A stretch of 64,000 nt of DNA from a virus (IMGVR_UViG_3300010371_000029:66269-130268), one strand, 5' to 3'; counted from the stretch's first letter, positions 1-64,000 are shown. Translations and numbers: made by a program. Notes: generated from the letters alone by a model not told the origin.

Positions 1-1491
1 TGCCCACATACAATCCATCCACCAATCGCGAATTGAACAATTATGTACATTTGCATGCTCCAAAACATAACTATTATCTTCTTCAACTTCTATATTATAT
101 ATTAAACCTTTGTAATCATAATGAAATACCTTTTCCACAGACGCTAATATTTGATTATTAACGTAATGTGTTTTTCTAGCTCTACGTTTAGATACATAAA
201 CTTTCTGAAATCTTTCAAATTCATATTTATTGCAAACTTTATGTAACTCTTCAGCAGAAGAACCATATCCCTCTACATCAAAAATGTCTCCGTTATTTAA
301 TTTGTTTTTTCTGTATTGTATGTTAGTAGGTATACCTATACTACCACATAGTAATCTAAAACCGTTTGCAATTTTACGTTTTGCACTACAAAAAGAAACA
401 GTATTATTTTTATAACAACCGTCAGTTCTTACTGAACCGCTAATAAAACCACGTTTAACACTTTCATTTGAAATCCAAATTTCTTTGGGAATATTTCCAT
501 TACACCAATTTTTTAAGAATTCTGCTAACAAGCTAGAATTTACATTAACTTGTATAGCAAATCTATCCTTTACTGGATATGCACAACCAACTAAATTTAA
601 ATATGATTCAAATAAATTTAAAGCATCTTCTGCAAATCTTTGTTCTGTGCCATTAAAAGTTATTCCAACTCCTGAATTACTTATATGTCCATCGCCAAAT
701 ATATAACCCAAAAGTCTAGCAAAATTTTCGTCTAAAACAATATATTTAAAAATAGGATTACAATTCTTGTTTGGATTAGAACAAATTAAACCATCTTTTT
801 CTATATAATTACTAACATAACTGGAAATATGAATAATCTGTTCAAAATCACTTGGTTCATTATTAGGAGGACTTAAACAAATTAAGTCACCCTTTTTTAT
901 TTGAGAAATAGGGACAAAAGTTGGTTCGACAGCATTGTAAATTTTTCTTATACTCTTTTTTTGATTTGTTTGTCGAAGTTTCTTGTGAATTTGTATTGGA
1001 TGATTACCAGTTAATCTAAGTGAATTTTTACATCCATGAAATTTTACTCCGTACATTAATCCTTCAAAATAATTTCTATAAGTAGCGTTTACTCTTCTAA
1101 ATCTTCCTTTGTGAGTTAAAACAAAATCTCCAACTACTATTTCTTCAATTTTTTTATATCCATTTATTGTTAATACCATTTGCCCAGGAGGAGAACATAC
1201 AACATCTGGCTTAAAGTTTAAACAAGCTTGTTCAAATTTATGCTTCCCAAATTGATTCTGTATGTCGCTATTGTAAACCTTATTCTCTTCTTCATTTTTG
1301 GGAAGAACTCCATAAAATTTCCAAGGTAACATACTAACTCTAGGGTCATTGTCGGAACCATAGGAGCCCAATTCTGCCAACTCGTATTTTCCTGTTTCAT
1401 AGAGGCGCTTCATTACCTCCATTCCGAAAACAGAAAAACCTGTATTAAGGAAACTAGCTTCATTAACTAAGAGAATACGCTTTTTATTCAT
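1..1491 (-). CDS. Glycosyltransferase (GT-B/GT4-like) N-terminal part, intein-containing; runs off the window start and is missing from the ORF track
   Basis: Hand translation from ATG 1491 gives MNKKRILLVNEASFLNTGFSVFGMEV...FKPDVV|intein|CSIRDWWMDCMWA. The 'RILL..TGF' and 'KPDVV..IRD.W' motifs are typical of phage GT-B enzymes. Confidence 0.75.
   Translation of the reverse strand, partial: MNKKRILLVNEASFLNTGFSVFGMEVMKRLYETGKYELAELGSYGSDNDPRVSMLPWKFYGVLPKNEEENKVYNSDIQNQFGKHKFEQACLNFKPDVVCSPPGQMVLTINGYKKIEEIVVGDFVLTHKGRFRRVNATYRNYFEGLMYGVKFHGCKNSLRLTGNHPIQIHKKLRQTNQKKSIRKIYNAVEPTFVPISQIKKGDLICLSPPNNEPSDFEQIIHISSYVSNYIEKDGLICSNPNKNCNPIFKYIVLDENFARLLGYIFGDGHISNSGVGITFNGTEQRFAEDALNLFESYLNLVGCAYPVKDRFAIQVNVNSSLLAEFLKNWCNGNIPKEIWISNESVKRGFISGSVRTDGCYKNNTVSFCSAKRKIANGFRLLCGSIGIPTNIQYRKNKLNNGDIFDVEGYGSSAEELHKVCNKYEFERFQKVYVSKRRARKTHYVNNQILASVEKVFHYDYKGLIYNIEVEEDNSYVLEHANVHNCSIRDWWMDCMWA
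40..1197 (-). mobile_element. Intein with LAGLIDADG endonuclease in the glycosyltransferase (386 aa)
   Basis: Starts CSPPGQMV..GYKKIEEIVVGDFVLTHKG, contains ARLLGYIFGDG, ends YNIEVEEDNSYVLEHANVHN followed by Cys+1. Confidence 0.9.
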
Positions 1492-1942
1492 AGTAGCGAC
1501 TTAATTTATTTATCGCGGCTTTAAGGATTTTTGAAACTTTTTTGCGGCTGAAACCAACATTTTCCGCAATTTCATTAAGGGCACAGCCCTCAGTAAACCG
1601 TAATATGATAATTCTGTTTTCAGTCTCACTTAGAACGCCAATTAGATTTAATGGAGGTTGTTCGACTAAAGTAAATGAACGTTGTACTTCAAATTTCTTT
1701 TTTACTTCTTTCTTAAGGGTCCTACCTATACAAATACTGGCATATGCGGCCCACTCAACCTGCCTATTCGGGTTGAAAGACCTAATCGCCAAAAGTAGCG
1801 CGATAGCCCCGACTTGGCACATGTCTTCAAAGGAACACGATGTTCCACCAAACTTCTTAGCTTGAGTCACGACTAACCCAAAATTCTCCTCCAAAAGTCG
1901 TGACTCAAGCCGAAGCTCTTCTTTAGACGGCTGCCGCTTCAC
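1484..1942 (-). CDS. RNA polymerase sigma-70 family factor (minimal, regions 2 and 4)
   Basis: Region 2-like NFGLVVTQAKKF..FEDMCQVGAIALLLAIRSFNPNR..AAYA; region 4 HTH LSETENRIIILRF..LNEIAENVGFSRKKVSKI. Confidence 0.85.
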   Translation of the reverse strand: MKRQPSKEELRLESRLLEENFGLVVTQAKKFGGTSCSFEDMCQVGAIALLLAIRSFNPNRQVEWAAYASICIGRTLKKEVKKKFEVQRSFTLVEQPPLNLIGVLSETENRIIILRFTEGCALNEIAENVGFSRKKVSKILKAAINKLSRYYE

Positions 1943-2273
1943 GCTCTACCGTAGGGAGCTTTTGAAACGTTCCTACCCGCAACTTCAGCCGGCTATACTT
2001 GACCCCATTCTTCTCCCAGCTTTCCGTCTTAAACCGACCCTTAACCATAATCCTATCCCCCTTATTAAACTGTTCGGCAATGGCTTCCGCACCGGAGTCC
2101 CACGCCTCACATTCAATAAAAGCCGCCTCATTCATCCCTTCGCTTGATTTACTATTAATTCTGGTATTAATTACCATACAAAAATCTACAACAGACGTAC
2201 CGGAAGGCAATTTGCGAAGTTCGGGCGCACGGACAATGTTTCCGACACCATAAAAATCATTAACACTCGCCAT
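1923..2273 (-). CDS. ssb: Single-stranded DNA-binding protein
   Basis: VGNIVRAPELRKLPSGTSV..FIECEAW..AEAIAEQFNKGDRIMVKGRFKTESWEKNG; no acidic C-terminal tail. Confidence 0.9.
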   Translation of the reverse strand: MASVNDFYGVGNIVRAPELRKLPSGTSVVDFCMVINTRINSKSSEGMNEAAFIECEAWDSGAEAIAEQFNKGDRIMVKGRFKTESWEKNGVKYSRLKLRVGTFQKLPTVEREAAAV

Positions 2274-2274
2274 A

Positions 2275-2796
2275 TTATTCTCCAGCTACAATTTCTAAGT
2301 TATAAAGCATTCCATATCCTACCTCTACCTTTTCTTTTGCGGCTAATCTCAAAAAATCAGGGGGAAAATTTTCAGATTTTGCTTGTACGAATATATTATT
2401 CAATACAGTTTCTTTATTAAAATCTTCCTCTTCTCGCGGTGGAGACAAGGGTAATCGACCTACTTCCTCGTTTTTATGATTGTAATAAAAAATAAATCGG
2501 GGCGAGTAGTTAATTTTTTTACAAAGTTTTTCAATGTGGCATTGAATTACGGGCCGCACCGAATAAAATGGACAAACTACAAAGGACGGGTCTTCACAAG
2601 TTACATCTCCTATAAAAAAGCCAGGGTCACCAGTAATCTCTAAGTCAGTATGGTCAATCACGGTATAATTAAAGAATGACTCTGAAAACTTATCATTTTT
2701 GGGTAATCTAAGACTAATATAATCCGGTTCTTCTTCTTTTACAATTACCCGATAGTCATGCTTTGTAAGAAGTTCTCTGACCTTCTGGTCAATCAC
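2275..2796 (-). CDS. Hypothetical protein (probable GTG start at 2796)
   Basis: GTG overlaps the dnaE-C stop codon; no recognisable motif. Confidence 0.6.
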   Translation of the reverse strand: MIDQKVRELLTKHDYRVIVKEEEPDYISLRLPKNDKFSESFFNYTVIDHTDLEITGDPGFFIGDVTCEDPSFVVCPFYSVRPVIQCHIEKLCKKINYSPRFIFYYNHKNEEVGRLPLSPPREEEDFNKETVLNNIFVQAKSENFPPDFLRLAAKEKVEVGYGMLYNLEIVAGE

Positions 2797-4358
2797 AGTT
2801 GAACCACCTTGTTTATTATGAACGAATCTTTCTTTGAATCTTTGACACCAGCCAATAATACTGTGTTGCCTTCGTACAATAAGTTGCCGAATTCCGAATA
2901 TTCGTTGCACCATAAAACACAATTTCTATAAGAGCCGTTAATGTCGCTAATTTCTACAAACCCCATTAACCGCCCCTTATTCTCACCTTTTTTAACCGGA
3001 TATGTTCTCAATGTATCAATATTACAAGCTACTACCAAATTCATCTTACTTGGTGAAGCATCTATATCGGAAACTAAATGTGTGGCTGCGCTTATATCAC
3101 AGGATTCCACCGCACTTACAGTAACCGGAACCCCTAATAATTGTTTTTCAGATTGGGCCATCATTAAAGGGTTATCATCAAGGGACATGGGTGGGCATCT
3201 TAACGTATTGGCTAAATCCATCAAAATTTTAACTCTGTTCTTCGTGGCCGCGCCGCCGCCCTCTTTTTTGGGGGCCGCACACTGTTCTATAAGGTCGGCC
3301 AAGTTACTATTTTCTTTTAATTTTGTTTTTACGAAACCTACTTCTTTCTCTGTTAAACTATTAAGTTTACTTAACTCAAATTCCATCCTCTTTCGCGATA
3401 TACCTAAATAATCTAAGGACCCAGATTCTATAAGTCCTAACGCAATATCAACACTAACATTGTAGAGTAGATTGAACAAAACATCAATCCAGTCTTTAAA
3501 ATCTCTTAATAATTCTACCAACTTCTCAGTTGCTCGTCCGCCCATTCCTTTAATGTTTCCGAGCCCAAAGTACACAACCCCGTTGATAACGTCAAAATCC
3601 AGATTACCCTTTCTTAGGTCCGGTCCTCTTACTTCAATCCCCATACTCTTACAATTATAGACTAATTCGTTAACTTCCTCAAGGGGTCTTTGCTTCTCGC
3701 GGGCCATTTTTAACCAAGATTTGGCCCATGGTAATGGAAAATGTACTTTTATAAAAGCAGAAAAATATGATTCCAGCCCGTAACCGATAGCGTGGGCTTT
3801 ATTGAATGAATATCGTTGCGATTTCTCAATCCAAGAGAAAATCTCGGCGGCTATCTCTGGTGAAACAATTTTGGCTTTGGCTGCCCCTTCTATAAAATCC
3901 TTCTTACAAGACGCCATTAAATCGGCTAATTTCTTTCCCATAGCCTTTCTTAAATTATCAGCTTGTACAAGATTAAATCCAGCTAAATCTTGCGCTATTC
4001 TCATCGCCTGCTCCTGGTATACCAGGATAGAGTTCGTGGGTTCAAGAATAGGGCGAAGTGCTTCGTGAATGTAAGAGGGTTGTTCTTCACCCCGTTTAAC
4101 TTTTACATACTTATCCGCCATACCGCTTTCAAGACAGCCGGGGCGAAGTATACTTATTAGTGCTGCAAGTTCTTCAAGACACCTAGGACTACTTCGTTTA
4201 GCCCAGGTCATTCCAAGAGGCTTTTCTAATTGAAATACACCTTTTGTATTTCCAACACAGATTAGGTCCCATGTCGCTGGACAATTAAGGTAAACTTTCT
4301 TAATATCGAAATGGCCTTCTTCGTAGAAACAGCCACAATCAAACGATATAAATCTCAT
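2793..4358 (-). CDS. dnaE: DNA polymerase III alpha subunit, C-terminal part (split gene)
   Basis: TKGVFQLE, ILRPG, ILVYQEQAM, ADNLRKAMGKK, YSFNKAHA, FGLGNIKG and a C-terminal OB fold. Confidence 0.95.
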   Translation of the reverse strand: MRFISFDCGCFYEEGHFDIKKVYLNCPATWDLICVGNTKGVFQLEKPLGMTWAKRSSPRCLEELAALISILRPGCLESGMADKYVKVKRGEEQPSYIHEALRPILEPTNSILVYQEQAMRIAQDLAGFNLVQADNLRKAMGKKLADLMASCKKDFIEGAAKAKIVSPEIAAEIFSWIEKSQRYSFNKAHAIGYGLESYFSAFIKVHFPLPWAKSWLKMAREKQRPLEEVNELVYNCKSMGIEVRGPDLRKGNLDFDVINGVVYFGLGNIKGMGGRATEKLVELLRDFKDWIDVLFNLLYNVSVDIALGLIESGSLDYLGISRKRMEFELSKLNSLTEKEVGFVKTKLKENSNLADLIEQCAAPKKEGGGAATKNRVKILMDLANTLRCPPMSLDDNPLMMAQSEKQLLGVPVTVSAVESCDISAATHLVSDIDASPSKMNLVVACNIDTLRTYPVKKGENKGRLMGFVEISDINGSYRNCVLWCNEYSEFGNLLYEGNTVLLAGVKDSKKDSFIINKVVQL

Positions 4359-5334
4359 TAATACAATCTCTATTTACTTTAAATTTTCCTGGCTCTAATT
4401 CTTTTGATTCTAAAGAAGACGGTATTTTAGATATATCAATTACATTATTTTCGGCTATTAATTTACAAAAAGCTAAAAAAATATCTTGAGGTAAACACCC
4501 CTTAATTCTATTTACTGTTTTATGAAGCCATTGCACATTTCCCTCCTCATAATCAGAAAAACTACTTATCCTATCTAAAGAAGCAGTTCCATGATATGAA
4601 TTCTTGTTAAGTCTTCCTTTCCTTTTAGAAATTTCTATAGGAAGACCACTAAGAGCACATTTTCTATCTTGTTTTAAAAATAATTCCCAAACATATTCTG
4701 GAGTTATTGTAAAAGATAATCCTCTTCTCTTAGCCATATCTCTAATAATATGCCAGAAGGTAACCCCTATTTCTTCATATCCTCTCCAAGTAATATACTG
4801 TTCGTTAACAATATTTAAATCACACCCACAAGATGTTAATATTTTATTTTTTAAAGCTATATCCGCTATATCAACATAATTACCACAAACACATTTACAA
4901 AGCCAAAACATTTTTGGGTAAACAACACTTCCACCATTTTTATCGACAACTGTAAGTTTTCCAAATTGTTGGTTTCTAAAATCAGTATATGGTTCCTTAA
5001 TTTTTTTACGTTTTTTAATGCCGGCTTTATCTATCGCTCGATATATTACTCTCTTACTAAGATTTAAAGCTTTTCCTATTTCTGCTGCTGACATCTTCAT
5101 ATCTACATACATTTCTTGTATTTTTTCTGGAGATGCTATTAAAAAAGCTTCATTAAGTTTATTTTTCCTTTGTTCTTGTCGTAAAATATGAATTCCAAAT
5201 TTTCTTAAATTCCTATGAATAAAACCGTGATTTCTTCCTATAGAATGAGCTATTTCTTCGACAGTTTTTTCATGAACTAAGTATTGCTCTTTTAACCATT
5301 CTTCATTTTTACCTAAATCATCAGAAAAATACAT
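4339..5334 (-). CDS. Free-standing HNH-type homing endonuclease
   Basis: N-terminal HTH repeats, FGKLTV..WLCKCVCG..SCGC, QDRKCALSG..ASLDRI..NVQWLHKTVN; AT-rich. Confidence 0.8.
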   Translation of the reverse strand: MYFSDDLGKNEEWLKEQYLVHEKTVEEIAHSIGRNHGFIHRNLRKFGIHILRQEQRKNKLNEAFLIASPEKIQEMYVDMKMSAAEIGKALNLSKRVIYRAIDKAGIKKRKKIKEPYTDFRNQQFGKLTVVDKNGGSVVYPKMFWLCKCVCGNYVDIADIALKNKILTSCGCDLNIVNEQYITWRGYEEIGVTFWHIIRDMAKRRGLSFTITPEYVWELFLKQDRKCALSGLPIEISKRKGRLNKNSYHGTASLDRISSFSDYEEGNVQWLHKTVNRIKGCLPQDIFLAFCKLIAENNVIDISKIPSSLESKELEPGKFKVNRDCINEIYIV

Positions 5335-5376
5335 TGTTTTCTCCTATAGTATAAATCATATTTTGTACTATAAGAG

Positions 5377-5383
5377 TATACAC
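5377..5383 (-). promoter_or_regulatory. GTGTATA putative phage promoter motif
   Basis: Upstream of the HNH gene; shares the 12-mer GTGTATACTCTT with the copy at 36664-36675. Confidence 0.5.
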
Positions 5384-5393
5384 TTTAAGTAAA

Positions 5394-6026
5394 CTAACTA
5401 TTAAAATTTATTTTTGGTTGTATTTTACGAGCGATTGTTAGGAATTTAATTAAAATCTGAGCCGTTATTTTTACATCTACCAACGCATCATGCAAATTAC
5501 CTATTGATTCTATTTTCATATAATCCTTTAATGTGCCAAGTTTTAGATTCGGTACTGCTTTAGAATTTTCAAAGAAATAATTAGCCAAAAACAAAGTGTC
5601 ATAAGGTATGAAGTAGAATAAAGCGGCCTCTCCCCTTTCCTTGTTCCAAGGCCCATATTTCTGACACATTTTGTTTATAAATTTACTGTCAAAGTTTACA
5701 ATATTGTGCCCCGCTGGAATTGGACGGGTCCAGGCTTGCCCCGGCTTGTAATTAAAACGTTCTACGTATAGGGCGAAGTCTGCCCAAACTGTTTGAGGTA
5801 ATGGTGCTGTTGAAAGCTTCTCTAATGAATGCCCGTTTATCTCTAAGGCTTTAGGGTCGGCGGTCTCAGGCGTTAAAGGACGAATTAAAGAATTGAATTC
5901 AGAGTTAGGAATAATTGTAAGATTCTTAGAATTGATTGCTACTGCGGCGATTTGAACTATTTCGTGTTTTTCATGGTCCAGACCGCTTGTTTCCACATCG
6001 TAGCACACGATTGTATTGTAATTCAT
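5394..6026 (-). CDS. DEDDh 3'-5' exonuclease (DnaQ/epsilon-like)
   Basis: YDVETSGL (ExoI), AGHNIVNFD (ExoII), HDALVDV (ExoIII). Confidence 0.9.
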   Translation of the reverse strand: MNYNTIVCYDVETSGLDHEKHEIVQIAAVAINSKNLTIIPNSEFNSLIRPLTPETADPKALEINGHSLEKLSTAPLPQTVWADFALYVERFNYKPGQAWTRPIPAGHNIVNFDSKFINKMCQKYGPWNKERGEAALFYFIPYDTLFLANYFFENSKAVPNLKLGTLKDYMKIESIGNLHDALVDVKITAQILIKFLTIARKIQPKINFNS

Positions 6027-6274
6027 TTTTCCTCAGGAAATATGTCGATTGGCCCGTTGTATTCATGACATTTATTCTCCCAATGTATTATTGTGTCTTC
6101 AATTGTAGCTTGAAAAGAGTTATTAAAATAATTTTTTGAACCTATTAAAATTACATCATATTTTACTAATTTTTTCTCCTTATCTATAGAAAGAACACGA
6201 AATATATAGAAACTATCTTGGAAATATTTAGGAAAAGGCCATTTAGACCGTGTGATTTTTAGAAGTCGCTGCAT
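6023..6274 (-). CDS. LLKITR-family small protein 1
   Basis: N-terminus MQRLLKITRS. Confidence 0.8.
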   Translation of the reverse strand: MQRLLKITRSKWPFPKYFQDSFYIFRVLSIDKEKKLVKYDVILIGSKNYFNNSFQATIEDTIIHWENKCHEYNGPIDIFPEEK

Positions 6275-6565
6275 TTAGAATCTTTCAATTCTAGTATAAT
6301 TCTTCTGTGCTTCTTTATAACTACTCCCAAAAACATCTAAAGGACCGGTATATTCGTTATATTCCTTTCCCCATCTTGCCTCAAATATGTCTATCCTGTC
6401 TCTAAAGCCCGAACAGTAATAACCTTTAGCTCTCCAAGGAGTTCTTTTATACATACCGTCGTAATAAATCATTCCGTCTTTACGGAACAATATTCTAAAG
6501 ATGAAGTCGCTAGACTCAAAATATGTGGGCAACTTAAAACGGGTTATTCGTAGTAGTTGATTCAT
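6275..6565 (-). CDS. LLKITR-family small protein 2
   Basis: N-terminus MNQLLRITRF; shares C-terminal EY.GP.D.F with protein 1. Confidence 0.8.
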   Translation of the reverse strand: MNQLLRITRFKLPTYFESSDFIFRILFRKDGMIYYDGMYKRTPWRAKGYYCSGFRDRIDIFEARWGKEYNEYTGPLDVFGSSYKEAQKNYTRIERF

Positions 6566-6812
6566 CGGGAAAATTTGGTATTTCGTTTGGTGGGCAGTCT
6601 TTTATTCCGTAATAACTATTATCATTATATAAGTTTAAAAAGGTAGATAATCTATCTTCCCAATTTGTAGGACAAGGTTTATTTTCTTTTATATAAAATA
6701 CATTATAATAAACAACTCCGTCTATTATATCATTAATACGATAATAGCATTGGCTACATTTCAAATATTTAGGGAGAATTTGAGTTCTCGTTAATTTAAG
6801 TAATGCCTGCAT
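6534..6812 (-). CDS. LLKITR-family small protein 3
   Basis: N-terminus MQALLKLTRT. Confidence 0.8.
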   Translation of the reverse strand: MQALLKLTRTQILPKYLKCSQCYYRINDIIDGVVYYNVFYIKENKPCPTNWEDRLSTFLNLYNDNSYYGIKDCPPNEIPNFPDESTTTNNPF

Positions 6813-8565
6813 TGACCATCTCGCTCGCCATTTGAATTTTATCTAAAATAGCAACTCCAAGCACATCAAATTTTACTAAACCCGCCGCCTCGCCGGAGGA
6901 TAAATCATATCCGCAAATCATTTCGCCCGTTCGTTCATCCAAAATCATAGGGGCGACTGTATCAAGAGGTTCCGAAGATATGACCAAACCACACGCATGT
7001 CGGCTTTTATTAACGAGGGTTCCTTCAAGGGCTATAGCTTGTTTGAAGTAATCGGCGTATTCCCCGACTATATCATTTCCTTCTAATTGGGCCAATCCCT
7101 CAAAATCCTCTGGTTTATGTTCTAAGCACCACCGTATAATGGAGGAATCCCCGGTTTCTTCCTCCATTTCTTGCAAGTCGCCCATTATACGTTGTTCGTC
7201 TGGGATGCCACGGGTTAAATTATTAATCTCCTCGAATGATAAGGCACCATAAGCGCGAATTACCGCTTTTAGGGCGGACCTTCCTTGTAATCGTCCGAAC
7301 GTTACTATTTGTGATACTTTATCCCTACCATATTTAGTGCGAATATATTCAATAACGCTGTCGCGTCCAGATACCGGAAAATCAGTATCTATATCGGGGA
7401 GTGCAACTCTATCTTTCGTGTTACGCCCCGCGTTATAGAACCTCTCAAAATATAGACCGTACTCGATAGGGTCGCAACTAGTAATACCTATTAAATAAGC
7501 AGTGAGACACCCACTAACACTACCTCTACCCACCCCAGGAAGTTGCCCCTGAGATTCGGCATATCGTATGTAATCTTCCACAATTAAGAAATAATCTGCC
7601 AGCCCAGCATTCTCAAAAACTTCAAGTTCGTGCTTAATTCTTTCTACATATTCTCCCTCTTTTTCTACAGATATTATCCCTTTTATTTTATTTCTCCAAC
7701 CCGCCCGGCATAATTCCCTAAGTTGTTCATTAGGTTCGGCCACCGGAAATTTGGGCAACAACGTTTTACTAAGAATGGAAAAGGTTTCACAGCGGTCAGC
7801 TATTTGGGCCGCGCCGGCTATTTCTTGTTCTGATAGAACTTTCCTTACCTCATCTTCTCCCCGGAAATGATTGGTTCCTTTAGGAACCTTATCTATCGTC
7901 ACACCTAAATCATTAGCAAGTATTACTCGATGGTTTATATCATCTTCTGGTTCGCAGTATAGACAATTAAACAGTCCCACGGTTTGTAATTTAAGTTCAG
8001 AGGCGGTTTCCCGCATTATATCAGCGGTAAGCTCACAATCGCCGTCTACCCCCAGATAGAACCTGTCCCCAAAAATATCCCGAAATAGATTACTTTCTTT
8101 AATTAAATCTTCTTTAAAATCCGATTTTAAAGCTTGTTTAAGACTCCAGGGGTCCGAACCGTAATACGGTCCATCGAATAGGATAGCTCCTATGGAACTA
8201 TCTCGGTATCCATTTATACAAATCAACCCTTTGGAATAGTTAGAAAGAATTTCATGTGTAGCTTGCGGCTCTTTCTTAAAATTCTCAGGTTTATTACTTT
8301 GGGATACAATTTTTAATAAATTTTTGAACCCGGCAAGTGTACTCGCCAATAATAGTACGGTGGGACCTCCCATTAGGGCTTGTTCCAACCCAAAGATTGG
8401 CTTAACCCCCTTTTTCTGCGCCGACTGATAGAATTCTACCGCCCCTGATAGTGAGTTTAAATCGGTTAGAGCGACAGTTTCGCCCTTTTCAATTAGGGCA
8501 TCTGGTGGACTTAGACCATAATTCAAACTGTAGAAAGAATGGTTACGTAGGTTTATAAACTTCAT
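6796..8565 (-). CDS. dnaE: DNA polymerase III alpha subunit, N-terminal part (PHP and catalytic palm)
   Basis: Probable start MKFINLRNHSFYSL (8565); ALTD, KPIFGLE, GVGRGS, FERFYN..PDIDTDF, SRHACG, KFDVLG. Confidence 0.95.
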   Translation of the reverse strand: MKFINLRNHSFYSLNYGLSPPDALIEKGETVALTDLNSLSGAVEFYQSAQKKGVKPIFGLEQALMGGPTVLLLASTLAGFKNLLKIVSQSNKPENFKKEPQATHEILSNYSKGLICINGYRDSSIGAILFDGPYYGSDPWSLKQALKSDFKEDLIKESNLFRDIFGDRFYLGVDGDCELTADIMRETASELKLQTVGLFNCLYCEPEDDINHRVILANDLGVTIDKVPKGTNHFRGEDEVRKVLSEQEIAGAAQIADRCETFSILSKTLLPKFPVAEPNEQLRELCRAGWRNKIKGIISVEKEGEYVERIKHELEVFENAGLADYFLIVEDYIRYAESQGQLPGVGRGSVSGCLTAYLIGITSCDPIEYGLYFERFYNAGRNTKDRVALPDIDTDFPVSGRDSVIEYIRTKYGRDKVSQIVTFGRLQGRSALKAVIRAYGALSFEEINNLTRGIPDEQRIMGDLQEMEEETGDSSIIRWCLEHKPEDFEGLAQLEGNDIVGEYADYFKQAIALEGTLVNKSRHACGLVISSEPLDTVAPMILDERTGEMICGYDLSSGEAAGLVKFDVLGVAILDKIQMASEMVNAGIT

Positions 8566-8644
8566 TTTTGTCCACTTATCATCCAGCACCAAGCCACAGT
8601 CGCGCAAATAACGGCTACAGCAGCAAACACACATTCAGGTGTAT

Positions 8645-8842
8645 TCATAGATTCTCTATATCCACGATAAGTTGTTTGAACATATTTTTAATATTAGTGA
8701 ACATATCCGGTATTATATTTTCTATCCCCTGAATCTTTTGTTTAATTTTATTCTTAATTTGTAGAATTTTCTTTTTTGCTAGATAGATAGCGCCTCCTCC
8801 ACCAATTACTATTCCTAGAAAAAAAGCGAGTATCGCTAACAT
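8645..8842 (-). CDS. Small membrane protein
   Basis: N-terminal hydrophobic helix followed by a basic stretch. Confidence 0.6.
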   Translation of the reverse strand: MLAILAFFLGIVIGGGGAIYLAKKKILQIKNKIKQKIQGIENIIPDMFTNIKNMFKQLIVDIENL

Positions 8843-9318
8843 GCTTTCGCCACCTTTTTGTTAATTACTATAAATCTATCATCAAAGACTTGGTTTAATT
8901 CTGGTCCTATATCTTTCCAGTCTAATCCTCCTAAACCACAACCAAGTCTAGGTAACAAAATTCTGGTCCACTGAAGAACATTGGCCACTCCCACTAATTG
9001 ACGGGCCATATCTAATATTAAACCGGGCGAACTAGGCTTGCGCCAATCGTACTTAGTGGGGAAACCAACGACATAGGGGGAATGCTCTCCTAGTAAATCG
9101 GTAAATTTATTAACTAAAATAGTGGGGACTTTGAGTTTTTGAATAGCCGCGCCCCACACTAGGTCAATATCTTTAATAGCCGTTTTAAAATCTAGGGCTA
9201 ATCCGGCCCCCATTACTAATCTACCGTCAGATTTAACTATTAAATTAATGGGACAGACCAGTGCATTGTTTCTAGAATCCGCCCCTTCAATCCAAATATT
9301 ACCTTCTTGCTCTAACAT
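8836..9318 (-). CDS. Macro-domain protein (DarG/Poa1p-like ADP-ribosylhydrolase)
   Basis: VMGAGLALDF, FPTKYDWR, LPRLGCGLGGLDW. Confidence 0.85.
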   Translation of the reverse strand: MLEQEGNIWIEGADSRNNALVCPINLIVKSDGRLVMGAGLALDFKTAIKDIDLVWGAAIQKLKVPTILVNKFTDLLGEHSPYVVGFPTKYDWRKPSSPGLILDMARQLVGVANVLQWTRILLPRLGCGLGGLDWKDIGPELNQVFDDRFIVINKKVAKAC

Positions 9319-9335
9319 AATTTTCCTATTTAGTT

Positions 9336-9881
9336 TTATCTAAACTGCTGTGTCCAAAAACCACTATAGCCACCAACACCAATTCGAGTAAAGTTAGGGT
9401 TTAATAGATTAGCCCTATGTCCCGGCGAATTATACCACGTCCTCGTGACGTTTTCCGGGTTTGGCTGTCCTTGTGCAATATTTTCTCCAGCCCATCCTCC
9501 CGTTCCCCCATGCCTAAAACCGTAAACGTGTCTCATATTATAACAGTGGCGATTAGCGGTAATCTGTAGGGCTCGGTCTGGAATAAGTGGTCGTAACCCA
9601 TGCAACGCGCGGTAAAAATTGGCCCATCGAACCATTTGAACTTCTTCGTGAGTATAAAAGGACCAACATACTATAGGATTCTTTATTACTCCGCCTTCTT
9701 GGTAGTCCCCACTTACATTAACTTGTTCGCCCCAAAGCTCTTCTAGACTCTTTTGTGGTATATCGAGTTTATACGAACCAACATTATCAACTTTAAGTCG
9801 CGGGCCGTCAGTGTCTTTATAAAGTGTTCCACTCTGAGAAAACGGTACGGTTAAAGCGATAATTAAAAGCAATACTTGCAT
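9336..9881 (-). CDS. Secreted CAP/SCP-domain protein
   Basis: Signal peptide; NFYRALHGLRPL, GENIAQGQ, WYNSPGHRANLL, RIGVG..WTQQF. Confidence 0.85.
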   Translation of the reverse strand: MQVLLLIIALTVPFSQSGTLYKDTDGPRLKVDNVGSYKLDIPQKSLEELWGEQVNVSGDYQEGGVIKNPIVCWSFYTHEEVQMVRWANFYRALHGLRPLIPDRALQITANRHCYNMRHVYGFRHGGTGGWAGENIAQGQPNPENVTRTWYNSPGHRANLLNPNFTRIGVGGYSGFWTQQFR

Positions 9882-9891
9882 TATTTACTCC

Positions 9892-10173
9892 TTACTTAGA
9901 TACAGTTTCCTTAACTTCTTCAGCTTTGCTCTTGTATAGATATTCCGGTATGTCCAGTTCTACAAACTCGGAAAAATCGTCGTGGTCGTAATATTGAGCC
10001 GCGCCCAATACTTGAATGTTCTTAAATTTAGTTCCGTCAAACCAAGCAATATGGGGCGTTCCATCGGCAGGCCCAAGTCCCTTTCCTTCCTTAACATAGA
10101 CGTAATAGGGGCCTTCGCGAAGAGTCAAACCGTTTCCAAGGTCAACAGTATTCATATCCAATAATCTCCACAT
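9892..10173 (-). CDS. Hypothetical protein
   Basis: ORF in the operon; no motif. Confidence 0.55.
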   Translation of the reverse strand: MWRLLDMNTVDLGNGLTLREGPYYVYVKEGKGLGPADGTPHIAWFDGTKFKNIQVLGAAQYYDHDDFSEFVELDIPEYLYKSKAEEVKETVSK

Positions 10174-10361
10174 TCTAAACCTTTAGTAATAACATAAATT
10201 GAGTAATCAGTAGTATAAACTGTCCCACTCCATTTTGATAATAATCTACATTTAACATAACCTCCTTTAAATTCAATAATCGTAATATAATAATATTGAG
10301 ATTCAAAATTAAGAGGAATTTCATTCTCGGATGGTCTAGTTATCCTTAATAATTCTAACAT
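10152..10361 (-). CDS. LLKITR-family small protein 4
   Basis: N-terminus MLELLRITRP. Confidence 0.8.
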   Translation of the reverse strand: MLELLRITRPSENEIPLNFESQYYYITIIEFKGGYVKCRLLSKWSGTVYTTDYSIYVITKGLECGDYWI

Positions 10362-10364
10362 GTT

Positions 10365-11168
10365 CTAGAACTCATAGTTTGCCCATACAGCTTCTAATCG
10401 CCTTTGTTTAGTAGAACCGGTAGCTGAATTATTCGGCAACTCGAATACTCGTTGAGGCTTACCGTATAGAGCCTCGTAAAGTTCGCTCTGATAACCACTT
10501 AGGAGAAATCTCCCTCTAATTTTTCCTAAAACGTCCGCAAGGACTTCATGCTCCTCTTTAGTCATTTCATGTCTATAGACCTTACGGGCACCCTTGGCCC
10601 TAGTTTCTGGGAGGTAGGGCGGGTCAATATAATAAAAAACGTTTTCGGCGTCGTATTTTTGAATAATATCGGTCGCTAAATCGTGTTCGATTTGAATGGT
10701 TCTGAACCGTTCTATTACTTTGGGGAGGTTCTCATCAATACTGGAAAGCCAGCCAGAAACAACGTCGGCCATGCCCGCGCGAGAGCGTTGAAGAGAATAG
10801 GACCAGGATTCGCCCATTCCTGAGATTGATTGTCTAAATTCAACATATGTGCTTACAGCACGTTCAATAGTATTAGATTTTTCAGATTCCTTAGCATCTT
10901 CAAAAATTTTTTCCGAATAGAGTGTTAAACTGAGTTGACGGGTAAATTCCTGAGGTTCACATTTAAGAACTGTGAATAACTCAAACAATCGTTCGTCAAT
11001 ATCATTATAAACTTCGAGTCTAGACGGCTCTTTGTTTAACAGGACAGAACCCGCCCCACCATAGGGCTCCACGTAAATTTCTGTGGCCCCAATTAGGGGT
11101 AGAAGGTGTTTGACCATGTAGTATTTTCCGCCAAACAGCTTGAATGGCGGCCGTATCCTTGTGCTCAT
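10365..11168 (-). CDS. D12-class DNA adenine methyltransferase (Dam-like)
   Basis: FGGK, YVEPYGGAGSV, EVYND, YIDPPY. Confidence 0.92.
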   Translation of the reverse strand: MSTRIRPPFKLFGGKYYMVKHLLPLIGATEIYVEPYGGAGSVLLNKEPSRLEVYNDIDERLFELFTVLKCEPQEFTRQLSLTLYSEKIFEDAKESEKSNTIERAVSTYVEFRQSISGMGESWSYSLQRSRAGMADVVSGWLSSIDENLPKVIERFRTIQIEHDLATDIIQKYDAENVFYYIDPPYLPETRAKGARKVYRHEMTKEEHEVLADVLGKIRGRFLLSGYQSELYEALYGKPQRVFELPNNSATGSTKQRRLEAVWANYEF

Positions 11169-11174
11169 ACATAC

Positions 11175-11203
11175 ATAATAGAGCTAGATGGGGACTTTAT
11201 CAA
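11175..11203 (-). promoter_or_regulatory. Sigma70-like promoter, probably giving a near-leaderless methyltransferase mRNA
   Basis: TTGATA-17 nt-TATTAT, ending 6 nt upstream of the ATG at 11168. Confidence 0.55.
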
Positions 11204-11230
11204 GTTGCTTTCAGCAACCTAGAAAGATTT

Positions 11231-12145
11231 TTAAATCGCGTCTTCGTTACGGGACCGAAAGTATTCCCGAAGCTCGTCTCGAAGCTTAATCTTATTAAGA
11301 GTAAGTTGATATAAACCTTGACTATCTTTCTTTATATCCGTATGTGGATTGAATTGGTTATCCACCAAAATTTGCCAGCGAGTTCTATAGCCCCTCGCAG
11401 CTTTTGGGCCATGCCACCGATGTAGAAGAGAGCCCGGCACATATCCTATATTTTTCTTTAACTCTAAAGCATGTTCCTGCCAAACGTGGAGCGTCTTTTT
11501 ATACTCTAGAGTACATCCTTTATGATAAGAGGATTCCACTTGGCCAATTAAAGCCCGGCTTATATGATGGTCCCCCGCCCCAAGAATTGCCCAATCAATC
11601 AGGCCGCCCATAGTTTCCCAGGCCCTTCTAGTACAGGCCCAGGCATACCCAGGATGCCAAAAATGACCCCCATAGTAACCAGACGGCATTTCCTTTCTAC
11701 CATTAACATAACTTGCGGCGAATCCTTGGGCTTTGCCAATAATCTTGCTATCGCGCGGAGGAGCTAGGTCATAAGCGTCCTCGAACATTTGGACCACATC
11801 ATAATGTTGTAACTGGTGAAGGGTTTCTTTAACCCAATCGTGTCGGGTAAATGAAACGTCAGCATCAATCCAGGCCACATATTTCCAATCGCTCGGGAGT
11901 CTAGCGACTCCTAGATTTATCATGTTTTCCTTGTGCCATAATTCCGTAGAACTAAATAACTGTAAATGCTTAGGATTAGTTCTAACTGTTACTTCATGTG
12001 GGCGGTCTCCAAAGGCCATTTCAACTGTATAAAGGTCCCCACCCGAATTAAGTACATACGGCTCAAATTCCCGATAAAGTTCATATCGAGAACGATAGCG
12101 GTTAGTATTAGATATAGCGGTTACTACGTGTAGAGTTTCATTCAT
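11231..12145 (-). CDS. Glycosyltransferase-like protein (GT-A, DxD)
   Basis: LWHKENMINLG, YVAWIDADV, HPGYAWA, ILGAGD, HRWHG. Confidence 0.65.
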   Translation of the reverse strand: MNETLHVVTAISNTNRYRSRYELYREFEPYVLNSGGDLYTVEMAFGDRPHEVTVRTNPKHLQLFSSTELWHKENMINLGVARLPSDWKYVAWIDADVSFTRHDWVKETLHQLQHYDVVQMFEDAYDLAPPRDSKIIGKAQGFAASYVNGRKEMPSGYYGGHFWHPGYAWACTRRAWETMGGLIDWAILGAGDHHISRALIGQVESSYHKGCTLEYKKTLHVWQEHALELKKNIGYVPGSLLHRWHGPKAARGYRTRWQILVDNQFNPHTDIKKDSQGLYQLTLNKIKLRDELREYFRSRNEDAI

Positions 12146-12530
12146 TAGCGGGCTCGAATTTCTCTTTTAATTCTTTAAATAATTTACGTTCAGCTTTCTT
12201 TCTTTTTTCTTCAGCCTTTTCTTGCTTTTTCTTTTCAGCTTCCGCCCGCTTTTGAATTCTCTCTTGTTTTTTAATTTCTTCTTGTTTCGCTAATTCTATA
12301 GCTTCTTTAATACCAACTTTAATTGTTTTTCTTGACTCGATAGCTAAAACTAATTTTGTATCATACCTATGATTATTTTGTTCTTCAACCCATTTCTTTA
12401 AAATATCCAACTCTTCTTTGGTTACTTCTTCAAATAATGATATTGTATCTTCAGGATAAAAATATTTTATATCCGAATAATCATCACTACCTGTATCCTG
12501 TCCATATATTTCTATAAGTTTAGCTCTCAT
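12138..12530 (-). CDS. Hypothetical protein with charged coiled-coil C-terminus
   Basis: K/E-rich helix. Confidence 0.6.
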   Translation of the reverse strand: MRAKLIEIYGQDTGSDDYSDIKYFYPEDTISLFEEVTKEELDILKKWVEEQNNHRYDTKLVLAIESRKTIKVGIKEAIELAKQEEIKKQERIQKRAEAEKKKQEKAEEKRKKAERKLFKELKEKFEPANE

Positions 12531-12531
12531 A

Positions 12532-13011
12532 TCATTCCTTATTACTTAATACACTAGGAAATATATCTTTTATGTTAGTTTCCGCGAAAAATGGAAATTC
12601 GCCCGGATAATCTTCCCAGATTCGTAGAATTTGTTCAATTAAATGTTTTTTAACCCCATGAAGGTTTAATTCAGCTAATTTATCAGGGTTGCGGGACCAT
12701 AAGCTGTTAGCTTTTAAAACCAAATAAGGAAGATTTAATTCTTTAGCAATTTCGACGTATTCATTAACATGGGCCACTGTTTCAAACACGTCGGGAACTA
12801 TAACTCGTTTGCCTAAAAGGAGATAGTTCTTTACTAAGGCTTTTGCCCAATGGTGGGATTCCTTATCAAGACCACCGAAATATTTATATGTACCTCCTAT
12901 TGACCAAAAGTCATCAATTTCTACTATAACATCGGCATAACCGGCAGCTATCATTCCACGAGCAATTGTGGACTTCCCGGCTCCTGGGGGAGACCTTATG
13001 ATTATAAGCAT
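12532..13011 (-). CDS. P-loop kinase (AAA_33/polynucleotide kinase-like)
   Basis: IIRSPPGAGKST, VEIDDF, N.HGV. Confidence 0.8.
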   Translation of the reverse strand: MLIIIRSPPGAGKSTIARGMIAAGYADVIVEIDDFWSIGGTYKYFGGLDKESHHWAKALVKNYLLLGKRVIVPDVFETVAHVNEYVEIAKELNLPYLVLKANSLWSRNPDKLAELNLHGVKKHLIEQILRIWEDYPGEFPFFAETNIKDIFPSVLSNKE

Positions 13012-13520
13012 ACTATAACTTTACCTAATCTACTAAAATTATCTCTAAATCTATCTGGCCTATTTCCCCAATATATAAATGCACAAGCCATAGGAGCACC
13101 TTTTTTAACTATTTCTCCGTTATAATAAAATTTAATCCTAGGTGTTCTAATAAAACATATAGCCGCCGCCGAATAAAATATTATTTCCCAATGTTTTGTA
13201 TTAGTGGCAACTGGTATAAGTGCTATAACTTCTGAACCTGTATTATTAGCCTCTAAACATTTATTAATCCAATCCTTAATAGTGGTTTTATCTAAATTCC
13301 GCCCATATGGGGGGTTAACGAATATGGTCCGCGCAAAAGACCAATCTTTATTTAAACCATTATTTTCTTTATTAAAATGAAAGGTTGCTGGGACCGTTGA
13401 ATAGTCGTTTGAGCAAGGGTCCAAGTCTATATAACCAAATACATTTAGGATTAATTTTATATATTCTGGAGGAGTATTCCAATCCTTATTTTTAGAGACT
13501 GATTCTCTATTAATTGTCAT
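13002..13520 (-). CDS. Phage N6-adenine DNA methyltransferase (T1 Dam-like)
   Basis: DWNTPPE, DLDPC, FVNPPYG, ALIPVATNT. Confidence 0.88.
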   Translation of the reverse strand: MTINRESVSKNKDWNTPPEYIKLILNVFGYIDLDPCSNDYSTVPATFHFNKENNGLNKDWSFARTIFVNPPYGRNLDKTTIKDWINKCLEANNTGSEVIALIPVATNTKHWEIIFYSAAAICFIRTPRIKFYYNGEIVKKGAPMACAFIYWGNRPDRFRDNFSRLGKVIVCL

Positions 13521-15297
13521 AAATAAACAGTCTCTCTATTCCTTCCTTTGACCCCGTATCCTTTGTTAGACTGCTCGTAACTCGCTTCTCCCAAACACAC
13601 TTAAAGTCGCTAGGAGCCACATATTCGCTCACGAATACGTTCGCTTTGCAAGCAACTTTTCTTGTCCATTCCCAAAATTCGTCGGAGTTGAATCCACCTT
13701 TATAAGGGGTTGTACCTCTGTAAGGAGGGTCACAATTATGAACCAAAATATTGCTAACATTAAACAAATCATCTTTATCTACGTCTAAATCAAAAACTTC
13801 TCCTTCATAAGGAATTTCATTTATACCTCTAATTCTTGTTAAGATATGGTTATTTATTATCCGACGAGAACTTCTAAATTTAATTGCTGGAACTTCATAT
13901 CCTAATTTTATTATATCTTCAGATGCAAAATAAATATCAAAAATTCTTCCCGCTCTTCTTTTTATAGATGGTTTAAGACCACATCTTAGTGCAATAGTAT
14001 ACATTTGTTCAGCTAATTTAGGACTTACTGTGCTTCCACATAATTTAGCTCTATTCCTTTCATATATTTCTAAACCTCCATCCCCCCTTAACCATCCTTT
14101 AAGGATTTCTATTTGATAATTTATTGGAAATGTCAATATATTATCATTTAGAGCTTTAAAATGTGCTGTACCAGTTATATAATCGTATAAAAATTTGGCG
14201 GCAACGGTAGAGTGTAATCTAACTTGAGCAACAGATTGCCAAGGCATTTCTTTAACAATAGCTTCTACGCCAAACGCAGTTTTTATACAATGACAAGCAT
14301 CTGCTACCCATGTATCTAATTCATCCATACAAAAACTTAGTAATATAGAATTTGGTATTCCATTAGCAAATTGTGAATGCCCCTCCGCTAAATAATAACC
14401 AAAAAATCTAAATAATTCACTGCAAATGTTTAATATTGGATATTTTTGTATGAAAGGTGAATAATATTCTTTATTAATTTCCAAATCTACAGGATTTTCA
14501 ATTCCTCCTAACGGAATTAAAACATAATCTCCTATTTTTAAATCACTAGCTCGGGTTGCTTTTTTCATGCTCCATAAATCTTCATTTGTTCTAAAATCTT
14601 GTCTTTTTTCAATATTTCTGCCGGGTATAGAAATAATTCTATGTTCTGGAGTAACTTCTATTTTATCTATAAGCCCTTGAATCTTTAATGATAATAAATT
14701 CCCTCTATATATTTTAGACATTTTATTTAAAACACGTCTACCTCCGTGAAGAACATCATTTATCTGTATGTCTTTAATTTCTTTAAATTTTTCATCAATA
14801 GTTTTTATTTTAGCGTTGGGTGGTAAGCAATAACAAAGTGACCCTGTGGGAATCGGGAGGGACTTATAATCGTAATTAGTGAAAAATACATCTGTCAAAT
14901 TGGGCACTTGAGCCATAATATTTCTATAGGCTTCCGCCCCGTAATTTCGCTTTCCTTGTCCATCACGGGCATATCCGCTCCACCACTTGCCGGAATAGCT
15001 TAGATTAAAACCCGTATACCCAATTTCAGCGGCCGAATAACATTCTTGATTATAATGGATATTATTATATTCTTCTTCACTAACCTCTTCTGGGGGAACC
15101 CATCCTCCTTGGAGCGCTTTCCACATTTCAATTAAATGAAAATGTTTATCGTTACCAATCCTAGGACCTTTAACCTTATCAATCATATTCGCGCCGCCCA
15201 CGAATGGCTCGACCCACAACTGGCCTTCTTTTCTATATGGGTCTATGACCGCAAGAATTTCTTTTGCATGACGAGCTTTGGAACCTTGATACTTCAT
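13510..15297 (-). CDS. D12-class DNA adenine methyltransferase, intein-containing
   Basis: MKYQGSK, WVEPFVGGAN; the catalytic motif is rebuilt on splicing as Y|CDPPY. Confidence 0.92.
   Translation of the reverse strand: MKYQGSKARHAKEILAVIDPYRKEGQLWVEPFVGGANMIDKVKGPRIGNDKHFHLIEMWKALQGGWVPPEEVSEEEYNNIHYNQECYSAAEIGYTGFNLSYSGKWWSGYARDGQGKRNYGAEAYRNIMAQVPNLTDVFFTNYDYKSLPIPTGSLCYCLPPNAKIKTIDEKFKEIKDIQINDVLHGGRRVLNKMSKIYRGNLLSLKIQGLIDKIEVTPEHRIISIPGRNIEKRQDFRTNEDLWSMKKATRASDLKIGDYVLIPLGGIENPVDLEINKEYYSPFIQKYPILNICSELFRFFGYYLAEGHSQFANGIPNSILLSFCMDELDTWVADACHCIKTAFGVEAIVKEMPWQSVAQVRLHSTVAAKFLYDYITGTAHFKALNDNILTFPINYQIEILKGWLRGDGGLEIYERNRAKLCGSTVSPKLAEQMYTIALRCGLKPSIKRRAGRIFDIYFASEDIIKLGYEVPAIKFRSSRRIINNHILTRIRGINEIPYEGEVFDLDVDKDDLFNVSNILVHNCDPPYRGTTPYKGGFNSDEFWEWTRKVACKANVFVSEYVAPSDFKCVWEKRVTSSLTKDTGSKEGIERLFIYDN
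13735..14829 (-). mobile_element. Intein with LAGLIDADG endonuclease in the methyltransferase (365 aa)
   Basis: CLPPNAKI, TPEH, FGYYLAEG, LKGWLRGDG, ends FDLDV..LVHN then Cys+1. Confidence 0.95.
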
Positions 15298-15503
15298 GGA
15301 GAAACATCCATGTCCCGCGAAGAATTCCAAATTTCACGCCCGCTTGGATTTTTAATTATCACCATAGCGGTCCAACCATGCTTTTTAAAAACATTTTTAG
15401 CGGCGGTTAATGCTTCATCTAGACCAAAATGTTGACTATCTTCATAATACGTAGCATCCTGAAAGGCAACTATTACTTTAAAACTTCCCATTGAAGCCCT
15501 CAT
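15294..15503 (-). CDS. Hypothetical protein
   Basis: Overlaps both neighbours in the operon. Confidence 0.5.
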   Translation of the reverse strand: MRASMGSFKVIVAFQDATYYEDSQHFGLDEALTAAKNVFKKHGWTAMVIIKNPSGREIWNSSRDMDVSP

Positions 15504-15879
15504 TAAATAAAATCTGCAAACTCGGCATTAATTTTAAATCCTTTGTTATTCTGACCCATTCCCAGGGTTTATGTTTATCGGGCTCTAAATTTTCGGGCTC
15601 ATCCATTGATTCGCCCAAATATAAAAATACTATATAATGATATCTTTTACCTATAACCTCAACATGTCTCAAAAATCTAGTCCGCGTTGTATGCATTCCA
15701 GCTTCTTCAAAAAGTTCTCGTTCCGCACAATCAATAGTTAATTCTCCATCTTCTAATTTACCACCCGGCGTATCATAGGAGCCTTTGAAGGCTCCATTAA
15801 GTTTCTTTCCTAAAAGATAGCGAGTTTCTGACCCAAATTTTCTACCTATAAGCATAGCGGAAACGATTATTGGTTTCAT
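15478..15879 (-). CDS. Nudix hydrolase (MutT-like)
   Basis: PGGKLEDGELTIDCAERELFEEAG Nudix box; ENLEPDKH..WEW. Confidence 0.9.
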   Translation of the reverse strand: MKPIIVSAMLIGRKFGSETRYLLGKKLNGAFKGSYDTPGGKLEDGELTIDCAERELFEEAGMHTTRTRFLRHVEVIGKRYHYIVFLYLGESMDEPENLEPDKHKPWEWVRITKDLKLMPSLQILFNEGFNGKF

Positions 15880-16871
15880 TATGTTCCTGGGGCTTTATAT
15901 GTGCTAAACGCACCGTTAGAATATTTTTCGGTGGTTTTTTGTATTCCAATTTGATAGATTTCTTTTTTCATAAATTCACAAATAGTCAAATCTGACCCAG
16001 GTTGTTTATTCATTCCATATGCACATAACTTGTTACACCAGAACCCTTTATTTAACTGTGGGCGGATTGTATTTTTTACTTTTTCAAAGTTTTCTCTAAT
16101 CATTTCCTTAGTTTTAATAATATCTTCCGGCTCAAAACAAATAGTAAAAGCCTTACCCAATCTAATATAAAATATACTTATCAAAATTCTTTTATATTCT
16201 GGTAGAATTTCGGATAGTGCTAAGTAGTAAAGTCTCAATTGAATATCTTCATTACGAAAATAATCATAATCTTTTACTTTTTTAGTAGGCCAAACCGTGA
16301 GGTATCCCCCGGTTTTATAATCAACAAGGTGGAGGACCCCCATTTGTGGGGATTCTAGGAAGTCGATTGTTCCCTTTAACCTTAAATTGCCCTTTAGAAC
16401 TTCATCTTTATATTTAAACTCATAAGCCGCCCACCTATCGGATAATTCTATGTCGAACGGCTTTTCAACAGAAACAACGTTTGAAGTTAGTGGATTGAAC
16501 TCTCCGTCATTAAATTCTATAGCTTTTCTAACTAAATCTAGACATTCTTCTTTATCTTCATCGGTCCATTTGAATCTATATCTAGGTTCATAATAATCTA
16601 TAGCGGCTTTAATTGTTTTTTCGGGCGTTCCATCTTTAATTTTCCACTTACTGCCAACCTCATCCTCAAAAAATTTTTCCTTATTTTGTTCTGCTAGTTT
16701 ACGTAACCCTAGTAGCTGTAAGGACTTATGTACCGCCGTGCCCTTTAGGGCCTTAAAATTGTCCCCACTTGACATTCCCAAATTATAGGTAATATAATAT
16801 TGCTGCTCACAATAGGAAAGGTTATTTAAGCTACTAGAGCGAAAATATGTAATAATCAACTCGACCACCAC
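15879..16871 (-). CDS. PD-(D/E)XK exonuclease (RecB/AddB/Cas4-like)
   Basis: SSSL...YC, KGTAVH, LKGTID, VDYKTG, QLRLY, C-terminal C..LC.Y cluster. Confidence 0.85.
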   Translation of the reverse strand: MVVELIITYFRSSSLNNLSYCEQQYYITYNLGMSSGDNFKALKGTAVHKSLQLLGLRKLAEQNKEKFFEDEVGSKWKIKDGTPEKTIKAAIDYYEPRYRFKWTDEDKEECLDLVRKAIEFNDGEFNPLTSNVVSVEKPFDIELSDRWAAYEFKYKDEVLKGNLRLKGTIDFLESPQMGVLHLVDYKTGGYLTVWPTKKVKDYDYFRNEDIQLRLYYLALSEILPEYKRILISIFYIRLGKAFTICFEPEDIIKTKEMIRENFEKVKNTIRPQLNKGFWCNKLCAYGMNKQPGSDLTICEFMKKEIYQIGIQKTTEKYSNGAFSTYKAPGT

Positions 16872-17476
16872 GATGAAAATATAGATTGATTACCTCTTAT
16901 ATACCTCGCTCGCGTTTGACACCAAAAATCAAAAACTTTATCGGAATGTTTTAATTTCATTAAATTTATAGTTTTATGGGTCCATCTAACATTTTCTGGA
17001 AAATATCCTTTTGAACTATCAATTCTATCTAATGAAGCAGTTCCTTTACTACGTTCTCCTTGTTTTGGGAATTTAATTGGAACTCCAGTTAAAGCACATT
17101 TCCTATCTTGTTTTAAAAATAATTCCCATAAAAACTCTATAGTTAAATTAAATTCTAGATTACTATGTCTAGCTCTAGCTATTATTTTTCCAAATTGGAT
17201 ACCACTTATTTCACCATAGCCTTTTCTTCTTTTTTTAGCCGCTTTTATTAAATGTTCTGGATTAGAAGTTAATAAACTTGTACCTATACCATATATTTTT
17301 AAATCTTTACCAAATTTCTTAAGATAATAACTAATAACTGTATGACTATTTAAGCTATTTTCCCTGGCAATTTGAGCCATACTTTTACCAAGCTCTACAT
17401 ACTCTTTATACAAAAATTCTTTAGTTAGTTCTTTTGCGTTCATGTTATATTTACAGGACCAGTAATCCATCCCCAC
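16856..17476 (-). CDS. Free-standing HNH-type homing endonuclease, paralogue of 4339..5334
   Basis: WELFLKQDRKCALTG..GTASLDRIDSSKGY..NVRWTHKTIN. Confidence 0.8.
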   Translation of the reverse strand: MGMDYWSCKYNMNAKELTKEFLYKEYVELGKSMAQIARENSLNSHTVISYYLKKFGKDLKIYGIGTSLLTSNPEHLIKAAKKRRKGYGEISGIQFGKIIARARHSNLEFNLTIEFLWELFLKQDRKCALTGVPIKFPKQGERSKGTASLDRIDSSKGYFPENVRWTHKTINLMKLKHSDKVFDFWCQTRARYIRGNQSIFSSWWSS

Positions 17477-18228
17477 TGTCTTAAAATATCGAACATTACT
17501 AACTGCTGAGTTTTTTCGTCCATATTAGAATTGTCAATTATTGCGTCAAAATTAGACTGGTTAAAATTTTCTTCCAATAAAGCTGTTTCAGATTTATGCT
17601 TTGGTTGGCCAATGGAACGAGTTAATTTTATTACTTTTCCGCCGATTTTTTTAATACCAAGAACTTCATTATCAAATCTGCAATCTGTTATAACCGCAAA
17701 TTTATTAGGATAGGTATATATTTCATTCACAAGGGCATCTACCCAACAATTAGTAGAAATTTTTCTACAAATATCAGTACCAAACGATTGGAGTAATTGT
17801 CTTATTGTAATATTATCAGTATTTTTAGATTCAGGATTTTCTTTTTTATGAATAGTAAAACATTCTTTTGGCAAATTAGACCATGTTATATCAAGAATTG
17901 TATTTTTATCTTCATCTGTCCCATTTAATAGCTTAATTGAAACATTAAAAACTTTAGATATAAATTCTTTTAATGGTTGAGCAAAATTATATATTCTACA
18001 AAGCGGCCATATTTTTTCTATATTTAAATCGTTATATTCCATTGGGTCATATATTTGTTCTTTGTAAGAATCTTCATCTTCTACTGGAACAATAAGTTCT
18101 GAGTTTACAACTTTCCAACATGGAATCAAATTATTAGCCGACATTGTATATCCAAAAATATGCTTTCCTAAGGTAGTTTTGCCAGATTGGCGTTGACCAG
18201 CAATTGCTAAAATTCTAGTTTCAGTCAT
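17440..18228 (-). CDS. Deoxynucleoside monophosphate kinase
   Basis: AGQRQSGKTT, NFAQPLKE, RQLLQSFGTDICR, VITDCRFDNE, HKSE. Confidence 0.88.
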   Translation of the reverse strand: MTETRILAIAGQRQSGKTTLGKHIFGYTMSANNLIPCWKVVNSELIVPVEDEDSYKEQIYDPMEYNDLNIEKIWPLCRIYNFAQPLKEFISKVFNVSIKLLNGTDEDKNTILDITWSNLPKECFTIHKKENPESKNTDNITIRQLLQSFGTDICRKISTNCWVDALVNEIYTYPNKFAVITDCRFDNEVLGIKKIGGKVIKLTRSIGQPKHKSETALLEENFNQSNFDAIIDNSNMDEKTQQLVMFDILRQWGWITGPVNIT

Positions 18229-18243
18229 TTAATTCTTTCTTTA

Positions 18244-18483
18244 TTAGAATGTCCATTCATCTACGTCTAATTTAATAGCCAACCAACCGGTAGGGACAAT
18301 AGCTTTGGTCCCATCTTTAAGGTTCAATCTATGGGTGCCACTAGCTGAAACCGCAATTTCCACCACATCGTTAAATATTAATACGCAATCTTTATAAATA
18401 TACTTCCTTTCACGTTCTGGCGGATTTAACTTTAAAAATTCGGGAAGTTTCTTTTCTGACATAAATTTCTCCTTAATAAACAT
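18244..18483 (-). CDS. Hypothetical phage protein
   Basis: VSASGTHRL..PTGW motif; no function known to me. Confidence 0.6.
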   Translation of the reverse strand: MFIKEKFMSEKKLPEFLKLNPPERERKYIYKDCVLIFNDVVEIAVSASGTHRLNLKDGTKAIVPTGWLAIKLDVDEWTF

Positions 18484-19480
18484 AATTCGATAATTCTTCT
18501 TTAATAACGCTTACTGGCATCGCCCCAATATCCGGCCCGGTAAAATCTGGTGTCAAAACTCTAAAGGACCTGGACAATTCTTCTTTAATCTTATTAGTAG
18601 CATTGAGCCCAGCTTCATCTCTATCCATTAACAGGATTACTTCCGTTACCCCTAAGCCCGCTATAAGGGCTCTCTGAGCATCTGAGAGGTCACAGCCCAT
18701 AATTCCCACTGTAGTATTCAATCCGGCTTCACAAGCCCTCAGAACGTTTCCTGAGCCCTCTACGAGGGTAATAGAGCTAGTTCTTTCAATATAGGGCCGC
18801 GCCCTCCATAATCCAAATAGATAATTACTCTTATTAAACCCAAAAGAATTCTTCCACTTTGAACAGTTAACCTTTTCTTCCGGGGTTTGGGGACATTTCC
18901 TACTAGGATGATGGTAAAATGAACAACCTTTACACCTTTCCCATAAGGACCGCCCCATATAACCTATAACACCCCTTTCATTAAAGTAAGGCACTATAGC
19001 GCGGTGGGTGGTATCCCCGATTCTAAAGTCTTGAAGTATCTGTGGGGAAAATCCACGATTTATAAAATAACGAGACGGAACGTTATAGTTAAGGGTGAAT
19101 AATCTCTCAGTAGAGGCCGGCTCCTTGAATATACTTAACCTTTTCTCTAATTTATTCCTTTCTACATTAACCTCCGGTTCTTCAATCAGTTTGCCGCCCA
19201 AGAAGTCCAGGGCGAAACGTTCCGCCTCCTTCTGATTTATCCTCTTAACACCTTGAATTAAACCTAATCCCATTAATGGGAATGACTTATGACAATTCCG
19301 AGTAAAACATTTCCAACTAGAATTTTCAAGAATACTCCACCCATTAGGGTTATTACCATCATGTATTGGACAACAACCGGCCCATCCCTTTCTAGTGCGA
19401 TAATATTCAATCCCTAAATGGTCTAATAATTCTTCAAGTCTGGGAATCAAACTTTTATTTATCTTAAACTGTAAGGTCAT
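18473..19480 (-). CDS. dnaG: DNA primase (CHC2 zinc finger plus Toprim)
   Basis: CPIHDGNNP..WKCFT, GYMGR, LVEG, LMDRDEAG. Confidence 0.88.
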   Translation of the reverse strand: MTLQFKINKSLIPRLEELLDHLGIEYYRTRKGWAGCCPIHDGNNPNGWSILENSSWKCFTRNCHKSFPLMGLGLIQGVKRINQKEAERFALDFLGGKLIEEPEVNVERNKLEKRLSIFKEPASTERLFTLNYNVPSRYFINRGFSPQILQDFRIGDTTHRAIVPYFNERGVIGYMGRSLWERCKGCSFYHHPSRKCPQTPEEKVNCSKWKNSFGFNKSNYLFGLWRARPYIERTSSITLVEGSGNVLRACEAGLNTTVGIMGCDLSDAQRALIAGLGVTEVILLMDRDEAGLNATNKIKEELSRSFRVLTPDFTGPDIGAMPVSVIKEELSNYVY

Positions 19481-20888
19481 TCTCGGTTAAATTTTCAATT
19501 AAAATTGGAGGATTTTTCTTAACAGTCTCTCGATTTGTACGAATTTCTGTTAATTTAGCTATTTCTCCTTGAAGGTTACAATGTATAAAGTCGGTATCAT
19601 CAACATCAGGGGCGAACCGACTAAACAGGGGTTTAATCTTCCTATTACCATTTTGGGGGCCTTCCTCGGCAATCTCCTCAGGGGTTTTCTTTTGCAGGTA
19701 AGAAACAGATGAGGCTAACCAAGACAGTCTATCAGATGCGGCTATTAACTCTTCCCTATTAAGTTGTGACATACAAAGACATGCTAAATCCAACTCAATC
19801 ATAGTATCCACAAGGGCGGTAACCATGAAACCAAGTTTTTGATATTCGGACACATTAGAATTAAGTTTGGAGTCATTCAAAACTTTAATGTAATCAAGAA
19901 TAACTACTGCTGGTTTGTCTCTAGCGTTCTTAGCGGCCCACCTACGAATAATTGCTATTACTTCATCCCATTCTCGCCCAGCAATATTAATATAGTCGAG
20001 TGGATATGCTTTTATCCTTTTAGCAGACTCGACTACCTCACGAGATTTTACTGGGTCTGCTGCAAATTTACCCGTTTCTATGTCATAAATCGTTACCCCA
20101 CTTTGATTTGCGTAAATTCTATCAAGTTGAAGCTCATTATTTAACTCGGTATCAAGTAACAAAACGTTTATACCCTGTTCGGCAATACTTAGGGCGGCTT
20201 GAGTGGCGAATATGCTTTTCCCCACCTTTGGGCGGGCACCAACTAGATTGACTGTCTTTTTCCTTAACCCTCCCCCGATATATTTGTCATATCGTTTGAA
20301 ACCTGTAGATATACCCACATACTCGCGTGGGTTCTCAGCAAGAAACTTTAGATAGGCTTCGCCATCAAATGTAAGTGAAACTGGAGTATCCTTGGAATCA
20401 TCCACAATTTTATTAGCTAAACCAAACACCGGTGTCTCGATTAGAGACATTATTTGGGAGATTGACTCATCCCCTTTAATAGCAAGAATGTCCTTTCTAG
20501 CTTCGTCAAGTTCGCCCACTATAAGCCGAGCTACTTCAAACCGTTTTACTGTTTTAGCAAACTTTAAAACATTGGCTAAGGAAACTCTAGTATCCAAAAC
20601 GTTTTTCAAATGTTCAAGGTCTGCCTTCTTCTCGAAAGCCTTTTCTAGACTCAAACGGGAAATAGTTTGAATTACAAGAGGAGCTTCAATTTGGGCACTT
20701 TTGTTCTCCTGAAAGATATGGCCGAATATACGATAAATAGCTTGGTTAGTAGGGTCCGAAAAAGAGCGGACCCTTAAAAGCCCGTCGATAAGGCAAAAAC
20801 TTTCATATCCATGTGTTGCTATACTTCCTAAAACTGAGCGTTCTGCTGGGGTATCGCACAGACTCTTAGTCATGTTGAACTTGTTCAA
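19464..20888 (-). CDS. dnaB: Replicative DNA helicase
   Basis: AERSVLG, GISTGF, GARPKVGKS, ILDYIK, SQLNR. Confidence 0.92.
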   Translation of the reverse strand: MNKFNMTKSLCDTPAERSVLGSIATHGYESFCLIDGLLRVRSFSDPTNQAIYRIFGHIFQENKSAQIEAPLVIQTISRLSLEKAFEKKADLEHLKNVLDTRVSLANVLKFAKTVKRFEVARLIVGELDEARKDILAIKGDESISQIMSLIETPVFGLANKIVDDSKDTPVSLTFDGEAYLKFLAENPREYVGISTGFKRYDKYIGGGLRKKTVNLVGARPKVGKSIFATQAALSIAEQGINVLLLDTELNNELQLDRIYANQSGVTIYDIETGKFAADPVKSREVVESAKRIKAYPLDYINIAGREWDEVIAIIRRWAAKNARDKPAVVILDYIKVLNDSKLNSNVSEYQKLGFMVTALVDTMIELDLACLCMSQLNREELIAASDRLSWLASSVSYLQKKTPEEIAEEGPQNGNRKIKPLFSRFAPDVDDTDFIHCNLQGEIAKLTEIRTNRETVKKNPPILIENLTENDLTV

Positions 20889-21326
20889 CCTACATTTTCG
20901 TTAGTTAACCCACTTTGCCCATTATCAACCTTCATATTATTTTCTTCTAAGACTTCTGCTTCATCTTCTTCTTCATTTTCATCTTTTTCTTTATCGTCTA
21001 TCATAATCTAATTTCTTTCTTTGGTAGGTGAATTTTATATTTTTCCATAATTTTAATATTGGTTCCAGGGCCAGTTATGAATAATTAGGCCAACGATAGC
21101 CGAAACTATAATAATTAAAACTACAAGTTTAATATTAATGAGAATACCCCTTTAATTATCCTTTCTAGCATTTTGTAGCAACAAAATTTGGTTCTTCAAA
21201 ATCTGTTTCAAATAAACACTAAACCTAACATGTTCCGTTCTGGGGTGTGCGAGTACCGCCGAGTTCTTGATTGCTTTGGTAATTCGTTCTTTGCGGGAAA
21301 GTCTAATGTGCATAAATGCACTCCTT

Positions 21327-21593
21327 TTAATGAATTGTTATACTTATTCCTAACTCTTTTGCGATTGCTAGCAATCGCTGACGCTTCTCTTCTAACTCAC
21401 AATCCGGCTGACCCGTTTTCTTATCATATTCTTTAGCTTTTTCATAAATTCTATAGAAATCTTCAATATCAGTACCGGTAACAGTTTTACCCTCTTCTAG
21501 TCGTTTCATCCATCCTTCTGAATAGGAATCCATTATGAAAGAAACTGCGCACATTAGGCTAAACCTCTCCGCGCGCTGGCGCAGCCATTGCAA
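21327..21593 (-). CDS. Hypothetical protein
   Basis: MCAVSFI...A..YD..TGQPDC motif. Confidence 0.6.
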   Translation of the reverse strand: MQWLRQRAERFSLMCAVSFIMDSYSEGWMKRLEEGKTVTGTDIEDFYRIYEKAKEYDKKTGQPDCELEEKRQRLLAIAKELGISITIH

Positions 21594-22153
21594 ACATATG
21601 TTCCGTCACTTTTAGTAATATGGGCCGGATTAGTCATAAAATCTCGCCCACAACCTGTACAATTTACCTTAACTTCCTTAAACTCCGGTCTATCCCGCGC
21701 TACTGGCTTTTCTTTATAGAGTTTCTTATCCCGTTCCTTACTGTACCCCCCGCTCTCTTCGCCTTCCTTGGGTCCTAAGGTAACAAACCCAAAATCGCGG
21801 GTATACTTCTTGGGGGGATTTCTATTAGGACCAACAGAAACCTTTATAGAGTCTTCAGGAACAACTTCTTCAATCCCATCTTCTTGGTCATCTTCGGACT
21901 CTTGGTCCGAATTTTCTTGTTCTTCGTCATCCTCTGTAAAGTCTCCAAAACTCCCAGTTTCGTCCTTTCGGGCTAGACTTAGTAAATAAGAACCAGCGCG
22001 TTCAAAGATAATTTCATCGGGTACTTCTGCTACGACAGCGGACATTTTTACCTTCTTTCCTGTTAAACCTTGATAAGCTTCACAAACCAACTCCCAGTTA
22101 CATTTCTGAATACCCTCCTTAAGAAGGGTTATAGGACTCTTTATTTTTGCCAT
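21554..22153 (-). CDS. Hypothetical protein with acidic tract and C-terminal zinc ribbon
   Basis: CTGCG...CNGC. Confidence 0.65.
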   Translation of the reverse strand: MAKIKSPITLLKEGIQKCNWELVCEAYQGLTGKKVKMSAVVAEVPDEIIFERAGSYLLSLARKDETGSFGDFTEDDEEQENSDQESEDDQEDGIEEVVPEDSIKVSVGPNRNPPKKYTRDFGFVTLGPKEGEESGGYSKERDKKLYKEKPVARDRPEFKEVKVNCTGCGRDFMTNPAHITKSDGTYVCNGCASARRGLA

Positions 22154-22605
22154 CGTTTTGTTTCCTGAAGGGCTAATAGACTTTTAGTCATTGATTCCAC
22201 CCTAGCCGGCAGATAGGATAGGGCCGCTATATGGGCCTGCGCGTCACGTATAGCGTTAAATAACATAACGGCCACAGAATTATCTCTAATTGCTATCATT
22301 TTCCGCTCATCAAAGGAATAGGCCGTAATTTCAACCATCCGGGGGGCTATGATATATTTAAGATACTCGTCGCACTTTTTTATAAGAGCTTCGTGTTTAT
22401 TTAACTCTTGCTGTAAATAAAGAGAGTATTTAGATAGTTCAAAAGCATATTCCCCACAACTTTCTGGAGAAAGCCGCCTTAAATCATTAGATTCTAAACC
22501 TAGAATCTCATCAATTGATTTACCTATACTTACCCTATCTAGACTTAAACCTTTATAATAAGAAAGCAAGGTTTCTCGAAACTTTTGAATTTCCTCAGTT
22601 GTCAT
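22141..22605 (-). CDS. Hypothetical helical protein (possibly a UvsY-like recombination mediator)
   Basis: All-helical and near recA; function is inference only. Confidence 0.4.
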   Translation of the reverse strand: MTTEEIQKFRETLLSYYKGLSLDRVSIGKSIDEILGLESNDLRRLSPESCGEYAFELSKYSLYLQQELNKHEALIKKCDEYLKYIIAPRMVEITAYSFDERKMIAIRDNSVAVMLFNAIRDAQAHIAALSYLPARVESMTKSLLALQETKRWQK

Positions 22606-22996
22606 ATGCGGCTCTAATGATTTGTTGCCAGTTTTCTTCCTGGTCCCAGGGCAAAATTGCTAATTTAATCCCATTAAGTTCGCAAAGTCTTTTCTTTTCA
22701 GAATCTCGTTTAAGGGAAGCCCGGAAGCCCCCCATATTTCCATGAAAACGTTCACAGTACACGAAATGTTGCTGTCCGTGAACTTCAACGCCAAGCCGTT
22801 CGGACGGCAAGAAAAAGTCAAGGTAAAGAGAAGTAGAAGCACCCGGCAAGTGTACTTCTTCAGCCGCTATGCAGAAAGGAAAGAGACGTTTTAGTAACGT
22901 CCTGCAAATGATATGTGGGCGGCTTTTTAATCGTTCAAGGTTTGTTTTAGGAAGGGACAACCGATATTCGCGGCCATCTAAACCTTTAAATTTTAT
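22595..22996 (-). CDS. PD-(D/E)XK (DUF559/Vsr-like) endonuclease, probable ATA start
   Basis: LYLDFFLP..GVEVHGQQH..RDSEK..C..NGI. The frame extends to (ATA)KFKGLDGREY after a GAGAGG RBS. Confidence 0.7.
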   Translation of the reverse strand: MKFKGLDGREYRLSLPKTNLERLKSRPHIICRTLLKRLFPFCIAAEEVHLPGASTSLYLDFFLPSERLGVEVHGQQHFVYCERFHGNMGGFRASLKRDSEKKRLCELNGIKLAILPWDQEENWQQIIRAAYDN

Positions 22997-23213
22997 GAGG
23001 GGCCTCTCTATTTAACCATTCTATAAATTTATCTAAATACTCCCAACTTTCTGGTTGCCCCTCTGGTACAGAAAAAGATTTATGATGATTATATCCATAT
23101 ACAACATTATCTTTTATTCTAGTTATAGTTACAAAATCTACACCTGTTTTAAAAACATATGTACCAATTAAATCAGAATAATTTGGTCTAGTTATTTTGA
23201 GTAAATTATACAT
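22986..23213 (-). CDS. LLKITR-family small protein 5
   Basis: N-terminus MYNLLKITRP. Confidence 0.8.
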   Translation of the reverse strand: MYNLLKITRPNYSDLIGTYVFKTGVDFVTITRIKDNVVYGYNHHKSFSVPEGQPESWEYLDKFIEWLNREAPHKI

Positions 23214-23434
23214 TAACTAATTTTCCAAATTCTACCACTTTTTAAAAGTCTGTGAAATTCTTCTAAAGTGGCCGACCTTTTTAAATCTGGACTGTTACTA
23301 TGAAATCCATAAATTCTTTCATTATCTACGTTTTGAATAATTAGGTCCACGCCATATAATGCAAGTAGATTTGACCGATAAGTCCCAATAATTGAATCCC
23401 TAGGATTCCTAGTTAATTTTAATAAGGCGTTCAT
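23213..23434 (-). CDS. LLKITR-family small protein 6
   Basis: N-terminus MNALLKLTRN; shares IGTY with protein 5. Confidence 0.8.
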   Translation of the reverse strand: MNALLKLTRNPRDSIIGTYRSNLLALYGVDLIIQNVDNERIYGFHSNSPDLKRSATLEEFHRLLKSGRIWKIS

Positions 23435-24480
23435 TTAAATAAACTCAACAACTTTCCATAAATTATATCGGTTTCATCCGGGTTTTCTTTAAGATAAATG
23501 CGGAACTTTTCTTCGCCCTGAAACTTCTGCTCAACGCCAGCGGCGTCTTTGTGTTTGAACCATGCCCCACTTAATTCCACCACCCCATATTCTTTGGCAC
23601 ACCCTATAATCTCACTAATCGTATCCACACCTTCACCGTACCGAATTATCATTTCGGGCTTTTGGAAAGGAGGGCCTAGGGAACAACAGTGAACTTCCCA
23701 ATGAACCCTTTGACCTATAGGGGCTTCCCCCTCTTTTTTAGAGATTTTTTCCATATAGGTGGCTTCAAGCTTAGTATCGGCTTGGTAAGCTATGGCAAAG
23801 CCTCCCTTCTCTGTTCTAGTTTTCCCCTTACCTGATGGATTTCCCATCATTTGGGTAATAGCTACTACGAAATTTTTATTTACCGGGAGTATCTGGGCAA
23901 CTTCCTGGCAAAATTTGCTTAAGAGCGAATTAACCTCGGCTCGTCGTCCAGCTTCCCCAAAGTCAGACTTTTCCCCAGTTGACCTAGGTGTGAGCATGGG
24001 TATGGAATCTATAATTAATACGCAACCGTGGTCATTCTTTAAAAAATCCAATCCCATCCCTAAGTAATCTTCGGCATAATAAATTACTGGTTCGCCATTA
24101 GGAAATTCTTCAGTGGGGGGGAGCTTGTGGGAACGAATTAAGTGAAATTTATCAAAATCAAATCCCGCCCAATCTAAATTCTTCTTAGAAATTCTTCCTT
24201 CCACGTCAATGTAATAAATGGTCCGCCCACCATATTCGGGCTTTTGGCAATTTGCGGCGAACTTTAGCGCTAAGGTACTTTTGCCCATCTTGGGCATACC
24301 GGTTAAAGTAATCCAAGAGCCTTCTTGCGCGCCTCCATATATTGATATATCAATAGCTGGAGTCATAGGTACAATCATAGGGGGCGATTCCATCACCTTG
24401 CGAGGGTCAGTAAAAACGCCGGTCCCATATTTTTTTAGGATTGACTTATGAGCTTCTTCAGAAAGGGATTTCTGTATCAT
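23431..24480 (-). CDS. recA: RecA-like recombinase
   Basis: GMPKMGKST, YIDVE, IIDSI, ITQM, GGFAIAY; probable start MIQKSL (24480). Confidence 0.9.
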   Translation of the reverse strand: MIQKSLSEEAHKSILKKYGTGVFTDPRKVMESPPMIVPMTPAIDISIYGGAQEGSWITLTGMPKMGKSTLALKFAANCQKPEYGGRTIYYIDVEGRISKKNLDWAGFDFDKFHLIRSHKLPPTEEFPNGEPVIYYAEDYLGMGLDFLKNDHGCVLIIDSIPMLTPRSTGEKSDFGEAGRRAEVNSLLSKFCQEVAQILPVNKNFVVAITQMMGNPSGKGKTRTEKGGFAIAYQADTKLEATYMEKISKKEGEAPIGQRVHWEVHCCSLGPPFQKPEMIIRYGEGVDTISEIIGCAKEYGVVELSGAWFKHKDAAGVEQKFQGEEKFRIYLKENPDETDIIYGKLLSLFK

Positions 24481-24718
24481 CTGGAACCGATTTGTTATAT
24501 AATCTTTTTGGTAATTCAAAATAAGGTCCAAATATTTCAGAACTAAAATCTTCTAAACAAAAAAATCTATGTGAACCATCAATAGTTAATAAAACAGTGA
24601 AATCTTCAATATTTATATCTTCCACAGTATAAATATACTCTTGTCTATAAATAGAATCACCAATTTGGACAGGAAAATCAAGTTTGGGCGGTCTAGTAAT
24701 TTTTAACAATTCTTTCAT
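24458..24718 (-). CDS. LLKITR-family small protein 7
   Basis: N-terminus MKELLKITRPPKLDFP. Confidence 0.8.
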   Translation of the reverse strand: MKELLKITRPPKLDFPVQIGDSIYRQEYIYTVEDINIEDFTVLLTIDGSHRFFCLEDFSSEIFGPYFELPKRLYNKSVPDDTEIPF

Positions 24719-25116
24719 AAATCTAAAGACTTTTTCCCAAAAGTTGGTCTAGGTGGTTCTACCTGAGGTAAGGAAATTTCTGTAGTTTCAATATTATTTT
24801 CTTTACATATTAAATACTTACGTAGTTGTGGATTTTTAAGAGAAAACAATTTAACTCGGGCGGTTATACATGATTTAATCCCATTAATTAGGGTCGAAGA
24901 CTCATATTTTTTTAATAGACGGTCGGCCAAAGTTTTCTGATAAACAAAAGTTTTAGTCCATTTGGGGCTCTGCCAAAATTTGGTGGGCAACCTTTCATTC
25001 CTATGGGCGGCCACACATTCACATACTAATTCGGCCGCATATTGGGAGGGGGTTACAAAGGTGTCGGGAGAATAACGGGACTTGTATTTAGAAAGTTCAG
25101 AACGTTCATTTGCCAT
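24715..25116 (-). CDS. Hypothetical protein
   Basis: YKSRYS..Q.AAELVCE..LP.KFW; no function assigned. Confidence 0.65.
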   Translation of the reverse strand: MANERSELSKYKSRYSPDTFVTPSQYAAELVCECVAAHRNERLPTKFWQSPKWTKTFVYQKTLADRLLKKYESSTLINGIKSCITARVKLFSLKNPQLRKYLICKENNIETTEISLPQVEPPRPTFGKKSLDL

Positions 25117-25325
25117 TAGTTCAACTCAGCTTCATCTTTTAGTTCATTTTCTCTAAATTTAAGTATTAAATGTCCAATTTCAATTAATAATTCTAAGGGA
25201 GCAATTTCAGCCATTGCTTCAATAAATGAACGTAAGAAAACTTCTCCAAATCTATCCCTATTTTTAGCGTCTTCCAAATATTTTTTAAAATCATTAAGAT
25301 TTCTTAGAGATTCATAATCTGACAA
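25116..25325 (-). CDS. Hypothetical protein
   Basis: Operonic ORF. Confidence 0.5.
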   Translation of the reverse strand: MSDYESLRNLNDFKKYLEDAKNRDRFGEVFLRSFIEAMAEIAPLELLIEIGHLILKFRENELKDEAELN

Positions 25326-25722
25326 TTAAGTTTTCCTTACATTCTTCCATAGACCTTTTAGTGGTCTCTACCACTATTAATTCAGGGACCCGATAAAACT
25401 CAATGGAGATTTCATTTCCTTCTAAAGTACCGACCCCCCATCTGTGGACCGTATTTATCGGACTAGCTAAGATAGAGTAGGTGAACCAATAGCCCGCTGA
25501 CGCGGGCAAATTTATAATATGGGACCTAAATTGGAGTTTAAAAGATTCAATATATAGAGTGTTTAGTTCACAATATTCTTTTAATCTTACCCAAGAATTC
25601 CTAGGATTAATACCTGGGATATTATCATTTCTAAAAACTACCTGTCCATTAGATAGTCTAGCCACCCATCGCAAATCTTCTAAATATGGATTTTTGGCAT
25701 CTGTACAAATTAATTTACACAT
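25312..25722 (-). CDS. Hypothetical protein
   Basis: WVARLSNG..SWVRLKEYC..LQFRSH. Confidence 0.65.
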   Translation of the reverse strand: MCKLICTDAKNPYLEDLRWVARLSNGQVVFRNDNIPGINPRNSWVRLKEYCELNTLYIESFKLQFRSHIINLPASAGYWFTYSILASPINTVHRWGVGTLEGNEISIEFYRVPELIVVETTKRSMEECKENLIVRL

Positions 25723-26024
25723 TTAGTGGTGCAATTCTTAATCCTATCTGTGGGTTCGCCCTGATTTACATGAAGAACCTTACGAGCATCATCAATTTCG
25801 GCCGATTTAGCCTCAGTCATTACAACATACCCTTTACCAGTTTCGGGCTTGGGTTGCTCCGAAACTTTAGGAAGGGTGTCATAAAACGCCCGCACTTGCT
25901 TTTGGCTTCGGCTTAATTGGTCCGCCACAGCCGGAAGCATTCGTTCCAAAGCGTTCCCGTTCAAGTGTGCCAATTCGTTCTGAATCACTTCCTTTTCTTT
26001 CTTACTTAATTGTCCGCGCTTCAT
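25710..26024 (-). CDS. Hypothetical protein, possible HTH
   Basis: KRGQLSKKEK..VADQLSRS..VMTEAKS..D. Confidence 0.6.
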   Translation of the reverse strand: MKRGQLSKKEKEVIQNELAHLNGNALERMLPAVADQLSRSQKQVRAFYDTLPKVSEQPKPETGKGYVVMTEAKSAEIDDARKVLHVNQGEPTDRIKNCTTKCVN

Positions 26025-26434
26025 TACATTCTCCTATTTGCTTGGTTATAATAGGCAACATTACCAGTTTTAATAAACGACATATAAAGGTCGAACGTAT
26101 CCTTATCAACCTTCACATACTCATAATAGCCTCGCCGACTCGAAACATCAACCGCATTTAAACCTTTGTCATTAACTCCGTTTGGATTGTATAAATTTCC
26201 CTTCTGGGAACCCATCGTACTTGCTTTAATAAAATAATTAGATAGATTACTATATTTTTCTACCTTGCAAAGGGCTTTATCGTCCTTAGATGCTACCACC
26301 TGTCCGCCCCAAACGTATTCGAGGATAGTCGTTGTTTCTTTTAAATCTCCCACCCCAAACGTCTCATTCATATATCTTTTCTCCCTTAACTGCCGTAACT
26401 TGTATTCTATTCTCAGTAGAGTCAATACTATCAA
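26024..26434 (-). CDS. Hypothetical protein (true start probably MNETF)
   Basis: Operonic ORF. Confidence 0.55.
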   Translation of the reverse strand: MIVLTLLRIEYKLRQLREKRYMNETFGVGDLKETTTILEYVWGGQVVASKDDKALCKVEKYSNLSNYFIKASTMGSQKGNLYNPNGVNDKGLNAVDVSSRRGYYEYVKVDKDTFDLYMSFIKTGNVAYYNQANRRM

Positions 26435-26669
26435 TAGCCGTAAAGGCCGTGCAACCTAGATGGAACGTCCCCTTAATTATTTTCTCGAAAGAACTATCAC
26501 CACAGTATGGGCAATTACATTTTGCTATAGTCTCAACCTTATTTTGCGGGCCAGTTATGAAGAAATCTACAAGTGGACAGCCGCAATTTGAACATTCTAG
26601 TATTACGTGCCCCCCATCAGAAATATTTGGGTTGGGGTCGCGGATACGCTCGTCAGAAGAAAGTTTCAT
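26364..26669 (-). CDS. Zinc-ribbon protein
   Basis: CSNCG...CPYCGDSSF. Confidence 0.65.
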   Translation of the reverse strand: MKLSSDERIRDPNPNISDGGHVILECSNCGCPLVDFFITGPQNKVETIAKCNCPYCGDSSFEKIIKGTFHLGCTAFTAIDSIDSTENRIQVTAVKGEKIYE

Positions 26670-26947
26670 ATAATATCGCCTTTAAAGACTTCTGGATAAA
26701 GTTTATATAACGGTAAACCGTCTTTTTGTAAGCCAAAATAACAAATATATATACTAATTCTATCACTAACACCTTTTATATTATCATATATTAATGCATC
26801 TAATACCTTATTGGTTCTTCTAATATATATAGCAGAATCTACATAATAATCTATATGAGAATAAGCTTCTAGGAAAACTTGTGTTCCTATTTGAAGAGGT
26901 AATCCTAAAAATTTATCTGGACGAGTTATTTTTAATAACTGTTTCAT
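26666..26947 (-). CDS. LLKITR-family small protein 8
   Basis: N-terminus MKQLLKITRP. Confidence 0.8.
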   Translation of the reverse strand: MKQLLKITRPDKFLGLPLQIGTQVFLEAYSHIDYYVDSAIYIRRTNKVLDALIYDNIKGVSDRISIYICYFGLQKDGLPLYKLYPEVFKGDII

Positions 26948-27174
26948 TTTAAATCCTGGCGGGCTCGCCGGCCATCCTTAGGGCCACCAGTCTTCTTTTT
27001 AAGGGCATCTAGGGCTTCTCCCGCTAACAACCGGGCCGACTCTAAACTAAATGTTTCTATGTGAAACTGCTGCATCGGAATAGATTCGACCGAATCCCCA
27101 TACTCCCCCCCCGGCAGCCCCTTGAATATTTGGGCGTGAACTTGAATTATAACAAGATGTTTTACGTCTGCCAT
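26944..27174 (-). CDS. Hypothetical protein
   Basis: ORF preceded by an AGGAG RBS. Confidence 0.55.
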   Translation of the reverse strand: MADVKHLVIIQVHAQIFKGLPGGEYGDSVESIPMQQFHIETFSLESARLLAGEALDALKKKTGGPKDGRRARQDLK

Positions 27175-27190
27175 GTTCTATATTATCTCC

Positions 27191-27469
27191 TTATCCTTTA
27201 TTTCTTCGTGGGCAGCCGTAAACCAATAAAGCACGTATAGCTATAGCCGACACTTTTCTTAATACGTCTCTAGCCTGTAAATCGGAAGGATTATCAGTCC
27301 AAGCTTCTTGAGCCCTTCGTGTATAAACCCCCAAAGTGACTAATTGTCCTTCAACCCCATAATCTTCCTTATCAGCCCGGCCAATTTCAGATAACTTGGA
27401 AATATAATCAAGTTCTTCATCAATCGCTGATATAACTTCTGGAGTAAGTTTTAGCTCTACATTTTTCAT
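27191..27469 (-). CDS. Hypothetical protein, possible MazG-like all-alpha fold
   Basis: AIDEELDY...LRKVSAIAIRAL..G.P.R. Confidence 0.45.
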   Translation of the reverse strand: MKNVELKLTPEVISAIDEELDYISKLSEIGRADKEDYGVEGQLVTLGVYTRRAQEAWTDNPSDLQARDVLRKVSAIAIRALLVYGCPRRNKG

Positions 27470-27867
27470 ACTATTTTTCCTTCATGGACATATTTTTGTT
27501 TCTGCTCCGGGCTCATTCCAGCTATTTTCTTTAAACGTTTAATCTTTTCTTTACCTAGAGGAGCCTCCTTTTTTAGCCGCCGCATACCGGGCGGCAATTT
27601 ACTTGACGACTTTTTAATTCGTTTTTCCGCATCCTGTCTAATCTTCTCCTCTAAACCATATCGACCCAATTTTTTAGTGTTCTCCTCTGCTAATTTACCC
27701 ACTGTGGTAGGATTTCCATTAATAATGATGCCCACCCCCGAGTAAACCCGGAATAAAGTATTTTTACCACAACCGGGGCATTTTTTGAGGGGTTTATAAT
27801 CCGCAATAGACGAAACTTGTTCCAATTGGTGCTTACACGCACCACATTCATATTCATATCGAGGAAT
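27466..27867 (-). CDS. FmdB-family zinc-ribbon protein with ATT start
   Basis: (ATT)PRYEYECGACKH..KCPGCGK matches the FmdB 'MPxYEYxC' pattern. AGGAG lies 8 nt upstream and an in-frame TGA lies two codons upstream. Confidence 0.8.
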   Translation of the reverse strand: MPRYEYECGACKHQLEQVSSIADYKPLKKCPGCGKNTLFRVYSGVGIIINGNPTTVGKLAEENTKKLGRYGLEEKIRQDAEKRIKKSSSKLPPGMRRLKKEAPLGKEKIKRLKKIAGMSPEQKQKYVHEGKIV

Positions 27868-27879
27868 ATATCACACTCC

Positions 27880-28323
27880 TTAAAGAGGCCCACTCCAGGG
27901 ACCCTGTGGATAATTTCTTATTAATTCGTAACGATTTTCTATAAAAACTTCATTTCGGTTCAAAACCTGGCATCTTATACCATTTCGTCTTAGCCACATA
28001 GTTAAGTCTAATCTGCCAAAAATTCTAAAACTACGGCCCTGATGCCTTGTGGCTAATTTAAGTAAGGCCCACTTCTTAAATATATGGTGGTAATCGCGCA
28101 AACGCGAACCACAGTATGTTTGAAGATAATAACTATCCTGACTTCCTCTTACAACTTGAACAAAGTTCAAATAACGTTGTCTTATTCTGAAAGAGTTAGT
28201 ATCAGGGTCATCCTGTAAGGTAAATAGATAATCGCCCACATGAATATTAGTTTGGGGATATCTATAGAAATTTGGAAAATCAAGTTCAATGGGTGGTCTA
28301 GTAATCCTAAGCAAAGCTTGCAA
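27880..28323 (-). CDS. LLKITR-family protein 9 (longer, 147 aa)
   Basis: N-terminus MQALLRITRPPIELDFP (TTG start). Confidence 0.8.
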   Translation of the reverse strand: MQALLRITRPPIELDFPNFYRYPQTNIHVGDYLFTLQDDPDTNSFRIRQRYLNFVQVVRGSQDSYYLQTYCGSRLRDYHHIFKKWALLKLATRHQGRSFRIFGRLDLTMWLRRNGIRCQVLNRNEVFIENRYELIRNYPQGPWSGPL

Positions 28324-29230
28324 TTCGGTTTCTCCAATATGAAAGAGTGGTCCTAGTTAAATCCCAACGCTGGGAGCGTATATATTCTAATTGTTCCTTT
28401 AGAAAGTCAAACGTAATATTGAATAGGTTCGCTACCCGAACCATAGGTAGGTCCTGAAAGGACCGGGTGACTAGATTGTCTTCCACTATAGGTATAACAC
28501 CGCGATAAAGGCACTCGGCCGTCCTGTAGCAGTCGATTCCGTTACCGTTTGGACATAAACAGAAAATATGAGAATCTAATTCTTTAAGATATTCTTCAAA
28601 AGGTAGATTTGATTCCGGCCTACAAGTAACCCAAGTGTGCCGCGCGGCCATATAGAACTTTTTCAGTTGTACACGGGGCACTGTATAATTTTGGTGATTT
28701 ATATAGAGCCAGGAATCACGTTCTTGTTTTGGAAAGTTAAGTAGCGTAGCCGCTGTATTTTCAGCTATTCCGAAAGGAATCGTTTCAATCTTAGGGTGTT
28801 CCACTAAGGAATTAACCATGAACCACTTTTTAACACTTCCGGGGATTTCGGGAAAAGTAGCGAAGGTCCATGACCAACATTTAAGAGAATATCTATCGTT
28901 TATATCACAACGTTCTCTATAGCAACGGGCGTGCTGGTGAAAATCATCATATCCTAGACCACGATAATCCAACATTCCTAACCAACGTTGCATATCCGCC
29001 CAAACAGGCTGTTCTTGCTGATAAGCCAACCCTATATCAGAACTCGCGGACACAATTGTATATTTATTGGGCGGTTCACTCTTTATTAATTCAAAAAACG
29101 GTTTAATATGTTCTGCTGGTACGTAACATAACGTCTCTTTAGGAAATGGGTTACCAGTTTCCCACATGAGCGGACACAATTTTCTATAAGAGCTACATTC
29201 GATTATATCAGCGACGCTTAATTTATCCAT
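28307..29230 (-). CDS. Exostosin-like (GT47) glycosyltransferase
   Basis: IPFGI, FCLCPNGNGIDCYRTAECLYRGVIPIV, LPMV. Confidence 0.8.
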   Translation of the reverse strand: MDKLSVADIIECSSYRKLCPLMWETGNPFPKETLCYVPAEHIKPFFELIKSEPPNKYTIVSASSDIGLAYQQEQPVWADMQRWLGMLDYRGLGYDDFHQHARCYRERCDINDRYSLKCWSWTFATFPEIPGSVKKWFMVNSLVEHPKIETIPFGIAENTAATLLNFPKQERDSWLYINHQNYTVPRVQLKKFYMAARHTWVTCRPESNLPFEEYLKELDSHIFCLCPNGNGIDCYRTAECLYRGVIPIVEDNLVTRSFQDLPMVRVANLFNITFDFLKEQLEYIRSQRWDLTRTTLSYWRNRIASFA

Positions 29231-29301
29231 ATTGTTCCGTTTGGTCCAGGACCTATGTAAATATCAAACTTATCTTTCCTAATGTTAACAACTTTAGTCA
29301 T
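29218..29301 (-). pseudogene. Truncated DUF4326-like remnant
   Basis: MTKVVNIRKDKFDIYIG... resembles the DUF4326 N-terminus but stops after 27 aa. Confidence 0.5.
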
Positions 29302-29518
29302 TTCTGTCTTCAATTAAATTTTCTCTAATAATATCACAATGTAACACACCCAATTCATCAAAATAATTTACCCAATAAGCCCCACTACAACCACTAGTTT
29401 CATATCCAATTACCGCTTTTCGCCCCATTATAGAAACCTTTTGTCCTGATTTAAATTTTGATGGTGTATTATCACAACCAAAAATAAAACAACATACTAA
29501 TAAGATAAAAATTTTCAT
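29294..29518 (-). CDS. Small lipoprotein
   Basis: Lipobox-like FIFGC, then KFKSGQKV. Confidence 0.6.
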   Translation of the reverse strand: MKIFILLVCCFIFGCDNTPSKFKSGQKVSIMGRKAVIGYETSGCSGAYWVNYFDELGVLHCDIIRENLIEDRND

Positions 29519-29844
29519 CTATTATCTCCGCTTCCTTTTAAGACTCCCCTAGCCTTGCGGCTTTCCAATTTTTCAATATTTATTTGAATTATCTCTTCCA
29601 GTGTATATCCCAATTCAAAAGCTAGCATAGCCAAATACCAAGTTACATCGGACAACTCAGCAGCTATAGCTTTTTTGTAATCATCTGTTAAAATATTATT
29701 ATGGTCACGAATCAATTTCTTAAACTTTTCCATTACCTCGCCGGTTTCCCCACCTAATCCTAGGAGGGGGTAGGTAGCATTTCGTCCAATATTAGGATAA
29801 CGAGCCGTAGTCTTTGCCCACTCTTGATAATCGTTAAATTCCAT
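29515..29844 (-). CDS. MazG-like nucleotide pyrophosphohydrolase
   Basis: LGLGGETGEV.EK.KK, ELSDVTWY, NIEKL.SR..RG...GSGDNR. Confidence 0.9.
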   Translation of the reverse strand: MEFNDYQEWAKTTARYPNIGRNATYPLLGLGGETGEVMEKFKKLIRDHNNILTDDYKKAIAAELSDVTWYLAMLAFELGYTLEEIIQINIEKLESRKARGVLKGSGDNR

Positions 29845-29847
29845 TTA

Positions 29848-30120
29848 TTATGCCCTCATATTTTTTATAAAATAATCACAATCTTCTTCGGTAAAAGGTC
29901 CTTCTCTACGCTCACTTAATAATCTTCTTATTTTGGGTTTTGAATCCTTCTTAATTTTAACCCATCTCAAATAATAATAAAAATCATCTGAATTTTTACA
30001 AACTGCCACGGCCCAATAAATCTGGCTGCGTTTAATACGCATTTCACGACGATAGTTTATAATACAAAATATAAATATAATAAAAGTACAAATAGCTGAA
30101 AGTGTATATATAAATTCCAT
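29848..30120 (-). CDS. Membrane-anchored hypothetical protein
   Basis: N-terminal transmembrane helix. Confidence 0.55.
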   Translation of the reverse strand: MEFIYTLSAICTFIIFIFCIINYRREMRIKRSQIYWAVAVCKNSDDFYYYLRWVKIKKDSKPKIRRLLSERREGPFTEEDCDYFIKNMRA

Positions 30121-30308
30121 ATTAATGAGGAGGTAAATAGGAAAGTCCTGTAAGAATTAAGCCAAATGTACAAAAAAGTAAAGGTATAATAACACGCGCG
30201 GGAAATTCATTTTCATGAAAAACTAATCCAAGCTGGAAAACTAAAATTACGAAGACGATAGCTAAGAAGATGGTAGGAATCATAAGGACAAGTCCTTTCT
30301 AAAATAGA

Positions 30309-33300
30309 CTACCCGCACTTACTAAATCCACATTGGTTGCATCTAAAACACCCCTCACTAAATACTAAAGAATCCGTCTTACACTCGGGACATTCGGTTC
30401 CAACTACTTTAGTGTTGTCTGGAACATAGTTCTTTAACGCGCGGGCTACTGCTTTACTGAATGATTGAAGGTGGCCCTTAGTTTTGAGTAACTGTGCAAC
30501 AATAAATGAAATGTCCGCCCCGTGTCTTAAGCCCGTACTGATTAAGCGTGTAATAGCCTCCTCGTCATTTAGACAGAATTGACTCACATTTTCCAATACA
30601 TAATCGCCCGATATTAGATTATAGTGTCCCCTCTTAACTTTCTCAACCGTTCCTGAGGTAATTCGTTTCGGAATTTTAATATCTTTATCATATACGGCTA
30701 GGACTTCGTAAGGAAGACCATTAAGCTTGCCCACTATAACAGTAAACCAAAATCCTACCACTGATAGGTGGTGTACGTCACACTCTAAGACCTTAGGGCG
30801 CTTGGGGGCATCTACCTTAGAGATAGATTTAGGTTTGGTTTCCTTGTCAATAAGTACGCCGGTTCTAGAGTTTTTACGATAAACAGTTATACCTTTACAA
30901 CCAAGTTTCCATGCAGCTTCATATATTTCCTTAACCTTTTCGACTGTAACATCTTCTGGTAAATTTATTGTGGAGGAGCATGAATGGTCAAGGTGTTTGG
31001 TTGCTGTAGCTTGTAATAGCACTCTATTTTGCCAATCTAAATCTTCTGCACAAGCACTCCACCAAGGAGATTGCTCTATATTATTATTACCAGAAATTTC
31101 CTTCCATAATTTAACAGAAGGATGATAAACATCAAATTCTTCCCATTTATCTCCCGTACTATCTATAAAATCTACTTTACTATTACTTTCATTATGCGTA
31201 ATCTTACGTCGTCTTTTATAAGAGAGCATGAATGCAGGTTCAATTCCAGAAGTCGTACCAAAAACCTCTTTGTCTTGTATTTTTCCTACATTAGCCAAGT
31301 TACTTACCGTTCCAGCCGGGGAAGTAGTGAGAAGTGCTATATTTCGTCGCCCATATTTTTGCATATCTTCATATAATCTATTTCCATCAATATTAAGTCC
31401 ACCAAAATCAAGTTTTTCATATTTTATCCTATTTAGGAATAGATTGTCTTTTTCACTATTCTTATCCCATACAGAAAATGGGCCTAATTCTTCTGCCATA
31501 TCAACAGATGAACGATAAGCACCAAATTTCAAGGTTTTATAAATTTTATCTACAAGTTCAATAGATTCATTTGAACCATATTTCATATTCAAAGCGGCAA
31601 TAGTATCGCCTAACGCAGTTATTCCAGTACCGGTTCTACGCCCGTTTTCACAAACCCACTTAATCTTTTCCCAAAGTCTATATTCATAAAACTTAACTTC
31701 CTCAGGCTCTTCATCTGTTTTAATTTTATTTAAGATACGTTCAATACATTCTGTCTCCAAATCCACAATATTATCCATTGTTCTTTGAGCAATTTGAGCG
31801 TGATTATAAAAAAGTTCAAAATCGAAATATGAATTATCCGTAAAAGGATTTTTAACGTAACTTAAAGTATTAAGAAGAAGTAATCGACAAGCATCTGTTT
31901 CACCCATTGTAATTTCTGAACAATTTGAAATATTTAGACCGTCAGACCAATAAGTATTTGAAATATTATCTACTTCAATTTCAACAGTTTCTTGTACGCC
32001 AACAAAGTTTTTCTCTATAATATCATAACTAATTTTATCTTTTTTACTAGATTTTTTATTGTTGATATAACCTTCTAATTTAATATTTTTATATTTTTGT
32101 ATGTATCCTATTAATTTAAAGAAAACTGGAGCATCTTTAGTTATATTTAAAGTATAAGTTCTTTTACAAAGATAAGTACCATTAGAAAATTTAGATTCAA
32201 AAGGTCCGTTCACTGTAACGTAAGATTTAATACCAATAGAGGATAACATTATTTGAACATCATCTACAATTTTACGAGAAGAAGCACATAAAGTAGCTCT
32301 CCCATCAACTACAGAACCATTAGCGCTATATAAACCGCGTAAAAAACTTCTTAATATATAAGGTTCAGCAAATTTATATCTAGCTGGAATAAATCTATCA
32401 AAAGTTTTAGGTAATTCTTCTGGAGTTATTGTAGTATGAATTTCATAAGCTGTATCTGCTAACCCAGGTCTTTTTTTCTTAATTAACGGTGCGACTAATT
32501 CGTCTGTAAGATAATCATAATCATCAGTACCTATACATAAATAAACTAAATTATTAGAACATTTATGTTTTGAACCGTCCCCTATAACTAATCCATCCAT
32601 AACAGCTTGAGCATCAAAGCCATTATTTTTACATTCATAACCCCTAAGAATATCTATTGTATCTGTCTCAGCTATATATTTTTTTGTTCCATTAGAAACA
32701 ATAGTATGTTGTTCAGTGCCATTAAAACAACCAGAAGAAGTTCTAAAACAAAATATTTCATTATAACCAGTATATTCTTTTCTGATTACTTTCGTCCAAC
32801 CATTTTCCGACCAAATTTCTTGTCCAACTTGGACGGAATCAATAGGAAGCAATCCTTTTTTAGTTAAAACTGTTGCCCATTTTGCTTGGCATGGATTACA
32901 GCTAGCAATCTTAAATCGTTCATAATGTTCAGAAGGTGCTTCTCTTTTAATATTATCCCAGAAAATCAAGCCCGGTTCACCTGTATTATGGGCACATTTT
33001 ACAATTTCGTTCCAAATTTCATTAGCGTCAACTAATTTAGAAATCTTAGGAGTAGAAGAATCTACAGGCCATCTAAGTTCATATTTTTCTTTATTCTCTA
33101 CCGCTTTGAGAAATTCATCTGTTAAACGAATAGAAATATTAGCGCCAGTAACTTTAGTTAAGTCTTGTTTAATTTGTGCAAATGTTAAAACTTCTGGATG
33201 ATGACAACTTATAGTAATCATCGTAGCGCCTCTTCGGTTTGCCTGACCGACTTCTCTAGTAGAATTAGAGAATCGCTCCATGAACGGGCCTATACCTGTA

Positions 33301-33773
33301 GAGGTTTGTGAGGAATTTTGTGTTATTGCTCCTGCCGGTCTAATCTTAGAAATATCTATACCGGTGCCCCCACGTCTCTTAGCGACCGCTGTTAACTGTT
33401 GGTCAGTTAAATGAATTCCTGGGTAACTATCCAAAGGGGATTCTAAAACGTAGCAATTACTCAGTGTCACATATCGTTCATTACCCACCCCATAAAGTAC
33501 AGACCCCTGAGGAATAAGAAATTTAAAATCGTCAAGATAAAAATAAATTTCATCTTCAGTCATAGGGTCTTTGAACTTAGATGATTCAATTCTAGCTAGT
33601 TCTTTAGCTAGTCTCCTGAACATGTCTTTAGGGGTCAACTCTAAATATTCATTGTTATTATTACTTAAAGCATATTTTCCAGTGAAAATTTTAGCCGCAA
33701 GCTCTTCTCCACCAAAATATTCTAACGAAGCTTTATAAACCTCGTCATAACTGTAAATTTTAGACACCCGCAC
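30309..33773 (-). CDS. nrdJ: Class II (B12-dependent) ribonucleotide reductase, intein-containing
   Basis: LSNCY, KRRGGTG, RRGA.M, ANISI, EPG, NP|CSE, PAGT, TSGIEP, KGITVYR; C-terminal TSCPD and zinc ribbon. No NrdB seen in the window. Confidence 0.93.
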   Translation of the reverse strand: MRVSKIYSYDEVYKASLEYFGGEELAAKIFTGKYALSNNNNEYLELTPKDMFRRLAKELARIESSKFKDPMTEDEIYFYLDDFKFLIPQGSVLYGVGNERYVTLSNCYVLESPLDSYPGIHLTDQQLTAVAKRRGGTGIDISKIRPAGAITQNSSQTSTGIGPFMERFSNSTREVGQANRRGATMITISCHHPEVLTFAQIKQDLTKVTGANISIRLTDEFLKAVENKEKYELRWPVDSSTPKISKLVDANEIWNEIVKCAHNTGEPGLIFWDNIKREAPSEHYERFKIASCNPCQAKWATVLTKKGLLPIDSVQVGQEIWSENGWTKVIRKEYTGYNEIFCFRTSSGCFNGTEQHTIVSNGTKKYIAETDTIDILRGYECKNNGFDAQAVMDGLVIGDGSKHKCSNNLVYLCIGTDDYDYLTDELVAPLIKKKRPGLADTAYEIHTTITPEELPKTFDRFIPARYKFAEPYILRSFLRGLYSANGSVVDGRATLCASSRKIVDDVQIMLSSIGIKSYVTVNGPFESKFSNGTYLCKRTYTLNITKDAPVFFKLIGYIQKYKNIKLEGYINNKKSSKKDKISYDIIEKNFVGVQETVEIEVDNISNTYWSDGLNISNCSEITMGETDACRLLLLNTLSYVKNPFTDNSYFDFELFYNHAQIAQRTMDNIVDLETECIERILNKIKTDEEPEEVKFYEYRLWEKIKWVCENGRRTGTGITALGDTIAALNMKYGSNESIELVDKIYKTLKFGAYRSSVDMAEELGPFSVWDKNSEKDNLFLNRIKYEKLDFGGLNIDGNRLYEDMQKYGRRNIALLTTSPAGTVSNLANVGKIQDKEVFGTTSGIEPAFMLSYKRRRKITHNESNSKVDFIDSTGDKWEEFDVYHPSVKLWKEISGNNNIEQSPWWSACAEDLDWQNRVLLQATATKHLDHSCSSTINLPEDVTVEKVKEIYEAAWKLGCKGITVYRKNSRTGVLIDKETKPKSISKVDAPKRPKVLECDVHHLSVVGFWFTVIVGKLNGLPYEVLAVYDKDIKIPKRITSGTVEKVKRGHYNLISGDYVLENVSQFCLNDEEAITRLISTGLRHGADISFIVAQLLKTKGHLQSFSKAVARALKNYVPDNTKVVGTECPECKTDSLVFSEGCFRCNQCGFSKCG
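31923..32891 (-). mobile_element. Intein with LAGLIDADG endonuclease in RNR (323 aa)
   Basis: CQAKWATVLT, TEQH, GLVIGDG, FLRGLYSANG; ends NISN then Cys+1 of NPCSE. Confidence 0.93.
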
Positions 33774-33947
33774 CCCTACTTAGACTTTTGATTATTAGTT
33801 TTAGCCCGCTTCTTCTTCTTTTTAACTACTACCGCCTTGGTCCGTTCATAGAAAGCAGCCAATTCGCCCGCTGTCTCGAACTTTCCATATTTACCGTTAA
33901 CTACAATCTCGAAGCTCACGAGGCTGCGCCTCCTTATTAAATAGTTA

Positions 33948-34418
33948 CTATTCCTTTACCTTCGTGGCATATCCGCCACGAACCATTTCTTCCGAAACAT
34001 TCTTTTTATTAACAAAAACATATCCCAATATTCGCCCAAATGTCATTATATGTGACAAGTCTTGTTTCTTATCGGCGGGAATATATAAAACGCAATCGTT
34101 TCGATTACCTATAATTTTAACCAATGCTTCCTTTGCCTTAACCCCTTCCTCAGTATTAAGTTCGGCCGCCCAACAATCCAAAAGCCGCACATGAATTTTC
34201 TTTGTAATTTCAACTATTACAGTATCCCCGTCGTGAATATCTACAATTTTAGCTTCAGTCGTCCAGCCAACGGGGAGTTGTGGCATTCCATAACTAACTG
34301 CTACACAAATCAAAACAGAGCAAAATATTAATATAATTGGAAAATTAATCGAATATTTTTGAATAAATTTTCTTAACCCATTCATGCTTAACGTCATATT
34401 CTTTAGCCTCCATTTCAA
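33948..34418 (-). CDS. Thermonuclease (SNase-like), membrane-anchored
   Basis: IHDGDTV, VRLL..AAEL, FGRILG, NVSEEMVRGGYA. Confidence 0.88.
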   Translation of the reverse strand: MKWRLKNMTLSMNGLRKFIQKYSINFPIILIFCSVLICVAVSYGMPQLPVGWTTEAKIVDIHDGDTVIVEITKKIHVRLLDCWAAELNTEEGVKAKEALVKIIGNRNDCVLYIPADKKQDLSHIMTFGRILGYVFVNKKNVSEEMVRGGYATKVKE

Positions 34419-34569
34419 ATTTCATTAATCCTTGTAGAGTGTTAATATAGGTGGACATTTCGCCAGGATTCATAGCGTCCATATACTGCATGTGTCGTAA
34501 TAAACCCTTACGTAGATTAACCACAGTTTCACACCAATTGTCCTGCTCAACAGACGAAACTTCATCCAT
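34345..34569 (-). CDS. Hypothetical protein
   Basis: ORF; no motif. Confidence 0.45.
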   Translation of the reverse strand: MDEVSSVEQDNWCETVVNLRKGLLRHMQYMDAMNPGEMSTYINTLQGLMKFEMEAKEYDVKHEWVKKIYSKIFD

Positions 34570-34677
34570 AGAATAATCCAGTTAAAGGAAAATTGACAAG
34601 CCAGAGAGGCGTCAAAATGGGTCAGAAGGACCCGCAAGAGAGGGCTAAAGCCCTAATAAAGTTACAAAACTTCTAAG

Positions 34678-34812
34678 TCACTTGTGACTTTTGAAGTATT
34701 CTATTTCTCTTAATCTCTTTTCAGCGGCGGCTTTGCTGCCGTATGGGCCACCTAACTTTTTAGACCCATCTTCACTGTAAACATAGTAACTACTACCCTC
34801 TTTTTTAATCAT
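34678..34812 (-). CDS. Small basic phage protein (44 aa), missing from the ORF track
   Basis: MIKKEGSSYYVYSEDGSKKLGGPYGSKAAAEKRLREIEYFKSHK. Confidence 0.7.
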   Translation of the reverse strand: MIKKEGSSYYVYSEDGSKKLGGPYGSKAAAEKRLREIEYFKSHK

Positions 34813-34859
34813 GGCGGTTGCCGATGAAAGCTGATTTAGATTATTAGCAACTTCTTTTA

Positions 34860-35474
34860 TTAACTTCTTTTTAATAATATTTCTCTCGCATTTTGAGGTA
34901 TTTCAGTGGTAAGTGGCCCGAATTCCCATTGTTGTCGCCCCTCGGCGACATTCCAATCTTCATATGGAAGTGCCGCGCACTTCCTAATTACTGTGATATT
35001 TGAATCTGCAACATTTGTTTGTATATTACCGATAGTTCTAGCATTTTCACTAAAGAATCTAGCTACGTCCTTAACATGTTCCAATTTACGAGTGTCATGA
35101 AATAATAAATTACCGCCCTCTGCCAAAAGACCCCAAGCTAATTGGGCAAACTGTAACCTATAGAAAGGGTCACCATCGTTAAAAATTAGGTCATAAACAG
35201 GAGGGATGGTTTTAAATACACCTTTATTTTTAAGAAACTGAAAGAAATCGTGGTACTCTATAGTATCGGGAATGCCTAATAAGGCAAAGTTGTTTATAGT
35301 GCGGCGAATCCATTCTTTAGAGGAATCTACTGAAACTACTTTTACGGAAGCGTAGCTTCCGAAGATTTGGGTGGAAGCCCCAACCCCAAATTCAAGTATA
35401 CCCACAGTAGCTTTGCTGGCAAAATCCGCCAAAACGGCAGCGTCCGCTCTCGATAAGTCGCCGATATAAATCAA
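34860..35474 (-). CDS. Class I SAM-dependent methyltransferase
   Basis: ILEFGVGAST, VSVD, YDLIFNDG, LFHD. Confidence 0.8.
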   Translation of the reverse strand: MIYIGDLSRADAAVLADFASKATVGILEFGVGASTQIFGSYASVKVVSVDSSKEWIRRTINNFALLGIPDTIEYHDFFQFLKNKGVFKTIPPVYDLIFNDGDPFYRLQFAQLAWGLLAEGGNLLFHDTRKLEHVKDVARFFSENARTIGNIQTNVADSNITVIRKCAALPYEDWNVAEGRQQWEFGPLTTEIPQNAREILLKRS

Positions 35475-35489
35475 AGATAAAACCTTTCT

Positions 35490-35783
35490 TTATCTTGCTA
35501 ACGTGTACACGCTATTATCTTCTTTTATTTGTCCAGCTTGAACCAATATAAAGGCGGCTTCGCAGTATTCAGAAGGGGTATTGTAATTTATTATATAATA
35601 AGACCCAAAAGGTTTTAAATGTTTCAAAATTTCTCTTTCGGCCCATTTTAATTCCGAAAGTTTATATTCATAAGCTCTCTGGGCAAATTCATGGTTCATC
35701 TCAATAACTAAATCTTTTTTAACACTTCCGCGTCCAATAACAGGAATCAATAATGCTATTATAACTAGAACTATTTTTCGCAT
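35490..35783 (-). CDS. Membrane-anchored hypothetical protein, paralogue of 36304..36615
   Basis: TM helix, AYEYKL..EREIL..ILVQAGQIKE. Confidence 0.6.
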   Translation of the reverse strand: MRKIVLVIIALLIPVIGRGSVKKDLVIEMNHEFAQRAYEYKLSELKWAEREILKHLKPFGSYYIINYNTPSEYCEAAFILVQAGQIKEDNSVYTLAR

Positions 35784-36331
35784 TTTTGTATTAGCCCGAA
35801 ACCCCCGTAATTTGTTGGATTATTACAGACAGTAAGATAAGAAGCTGTATATCGTCTTAGGAACTCATTGATATCATTCATAACCGGCGGATAATTAATG
35901 TCGTGACAAAGAATATAACCTTTATTGGTTAATCTGGTCCAGGCCCCCAATAGGTCTCTATATAAAGAATTGTGGTTACCGTCGATAAAAATAAAATCAT
36001 AAGGTCTATCAGGTATGTCATGTGGGGAGGACCCCACTATTAAGGAAAAATTTTCGTATTTGTCTAAATGATTCGTAGGAATCGGTTGAGGGTCTAATGA
36101 TGTAAGTTGTCCGCCCACAGTTTTAAGAGCATACAGTATTATAGCCGCGCTTCCACCAAACTTAAACCCAATTTCAAGAATATTCTTAGGTTTTAGAGCA
36201 AAAATCAAAGAATAAAGAAAAAGTTGTTCAATATGGGACATTTGACAATGGGGGCCACTACCAATAAGGTTCAATCCAGTCCCAATGGAGGTTTGCATTA
36301 AACTTAATGATTCTTTTTGTTTAACTTCCAA
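35771..36331 (-). CDS. Methyltransf_24-type SAM methyltransferase
   Basis: ILEIGFKFGGS, DFIFIDGNH, GYILCHD. Confidence 0.85.
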   Translation of the reverse strand: MEVKQKESLSLMQTSIGTGLNLIGSGPHCQMSHIEQLFLYSLIFALKPKNILEIGFKFGGSAAIILYALKTVGGQLTSLDPQPIPTNHLDKYENFSLIVGSSPHDIPDRPYDFIFIDGNHNSLYRDLLGAWTRLTNKGYILCHDINYPPVMNDINEFLRRYTASYLTVCNNPTNYGGFGLIQKCEK

Positions 36332-36615
36332 AATTCACCGTTTTCCTTGATATAACCTGTCTTAACTAATATATCTAAAACTTCCTGTTGTCCTTGACAA
36401 TTCCAGTGCCACTTTGGAACTTCATAGTCCTTTAACATTAAAAGCATCATTCTCTCTTCAGATTCTAGAAATTTAATCTTTTCCTCATAAGCTGTTTCCG
36501 CCGCCTTTTGATTGGCCAGCCATAAAGGATTTTGGTCTGTAATAGCTAAGAGTAGAAAAGTAGACAAAAACATAAAAATCCATGCCGTCAAACCTATAAT
36601 GATTAATCTTTTCAT
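36304..36615 (-). CDS. Membrane-anchored hypothetical protein, paralogue of 35490..35783
   Basis: TM helix, AYEEKI..ERMML..ILVKTGYIKE. Confidence 0.6.
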   Translation of the reverse strand: MKRLIIIGLTAWIFMFLSTFLLLAITDQNPLWLANQKAAETAYEEKIKFLESEERMMLLMLKDYEVPKWHWNCQGQQEVLDILVKTGYIKENGEFWKLNKKNH

Positions 36616-36628
36616 AATTTATCTCATT

Positions 36629-36662
36629 AAAAAAGCCCGAACACGCAACGGCGTGCCGGGCT
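36629..36662 (-). terminator. Rho-independent terminator
   Basis: AGCCCGGCACGC-cgtt-GCGTGTTCGGGCT hairpin followed by a T run. Confidence 0.8.
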
Positions 36663-36693
36663 CAAGAGTATACACCAAACAAAGCTTAAAAAG

Positions 36694-36990
36694 CTATCTT
36701 ATTCCGTGTTGTCTATTCCAACTTGGAGCGTGCATATTCAGCGGTTGCCCCGGAACAGGAGGGGTAATAGAACTTGACCCTACCTTTCTTCCATACCGGT
36801 CAAAATACGTGGTTGTATAGGGTTGGACCACCGCGCGACCCATATAAGTTCCCCTATAGTTGTAATTGTAAACCTGGGGTGTAGTGGGATACCGCCCATA
36901 GGGGTATTGCGCCACCGTAACGGAAGAGAGACAAAGGAAGAACACCACCGCACATGTAATTTTTTCTAATTTACTCATGATAATTCTCAA
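36694..36990 (-). CDS. Secreted hypothetical protein
   Basis: Signal peptide (..VTVA|Q); TTYFDRYGRKVGS. Confidence 0.6.
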   Translation of the reverse strand: MRIIMSKLEKITCAVVFFLCLSSVTVAQYPYGRYPTTPQVYNYNYRGTYMGRAVVQPYTTTYFDRYGRKVGSSSITPPVPGQPLNMHAPSWNRQHGIR

Positions 36991-37171
36991 CTTTCTTTAA
37001 TTGTCCATCTTTAATCCAAGCTACGATAACATTAGTTCTTTCTGTGTTTTTTATCCAGTCTGTATATGGTCCTTTATAAGAAAATTCACATAATTCTGGA
37101 CCAACTACGCCAACTTTCCAGAAATAATTTAAGCTTTTCCAAACGTCCCCCTTTCTTAAAATGTGCATCAA
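36971..37171 (-). CDS. Hypothetical protein
   Basis: Small beta-rich ORF. Confidence 0.45.
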   Translation of the reverse strand: MMHILRKGDVWKSLNYFWKVGVVGPELCEFSYKGPYTDWIKNTERTNVIVAWIKDGQLKKVENYHE

Positions 37172-37385
37172 CTAATTCCAATTCAGATTCATCAACCCAA
37201 ATATTTAAATCTTTATTTTTAAAATAATATCTATAACCTAACCCAGAAAAGGTAGAATACACACTATTCAATTTTCCTTCGTGATTTTGATAAAATCCAC
37301 TATTAATCCTAACCGTATCATTATAATGGAATTTTGGTTGAGAACATCCGGCAATTAAAATTAATGTAGCTAATAAATATTTCAT
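37086..37385 (-). CDS. Small lipoprotein
   Basis: Lipobox LIAGC; KF..NDTV...GFY....G (KOW/SH3-like). Confidence 0.6.
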   Translation of the reverse strand: MKYLLATLILIAGCSQPKFHYNDTVRINSGFYQNHEGKLNSVYSTFSGLGYRYYFKNKDLNIWVDESELELVDAHFKKGGRLEKLKLFLESWRSWSRIM

Positions 37386-37675
37386 TCTCTTTTCCTAGGG
37401 TCTTCAAAGACTATACAGTAATGTTTTCTGTCTAAATCATACCAAAACACATAAACATAGGTTTTCAATTTCTCTCTACAAGTCCCTACACCGACCAAAA
37501 ACCGCCCATACTGAATTTGCCAACCATACTGATATCGTCCACCATGTTCTTCCACGATATATAAATGAAAATTGATGGGTTCTAGTTTATAAACAGTTTC
37601 AAATTGATATATACCATGAGGAACAGTATAGTTTCTCTCACTAAAACTAATCAATAATAACAGTAAAAAACTCAA
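37382..37675 (-). CDS. Hypothetical protein
   Basis: Operonic ORF with a hydrophobic N-terminus. Confidence 0.5.
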   Translation of the reverse strand: MSFLLLLLISFSERNYTVPHGIYQFETVYKLEPINFHLYIVEEHGGRYQYGWQIQYGRFLVGVGTCREKLKTYVYVFWYDLDRKHYCIVFEDPRKRE

Positions 37676-37890
37676 CGATTTTTCTCTTCAAATTCCCGTT
37701 CGGCCTCGCGCCAAAACGTTTCGGCCCACCCAAAAGGGCTACCTGCCCGCTCCCATTTGTAATAAGCTTCCAAACGGATTATATTGTCGCGCTCTTCCTT
37801 AGTAATTATCTTAATCTTATGTTTAACTTTTTTTCTAACTATTTCTCCAATACCACTAGCCATATTCTCTTCTCCTGTTTGTCGGCTCAA
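37672..37890 (-). CDS. DUF2934-domain protein
   Basis: IRLEAYYKWERAGSPFG.AETFWREAERE. Confidence 0.8.
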   Translation of the reverse strand: MSRQTGEENMASGIGEIVRKKVKHKIKIITKEERDNIIRLEAYYKWERAGSPFGWAETFWREAEREFEEKNR

Positions 37891-37910
37891 CTTAAAACTT
37901 CGTATCCTAG

Positions 37911-37980
37911 TGGCCAGGGTAGGATTTGAACCTACGACACGGTGCGCGACACCTGCTCTACCGGACTGAGCTACCTGGGC
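37911..37980 (-). tRNA. tRNA-like RNA with truncated anticodon arm (no assignable anticodon)
   Basis: GCCCAGG-TA-GCTC AGTCCGGTA GAGC-A-GGTGTCGCGCACC-GTGTC-GTAGG TTCAAAT CCTAC-CCTGGCC-A. D and T arms are canonical; the anticodon arm is 13 nt instead of 17. Confidence 0.8.
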
Positions 37981-38175
37981 CTAATTTTGTTGTTGAATTG
38001 TTAAACCAACTATTCCCATAGCATCAACTATACTTTCACGATACCATTTTGATACAAGTCTACCAGTATTATCAAATGCCTCAACCTCAAATGAACCATT
38101 TTCGGTTTTACTTGGAGTTACAAGAAAGTTTCTAATTCTAGAAGCTGTGCTATGCACAGCTATACTTATGTTCAC
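37981..38175 (-). CDS. Hypothetical protein
   Basis: Its stop codon abuts the 5' end of the tRNA-like gene. Confidence 0.55.
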   Translation of the reverse strand: MNISIAVHSTASRIRNFLVTPSKTENGSFEVEAFDNTGRLVSKWYRESIVDAMGIVGLTIQQQN

Positions 38176-38206
38176 TATCCTGTCTCCATCCTATCCACTC
38201 CACATT

Positions 38207-38812
38207 CTAGCAGGTTTCGCCCGCTTTGTCAAGGTCTAAGTCGGTTCTCTTTCCAAAAACGCCGCGACTAACAGCCTCTTCAACGGTAGAACAAAATTCA
38301 TCAATCTCTTTTACGTGCAAATTGCATAAAAGTTTGCCGGCCTTCACATTTCCCTTTGCCAAAATCATAAACCGCGCGAACTGCTCCTTACCTCCAACAA
38401 GTTCGTAGAACTCTATTAATTTTTTATCCGCTTTAATATTAAAATTTTTAGAATTATGATTGCGAACCAGACGAACAACTCGGTGAATATCGGCAATGGG
38501 GGCTTCAAGGTAAGACAATCTAAAATTAGTAAGGGCCGCCCCTTCGTCTTCGTGCCCCTTCATTGATTTTATCTTACCTACATCGTGGAAAAACGCCGCA
38601 CAAGCTGTTAAATAATCTCCCCCTAATTCTCTGACCATATCCACGCATAAAACACTATGTTCCCATAGGTCTACTTTATATCGTTTTCTATCTGGTATGA
38701 CATTGCGCAGCGCCCAAACTTCTGGAAAATGCTTCTCCGAGTCGGGAAGACAGAGCCATTCTGACGGTCGAGGGGTTTCTAGTATATATTTAAAGATTTG
38801 ATAATTAAACAA
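38207..38812 (-). CDS. HD-domain phosphohydrolase resembling the HD domain of CCA-adding enzymes
   Basis: FPEV, DLWEHS, AAFFHDVGK, GHEDEGA, LVRNH. Confidence 0.75.
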   Translation of the reverse strand: MFNYQIFKYILETPRPSEWLCLPDSEKHFPEVWALRNVIPDRKRYKVDLWEHSVLCVDMVRELGGDYLTACAAFFHDVGKIKSMKGHEDEGAALTNFRLSYLEAPIADIHRVVRLVRNHNSKNFNIKADKKLIEFYELVGGKEQFARFMILAKGNVKAGKLLCNLHVKEIDEFCSTVEEAVSRGVFGKRTDLDLDKAGETC

Positions 38813-39554
38813 AGAATTCCTCGAATCGGGTCCCCTTAAAATATTCCACTAATTCTGAATAGTTATAAAGTATGTCTTTTGGTTTAGCGGTGGTAAGTTT
38901 ACGGAAGGGAATTTCTAAGTCTGCCTGGGGCATACCTAAGAAATCTAAACAAACCTTAATAACAGATTTAATATTCTGTTCTATTTCTTCATAAGATATT
39001 ACTAAATTCTCACTTTGTGCAAACATATATTTATAATATTCTACAAGGGAAGCTCTTTGATTAAAGATAGAATTAAGGAAAACCGGTTCAAAATAGATTT
39101 TCCTCCACTCGGGGCGCTTTTCTTTGTTTTGGAGGTGCCACACGCCTGACTGTTGGGCCAACTTCTCTGATATAATTTGTAAAAGTAAGTTCTTTCTATA
39201 TAAGTGGATTATCTTAATATCTGTACGTGCGGCTAGATAGGCCCAAGTTGGATTATTATAAGAGACATGCGACTCTCTATGCAATTTAAATCCATTGAAA
39301 CCTTCATATACTTTATTGATTAAAGGAATAAAATTTAGTGTTTGGTCTAATGTATTTTTAAGGTGGGGCCTTGGTGTTACAAAATTATATAAATTATAAA
39401 ATATATCTTGTCTTATTTTTAATACAGTTTCGTCTGGATTATTATCAAATAGTTCTGTCAGAACCTTTAGGGCCGGATGTTTGTTTAGAGTTTCACAGAT
39501 TACTGTGCCACCAGTGCGCACGTCTCCGACTAGAAGAAATTTAGGGCTAGCCAT
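38805..39554 (-). CDS. Sulfotransferase (Stf0-like)
   Basis: PAPS-loop RTGGT, LNKHP..ELF, GFKL, IIHLYRKNLL..IS, ISYE, NYSEL. Confidence 0.8.
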   Translation of the reverse strand: MASPKFLLVGDVRTGGTVICETLNKHPALKVLTELFDNNPDETVLKIRQDIFYNLYNFVTPRPHLKNTLDQTLNFIPLINKVYEGFNGFKLHRESHVSYNNPTWAYLAARTDIKIIHLYRKNLLLQIISEKLAQQSGVWHLQNKEKRPEWRKIYFEPVFLNSIFNQRASLVEYYKYMFAQSENLVISYEEIEQNIKSVIKVCLDFLGMPQADLEIPFRKLTTAKPKDILYNYSELVEYFKGTRFEEFFV

Positions 39555-40405
39555 TCTGTCGATTCCGCCAAATCATGTTGATATTTTTCCACATAGAAGT
39601 GTAAGAGTGGGTCTTGTCTTTTATATAGGTTAAGTAAGCCTTTAGTGAAATGAACAAATACTATGGGCCAAATTCCATTAATTAATACCTTGCCATCTAT
39701 CAAACTTCGCTTATTTTCTCGCCAATTCCAAATGGCACAATTCAAACCTCGGTGTGGACTCACTTTTAACCAATCTCCAAACCAAATGTGAGTTTGGTCA
39801 AGCCATTTTTGGTCAGCGCGTAATCCCTGTTCTCTAGAATGTATACATGCAAAGTGACATAGTTTTTTCCACCATTCCAGAAATGGTATTCCATCCTTAT
39901 TTACTCCTATAAACCCACCATTATAAATTCCATCATTGGCGGTTGCAAGAACCTCAAGATGCGCGAATTTATCAAAATAAGGGTCGCTAGTTCTCCAATG
40001 GGGGGTAAGCAGAATATTATAATCTTTAAGGTCCTCAAATAGGAATTCTATACTTTCAAAACAGGCTATATCTGAGTCAAAGTAGAGGCAACGTTGTATT
40101 CTTGTATTATTTAACAAAAATTCTAAAAAGCATGGTTTTAAAGCCCATCGCAAATAATCATTTTGGCCCTTATATTTTTCACAAATCTCTAATGTTATTT
40201 TATCTTTTAAATCTTTAAGACTGAAAGCATGAATAGCTTTATTATTTTGGGCGAATACTATATTTACTTTATCTATCTCATCTTCTGTAGCGTCAACTAT
40301 TAATAATCTGTAGCTATAATGTCCAAATTGGTCTATTGAGTTAAAGAGAGTTAACGCATAATTTAAATGGTCCAAAGTAATAATAGTACACGCGGCATTA
40401 GTCAT
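39530..40405 (-). CDS. Glycosyltransferase (GT-A/GT8-like)
   Basis: ACTII, WALKP, YFDSD, LTPH, GIYNGGF, DQKW. Confidence 0.8.
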   Translation of the reverse strand: MTNAACTIITLDHLNYALTLFNSIDQFGHYSYRLLIVDATEDEIDKVNIVFAQNNKAIHAFSLKDLKDKITLEICEKYKGQNDYLRWALKPCFLEFLLNNTRIQRCLYFDSDIACFESIEFLFEDLKDYNILLTPHWRTSDPYFDKFAHLEVLATANDGIYNGGFIGVNKDGIPFLEWWKKLCHFACIHSREQGLRADQKWLDQTHIWFGDWLKVSPHRGLNCAIWNWRENKRSLIDGKVLINGIWPIVFVHFTKGLLNLYKRQDPLLHFYVEKYQHDLAESTEWLALNFF

Positions 40406-41069
40406 AAAAAGTTTTTCTAGCTATTTCCCGCTTCAAAAAATGGTTATGTTCGTTTTCTAAACTAAATTTTCCCTTAGGGAGTTCAGCAATCCTACCCGCG
40501 AAGAGAGAGGGGACCCAATGTGGCAAATCTATAGAATTTGATGGGCCGAAGGTCCTTTTCCTAAGTTTCGCCGATATATATAAATCGTCTTGTTGGTCGC
40601 TACATGTAGGAATAGTTCGTAAATCCGCCGTGCGGACACACATTAACCGTCCTTTAACTATGTCCACTCGAACATCTCGGCTACCAGAAGCGACGTGTTC
40701 ACACTCTATATAGGATTTACCTCTAACTAATTTAACCCCAAATGCCCCCGCTGCTGTTCGGGGTTCTTGTCTATCCATAAAATCCACTAGCTGAGCTAGT
40801 GTATTATGATTAAGGAGGCACAGGTCGTCATCATGTACCAAGCAGTAGTCCGTATTGGCCATTGTTGGCATAAACCACCGGGGCGGACAGGCTACGTTCT
40901 TACTAGACTTCACCACCCAATCTATCGGAGAATGCATTAACTCTCTAGAATTAGCATTATCCCATAAAAAAATTGTGGGGCGCGCGGTTTGACGTTTTAA
41001 ACAATCAATTATTATGGGAATATTTTTAGGTCTAGCCCAGTTTAATAAGATAACAGTAATTCTAGACAT
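40398..41069 (-). CDS. Glycosyltransferase (GT2-like)
   Basis: ITVILLNWARP, WDN, VHDDD, DDLYIS. Confidence 0.75.
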   Translation of the reverse strand: MSRITVILLNWARPKNIPIIIDCLKRQTARPTIFLWDNANSRELMHSPIDWVVKSSKNVACPPRWFMPTMANTDYCLVHDDDLCLLNHNTLAQLVDFMDRQEPRTAAGAFGVKLVRGKSYIECEHVASGSRDVRVDIVKGRLMCVRTADLRTIPTCSDQQDDLYISAKLRKRTFGPSNSIDLPHWVPSLFAGRIAELPKGKFSLENEHNHFLKREIARKTFYD

Positions 41070-41151
41070 TTGGATGCTGCATTATAATGTGATAACACAC
41101 CTAAAGTCAAAATTAATAAAACAATTATTATTATTAATTTATCTACTAATT

Positions 41152-41685
41152 TCACTTATAGATTATTCCAATAGGTTTCTTGGCTCGTTTATATACTCTG
41201 AGACCGTTTACAGTCTCCCATTTATAATGCCGGGCGAGCCATCTATCCACGTCTCGAATGCGACTATTCATATGGGCGCGGTCTATAGAAATAGGGAACA
41301 TTCTAGAAAGAATTATATTACAAAATATCCGCTCAAAATTATAAGGATATTCGGGCTCGTAATGAATGGCGGCTAGCTTAAGATAGGTTCCATCACTTTC
41401 AAAACTAAGTGACTGAAACTTTTCATTATAAATGTCGTTGACTTCATCATATGTTAAATATAATTCTGCCGAAACATTGTATATATTATCTTCTACTAAT
41501 TGCGGTACAAATTCCTGTATATTTTTTCTATTATTATATTTATAAAATCCGTCATCAAAACACAAAGTTGCTTTTATACCTTCAAACCAAATATTAAAAT
41601 ATTTAGTACCAGTAACTTTCCTTACTGAAATGGGTACGCCAGCATGTTCCAATTTATATGTAAGGGAAATGAGGGAAAAGCTCAT
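41152..41685 (-). CDS. Hypothetical protein
   Basis: AGGAGG RBS upstream. Confidence 0.6.
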   Translation of the reverse strand: MSFSLISLTYKLEHAGVPISVRKVTGTKYFNIWFEGIKATLCFDDGFYKYNNRKNIQEFVPQLVEDNIYNVSAELYLTYDEVNDIYNEKFQSLSFESDGTYLKLAAIHYEPEYPYNFERIFCNIILSRMFPISIDRAHMNSRIRDVDRWLARHYKWETVNGLRVYKRAKKPIGIIYK

Positions 41686-41726
41686 GAGGCTGACGCCTCC
41701 TTTAAAATTTCTTGTTTTATAATAGT

Positions 41727-41734
41727 GGTGTATT
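41727..41734 (+). promoter_or_regulatory. GGTGTATT putative phage promoter motif
   Basis: Plus-strand intergenic copy of the motif, about 35 nt upstream of the only plus-strand gene. Confidence 0.55.
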
Positions 41735-41769
41735 TATATATGACACTATTCATAATAATAGGGAATTAT

Positions 41770-42453
41770 ATGAAAAAGAAATATTTTATTGATACAAATC
41801 AGTTTATTAATTTAAAACTAAAAGAAGCGGCATATTTTTTGGGATACTTTTGGGCAGATGGTTATTTAGGAACAAGTAAAATGTATACTTTAAATTTACA
41901 AATTTTGTTATCAGATTTTAAAGCTGTAGAACCAGTTTTCGATATACTTGGTACTTGGGGGAAATTTTTTCGTCAACCAAAAAACAGACAAAAACAAGGG
42001 ATATATTATGTTTCAAACAAATTATTAAAAGAATTCTTATTAACAAAAAATTACGGAAATCGTAATCTTGGACCAATATTAGATTTTATACCAAAACATT
42101 TATTAAAATACTGGTATCGAGGCTATTTGGATGGGGATGGAAATATTTATATAAAGAATAGCACTGTTCAATTATGTTTTGCAAGTTCGTTAAATCAAAA
42201 CTGGGATTTTATTGAAATATTAGCAAAACAATTAGAAGTTTTTCATTACAAAGTAAATAGATATATTAGACCTAATGGTAATAAATTTTCTACTATAAGA
42301 ACGTCTAGCCGACCAGACACCTTAAAAATTCTCAATTATATATATGAAAATTATGACGGGATTGGTTTATCTAGAAAATATGAAAAATATATTCAAATTT
42401 ATAATAAAATTCCATTAAAAACTGGTCCAAAACCAAAATTAGTTATAATTTAA
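41770..42453 (+). CDS. Free-standing LAGLIDADG homing endonuclease in antisense orientation
   Basis: AYFLGYFWADG and YRGYLDGDG; start MKKKYF. Confidence 0.88.
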   Translation: MKKKYFIDTNQFINLKLKEAAYFLGYFWADGYLGTSKMYTLNLQILLSDFKAVEPVFDILGTWGKFFRQPKNRQKQGIYYVSNKLLKEFLLTKNYGNRNLGPILDFIPKHLLKYWYRGYLDGDGNIYIKNSTVQLCFASSLNQNWDFIEILAKQLEVFHYKVNRYIRPNGNKFSTIRTSSRPDTLKILNYIYENYDGIGLSRKYEKYIQIYNKIPLKTGPKPKLVII

Positions 42454-42955
42454 AGAAACTCTGAAAACAAACTGGTTTATAATCAACATATTCCATAGCT
42501 AAAAGTTTATGCCTAGTATTATCATAAAATTCTAAAATTTCTTTTTCCCACCTTTCTTTCGGATTATTGTGAGTGTGGCCGTGGCCATTGAATTTAACAT
42601 CGGGACGTAATCTAATATCAGTAGGTTTATGCGATAAAAGAATATTACCAATCATTAAATTGTCACAAACAAAACTAAAACCTCTCCTACAATACCAACT
42701 GTCAGTCTCTTTATCATGATTTCCTCGGACTAGAATTTTAGTCCCAGGAAAAGAATCCATTACAGATTTAAGTCGGTCATGATGTTTAAATATAACGTCC
42801 CCAAGATGGATTAAAGTATCCTGGGGTTGAATGTAATATTTACAGTTAGCGATGATTCTATCTGTGAAATCTTTTGGTCTTCCACCCCAATCACAAATAT
42901 TTTCTTGCCATAGATGCCAGTCACTTGAAACCCACACAACACGCTGTCTAGTCAT
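42443..42955 (-). CDS. Calcineurin-like metallophosphoesterase
   Basis: SDWH, HLGDV, RGNHD, LSHKP, GHGHTH. Confidence 0.88.
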   Translation of the reverse strand: MTRQRVVWVSSDWHLWQENICDWGGRPKDFTDRIIANCKYYIQPQDTLIHLGDVIFKHHDRLKSVMDSFPGTKILVRGNHDKETDSWYCRRGFSFVCDNLMIGNILLSHKPTDIRLRPDVKFNGHGHTHNNPKERWEKEILEFYDNTRHKLLAMEYVDYKPVCFQSFFKL

Positions 42956-43105
42956 GTTACCACCAAGTTCTACATAAATTACAAACTCGCCCGGTGTTAG
43001 TTTCTCTATATTTCATCATAGATTTACATTTTGGGCAAGTAACCGGTTCCCAAAATAAAGAAATAAATTTAATTAAAACTAATAGTGATATAATTTTAAA
43101 TAATA

Positions 43106-43333
43106 TCATTGTTTAAATTCTTCGGCAGGCAAAACAATTGACCCACAATTTCCATTAACTAAAACTCTGTAAGCAGGAAACGGTCCATCAATAATTTGAC
43201 AGGGGCCATATCTAGAATTAACAATTTGATTAGGTTCTAAAGTATTGCTAATTTCATTAATTAGACTTTTAAACGCGAAAAAGTCAACTACGAAAATTAT
43301 ACCGACAGCAACGTATCCTAATAAATTTCCCAC
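43106..43333 (-). CDS. Membrane-anchored hypothetical protein
   Basis: N-terminal TM helix; AGGAG RBS. Confidence 0.55.
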   Translation of the reverse strand: MGNLLGYVAVGIIFVVDFFAFKSLINEISNTLEPNQIVNSRYGPCQIIDGPFPAYRVLVNGNCGSIVLPAEEFKQ

Positions 43334-43344
43334 GTTAAATCTCC

Positions 43345-43620
43345 TTACTTCCAGCTATCTGGAAGTTTATAACCCTTACGTTCAGCAATCTTCTTAATAC
43401 GGGCCTTAATAGAGCCTTGTTTATCTTTAGGGGCGCGACCTATAAGTTTGGCTGCCGAATCTAATTCACTTTGAGAACGAATAGGATACTTTTTCTCTTC
43501 TGGCCACCCGAAATCCTCTTCAGGAATACTTTCACGTTCTTTTTTACTAATATATCCCAATGTTGGAGCAACATTACTAATAATTTCTCTTACTTGGTTT
43601 AAAATCTTACCCATAGCCAT
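43345..43620 (-). CDS. Hypothetical phage protein
   Basis: DFGWPEEKKYPI...ARIKKIAERKG motif. Confidence 0.65.
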   Translation of the reverse strand: MAMGKILNQVREIISNVAPTLGYISKKERESIPEEDFGWPEEKKYPIRSQSELDSAAKLIGRAPKDKQGSIKARIKKIAERKGYKLPDSWK

Positions 43621-44227
43621 ATTCTTTCTTTAATTTAAGGAATTGTTCTGTAAACTCAAAATCAGGGAGGTCTTGAATTTGAACGTTAGTTTGACGACGG
43701 ACACTATTATATTTATTAAATGTGAATACCTTTTCAGTTGAAATCCCAATTTTGCGTAGTAAACTGAATGGTCCATCTTCTACACGAAACAAAATAGCTC
43801 CTTGGACTGGTATATTTCTTTCTATCAACTTATTCCAAAGGACATAAAATGCTACAGTTTTCTTTAAATCTGAATCCAAACTTCGTATTTCTGGTAGGTG
43901 TCTATATGCAAAATTTCTATATTCTGCCGACACTTCCGCCGAAAATAAATTAATACTGAGTATCGAGTTAATTACTTGAATAGGGTCCCGAACTAAATGA
44001 ATAATTCTACTATGTTTAAAACAATCCCACCCTAAGCGGGGTGCGGCTAGCCAACTAGAAACCGCCTCGAAATTACTATTCTCTAATAAATGTTTTACTT
44101 GATAATCACTCCACGGACCAAATACTTCTTCATGCCCACACTTAACCCCTGCATAATTGAGCACCCTGGAAGCAAAACCGGTCCCACATCGCCCCGTTCC
44201 GGTAAAAACGAAACGGAAGTTAGTCAT
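43607..44227 (-). CDS. Sulfotransferase-fold protein
   Basis: TGTGRCGTG, GHE, SSWLAAP, IHLVRDP..VINS. Confidence 0.78.
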   Translation of the reverse strand: MTNFRFVFTGTGRCGTGFASRVLNYAGVKCGHEEVFGPWSDYQVKHLLENSNFEAVSSWLAAPRLGWDCFKHSRIIHLVRDPIQVINSILSINLFSAEVSAEYRNFAYRHLPEIRSLDSDLKKTVAFYVLWNKLIERNIPVQGAILFRVEDGPFSLLRKIGISTEKVFTFNKYNSVRRQTNVQIQDLPDFEFTEQFLKLKKEYGYG

Positions 44228-44513
44228 CTATTCCCATTAACTCCTTCATCTTTTCATCGTGATTGAAAATAATCTCTTTCCAAATCCCGGTTAACAATTT
44301 TCCAGTAACAAATGCTATATCTTTCTTATTTTTTATACCAGCAATATCTTTAAAATAAACCTGTAGTATATAATTAATTGCATGAAGGGCACAAAGCTTA
44401 GCTCTTTTAAACACAATAACAGCGCGACGTTCTATACCAACTTTCTTACATTCTAAGCAAAACCCCACAATTTTATCTTCATCGTTGGGGATTTCTTCGG
44501 GTTCAGATAGCAT
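44220..44513 (-). CDS. Hypothetical protein, possible zinc finger
   Basis: CLEC...CALH. Confidence 0.5.
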   Translation of the reverse strand: MLSEPEEIPNDEDKIVGFCLECKKVGIERRAVIVFKRAKLCALHAINYILQVYFKDIAGIKNKKDIAFVTGKLLTGIWKEIIFNHDEKMKELMGIDD

Positions 44514-45213
44514 TTGGGTTAATAAGGATAAGTTTAACTTTACTTTTATTTAAGAGCCACCTATTAAAACCGTTATCATAGGCAGATGCATAATCTTTAT
44601 TGCCATACTTCTTATCTAAACAGTACAAATATCCTATCTTCGCATTAATTATAGCTTTACAACAATCCCAACAAGGGACTCCGCAAAAGCACAACATTGC
44701 GTATCCATTTAAAGACTCTGTAGAATTATAAATTGAATTCTTTTCTGCGTGTTCACAACTACAAAGTTCGTTCCGTGTTCCTGAAGGAGCCCCGACTATT
44801 CTACGTGGACATATTCCACACTGCATAAAACAATGAGCAAAGTGTTCTGCGCTTTCAATAGCCACAGGTCTAGTGGGCACGTTTATAGGTTCTTTATTAA
44901 TAGTTTTTTCAATAAAACCAATTCTATTTCTATAATCGTTACAATCTTTTAAATATTTATCCTCGATATTCTTATTTATATAATGCTTCTCTTCTATTGT
45001 TAATTGCGGCCAAACAACTTCTTTTAAGTAAGTGTAATCATTCGTGTGTGGCGTTCCGGCTGGCGCTCCGTTATATCCAGTAGAAACAATTCTATTATTC
45101 ACCGGGTCTACTATAATCGCCCCAATCTGCCTCGAATAACATGGATTCTGGTCCTCCCCCACTAGTTTTGCTATTCTTAGATACTTTTTTATGAACTTTT
45201 CGGACAGAACCAT
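44503..45213 (-). CDS. dCMP deaminase with internal insertion
   Basis: RQIGAII, STGYNGAP, HAEKNSI, PCWDC. Confidence 0.9.
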   Translation of the reverse strand: MVLSEKFIKKYLRIAKLVGEDQNPCYSRQIGAIIVDPVNNRIVSTGYNGAPAGTPHTNDYTYLKEVVWPQLTIEEKHYINKNIEDKYLKDCNDYRNRIGFIEKTINKEPINVPTRPVAIESAEHFAHCFMQCGICPRRIVGAPSGTRNELCSCEHAEKNSIYNSTESLNGYAMLCFCGVPCWDCCKAIINAKIGYLYCLDKKYGNKDYASAYDNGFNRWLLNKSKVKLILINPNAI

Positions 45214-45388
45214 CTTTATTTCTTTTACGTCTAAGTTCTCGAAAGTTAAATTTCTTGCCCTTGTCGGGGCCTCTGAAAGTACGACCCATAAGGCTACGAA
45301 TTTTTCCTAAAAATTACTTTATACTGACAAATCAAATTACATGTAGCCAATAAAAGAAAAGTATAAAATATAATATCTTTTAACATAA

Positions 45389-46072
45389 TTAATGTTTTAA
45401 AAATACAAGGTCAGTTTTTTGTTTCCCGAAGCAATAACCGCACGTTTCACAATCCTTTATTTTACCCGCTTCTTCTGGACAAATCAATGCCTTTCTATTA
45501 TCAGGCCCTATATACCAGCTATCGTTCATTCTAATGAGCCTTTTATCACCTTCAATCCAGGCGCGACGGAACGTCGCAGGGGGTAATTCTTCTATTGAAG
45601 GGTCTAAAGAAGCAAAAATAGTTACATTAGGTAATAAGTTAAGAGAAAGTAATAAATCTACATATTCGGGCAAACGCCAAGAGCGAGTATATCCCCAAAA
45701 GGTAGTATCTTTTTCTCTATTGCATAACTCAATCCATGATTGAACATATTCGGGACTATCAAAATCACCCGATACATGTATTCTAACTATCTTAGCAGTT
45801 TTAGGTAATATTGGTAACTGTGCGCCGGCAACAGTATTTTCAGTCCATAAATCCCAAATAGGTTTGTTTTGTATAAGTCTCATTGCCCAACAATATTTAA
45901 TACATTCTGTAGCCCCTGGACAGCTTGGGCCGGGCAGCTTACTATAAGTGAATACATTAGGCCCTAACTTACTATTTCCTCGTCCATAGGGCGATAGGGA
46001 GGCTCTACGGTCCTCTATAAGATAAGTTGTAAGGTCTTCTTTAGAGACCGAATATTTTGAAGCTTCCGTCAT
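45389..46072 (-). CDS. Gp88-like protein (radical-SAM-like Cys motif)
   Basis: GNSKLG, SCPGATEC..YC.A, RIHVSGDF, FWGYTR, CP..C..CG.C. Confidence 0.75.
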   Translation of the reverse strand: MTEASKYSVSKEDLTTYLIEDRRASLSPYGRGNSKLGPNVFTYSKLPGPSCPGATECIKYCWAMRLIQNKPIWDLWTENTVAGAQLPILPKTAKIVRIHVSGDFDSPEYVQSWIELCNREKDTTFWGYTRSWRLPEYVDLLLSLNLLPNVTIFASLDPSIEELPPATFRRAWIEGDKRLIRMNDSWYIGPDNRKALICPEEAGKIKDCETCGYCFGKQKTDLVFLKH

Positions 46073-46674
46073 TTTACTAGGGTAAACAGATACGAAAGCA
46101 GCGCACTACGAGAGATATCAGATGGTTCAGTATAAGAATCTGCTAGATTGGGTACTAAATCATACCCCGTTGCTCTGAATGCATAACTTACCATACTTGA
46201 ACAAACCAATCCTTTTATTTTAGTTAAATCATCATAATTAGCCTGATAACATAATCTAAACCCAGCAAGGTGGGTAAGCCCCATCCAGAAAATAGATTTA
46301 TACGAATATGGGCGACCCGTTAGTTCTCTGGCCGTATTTGTAACAACCTCTGGTTGTAGGTTGATAGTCCTACCATCCAGACAGTTACGGTCGTATATTA
46401 CATTATAGGGTGTGGGGCGATAAACGTCAATGCAACCAGAACGTTGCCTGACTTGTTCTTCTAAAGAAACGGCGCGACCACCGCGAAATTCCCGAAACTC
46501 AATACATTCGGGAGTAGCCCCATGAAGGGAGGCTATGGCGCAATGAGAATAACGGCCCCTGCCAGCCAGCTTAACGAATGGGGAAAAGATTCGGCGGTCT
46601 CGAAAGAGAAGAACGTCTGCTTCTCGGATTAAAGATTTAGCGTCTCTGAATCTTATGTGGCTTTTAAGATACAA
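46069..46674 (-). CDS. Permuted papain-like (YiiX/YebB, NlpC/P60) enzyme
   Basis: ADVLLF, YSHCAI, GRPY, VCSSMV.YAF, PSD. Confidence 0.8.
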   Translation of the reverse strand: MYLKSHIRFRDAKSLIREADVLLFRDRRIFSPFVKLAGRGRYSHCAIASLHGATPECIEFREFRGGRAVSLEEQVRQRSGCIDVYRPTPYNVIYDRNCLDGRTINLQPEVVTNTARELTGRPYSYKSIFWMGLTHLAGFRLCYQANYDDLTKIKGLVCSSMVSYAFRATGYDLVPNLADSYTEPSDISRSALLSYLFTLVK

Positions 46675-47015
46675 GAGAGATTTTCCTTAGATTGTTCTTT
46701 AGTTACTTCAAATAGCGAGTCATAAATCATCTCGCCGTATTGGTCATAAGTTTCCCCATCTACGTGGTTTTTAATTACGCGATGGACGGCTCGACTGTGA
46801 AAATATGACAATCTAGGTGGTATATCGGGTAATTCAGAAGCTTTCTTATTTCGACAATAACTAATTATTTCAACTATATCAACAATAATACCTAAAATAG
46901 TAGCAATAGTAACAATAGAAAGAATAACAAAACCAAACTTATTAGGGTCGTCATCAGTATGACCTTTTTGCATTAACCTATCATGGACAAGTATGGCGAA
47001 GTCTTCTCTAGTCAT
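46653..47015 (-). CDS. Membrane protein
   Basis: Central TM helix. Confidence 0.55.
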   Translation of the reverse strand: MTREDFAILVHDRLMQKGHTDDDPNKFGFVILSIVTIATILGIIVDIVEIISYCRNKKASELPDIPPRLSYFHSRAVHRVIKNHVDGETYDQYGEMIYDSLFEVTKEQSKENLSCILKAT

Positions 47016-47478
47016 GGAAAACTACCTTTGCTATTTGATTTGTGATAAAATTGGACCAGCCATTAATAACTGAGAAATTTCTATTAAATGCACCTGAATG
47101 GTGCGAAGCATGAGATTCTGGGGGAATGAAAATATAAAATCGCTGTAAAGCGATTATCCATTTTGGAGCAGGATGATGCGTGTAATAATGTGGGATTTGG
47201 GAAGCTCCAATAAAAATGCCTAATGGTAAAAGCCAAGATGTAAGAAAAAAGAATGATAATATAATTAAAGGTACTCCGGCTAATGTCGGATACCAATCAA
47301 ATGTCATAGTCCAGGGCCGCTCATGATGATTTCTAAAATCGGCCACCTGGGAAGGAATGTTCCAACCTCTATCTGTTATTATATGATAGAGCGCAGTGAT
47401 AAAGTCCGCTAAAAAATAGATAAAGACAAGCTTTATCAATAAGAGGCAAATGTTCAGGTTTCCATCTCCAAAACCCAA
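47008..47478 (-). CDS. TMEM189/CarF (FAD4/Kua)-family lipid desaturase
   Basis: ADFITALYH..D, FRNHHERP, HYYTH, LQ..IP.ESHASHH, FSVINGWSN histidine boxes. Confidence 0.8.
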   Translation of the reverse strand: MGFGDGNLNICLLLIKLVFIYFLADFITALYHIITDRGWNIPSQVADFRNHHERPWTMTFDWYPTLAGVPLIILSFFFLTSWLLPLGIFIGASQIPHYYTHHPAPKWIIALQRFYIFIPPESHASHHSGAFNRNFSVINGWSNFITNQIAKVVFHD

Positions 47479-48221
47479 GCGTCATCACATAAATTAGGAT
47501 TAAGAATATAATTATAAGGAATAGTAAAATTTCCCTTATCTCCCCATTGTTCACTCCAACTATTTCGACCATTAAATCTTTGAGTTGAATTATTATAACC
47601 TGTCAAAACAACACAGTGTCCGCCAAGTAATTTTTCATTCTTTTTTGGCATTGGCACAATACCAGTTTTAGCTACTTGGTCCGATTCAAAACTTTCATAA
47701 ACAGAAATACCAATAACTACCGGGAGTTTCTGAGCTAAAGGAGCTTGAATAGCAGCAAGATTAGTATTATCAACTGAGAGGTATTCAGTAACTATAGTTT
47801 TAAGGGCATTTTGGAAAGCTACCTGAGGAGGTTTTTGGGTAAATTTAGAAATATCATATGGCCAATAGAATTGATTTGGAGCACCGAGTTTATTAAGAAC
47901 TTTTACACCATCTCTAATCATTGCCCCGGAATCTTGATTTACCGTTCCTTCAATATTTCTTTCATTCCAATATATGAAAAGATTAGATGGGCGAAACATC
48001 TTAAGCCCTTGTTTTGTAAGGAGATAAGCTACTGCCGCACCTAAACCAAAAGAAGTGCATGCTCCTAAATTTCCCTGGTCCCAAACTTGCGGGAACATGG
48101 GGGTCAAGTCTATCTTATTAGGAAGTGGTGTAGCTCTGTTAAGATGATATTGGGCGATGTGGTCTCTGTGGTCGGGAAGACTAGGTTTCCAACCGTATTT
48201 TCGATTTCGAGTTGTTAACAT
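47454..48221 (-). CDS. Papain-family C1A cysteine peptidase (xylellain-like)
   Basis: YGWKPSLPDHRD, DQGNLGACT, GGHCV, RNSWSEQWGDKG.F. Confidence 0.92.
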   Translation of the reverse strand: MLTTRNRKYGWKPSLPDHRDHIAQYHLNRATPLPNKIDLTPMFPQVWDQGNLGACTSFGLGAAVAYLLTKQGLKMFRPSNLFIYWNERNIEGTVNQDSGAMIRDGVKVLNKLGAPNQFYWPYDISKFTQKPPQVAFQNALKTIVTEYLSVDNTNLAAIQAPLAQKLPVVIGISVYESFESDQVAKTGIVPMPKKNEKLLGGHCVVLTGYNNSTQRFNGRNSWSEQWGDKGNFTIPYNYILNPNLCDDAWVLEMET

Positions 48222-48233
48222 ATAGACCTTTCT

Positions 48234-48920
48234 TTAACTGCCGCAGCTAGAACAGCCGCCGCTTCTCATACGAGGGGATGGATGAATAAAGCTATCGCTC
48301 TTAGGAGCAAGACTTTGCCCTGGATTAATACCGGTACAGCCTTTGCTGTCGCAATTGAACCATTTACCATTCTTCCAAGTGAAAACCTTTCCATTGTACT
48401 TAAAATGAGTTTGTCCATTTTTAATAAAAACTTCAAGGTCGGGATAACGCCCAGTACAGTTACAAGTGTCACAATTACAATTACATGTACAATCTTCCTT
48501 GCCTGTACAATCAGGACAGGAACATTGACACGCTTCATTAGAAGCGGTCTTAGGAGGTGCCATAGCCGCCTTTATATCTCCCAACATAGAACGTAGTTCT
48601 TTAAATTGTTCTTCAGTAAGCTTCTTAAATTCAGCCAATTCGTCTTTAGAAGCGGACCTATCGGGCTCACAGTAGGGACAATCTTGCGTAAATAACCCAT
48701 CTCCACTTCTCAGTTTGCCAGTACCCTTACAGTAGGGGCATTTAGAACGTTCGTATTTCGCCGGAGTAATTGGGGTAAGAACATCAGATAGAATGATAGA
48801 TTCAAGGGCAATTTGTGGTTTATAATTAGTGTGAATGGGCTCCTGAGTTGAGCACCCAATTAAAAAGATAAGGCCGATAGGAATTAGATTTTTCATAGAG
48901 CATCTCCGGGGATGGGCCAA
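48234..48920 (-). CDS. Cys-rich lipoprotein with DnaJ-like zinc finger
   Basis: Lipobox LIGC; CPYCKGTG..GDG..CPYC; metallothionein-like CxC run. Confidence 0.65.
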   Translation of the reverse strand: MAHPRRCSMKNLIPIGLIFLIGCSTQEPIHTNYKPQIALESIILSDVLTPITPAKYERSKCPYCKGTGKLRSGDGLFTQDCPYCEPDRSASKDELAEFKKLTEEQFKELRSMLGDIKAAMAPPKTASNEACQCSCPDCTGKEDCTCNCNCDTCNCTGRYPDLEVFIKNGQTHFKYNGKVFTWKNGKWFNCDSKGCTGINPGQSLAPKSDSFIHPSPRMRSGGCSSCGS

Positions 48921-49102
48921 TCTATTACATTAAAATACGCCACGTCCGTTAGGGCATGTTCCTCGCCCGCTATAATAATATGGTCTGTCATAATATGAGC
49001 AGTGTGAAAATTATGTGGGCGACCGTTCAATACATCTGAAGTAAGAACGATAGCTGCCCAATTTAAAGTACCACTAGGAACCGGACCTTTTTGCCAGGAC
49101 AT
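48893..49102 (-). CDS. Hypothetical protein, paralogue of the 51824..52222 domain
   Basis: WQKGPVP. Confidence 0.6.
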   Translation of the reverse strand: MSWQKGPVPSGTLNWAAIVLTSDVLNGRPHNFHTAHIMTDHIIIAGEEHALTDVAYFNVIDWPIPGDAL

Positions 49103-49205
49103 TATATTTCTCCTTCTGGATTACTAAAACCTAAATCGTCGATATCTTCATCACCCCAATTATCTTCTTCATTCAAAAGAGGATTATCGCCGCACATAAC
49201 GGCCT

Positions 49206-49763
49206 CTAAGTTAAGGATATATACCAACAATCCTTATATTTTAAAGAAATATCCTCCACTCTAAAGCATTCATTAACAGCTTGAACTAAATCGTGATGAT
49301 AATCAGTTCTATAATCATGCCCCGCTATAACGCCGCCCGGTTTTACCTTAGGGAGCCAAGCCTTTATATCCGCTTTTACGGCATCATATCCGTGGTCGGC
49401 ATCAATAAAGACGAAATCAAGCGAATTATCTTTATATTTTTTAGAAATTTCAACAGAAGACCCTTTTATAGGATTTATCCAATTAGCTACTGGTGCAATA
49501 TTTTTTAAAAATTCACCCAAATATTCTTCTCTTTTATAAAAATTAGCAAATGGACTTCCCTTTTCTAACTCAAACACATCAACCGCGTCAAATTTTATAT
49601 TTTTACCAGAATTATGAATTTCAACCCCCATAAAAGCGGCTGAACACCCCAAATAAGACCCAACTTCAACAAAATGGGCTCCGTTTGGAGCCCGTATTAC
49701 TATATCTTTATACAGTGATTGATAATCAAACCACCCAGGGATATTTTTATAAAAGTGTTCCAT
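49206..49763 (-). CDS. Methyltransf_24-type SAM methyltransferase
   Basis: FVEVGSYLGCS, DFVFIDADH.Y..VKADI.AW.PKVKPGGVIAGHDY. Confidence 0.9.
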   Translation of the reverse strand: MEHFYKNIPGWFDYQSLYKDIVIRAPNGAHFVEVGSYLGCSAAFMGVEIHNSGKNIKFDAVDVFELEKGSPFANFYKREEYLGEFLKNIAPVANWINPIKGSSVEISKKYKDNSLDFVFIDADHGYDAVKADIKAWLPKVKPGGVIAGHDYRTDYHHDLVQAVNECFRVEDISLKYKDCWYISLT

Positions 49764-49783
49764 TTATAATACACCTAAAACGA

Positions 49784-50503
49784 TTATTTTAGAACGTCAC
49801 GAAACCTACTTTCTCCATCTGGACAACGAGATAAGAAAGTTTGCATTTTATTTTTATTTATATCTCTGTTTTTAATTATTTTCCCATCAATTCGGGGGGT
49901 AACTCGCCCAAACCAATTTTCACCGTCCGCCCCCAAATGAAGAACGTTAAAATTCAATCTTTTATGTTTATCTCTTGTCCATCTGGCCTGAAATTTAGTA
50001 TCTGAACACCCAACATGCCCATAATCTTTAGAGTACCAAGGCAATTCGGTTAAAACCGGGTCATCACCATTAAATAATTGAAAATACCCCGGAAATTCGT
50101 AACCCTCATCTTTAGGGGGCCATCCCCACCTACTAGGATTAGATAGGTCTTTAGTTTCTTTAACTATAATTCTTCGGGGAGCATAAATATTACCTATCTC
50201 TATATCCCCAAACTGGATATTATCTGGTAATAATATATCGGCATCCAAAAAACAAATCCACCCCGTTCTTCCTATTTTATCTAAAATCTCTTCATAAGCC
50301 GCCCCCCGATTGAAGGATGCATCTCTTTCATAAAAAATATTAGTTTTAAATATCTCAATATTTTTAAAATTAGAAGAAATATCATATGTTTCTTTATCAT
50401 CGAAATCAGTTATAATAATAACCTTTTCAAAAGTTTTAGATATATTAGGCAAAGTTATTTCTAATAAGTCGCCAAATCCTACACATGCTATAATTCCTAT
50501 CAC
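49784..50503 (-). CDS. Glycosyltransferase (GT2-like)
   Basis: FNRGAA, FLDADILLP, GYFQLF, SD..F, VLHLG..NW.GR. Confidence 0.75.
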   Translation of the reverse strand: MIGIIACVGFGDLLEITLPNISKTFEKVIIITDFDDKETYDISSNFKNIEIFKTNIFYERDASFNRGAAYEEILDKIGRTGWICFLDADILLPDNIQFGDIEIGNIYAPRRIIVKETKDLSNPSRWGWPPKDEGYEFPGYFQLFNGDDPVLTELPWYSKDYGHVGCSDTKFQARWTRDKHKRLNFNVLHLGADGENWFGRVTPRIDGKIIKNRDINKNKMQTFLSRCPDGESRFRDVLK

Positions 50504-51507
50504 AGTTTTTCTCCATTAAAATAGACTTCATCTATATCAAAATTGTCTTCGTATCCTATACAATTAACATCTGGATAAAAAGACTTGATATAATCAGTCC
50601 AAAACGCATTATGGTCAATTAATCGTTGATTATGTCCAATCCTTGAAATTGGTACTATATATTTACCATGTATATTTTTATCAAAACACATTGAACTTAA
50701 CATAGCGTATCTATATAACATATTATAACTTATTGCTTCTTCATTAATTATTAATATATTATGATTTCTATTAACTGATTCAGCAATTTTAAAAAATCTA
50801 CATAAATGATGAGTGTTCCATTTGAAACATTTAATTTCATTGTGGAATCTTATAGAAGCCTCAAGACTCATAGCTTTTGTTCCATCTAAGAAATGTCCAT
50901 TACCAACTCTTCCTTGAGTGTGGTGTCTAAATCTACCAGCTTGTACGGCATCGTTTGTTTGTGGACTTAAAAATAAGGTTTCGTTAATGGTTCCCCAATT
51001 AAAAGATAGATTTTCTTCTACTAATCTTTTTTTATTAAAAACGCCACATAAATCATCTAGAATAGGTATAACTTGCCCATCTAATCTGTAGATATTTCCA
51101 GTATTTTCAATGTGTAAGGCAAATAGATTAGGATTAAGTTGTTTCTCTAGAAAATCATACCATCCTTTATTTTCTGGGTGGTAAAAAAGGTCTCCGTGTT
51201 GTATTAATACCCAATCTTTTATGTCTCCATGTCTTACAACCCAATCCAGTAATAATAAATGATTAACTGGTTCCATATTAGTTCGATTATCATTACACTT
51301 ATTCAAATCAATAGGAGCTATAATACATCTACATTTAAATCGTTCCACCGCAATTTGCAGATATTCTTTTACTTCTGGATATAAATCTTCAGATAGTAAT
51401 AGAGCTATATCAAGCTCATCAGTCCCAGCAGTTTGACGAATATTACCAAGACAACTATAAATTAGACAGGGAAATCTACCTATAGGTACTATAATAGTAA
51501 TTTTCAT
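50500..51507 (-). CDS. Glycosyltransferase-like protein
   Basis: MKITIIVP start; LIQHGDLF (DxD-like). Confidence 0.55.
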   Translation of the reverse strand: MKITIIVPIGRFPCLIYSCLGNIRQTAGTDELDIALLLSEDLYPEVKEYLQIAVERFKCRCIIAPIDLNKCNDNRTNMEPVNHLLLLDWVVRHGDIKDWVLIQHGDLFYHPENKGWYDFLEKQLNPNLFALHIENTGNIYRLDGQVIPILDDLCGVFNKKRLVEENLSFNWGTINETLFLSPQTNDAVQAGRFRHHTQGRVGNGHFLDGTKAMSLEASIRFHNEIKCFKWNTHHLCRFFKIAESVNRNHNILIINEEAISYNMLYRYAMLSSMCFDKNIHGKYIVPISRIGHNQRLIDHNAFWTDYIKSFYPDVNCIGYEDNFDIDEVYFNGEKL

Positions 51508-51819
51508 TTTAATCTTTCGGAAACTCTTCCATTCCAATTAACTCTATCTGGTCCTAAGTGTAATACCTTAAAAGGTAAATGAAGTCTATTGTCGGGATGA
51601 TATAAATCTAAAAACTTAATATCTGCAATAGAAACATTTTTATATTTAGAAGGATTCTGTTATATGAACCTTAACATTTGAGTACAAACTACAGAGATGA
51701 ATTGTCTCGCTATCGCGTGGACAAGTAAGAACAATTATTTCATCGAAGTAACGGGCATTGTGGTAGAGCGCCACCCTGAATAAGTCTGCATAGTCTACAC
51801 AGGCTATAAAAGCACGCAT
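51504..51819 (-). pseudogene. Frameshifted, internally deleted paralogue of GT 49784..50503
   Basis: MRAFIACVDYADL..YFDE / +1 shift / IIVLTCPRDSET..HITESF / jump / SIADIKF..KVLHLGPDRVNWNGRVSERLK*. Confidence 0.8.
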
Positions 51820-51823
51820 TAGA

Positions 51824-52222
51824 CTAATCGCCTTCTCTATCCAAAACGGAACGTTCGCGTTCCGTCATGTGTTTTAAACTGTCGTTATAGAAGCTGGCGC
51901 TATCTAACGGCATGGAAACTTCCTTAGCCCCCCACAGTGTAATTACGTGGTCGCCCTCAAATTTAGCGAAAACTTGTTTACCGGCAAACTCTCCATCTGC
52001 GAGAACGATATAGCCGGCCCCATAGGTATCTTGGGGTACTGGCCCCTTTTTCCAATGCGAAGTTTCAATAAGATAAGGTTGAATCAAAAAGAGAAAGGTT
52101 ACAATGCCGGAATACATTGCGAGCAAAGTGAGAAGGAAGACGCTACAGAACGATTTGACTTTTTCGTGGAAACTCATATAAACCTCTCTTAATAATTTTC
52201 TACATAATCCATTAGATAACAA
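51824..52222 (-). CDS. Membrane-anchored hypothetical protein
   Basis: TM helix, then WKKGPVP. Confidence 0.6.
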   Translation of the reverse strand: MLSNGLCRKLLREVYMSFHEKVKSFCSVFLLTLLAMYSGIVTFLFLIQPYLIETSHWKKGPVPQDTYGAGYIVLADGEFAGKQVFAKFEGDHVITLWGAKEVSMPLDSASFYNDSLKHMTERERSVLDREGD

Positions 52223-52367
52223 CTTCTTTTCAAATCCGGGTAAGCTACTTCAATCATTTTAATTAATTCATTATTAGTGGGCCAATTTTCTCTTAGGGCA
52301 AGCCCATGTTGGTAAAGTATTTTTTGACATTCTTTTTTACTTAAGTTTATAGTCATGGTCGTAGACC

Positions 52368-54392
52368 TTATAGATAGGCAGCCGAACCGTAATCGGGAAG
52401 ATTTTGACGTGGAAAACCTTTAACATTAGAAAAAGCCCAGCAACTTCCGTAGGAAATCATTCTAGCAGCTATATCAGCATGAATTTTAAATGCTCCTTGA
52501 GGCATTTCCCATTCACCCATAGGGCCAGAATTCCATCTGAATCCCCAACTCTGTTGAACTAGAAAATTTGGTTCGCTCTCACGATAATCACAGGCGGTCC
52601 ATGCCATACAATTATGTGTTGCTACACCTTCTGCTATATACGAATTAACGTCTGCTACTTCAATATTGTAAACTTCCCCACAATAATTTTCTTTTTCTAA
52701 GATTTTAATAGGGTGAGCTAAATAATTCTTATAAAAAAATCTAGCTCGTTTAACCTTATTTTCACTCCATTCAACACTCCAAACAGCTTTTGAATTAGGA
52801 TATGCTTCTCCAGCTTTCCTTTGTTTACAAGAAATTGTAACATGGTTACCAAAACTAACTAAAATATGAAAAATTTGATAAGCAAGTTTTTTGGAAATAG
52901 TATTTATTCTGAATCTATCAGGAGATTTTCTTATAAGGCATCCGTCTCCTGCGAAAATCCCATCTATAACAGATTGTAAATCCCAACCATAATAAAGAAA
53001 TTCTGGAATTTTCTTATTAATTGCTCCAGAATTAAACCATTCTCTAAAAGCTCTTGCAACTATAGCAGAATAAACTCTAATCCTTACATAAGTATCATAT
53101 TCATACAAATATGCCTTAACTCCTAACAATTCAAACGCTTTCATTGCCCTTTTTATTGTAATATTCTCTTTAATACCAATGGTAAGACTAATTCTATGAT
53201 TTTTAGTAGAATCGCCATCAGCAATAAATAATCCAAATAACCATGCTAATTCAGAATTTGGTTCAGTAATCTTATTAGGTATATTTTTTACGCTTTTACC
53301 ACCCAAATCAAATTCAGGGAGATGAATTTTTTCAGAATTTATATTGATTGAAGGAGTTAGAAGGTAATCTCCAATTTGCAAATCTTCAGCTTTAACCCAA
53401 AGAGGGGTTTCTTGTATCCAAGTAATTGGTTTAGAACGAACAGCTAAACCTCCTTCATCAACAAAAATACGTGGCAATTTTACAGATTTTAAAACTTTTC
53501 TCAAAATGAGAACTGGATGCTCTACCGTTAAAGAAAATTTATTTAATCCTTCGCCTTTTATAGAAATTAGCTGACCAATATAATTATGTTTAAATGTTTT
53601 AGTTACTTTATGTAATTTACCATCATGACCAAAAACTTCTTCACCACTTTGAATCTCTTGTATAAAACGATTAGTTATACCAGAAACTAGACAATTTTCT
53701 AAATAACAATGTGACCAACTTCCTTGAGGTCTAGAAAATCCATCTTTATCTCTTACATTACTAAAACCTTGATTACTACATACAGCTAGTCCATATCCAT
53801 TAGCAATCGCATCTGCCGCCTCATCTAATGAACGAACTAAACTTATTGTACCAACCTGATTTTTAATAGCTTCTTCTATAATTTCTCGCGGAATACCTTG
53901 AGTACCCCAACGGGTTCCTTTACTAGAATCATAAACTGTAAGGTCAACACTACCATATTTCTTTCTAAGTACCACGCCGCCTTTTTGGTGAACAAATTGC
54001 GCAGCAGTTACTCCAGCCATGCCTGCGCCACCATAACCTCTAGACCCATATATAGCCTCACTTGCCCCTCTTACCAACCAATCCTCAGGAGCACCTTTAA
54101 TATCTATCTGAACGGCTCTAGAAACATCAACGGCATTTCTTGTGCCCATGGAGACACAATCGCCGGTGGTCTGGGCTTCAGAGTAAGCATTTTTGTCAAA
54201 TTTTATAACGCTTTTAAATGGTAGACTAAGTTTACCTTTAGCACTCCCACTAAGGTCTGGAGCAGCTTCCCCAAATAGTGGCATCGGTAATTCTGAGAGT
54301 ATTTTATCTGTTTGGTCTTGGTCGAAATGAGAACCGGTTAGACCGTTAGAATAAGCGTTCAGCAAATCTTTAGGAGTTTGGAAGTCTGACAT
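52368..54392 (-). CDS. Papain-fold (C1-like) cysteine peptidase, intein-containing
   Basis: QTTGDCVS (catalytic Cys), WSH|CM (catalytic His), QQSWG..W. Confidence 0.85.
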   Translation of the reverse strand: MSDFQTPKDLLNAYSNGLTGSHFDQDQTDKILSELPMPLFGEAAPDLSGSAKGKLSLPFKSVIKFDKNAYSEAQTTGDCVSMGTRNAVDVSRAVQIDIKGAPEDWLVRGASEAIYGSRGYGGAGMAGVTAAQFVHQKGGVVLRKKYGSVDLTVYDSSKGTRWGTQGIPREIIEEAIKNQVGTISLVRSLDEAADAIANGYGLAVCSNQGFSNVRDKDGFSRPQGSWSHCYLENCLVSGITNRFIQEIQSGEEVFGHDGKLHKVTKTFKHNYIGQLISIKGEGLNKFSLTVEHPVLILRKVLKSVKLPRIFVDEGGLAVRSKPITWIQETPLWVKAEDLQIGDYLLTPSININSEKIHLPEFDLGGKSVKNIPNKITEPNSELAWLFGLFIADGDSTKNHRISLTIGIKENITIKRAMKAFELLGVKAYLYEYDTYVRIRVYSAIVARAFREWFNSGAINKKIPEFLYYGWDLQSVIDGIFAGDGCLIRKSPDRFRINTISKKLAYQIFHILVSFGNHVTISCKQRKAGEAYPNSKAVWSVEWSENKVKRARFFYKNYLAHPIKILEKENYCGEVYNIEVADVNSYIAEGVATHNCMAWTACDYRESEPNFLVQQSWGFRWNSGPMGEWEMPQGAFKIHADIAARMISYGSCWAFSNVKGFPRQNLPDYGSAAYL
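52611..53708 (-). mobile_element. Intein with LAGLIDADG endonuclease in the peptidase (366 aa)
   Basis: CYLENCLV, TVEHP, WLFGLFIADG, GIFAGDG, ends VYNIEV..ATHN then Cys+1. Confidence 0.95.
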
Positions 54393-54471
54393 GATTTATT
54401 TTTTTATTAAGGTGACATATTCCCAAATCCTTTAAAAACAAGAAGTTAAGTGATGTCAATAAAGTATAAAA

Positions 54472-55011
54472 TTAACGGGCGGCGTAAGCCGCATATTTGA
54501 GGGCGTGAAATAGCTTAAAAAGGTTAGACTTATCGTCGGACGTGAGCGTCTTAGCTTGGAGGGGCACCACCGTCATGATGGTCGAATCAACCGCTTTAGC
54601 AAGCCCATCGTATTGGCCTTTTAACCCTTCATTGCCTAGACAGAGCGCCCCAGCCTCAGAATTATATCGGCGCACATCATCATTAGTTTTTAAATATACT
54701 TTATCCATACTGTTAGGGGGGTCAACTAAAAGAATGTCCGCGAATGCGCCCCAGAAATCCCCAAGGTGGGTACAGTCACTTTCGCGATTTCTAGAAGAGT
54801 CCTTCGGACCATTCCGAAGGATTGTGGTAATGGGGGCAACTAAGTTAGAAAGAGATACAACATTTCCGTTTACGGTTACGCTCCCAGGTTTTTCAACATT
54901 TATAACAGGAGTCGGCCCCGGTAGATTTAACCCGAGTTCTGATTGGTGGGTATAGCCAAACCACGCCAATCCTATAAGAGCAAAGACCTTCCAGTCCAGT
55001 TTACTTTGCAT
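54472..55011 (-). CDS. Membrane-anchored hypothetical protein
   Basis: N-terminal TM helix and a Pro-rich linker. Confidence 0.6.
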   Translation of the reverse strand: MQSKLDWKVFALIGLAWFGYTHQSELGLNLPGPTPVINVEKPGSVTVNGNVVSLSNLVAPITTILRNGPKDSSRNRESDCTHLGDFWGAFADILLVDPPNSMDKVYLKTNDDVRRYNSEAGALCLGNEGLKGQYDGLAKAVDSTIMTVVPLQAKTLTSDDKSNLFKLFHALKYAAYAAR

Positions 55012-55414
55012 TCTTGGGCTCCTGCTTCAACAGGAACGGGAAAACCTCATCGAGCTTGTCTTCGGCAGTTGTGCCGGCCAAGCTCTTTTTAAGAATATTA
55101 AACTGCTTAACGGCGGTTACCACCTTATCTTCTTGATTATTGCTACTTTCCAAAAGTAGCGGAAAGACTTCCTCTAACTTTGCTTCTGCTGGAGTACCGG
55201 CTAGTGTGGACTTAAATTCATTAAATTCGCGTACAGATGCCAGGAGTGGAGCTTCTGGAATGGGCGCGGGAGGAGGACTTTTCTGAGGAAGTTTAATTTT
55301 AGCCGCATTCGCGGCAATATAAGAAAATAGCCATGTGGCGTGGTCCTTAAAGAGCATCACCACAATAAAGCCGAAAACCCCAAAGAACATGATTTGAGTT
55401 GCGTTTAAATTCAT
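55001..55414 (-). CDS. Membrane protein with an internal tandem repeat
   Basis: FNEFKSTLAGTPAEAKLEEVFPLLL and FNILKKSLAGTTAEDKLDEVFPFLL. Confidence 0.65.
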   Translation of the reverse strand: MNLNATQIMFFGVFGFIVVMLFKDHATWLFSYIAANAAKIKLPQKSPPPAPIPEAPLLASVREFNEFKSTLAGTPAEAKLEEVFPLLLESSNNQEDKVVTAVKQFNILKKSLAGTTAEDKLDEVFPFLLKQEPKNAK

Positions 55415-55764
55415 GAAAGATTTCCTAATACGGTGGTTATAGTTATATAAAGCTTATTTACCAAAGCCATAAAAGCCGGTTGTACTATAAGATTGACACT
55501 AGATTGAAGAAAACTTGGTACATATTTAAGTACAATTGGGGAAAGGACTTCCGTATAAAATTGACTAAAAGCGGTAGTAATTAATGCTTGATTTGTGGTG
55601 CCGGGCACATTTAAATCTGAGTAAATAGCAATAAAACCTTCTACTGCTTGATGAACAATAGATATAAGCCCAACAACACCCAACTTTTTACCTTGGGTTT
55701 GAGCCTGGAATTGGGCTATAAGAGCCTGAACTTGTTGGGCAGCGTCGGAATAAAGGTCACTCAC
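55411..55764 (-). CDS. Hydrophobic helical protein (holin-like candidate)
   Basis: Amphipathic/hydrophobic helices; first gene of the block. Confidence 0.4.
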   Translation of the reverse strand: MSDLYSDAAQQVQALIAQFQAQTQGKKLGVVGLISIVHQAVEGFIAIYSDLNVPGTTNQALITTAFSQFYTEVLSPIVLKYVPSFLQSSVNLIVQPAFMALVNKLYITITTVLGNLS

Positions 55765-55840
55765 ACTTTCCTCTTTTCTTTTAAAATTGTTTGAACCGAA
55801 AGGTTATACACCGGTCTCGCTATCGCTCGACCTTTTATTT

Positions 55841-56398
55841 TTAGTTTCCAGCTAAGAAAGACTGGTCTAAGAATAGCCACCTAGATGAACATAATCCTTC
55901 TATAGAGGGGGATTCATCTACTAATGTTAAATATGATTTTAAATCGTCAAAACTTCCGAACATTGTATTTATATCTCCAAGCGAAAACGCCCAATCTGGT
56001 ATATTTTCAATACCCTCATTACACACCAACAATAAAGGTTTTTTTTGCCTATTACTCGTTATAAGCTCTTCTACAGTACCAAAAACTGAAGCCCCAAGAG
56101 GTAAGTAACATATAATAGCGTCTGAAATATCACAAAATCTTAAATCAACATTTCTTATTTTACGCATTATATTAGCTAACTCAGAAAAATTTTTCTCCTT
56201 TTTTAATATTACACGTCTTTGTCTAGCATCATCAGATTCTAATCCTATTGAACATGGTTTATTGAGAGGGTCTATAAATATAGCTCCTCTTTTTTTTAAC
56301 CAAATTCCCATATCAATTCTCCAATTAGAAGCGTCATTATTAGACACTCTGTCAATCGGGCCACATCCGTAAAATCGAAAATTTCTTAATCTTCCCAT
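55841..56398 (-). CDS. Nucleoside 2-deoxyribosyltransferase-like protein
   Basis: YGCGPID, WR, IDP, DLRFCDISD, GTVEE, KKP, PDW. Confidence 0.75.
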   Translation of the reverse strand: MGRLRNFRFYGCGPIDRVSNNDASNWRIDMGIWLKKRGAIFIDPLNKPCSIGLESDDARQRRVILKKEKNFSELANIMRKIRNVDLRFCDISDAIICYLPLGASVFGTVEELITSNRQKKPLLLVCNEGIENIPDWAFSLGDINTMFGSFDDLKSYLTLVDESPSIEGLCSSRWLFLDQSFLAGN

Positions 56399-56402
56399 AT
56401 TG

Positions 56403-57311
56403 TTAAACCATAGTTAAAGTTTTCCTTGGCCTGTTTCTAGATAAATAACCGTTTCCTTCGTGAATTATAATATTAGCATTTAAGTTTGTATTATTCATTC
56501 TAATCCTATATTTATCTTGTAAGAATTGGAGGTTCCATTTTCTTTCTAAATTCCAGTCTGGATTAAATATATTAAGTATGTTTCTTCTTGTTATAAGAGC
56601 TTTTTGTCCAGTTATATCAAAATGATAAACATTTCTATATTTTTTAATATTTAAATGATTAAGTATGTTATCAGTTATATAATTTAAAAGTTCTTTTATC
56701 CATTCCATTAATGCTTTTGTGCCCATAAAACACATTCTAAAATGTCCTTTATTATCAATTACTGCACTGCCATCGCCATTAAAATGACCAATACAAAAAC
56801 TAATTGATTCTTGTAAACTTAATTTAATTGGAGGTTGTAAAGTAAAAGTTTTATTATCAGTTATATTAAAATTATCACGTAAATTATTAACCCATTGTCT
56901 AGAAGATACCATTAATCTCGCCATTTTGGACTCATTACCATTTTTCCATGTTGAAGCATAATATATTGGTTGAGTTCCTTCAAAATGCTCTCTAAATTTT
57001 ATTAACACATCTTCATCTCTAATACTAAGACCCAAATCGACTCTTGGCCAAGGATTTGACGTAATAGCACCGTCAGCACTTAAAAAACCAGCCCAATAGG
57101 AATTTACAAGATTAATATCTTCAAAAAAGGCGTCATTAAAAGAATGAATTCTTCTACATAATCTACTCTTTAAACCTAATTTTTGGACCCTTCCACGAAT
57201 AGCGTTTTTTGTTCTATTAGGGAGAAGTTCTAATATTTTACAAAGTGGTATTTTACCATAAAAACTATGCAATATCTCATCTTCTTTATTTGTCCACACG
57301 GTATAAGGCAT
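56403..57311 (-). CDS. Free-standing LAGLIDADG homing endonuclease with N-terminal Myb-like HTH
   Basis: WTNKEDEIL..RT..AI..R..KLG, SYWAGFLSADG, GHFNGDG, LERK. Confidence 0.88.
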   Translation of the reverse strand: MPYTVWTNKEDEILHSFYGKIPLCKILELLPNRTKNAIRGRVQKLGLKSRLCRRIHSFNDAFFEDINLVNSYWAGFLSADGAITSNPWPRVDLGLSIRDEDVLIKFREHFEGTQPIYYASTWKNGNESKMARLMVSSRQWVNNLRDNFNITDNKTFTLQPPIKLSLQESISFCIGHFNGDGSAVIDNKGHFRMCFMGTKALMEWIKELLNYITDNILNHLNIKKYRNVYHFDITGQKALITRRNILNIFNPDWNLERKWNLQFLQDKYRIRMNNTNLNANIIIHEGNGYLSRNRPRKTLTMV

Positions 57312-57383
57312 ATTTTCTCCTTAATCTATAAATATTCTTTTCTATATCATATTAGCCTCCAATTCTATAAACATCAACCCAAT

Positions 57384-57417
57384 AAAAAAGCCTAGCCAAA
57401 AATTTTGGCTAGGCTTT
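57384..57417 (-). terminator. Rho-independent terminator, possibly bidirectional
   Basis: AAAGCCTAGCCAAAA/TTTTGGCTAGGCTTT long inverted repeat; T6 run on the minus strand. Confidence 0.85.
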
Positions 57418-57443
57418 AAAATATTCAAATTGCTTATTAAAGA

Positions 57444-57983
57444 TTAATCTGTAAGTGCCGCCTGTGCTGTTTTAGTAGGCACAAGTGAGCCAGTCATTTG
57501 TCTTACATAATTTGGGACCTTCCTAGTCGGGAAGAATGCCTTACTTCCACCCCCCTGTATAATACCTTGCCAGCTATCAACGGATACACTAGGAGTGGTA
57601 AGAAAATTTCCTGTACTGTAGGACCAATCTGCCTGGGATTGTAAAAGCGACTCAATTCCGGTTACTTTATAGTTTCCGATATCGGTCTCCGGCTGGTTCG
57701 CGCCACCTAAAAGGCTAGAACTAATAACTTGAATACTGTATTTTCCGGCAACTTGGTTTGCTATGCCCGTGGCATTAGAAACTGTGGCCGTACCTTCTTG
57801 AGAGGCTACTTTAACAGTATTACCATAATTTGCGGTGTGGAAACCTAGAATAGAAGTGCTAGGGACCGAAGTAACGGCGGTAGAAGTTGTGCCACCTAGA
57901 ACCACTGTAGCACCATTGTCTTGGAAAGAACCGCCTTTAGTTGTAGTAACGTTGCGCTTAGCGCCGAGAAGCTCTGTAGCCAT
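57444..57983 (-). CDS. Putative virion structural protein
   Basis: G/T/S-rich, beta-like composition; monocistronic with its own promoter motif and terminator; PTRKVP motif. Confidence 0.5.
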   Translation of the reverse strand: MATELLGAKRNVTTTKGGSFQDNGATVVLGGTTSTAVTSVPSTSILGFHTANYGNTVKVASQEGTATVSNATGIANQVAGKYSIQVISSSLLGGANQPETDIGNYKVTGIESLLQSQADWSYSTGNFLTTPSVSVDSWQGIIQGGGSKAFFPTRKVPNYVRQMTGSLVPTKTAQAALTD

Positions 57984-58102
57984 TTATAAATAACCTTTTG
58001 GTTGGTATGGGTCCTGCCTTCCTTATAATATATAGTCGGTGCCTGGGTGTAAATACACAAAAATAATAGTAAATGGGATAATTTTAATGGAAATTTTAAT
58101 AA

Positions 58103-58123
58103 AAAAGAGCGGTAAGCCGCCCT
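58103..58123 (-). terminator. Rho-independent terminator
   Basis: GGGCGG-ctta-CCGCTC followed by a T run. Confidence 0.7.
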
Positions 58124-58316
58124 AATCCCAAATAATTAACTCATCCGGTCTATAGTGGCCCCTATCTATTTCTACTTGAATTTCTCTATCATTGAATTCT
58201 AAATCAATATCCCCAATTTCAAGGTCGGGCGATATACCCTTTTCTTTAAGAAGGGCATCAACTTTTCGCTTAAATTCATTCCAAGTCATGGGTTAACGTC
58301 TCCAAAACTAAAGAGT

Positions 58317-58532
58317 TTAATCATTTTTGTGACGGTATAAAGGGGGGAATATAGTGAAAAATACTAATATAACAACTACTATTAAAATTGAAGTAATAAT
58401 AGTGGGACCGTCACCTGAATTATGGAAAGATTGTGTGGGCGAACTTGAAGAATTATTTGTATCCCAAATTGGGTTCATTGGGTTAAAGGGGCTTAAGGGA
58501 CTGATAGGGTTAGTGGGGTCTAGTAAATCCAT
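58317..58532 (-). CDS. Small membrane protein with NP/SP repeats
   Basis: DPTNPISPLSPFNPMNP, then a TM helix. Confidence 0.6.
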   Translation of the reverse strand: MDLLDPTNPISPLSPFNPMNPIWDTNNSSSSPTQSFHNSGDGPTIITSILIVVVILVFFTIFPPLYRHKND

Positions 58533-58726
58533 AAAACTGTACCTTTATTGTTTCGCGGCCCAAAATGCTAGAAGAACCGATAATATTATAGTAAAGGCGA
58601 TTAATATTATTACTACAAATAATTTAACGGTGAACATCAATTATTGTCCGTGGACAAGGATAGTTAAGAAAGAAAGTATCAGTACAATGGCCGCGAAGAC
58701 AAGAATATCGCCCATAGAATTTTTCC

Positions 58727-58969
58727 TTAATTATGAGCCCATTCCCGTATATGACGCCCAAAACGTTTCTGGGCGAAAGCTTCATCTCGCCAAACGAACC
58801 ATAAAGCATAGAAGAAACCGGGAAAATGAAGGAAAAGTCCTAGGATGAAAGCTATAACAATCTGGGCGGAAGTGCCACCTTTAACGGCTGTAACCGTGGG
58901 TGGGCCGACTAATGGGACGAATGCGCCGATAGATAGAAGGAGATTCCAGATTAGATAGATTAGGGGCAT
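58727..58969 (-). CDS. Small membrane protein
   Basis: Two hydrophobic segments; PG..YALW.V resembles Pmp3/YqaE. Confidence 0.5.
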   Translation of the reverse strand: MPLIYLIWNLLLSIGAFVPLVGPPTVTAVKGGTSAQIVIAFILGLFLHFPGFFYALWFVWRDEAFAQKRFGRHIREWAHN

Positions 58970-58979
58970 AGGGGGCCTT

Positions 58980-59633
58980 TCATTTTTTGCCGAGAATATT
59001 TTCTAGAATATTACAATTTTTTAATTTTACACCAATCGCGCCAGCCGCTTCAAAAAACTGAACATGTTGGGGGGAATATATCCGTCCCTGTGCTGTTATT
59101 TTTAACTTCGATAATCGTGTTAGCGATTCTATGAATATAGCGTGTTCTGCTGTATCATCTGTCAGAAACCCAGACCCAGAAACAACTTCGGTAAATTCCA
59201 ATTCTTCAAGTAGCTCCCTAAGTTGTAATATCTCAGGGTCATTATAGTTAACATAATCAAAACAAGGTCTAAGCTTAACCCGGTGGTCCGCGCAAATATT
59301 TAGGAGAAGCATTAACTCCTCCTTTAAAACTTTCCAATACTTATTTTTAATGAAATAAGGATTTATAAGGGTTTCAATCATCCCCGCGCCAGATTTAATG
59401 GCGTCTAGGACCATGTGCCCCTTAATTTTAGGAAGGGATACCCCATAAGGGTAGTCTATGATGGAACATAGTTCAAGCTGTTTCTTGTGGGTGACGAGGT
59501 AGTCTTTAATTAGACCGATATAGATAGGAAGGGTAGAAAATCTCGACACCCCGTAATTTATGGCCGCTACTACATTATCTAGGACCCTAATATCTAGGGC
59601 ATCCCGGTCGTAGAAGGAAAGTTCTATATTCAG
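58980..59633 (-). CDS. Degenerate deoxyribose-phosphate aldolase (DeoC)-like TIM barrel, CTG start
   Basis: IIDYPYG, AIKSGA..IE, SGSGF, AAGA. The frame extends to (CTG)NIELSFYD after GAGGAG. Confidence 0.65.
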   Translation of the reverse strand: MNIELSFYDRDALDIRVLDNVVAAINYGVSRFSTLPIYIGLIKDYLVTHKKQLELCSIIDYPYGVSLPKIKGHMVLDAIKSGAGMIETLINPYFIKNKYWKVLKEELMLLLNICADHRVKLRPCFDYVNYNDPEILQLRELLEELEFTEVVSGSGFLTDDTAEHAIFIESLTRLSKLKITAQGRIYSPQHVQFFEAAGAIGVKLKNCNILENILGKK

Positions 59634-59685
59634 AGGGGGCTCCTCTTAAAAGGATTTTGGGTACTCCAAAAATCCTATACACCGA

Positions 59686-59916
59686 CTATTGAATTCGTTT
59701 AATCATATTGCTATTTAGATATATTTGAAATAAATTTAAAGAACGAATTATTGGATTATCTAACCTTGGGTCACCGGTTTCTTTACAATAAGCATTATAA
59801 TATATATGATAATCGTCTCTTTTAATTATTTTTAAAATCCAATTTTCTATTCCACCATAACATGTTTCATATACTTCTTCGGGGGGAGACCGAGTAAGTT
59901 TTAGGAGTTTGTACAT
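59686..59916 (-). CDS. LLKITR-family small protein 10
   Basis: N-terminus MYKLLKLTRS. Confidence 0.8.
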   Translation of the reverse strand: MYKLLKLTRSPPEEVYETCYGGIENWILKIIKRDDYHIYYNAYCKETGDPRLDNPIIRSLNLFQIYLNSNMIKRIQ

Positions 59917-60182
59917 GGAAGGAAATACTTATCTGGGGATAGGTCGTAGGCTTCTTCTCTAGTTAAATAAGTTGGGGAATAATGTTCAAAAAAATCTTTC
60001 CAAGATTGAATTCCAAAATACATATCTCTCTCTTTGTCCCAATCATTAATACAATGAATAAAGTTATAATACCAATTATAATTATCTATTCTAATTACTT
60101 CATATATATAGGAATCTACTGTAAACCAAAAAGGAACCTGTCTTGAGTAGGTCGGACGGGTTATTCGCAGCATCTCTCTCAT
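59901..60182 (-). CDS. LLKITR-family small protein 11
   Basis: N-terminus MREMLRITRP. Confidence 0.8.
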   Translation of the reverse strand: MREMLRITRPTYSRQVPFWFTVDSYIYEVIRIDNYNWYYNFIHCINDWDKERDMYFGIQSWKDFFEHYSPTYLTREEAYDLSPDKYFLPCTNS

Positions 60183-60433
60183 CGGGGTGTTACCAAACTA
60201 TCGAAATCTTTTTTAGAAATTTGATATATTCTACCAGAATCAAAATATTGTACCCAGGAAGATTTTTTAAGCGTATCAGAATGAGTATACCACGCTTTAT
60301 CATTTATCCTAAAAACATAATATTCCCATTCTTCTTTTATTTCTCCAACTATCTCGTAAACATATTCTAGTTCTCTTAAATATCTTGGATACGGTTGTAT
60401 TTTTTCTGCCGTTATTTTTAATATTTCACGCAT
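60179..60433 (-). CDS. LLKITR-family small protein 12 (variant tag)
   Basis: N-terminus MREILKITAE. Confidence 0.75.
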   Translation of the reverse strand: MREILKITAEKIQPYPRYLRELEYVYEIVGEIKEEWEYYVFRINDKAWYTHSDTLKKSSWVQYFDSGRIYQISKKDFDSLVTPR

Positions 60434-60518
60434 CGCCCACCAATTTTATAGATTATACATAGGCGTAGCCCTACCAAAATTCAGCAACTTTTGGGGCAAT
60501 TTCAGAAGCATAGCTTCC

Positions 60519-60687
60519 CTAGTTAGTTTTAAAAGCCTTAGCATAATCCTCAAACCTTAATTTAGCTATAGACTTTCTATCGGAAGTCCTAACTACTACA
60601 CCCTCAGAACCCCCTTTTGCATCTCCCGATAGAGTCACTTTAGATTTAGAATAATCTTGCAAAAAACCGAATATCAAAATTCATCAT
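60519..60687 (-). pseudogene. RNA-ligase-like C-terminal remnant
   Basis: ..GGSEGVVVRTSDRKSIAKLRFEDY..* resembles nucleotidyltransferase motifs IV/V. It follows an out-of-frame MMNFDIR start. Confidence 0.6.
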
Positions 60688-61049
60688 TCTGGCACATATT
60701 GTTTGGGAATTTTTTTAAGTTTAAACTCTCCATTATATCGGTCTCCAGTAAATGAACCATTAAAACCGTGTTTGTTCATTACCCCTTTCCATTCATAATA
60801 GGCCCCGTCAATAATAGCAACACCTTTCAGGTTGTTTTCGGGACCTTTAAAAGGGACCGAATAGTCCCATGAGACCCCTTCCCACACTCCCCAAAAGTGG
60901 CCCAGGTACTTATCTTTACCGTCTGGAATTACCTCAAGGTTCATAGGGCCTTCGATAGGTCGATTGGTAGTCCACCAGGAGCCTCGATAAATCTCGGCTC
61001 CAGCAGAAGATGTAAAGAGAAGTATAATAATAAATAGTTTAAGTTTCAT
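60684..61049 (-). CDS. Secreted beta-rich hypothetical protein
   Basis: Signal peptide (..SAGA|E); G.F.G repeats. Confidence 0.65.
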   Translation of the reverse strand: MKLKLFIIILLFTSSAGAEIYRGSWWTTNRPIEGPMNLEVIPDGKDKYLGHFWGVWEGVSWDYSVPFKGPENNLKGVAIIDGAYYEWKGVMNKHGFNGSFTGDRYNGEFKLKKIPKQYVPE

Positions 61050-61341
61050 ATGTTCCCCATATTAAGGAATCATTCACATAATCGCCAACTTTTAATTCAT
61101 CTGTCGTAGCCGTACACATTCCTCCTGGACCATGTGGAATTCTCTTTAATAAGGCGGGAAGAGCATATTTTGCCGGCATAGAAATATTGAAATCTTCACA
61201 TTTAATTAAAGTGATTTTAAAATTATCACGATTAATTGCTATAATCTTACTAAATTTTAATGTTCTAGTAATAGACTTTTCATTTTTACGAGATAGAAAA
61301 CCAAGAAAAGGAAAGCTGAGAATTTTTCTACGAGAAATCAT
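61039..61341 (-). CDS. Tat-like signal protein with a degenerate Hint-like segment
   Basis: MISRRKILSFPFLGFL...DELKVGDYV. Confidence 0.55.
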   Translation of the reverse strand: MISRRKILSFPFLGFLSRKNEKSITRTLKFSKIIAINRDNFKITLIKCEDFNISMPAKYALPALLKRIPHGPGGMCTATTDELKVGDYVNDSLIWGTYET

Positions 61342-61351
61342 AGAATTTTTC

Positions 61352-61747
61352 CTAACTGGGCAACTTGCCACCCTCTAGATAAAGTGAACCGTCAGCAAGA
61401 AAAGCGGAAACATCAAGATAAATCTTATCCCCCGATTTTAAATCACAGAGTTTACGAGCAATAGAAAAATCTATATATCTCACGTTTTTGTTTAAACATG
61501 TTTCTTTATACGGGACATTAACACAAAAAGCATGAGTCTCCGTACATGCTAGTCTCCACCCTTTTCCTCGAATTTCATAAAAGTCACCAGTCTTTGACCT
61601 TCTTTCATAAACACCTTGAATTTCGAGCAATATTGGACTATTAGGCATTTTAAACGTTTTTTCTGAAAAGGCGGCTTCTGCTAGCCTTGAAGAAAATAGC
61701 GACAAAAACGGAAAAGTGGTAAAAAGACGCCTTGAAATCTTATTCAT
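61352..61747 (-). CDS. Tat-like signal protein with a partial Hint domain
   Basis: MNKISRRLFTTFPFLSLF..AEAA; LACTETHAF (block B TxxH); CDLKSGDKI. Confidence 0.6.
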   Translation of the reverse strand: MNKISRRLFTTFPFLSLFSSRLAEAAFSEKTFKMPNSPILLEIQGVYERRSKTGDFYEIRGKGWRLACTETHAFCVNVPYKETCLNKNVRYIDFSIARKLCDLKSGDKIYLDVSAFLADGSLYLEGGKLPS

Positions 61748-61986
61748 ACCTGCGGCTCCCTGGGAAATTTAGGTATATAATTTAATGGTTTCATATATCC
61801 TTTTTCTAATTGATATTCAAATATTGAAAGAGGGTCACAAAGAGAAGCTTGATATACCTTATTAATCGTAGCGTCATAATATACTTTATTGTTTTTAATT
61901 TTTAAAATTCTATAAATAATATCATTACTTTTTATATATTTTGGTATATGAGAAGATGGGCGAGTTATACGAAGTACATTATACAT
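61744..61986 (-). CDS. LLKITR-family small protein 13
   Basis: N-terminus MYNVLRITRP. Confidence 0.8.
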   Translation of the reverse strand: MYNVLRITRPSSHIPKYIKSNDIIYRILKIKNNKVYYDATINKVYQASLCDPLSIFEYQLEKGYMKPLNYIPKFPREPQV

Positions 61987-61997
61987 AGCGTACACGC

Positions 61998-62645
61998 TTA
62001 TACTTCAAAATAAAAAGGTTCATTAATCGGCCTATAGGACCCATCCATTAAGGACGCATTTACAATAGTGGTATCCTGAAGCTTATAGACGCCGTACCCC
62101 TCATGAATGTGGCCGCACACCACAAAACGGGGCTTAACACGGAGAATATGGTCCGTTAGAGATTTGGACCCCCGATGTTCGCTATTAACCCGCATACCAG
62201 GAATCGCGGGAGCAAGGTCCCCAAAGCCGTATGGGGGGCCGTGAGACACGATGATATTAGTGTCGGTAGGGATGAGAGAGTATTTTTTATCTAACTCTTC
62301 TTCGGGAAGATTGAACGCCCAATTATCGAATGGAAGTTGCCAGGGCGAACCCCAAATTTTTAGCCCTTCATATTCATGCAATTGGTCAATAAGTGTAACA
62401 CAAGCCACATCTGAGACAATCTTTGGGTATTTCTCAAAGATAAAATCATGGTTTCCTGGGACAAGAACTATTTCCTCGGCGGGACATTCCCAGAGCCAAT
62501 CATTGAAATCTTCTCTTAACCAAACTTCCTGAAAATCTATATCGTGATTATGAACCGGGCAAATATCTCCACAAATTATAGCCAATCCACAATCTTCAAT
62601 CTCAGGGAGGTATCCATGAAGGTCCGAAACGATTGATATTAACAT
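61998..62645 (-). CDS. Calcineurin-like metallophosphoesterase
   Basis: SDLHG, CGD, PGNHD, SHGPP, CGHIHE. Confidence 0.9.
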   Translation of the reverse strand: MLISIVSDLHGYLPEIEDCGLAIICGDICPVHNHDIDFQEVWLREDFNDWLWECPAEEIVLVPGNHDFIFEKYPKIVSDVACVTLIDQLHEYEGLKIWGSPWQLPFDNWAFNLPEEELDKKYSLIPTDTNIIVSHGPPYGFGDLAPAIPGMRVNSEHRGSKSLTDHILRVKPRFVVCGHIHEGYGVYKLQDTTIVNASLMDGSYRPINEPFYFEV

Positions 62646-62761
62646 TAGTCGTAGTGGTATCCATTTAAGGAACAGTAAGCCTTATACGTGAATGTGAGGG
62701 ACCAAATTAACCAAAATGAAACAGATATCCATATAATAATTCTTTCAACGGTGCCCATAGG

Positions 62762-63418
62762 TCACCGTGTCATTCTAATAAGTTCTTCCTCATCAATCGT
62801 TGAAATTGCACCACCCTTACAAGATGCCGCCATCTCCTGAATAACAACCTTGTCAACGTCGTTCAATATGACGATATAGTTAGCAATCTTAGAAAAATTA
62901 TCTATAACCATACCGTTCTTAGCTAGAACCCTGTCCTGAAGCTCTTCCAGCGAAAGGGTACGGGGCGACCCAATTAGATAGAAAATCTTACCTTCAACGG
63001 AAACATCCTCAGCGGCGGCCGGGGCGGCTTCAGGTTGGGAAATGTCATTAATCTCCCTTTCCTTATAGCCGAATCTATCCAAAATAGTCTTGGCCTCTTC
63101 TACGCTCTCAGCCACAATATTACAAAGTGGGCTCACCGAAACAACTTGGAGTGAGAGGGGAACGAACTCAGGCGCGCCCTTACTAAAAGCTACTTCGTGG
63201 AATTGCTTAGCTAAAATCGCGGGTGAATTCTTTCTATTGTTATTACCATTAAAGGCCCACAGTCTATGCCCCTTAATACCCTTCATTCTTTCATCAGGAG
63301 ACAGGACCCTTTCAACCAACAGGGTCGCACTACTAAACCCATCGCTAATTTGTACATAACCGGAACACTCACCCCGCTCAAACGCTTTTTGAAATGCTTC
63401 AAACGTCGTGTAACGCAT
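62762..63418 (-). CDS. Protein with C-terminal BRCT-like domain
   Basis: GKIFYLIG..LEELQDRV..NG.V....SK..NYIV..IDEEEL. Confidence 0.7.
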   Translation of the reverse strand: MRYTTFEAFQKAFERGECSGYVQISDGFSSATLLVERVLSPDERMKGIKGHRLWAFNGNNNRKNSPAILAKQFHEVAFSKGAPEFVPLSLQVVSVSPLCNIVAESVEEAKTILDRFGYKEREINDISQPEAAPAAAEDVSVEGKIFYLIGSPRTLSLEELQDRVLAKNGMVIDNFSKIANYIVILNDVDKVVIQEMAASCKGGAISTIDEEELIRMTR

Positions 63419-63429
63419 AATTTATTCCT

Positions 63430-63999
63430 TTAGGCACTGTAGACGTAACCGGTAACGGCAATATCAACTTGAGATTGTTCAGGAAAGTATTCGGCGATTA
63501 AATCTTGCGGACAGTTTTTATAGTCTCGTTTAAGGATTGTCCCCAATCCCATATGGTCAAGGCTTTCAATTAAGATTTCTGTCTGCTTTTTATTGTTAGA
63601 TAACAGGAATTTTTTAGCAAAAGAGTCAATCTCCCCTCTATTTTTAAGACGTATCTCTTGTACGTGAGCCCTGTACTCTTCCCATGTGGTTTGTTCTTTC
63701 TCTGGGTCTATCGCCACCCCCTTTATTTTTATTCTAAGGTCCAAATCCTTCAAATTAGATATTTTAAGTTCAAGGTCATTAATAAAATATTTAGCAGTGA
63801 TGAGCAGTTTCTTTAACTCTTGGTCAAAAAAATCTTTAGCCTCACCTATTGTCGGAAATAAATAATTCTCCTCTCTAATAGAATCGGCTCTAGTTTGTTT
63901 TTGCACAATTCTATTATCAAAAGAAAGAAAAACCTTCTCAATACCAACAAAAGCTTCAAGTTCAGCCCTAGCCTTTTTTAGATTACGATTTTCAACCAC
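63430..63999 (-). CDS. Hypothetical protein, possibly truncated at the window end
   Basis: Long ORF; no motif. Confidence 0.55.
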   Translation of the reverse strand: MVENRNLKKARAELEAFVGIEKVFLSFDNRIVQKQTRADSIREENYLFPTIGEAKDFFDQELKKLLITAKYFINDLELKISNLKDLDLRIKIKGVAIDPEKEQTTWEEYRAHVQEIRLKNRGEIDSFAKKFLLSNNKKQTEILIESLDHMGLGTILKRDYKNCPQDLIAEYFPEQSQVDIAVTGYVYSA

Positions 64000-64000
64000 A

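Follow-up and report, generated by a model that had tools for sequence, protein, structure and literature searches.

An orphan family of small phage proteins with a conserved N-terminal peptide and divergent, predicted barrel-like bodies in an uncultured soil phage

Introduction

The host-takeover module of phage SPO1 is a promoter-proximal cluster of many small early genes, which are not known to form a single set of paralogues with the same N-terminal peptide. Among N-terminal signals, the N-motif-1 degrons of the unfoldase ClpX follow an accessible polar-(T/hydrophobic)-hydrophobic-basic-hydrophobic consensus. A phage example of this class is the lambda-O tag, which PMC12723719 describes as bound in the open ClpX channel. 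The internal proteins of phage T4, as portrayed in PMC3012670, are highly diverse, have a conserved N-terminal capsid-targeting sequence (CTS) and are tied to phage-host conflict.

Here we describe a set of small proteins, each starting with a short conserved peptide (the tag), that resembles all of these systems in part. They are encoded in a 64,000-nucleotide stretch of DNA, hereafter the window, that represents bases 66269-130268 of a single 130,268-bp contig from an uncultured soil phage. As in SPO1-type clusters, many small early genes lie directly behind strong host-type promoters, which are sigma-70-like consensus matches in the array described below; unlike the SPO1 genes, as far as these are known, those described here are paralogous and have a common N-terminal peptide. 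The likeness to the T4 CTS, on the account given in PMC3012670, is that an N-terminal peptide of ~10 residues is alone conserved over small, fast-diversifying phage proteins. However, the two tag sequences are dissimilar, the present genes occupy the early strand whereas those of T4 lie with head genes, and 28 copies occur in this one genome. Furthermore, bodies from the two main groups share a predicted fold, whereas the T4 internal proteins are described in PMC3012670 only as highly diverse. With ClpX N-motif-1 degrons such as those in PMC9775585, the tag shares an unstructured extreme N-terminus and a hydrophobic-hydrophobic-basic-hydrophobic core, but its strongest positions (Thr8, Arg9 and the frequent Pro10) fall outside that motif.

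Results

Members of the family

A search of the window with the strict pattern M-x-x-[LMIV]-L-[KR]-[IL]-T-[RA] gave 13 in-frame matches, all on the minus strand. They comprise 12 of the 13 tagged ORFs of 69-147 aa that a sequence-only reading had listed, together with a 32-aa remnant at 60446-60544 that was missing from that list; the 13th listed ORF (27880-28323, 147 aa) is also present and starts with TTG. All 13 were thus recovered on the minus strand at the lengths reported, with the tag at residues 4-9 in every one, as it is in all 28 copies of the genome. The copies in the window are as follows, with body groups as defined below.

6023..6274, minus strand: family member of 83 aa, MQRLLKITRS..., group B; AlphaFold2 model of pLDDT 84 with four strands and a helix, the tag being coil
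6275..6565, minus strand: family member of 96 aa, MNQLLRITRF..., body group B
6534..6812, minus strand: family member of 92 aa, MQALLKLTRT..., body group B
10152..10361, minus strand: family member of 69 aa, MLELLRITRP..., body a singleton
22986..23213, minus strand: family member of 75 aa, MYNLLKITRP..., body a singleton; adjoins an HNH endonuclease gene (22595-22960)
23213..23434, minus strand: family member of 73 aa, MNALLKLTRN..., body a singleton
24458..24718, minus strand: family member of 86 aa, MKELLKITRP..., body group D; counterpart at 10858-11163 of contig L026
26666..26947, minus strand: family member of 93 aa, MKQLLKITRP..., body group C; counterpart at 9355-9603 of contig L026
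27880..28323, minus strand: longest member, 147 aa, TTG start, (M)QALLRITRP..., body a singleton; poor ESM Atlas model (pLDDT 0.41)
59686..59916, minus strand: family member of 76 aa, MYKLLKLTRS..., body group B
59901..60182, minus strand: family member of 93 aa, MREMLRITRP..., body group B
60179..60433, minus strand: family member of 84 aa, MREILKITAE..., with Ala for Arg9, body group B
60446..60544, minus strand: remnant copy of 32 aa, MLRLLKLTREA...
61744..61986, minus strand: family member of 80 aa, MYNVLRITRP..., body group B

The first three members sit between the halves of a split DnaE gene. Over the whole genome the strict pattern has 27 matches, and a variant copy with Ala at position 7 (MYRLLKATRP, genome 874-1089) brings the total to 28, a larger family than had been proposed. 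Every one of the 28 is encoded on the minus strand; three are remnants of 38, 32 and 12 aa, and the other 25 reach at least 60 aa. The 27 strict copies start with ATG (22), TTG (3), GTG (1) or CTG (1), with the start codon placed precisely three codons ahead of [LIMV]-L-[KR]-[ILVA]-T-[RA] in every case. A six-frame search for the core motif gave 27 occurrences in the genome versus a mean of 1.13 and a maximum of 3 in 30 triplet shuffles. The family accounts for ~14%, or about one in seven, of the ~180 crude gene calls in 130 kb.

Conservation of the tag at the peptide level

Position 5 of the tag is Leu throughout and position 6 is always Lys or Arg, while the 27 strict copies have L, I, M or V at position 4 and I or L at position 7. 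Information peaks at Thr8 (4.18 bits) and Arg9 (3.42 bits). The codons behind these residues vary synonymously: Leu5 is encoded by TTA, TTG, CTA, CTT, CTG and CTC, Arg9 by AGA, AGG, CGT, CGG and CGC, and Thr8 by all four of its codons. In a set of 36 sequences that includes one spurious match away from a start (L026 8030), codons 4-9 hold on average 1.28 bits of information per nucleotide at their first and second positions versus 0.38 bits at the third, and the 21 nt upstream of the start hold at most 0.32 bits per position. Such codon-periodic conservation indicates that selection acts on the peptide, and the earlier proposal that a DNA repeat is excluded as its basis is upheld, with the caveat of some codon uniformity: Lys6 is AAA in 18 of 18 cases versus 69% genome-wide (p=0.0012), and ACT for Thr8 and CCA for Pro10 are also over-used relative to the genome. 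This uniformity may reflect shared ancestry of related copies or a mild nucleotide preference at the 5' end.

Under forced global alignment, mean identity is 0.57 in the tag (residues 2-10) versus 0.23 in the bodies, and the same tag and body identities are seen in 192 pairs that set this genome against a foreign member (L026 or P0021). L026 is a second soil-type metagenomic contig that carries seven tagged ORFs within 20 kb, with representatives in all four body groups. Only one other gene common to L026 and this phage was detectable, encoding a GT2-like protein of 31% identity. The tag is kept in a second, otherwise nearly unrelated contig.

Divergent bodies and their predicted fold

Clustering of the tag-stripped bodies of 32 members yielded four groups (the two largest hold 19 of the 32) and eight singletons, with no sequence signal across groups, in line with the low body identity and with the strong divergence originally claimed. 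Among 1,354 genome ORFs searched with HMMs of the bodies alone, 20 matched at E<0.01, every one of them tagged; no tagless paralogue was found, the only tagless hits having E 0.025 and 0.093. Conversely, a genome scan with a tag PSSM found the tag on no other class of protein, larger or unrelated. Since body homologues are all tagged and the tag occurs on nothing else, tag and body look co-inherited as one gene family. The members carry net charges from -7 to +10, without a common DNA-binding character.

No characterised Pfam or PHROGs family accounts for these proteins. The best Pfam match among 24 members has E 0.022 and the best PHROGs match E 0.0063, each for one member alone and with differing families matched, and no sequence relative of the family was found in the PDB. 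AlphaFold2 was applied to one member of group B (pLDDT 84.0) and one of group A (pLDDT 84.5), with shallow alignments of 24 and 10 rows, and in both models four strands precede a helix. Residues 1-10 form a coil in each (pLDDT 62 in the group-B model and 53 in the group-A model); the tag is thus predicted to lie outside the barrel in two independent models, not buried in the fold. Compared with solved structures, the group-A model matches the SETDB1 Tudor domain (Z 5.9, rmsd 2.1, 53 residues aligned), the UvrD C-terminal domain (Z 5.3) and CarD (Z 5.2), and the group-B model matches PA1645 (Z 7.0, rmsd 2.5, 69 residues aligned), the TnsB barrel (Z 5.2) and FeoA (Z 4.5); all scores are below Z 8, which according to the alignment tool itself may mean only a common arrangement. 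Both models match Tudor, SH3, KOW, CarD and UvrD-CTD barrels in alignments that begin at residues 9-13, and 14 PDB entries are common to their top-50 lists, whereas a Foldseek search with the models gave nothing at E<=0.001.

Groups A and B are predicted to share a small Tudor/SH3-like barrel with a short helix after it. This fold-level resemblance applies to the two main groups, eight other bodies being singletons, among them the 147-aa member and one of 120 aa from L026. The predicted topology, with four bent antiparallel strands and then a short helix, can be aligned to CarD, Mfd, the UvrD/PcrA C-terminal Tudor domain, the NusG KOW domain, FeoA and the VapX antitoxin. However, Z below 8, identities of at most 23% to the matched barrels and the lack of a Pfam, PHROGs or PDB sequence match set the family apart, and a shared fold does not show a shared function. 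The CarD and Mfd domains are RNA-polymerase-interacting, and no matched barrel domain is known to bear the N-terminal peptide of this family.

These results also bear on the suggestion that the tag is a label attached to a diversified set of effectors. Two findings that would have spoken against it, a tag buried in the fold and a match to a known Pfam family, were looked for and not obtained. A conserved peptide on divergent bodies agrees with that suggestion, but a portable label on differing effectors does not agree with the barrel and helix predicted for both of the largest groups, nor with the strict co-occurrence of tag and body.

Genome context

All copies lie on the strand that carries replication and nucleotide-metabolism genes, i.e. 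the early strand. An array of 13 tagged genes (genome 6348-874) is located downstream of two sigma-70-like promoters (12/12 and 11/12 matches) inside a divergent intergenic region of 590 bp, facing the plus-strand structural module (genome 7135-56208). These promoters are consensus matches, and 11-12/12 matches number eight on the minus strand and five on the plus strand genome-wide. The position of the genes argues for early expression. Several glycosyltransferase-like genes lie near tagged copies in both phages.

Discussion

We conclude with high confidence that these genes constitute one orphan, phage-specific multigene family, in which an N-terminal peptide M-x-x-[LIMV]-L-[KR]-[IL]-T-R-(P) precedes a fast-evolving, predicted Tudor/SH3-like barrel and a short C-terminal helix, and that 25 of its 28 copies are intact. 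As to function, we infer that the tag binds something, that all members have this partner in common and that the targets differ from barrel to barrel. Tentatively, and at somewhat under an even chance, we favour diversifying binder domains that carry the same docking peptide for one common partner, a case that rests on the conservation and predicted disorder of the tag. The tag would be a short linear docking motif, unstructured alone, with its hydrophobic side chains 4, 5 and 7 exposed between basic ones, and would fit a groove on one conserved partner. This partner would most likely be a host hub protein, since two phages with almost no other common gene retain the same peptide. Hypervariable barrel surfaces would give many different specificities, and each paralogue could, at that one partner, tether, block or divert a target of its own in the early host-takeover phase.

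Other roles for the tag are conceivable. Small beta-barrels often oligomerise, as in the rings formed by Sm/Hfq-type barrels, and the tag might be a structural part of the family, either a cap folding onto its own barrel or a strand or helix joining copies into homo- or hetero-oligomers. The need to bury three exposed hydrophobic side chains on a protein of 80 aa speaks for this, as does the fact that tag and body are never apart, but we consider it unlikely given the low-confidence coil at residues 1-10 in both models and structural alignments that start past the tag; moreover, a near-invariant peptide packing on barrels diverged beyond sequence recognition is hard to square with intramolecular co-evolution. 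It is rather doubtful that a host AAA+ protease, e.g. ClpXP, recognises the tag as an N-terminal degron, which would make these early products short-lived or have them hand over barrel-bound targets to be degraded. The N-motif-1 pattern does fit the tag, itself a predicted coil, in that residues 3-7 are polar-hydrophobic-hydrophobic-basic-hydrophobic in nearly all copies, and the examples in Table 2 of PMC9775585 have in common with it a (T/hydrophobic)-hydrophobic-K-(I/L/V) core close to an N-terminus that lacks structure. However, the motif is of low information, weak enough for chance matches, and leaves the most informative residues, Thr8 and Arg9, unexplained.

A T4-like capsid-targeting role, in which the proteins would be loaded into the prohead, injected with the DNA and possibly relieved of the tag by a prohead protease, has in its favour that a peptide of ~10 residues is the sole element conserved across the family. 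Cleavage by the T4 prohead protease follows a hydrophobic-x-Glu rule, whereas consensus positions 4-10 of the tag contain no Glu and end in T-R-(P). Such a role also appears very unlikely on gene position (early strand, opposite the structural module, main array promoter-proximal) and on the widely differing net charges; no prohead protease or scaffold was recognised in PHROGs scans of 20 plus-strand proteins, although such proteins diverge so much that the scans may have missed them. Papain-type enzymes would suit a hydrophobic P2 such as Leu5 and a Lys/Arg P1 at position 6, and the phage has a gene for a protein with a Peptidase_C1 domain (window 47454-48221; E 8.4e-11, 42.8 bits versus a cut-off of 20.7). 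Combined with the invariance of Leu5, the basic position 6 and the high information of Thr8 and Arg9, and with glycosyltransferase-like genes close to copies in both phages, this could point to cleavage by a phage papain-family protease or to modification of Thr8 or Arg9 by a phage enzyme. We nevertheless hold such processing to be highly improbable, as no C1 peptidase was seen in the readable 20 kb of L026, adjacency to glycosyltransferase genes is expected by chance when copies are so numerous, and protease specificity is not predictable from sequence. Conservation in the service of gene expression, through a 5' translation-initiation signal, a translational-repressor site or a nascent-peptide effect, would agree with the uniform Lys6 codon, the over-used ACT and CCA and the A/T-rich consensus codons. 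It is scarcely credible in view of the poorly conserved third codon positions, the switching of Leu and Arg between codon families and the essentially unconserved upstream region.

A bolder version of the docking-peptide reading, to which we assign little probability, is a binder library with a common handle. Here ~25 Tudor/SH3-like barrels would each catch a different host protein and the tag would connect them all to a single host machine, e.g. an AAA+ unfoldase/protease or a chaperone. If so, many host factors would be rerouted or destroyed together within the first minutes after infection. This would amount to targeted protein degradation in phage form, with the tag as a portable minimal recruitment signal.

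Regardless of function, the truncated copies show that genes of the family are still being gained and lost. For example, the 32-aa copy at 60446..60544 is probably a decayed paralogue.

A family of 28 tagged copies

The source contig is a single sequence of 130,268 bp with 37.7% G+C, and nearly all genes of the window reside on its minus strand. A sequence-only reading of the window had reported 13 small ORFs that share an N-terminal peptide, M-x-x-[LIMV]-L-[KR]-[IL]-T-R-(P), termed here the tag, which is followed by a variable body. All 13 exist. The motif M-x-x-[LMIV]-L-[KR]-[IL]-T-[RA], applied strictly, gave 13 in-frame matches in the window, every one on the minus strand, and recovered 12 of these ORFs as well as a 32-aa tagged ORF that had been missed; the other reported ORF (27880-28323) is present with a TTG start. 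Extending the scan to the whole genome, as the reading had suggested, yielded 27 strict matches in the contig, and a variant with Ala at position 7 (genome 874-1089) brings the family to 28, about twice the reported size. Twenty-five copies are at least 60 aa in length and the others are remnants.

Remnant tagged copies
Genome 2579-2695: 38 aa, resembles the neighbouring copy at 2692-2919
Genome 59178-59216: 12 aa, ends at a CCCCAAAA run
Window 60446-60544: 32 aa

At the 12-aa stub another frame reads on into an unrelated ORF of ~50 aa, and we regard this stub as putative decay. In all 28 copies [LIMV]-L is preceded, at a distance of exactly three codons, by a usable start codon; 22 of the 27 strict matches use ATG, three TTG, and one each GTG and CTG. 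In thirty triplet shuffles of the genome the core motif matched 1.13 times on average and at most 3 times, as against 27 matches observed, so the family is real and non-random. Counting ~180 crude gene calls of 60 aa or more, the intact copies constitute ~14% of the genes, and 25 of the 81 crude calls no longer than 150 aa; phage multigene families of this size are rare. We hold the existence and anatomy of the family, as a description, with high confidence.

Selection acts mainly on the peptide

Both codon families are used for Leu5 and for Arg9, and all four codons for Thr8. Over codons 4-9 the mean information is 1.28 bits at the first and second codon positions versus 0.38 bits at the third (36 sequences, one of them a spurious non-start match), while the 21 nt upstream of the tagged starts hold at most 0.32 bits per position. 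Since codon families vary and information falls at the third position, the constraint is mainly on the peptide, which bears out the earlier claim of peptide-level conservation. Lys is encoded by AAA in 18 of 18 tag cases versus 69% genome-wide, and ACT and CCA are also over-used; because the copies are related, this may reflect shared descent or a slight preference at the 5' end. Among the tag positions, information is highest at Thr8 (4.18 bits), followed by Arg9 (3.42), Leu5 (3.05) and Lys/Arg6 (2.91). Pro10, present in 16 of the 27 strict copies, is common but not obligatory.

Relatives and a second phage contig

Searches of Pfam, PHROGs and PDB sequences with family members gave no match, the best PDB row (E 0.67) being chance, so that no characterised Pfam entry accounts for the family. 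When 1.84 billion representative proteins were searched with a profile built from 24 members, 22 matches came back at E<=0.001, comprising 19 own proteins, two foreign family proteins (P0020 and P0021) and P0023, a metagenome protein. Of the 25 intact own copies this profile found 19, and of the 7 copies of a second contig (L026, below) only one; that the family seems rare is thus a limit of sensitivity and not a finding. A second homologue search with the same alignment recovered own proteins only, as 6 of 346 candidates.

Scans for the tag at the DNA level used a narrow form of the pattern that specifies AAA for Lys and requires Pro10. In IMG/VR, which the sequence-only reading had proposed to search, this narrow pattern gave only chance singletons: 23 single matches, all in short or non-family ORFs and scoring at most 18.4 bits, which corresponds to the tag only. 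In species genomes it gave at least 120 single matches, with no family member among the matches listed; a Chitinophagaceae cluster of matches proved to be an unrelated conserved protein of ~444 aa. P0020, P0021 and the N-terminal part of the window's DnaE-type polymerase were absent from the IMG/VR search results.

A cluster look-up traced P0020 and P0021 to a long JGI contig and a 2.7-kb Logan contig. P0020 sits on L026, a soil-type metagenomic contig of which 20,270 of 41,093 bases were read. This stretch contains seven tagged ORFs (five ATG starts, one GTG and one TTG), and the sole non-family ORF with a counterpart in our phage encodes a GT2-like protein of 31% identity. The tag is therefore retained in a second phage contig with nearly no other gene in common. 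Over 192 own-foreign pairs tag identity is 0.57 versus 0.23 for the body, equal to the whole-family values. That the peptide is retained in two near-unrelated phages indicates a shared constraint which is strong and is described by no curated family.

Glycosyltransferase-like and epimerase genes occur 1-2 kb from tagged genes in both phages, an adjacency that may be chance because tagged copies are so numerous.

Glycosyltransferase-like and epimerase genes near tagged genes
Window 11231-12145, minus strand
Window 28307-29230, minus strand
L026 11156-13077

A literature search of titles and abstract openings found no described family of this kind among the papers listed. What has not been described previously in the libraries and literature searched is the peptide, its strict coupling to a Tudor/SH3-like barrel, the 28-copy expansion and the retention across two near-unrelated phages; what is already known, from the T-even internal proteins, is that small phage proteins of diverse kinds can share a single N-terminal address. 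The fold class is a common one.

Body groups and predicted fold

Past the tag, the 24 aligned members have no more than a faint pattern in common. We removed residues 1-10 from 32 members (24 from this genome, the seven of L026, and P0021) and compared them all against all with phmmer, which gave four groups and eight singletons.

Groups of tag-stripped bodies and their foreign members
Group A, 10 members: L026 10001-10273 and P0021
Group B, 9 members: L026 4022-4267
Group C, 3 members: L026 9355-9603
Group D, 2 members: L026 10858-11163

Because foreign members join all four groups, the subgroups predate the split of the two phages and the peptide has been kept since. Profile-profile comparison among group bodies gave probabilities of only 0.1-13%.

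The AlphaFold2 model of a group-B member (window 6023-6274, alignment A1) has a pLDDT of 84.0; its strands span residues 17-19, 23-31, 36-43 and 49-57, and its helix residues 58-68. That of a group-A member (P0021, alignment A2) has a pLDDT of 84.5, the strands spanning residues 18-21, 25-32, 36-41 and 50-54 and the helix residues 55-61. In an exhaustive structural comparison both predicted structures fall among Tudor/SH3/KOW-type small barrels, which is an assignment of fold class and not of family because all Z-scores are below 8: the group-A model matched the SETDB1 Tudor (Z 5.9), VapX (5.4), the UvrD C-terminal domain (5.3), the SMN Tudor (5.3) and CarD (5.2), and the group-B model matched PA1645 (7.0), Spindlin (5.3), the TnsB barrel (5.2), FeoA (4.5) and CarD (4.0). 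Fourteen PDB entries are common to the two top-50 lists. Foldseek gave no match at E<=0.001. In the ESM Atlas the structural neighbours of P0005 were solely KOW/SH3-type; the model of the 147-aa member had a pLDDT of 0.41 and no usable neighbour. The shared predicted fold covers groups A and B, with the eight singletons, the 147-aa member included, outside that basis. Earlier described as very divergent, the bodies are indeed so in sequence, but not in the predicted structures of the two large groups. Homodimer prediction with two copies of an 83-aa member (A1) scored 0.01 versus a mark of 0.42.

P0023, a 643-aa JGI metagenome protein without a tag, matched the family profile weakly (E 8.8e-4) over four stretches. 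It has no Pfam match and contains about ten repeats of a '...G..Y.....V.K..GDRVYY...' module that looks like tandem small barrels.

Tag placement and coupling to the body

In both models residues 1-10 form a coil, the least confident stretch of the chain (mean pLDDT 62 in group B and 53 in group A), and structural alignments to solved barrels start at residues 9-13. The tag is therefore predicted to lie in front of the fold as an N-terminal extension, and not to be buried within it.

HMMs of tag-stripped groups A-D were searched against 1,354 stop-to-stop genome ORFs of at least 35 aa. All 20 ORFs found at E<0.01 are tagged, and tagless rows appeared only at E 0.025 and 0.093. A tag PSSM run over all six frames of the genome found no further match that rose above noise and no larger protein bearing the tag. 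These results count against the earlier picture of a portable label carried by assorted effectors. Because body and tag are never found apart in the genome, tag and barrel look like a single lineage of genes. Three tagged ORFs of L026, at 16567-16929 (120 aa), 9090-9371 (93 aa) and 10539-10835 (98 aa), have bodies outside every group; should any of these have a non-barrel fold, the tag would be a more modular element than we conclude.

Genomic setting

The window holds genes for replication and nucleotide metabolism, and tagged genes are scattered among them on the same strand, often with overlaps of a few bases with their neighbours.

Genes of the window
Replication: DnaE-type polymerase (two pieces), DnaQ-like exonuclease, primase, DnaB-like helicase, UvsX-like recombinase
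Nucleotide metabolism: class II RNR with insertion, dNMP kinase, dCMP deaminase, MazG
Further: several methyltransferases, several HNH and other endonucleases, inteins

The structural module (terminase and tail-fibre matches) occupies the plus strand at genome 7135-56208. The largest tag array, with 13 copies running from genome 6348 down to 874, starts just 3' of a 590-bp divergent intergenic region. At genome 6826-6933 this region has a perfect TTGACA-17-TATAAT with an upstream TG (extended sigma-70-like) and an 11/12 match, both facing into the array; only eight minus-strand matches of 11-12/12 occur in the whole genome. Such a layout is as expected for immediate-early transcription by host RNA polymerase, with timing inferred from position only. 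Since the contig ends show no terminal overlap, a junction of this array with the copies at the window end is a possibility only.

The phage derives from a soil metagenome, and a second soil study contains three short pieces nearly identical to it; among contigs of the two soil runs only the source assembly and these pieces were found, and no RNA runs are listed for the phage. Phage and host are both uncultured. The closest phage RNR and DnaE proteins are only 31-44% identical, and the sole nucleotide match is 110 bp of a Chryseobacterium phage dnaE. An initial guess of a Bacteroidota host was dropped on the weak evidence of SD-like AAGGA/AAGGAG motifs, which lie upstream of several tagged copies, and of TTGACA/TATAAT-type promoter matches.

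Possible role of the tag

We tentatively propose, at somewhat below an even chance, that the family members are two-part adaptors, in which the peptide would be a docking motif for one conserved partner and the barrels would diversify so as to bind different targets. The peptide, invariant and outside the predicted fold, with three large hydrophobic residues and basic flanks, is a candidate short linear motif that may be read by one conserved external partner. The barrel has diverged past sequence recognition within one genome and between two near-unrelated phages; an external partner is the simplest explanation, since an intramolecular contact should co-vary with the barrel and the tag does not. 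Given how few other genes the two phages share, a host protein would be the likelier partner. Rapid birth and death under conflict would fit with both the truncated copies and the arrangement in tandem arrays.

That same absence of co-variation, together with the low-confidence coil in the models, makes it unlikely that the tag is a structural cap or oligomerisation element. A putative cleavage or modification site draws on the papain-family peptidase that the phage encodes (window 47454-48221), as Leu followed by Lys or Arg, here Leu5-Lys/Arg6, would suit the specificity of such enzymes; with no papain-family gene in the readable half of L026, we consider this highly improbable. That the tag serves expression, through a signal carried by the RNA or by the nascent peptide, is the faintest prospect, given the variable third codon positions. 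Readings of the tag as a signal peptide, Tat signal, lipobox or clamp-binding motif were dropped on composition alone.

Residues 3-7 resemble ClpX N-motif-1 examples listed in Table 2 of PMC9775585, and the lambda-O tag, a member of this class, is a phage case (PMC12723719). A putative N-terminal degron is nevertheless distinctly unlikely, as N-motif-1 is weak and leaves Thr8 and Arg9 unexplained. T4-like capsid targeting is the nearest known concept (PMC3012670), and it is improbable for this candidate tag in view of the position of the tagged genes on the early strand. The tag also has no T4-type cleavage motif, and no prohead protease was recognised among 20 plus-strand proteins scanned against PHROGs. 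The probability left over belongs to explanations that we have not thought of.

If the peptide does dock or recruit, as the adaptor proposal would have it, it would point to a single vulnerable hub of soil bacteria targeted by phages, and would offer a very short transferable tag with the barrels as a natural library of small binders. Were it merely a structural cap, there would still be clear arms-race-like diversification on a Tudor/SH3-like scaffold, of less general interest. The tag family presents an unusual, clean pattern with an experimentally simple handle.

Other features of the phage genome

The gene for the DnaE-type DNA polymerase III alpha subunit is in two ORFs on the minus strand (window 2793-8634).

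Parts of the DnaE gene
Window 6796-8634, minus strand: N-terminal part, profile positions 38-615
Window 2793-4358, minus strand: C-terminal part, profile positions 623-1073

Between them are five genes: three tagged genes, a DnaQ-like exonuclease subunit (5394-6026) and an HNH endonuclease (4339-5334). The gene looks like it was split through insertion of a mobile cassette. Intein/LAGLIDADG signatures are present in at least two large ORFs (window 1-1491 and 52368-54392, minus strand). The 1,154-aa RNR (window 30309-33773, minus strand) matches crAss-like RNRs in two pieces with ~71% covered, which suggests an insertion. HNH endonucleases are many in the genome, several of them within the structural module, and the genome is unusually rich in selfish elements. 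Finally, the gene for the papain-family cysteine protease (Peptidase_C1, E 8.4e-11; window 47454-48221, minus strand) adjoins one for a lipid-desaturase-domain protein (E 1.8e-16; window 47008-47478, minus strand), both of which are unusual for a phage replication region.
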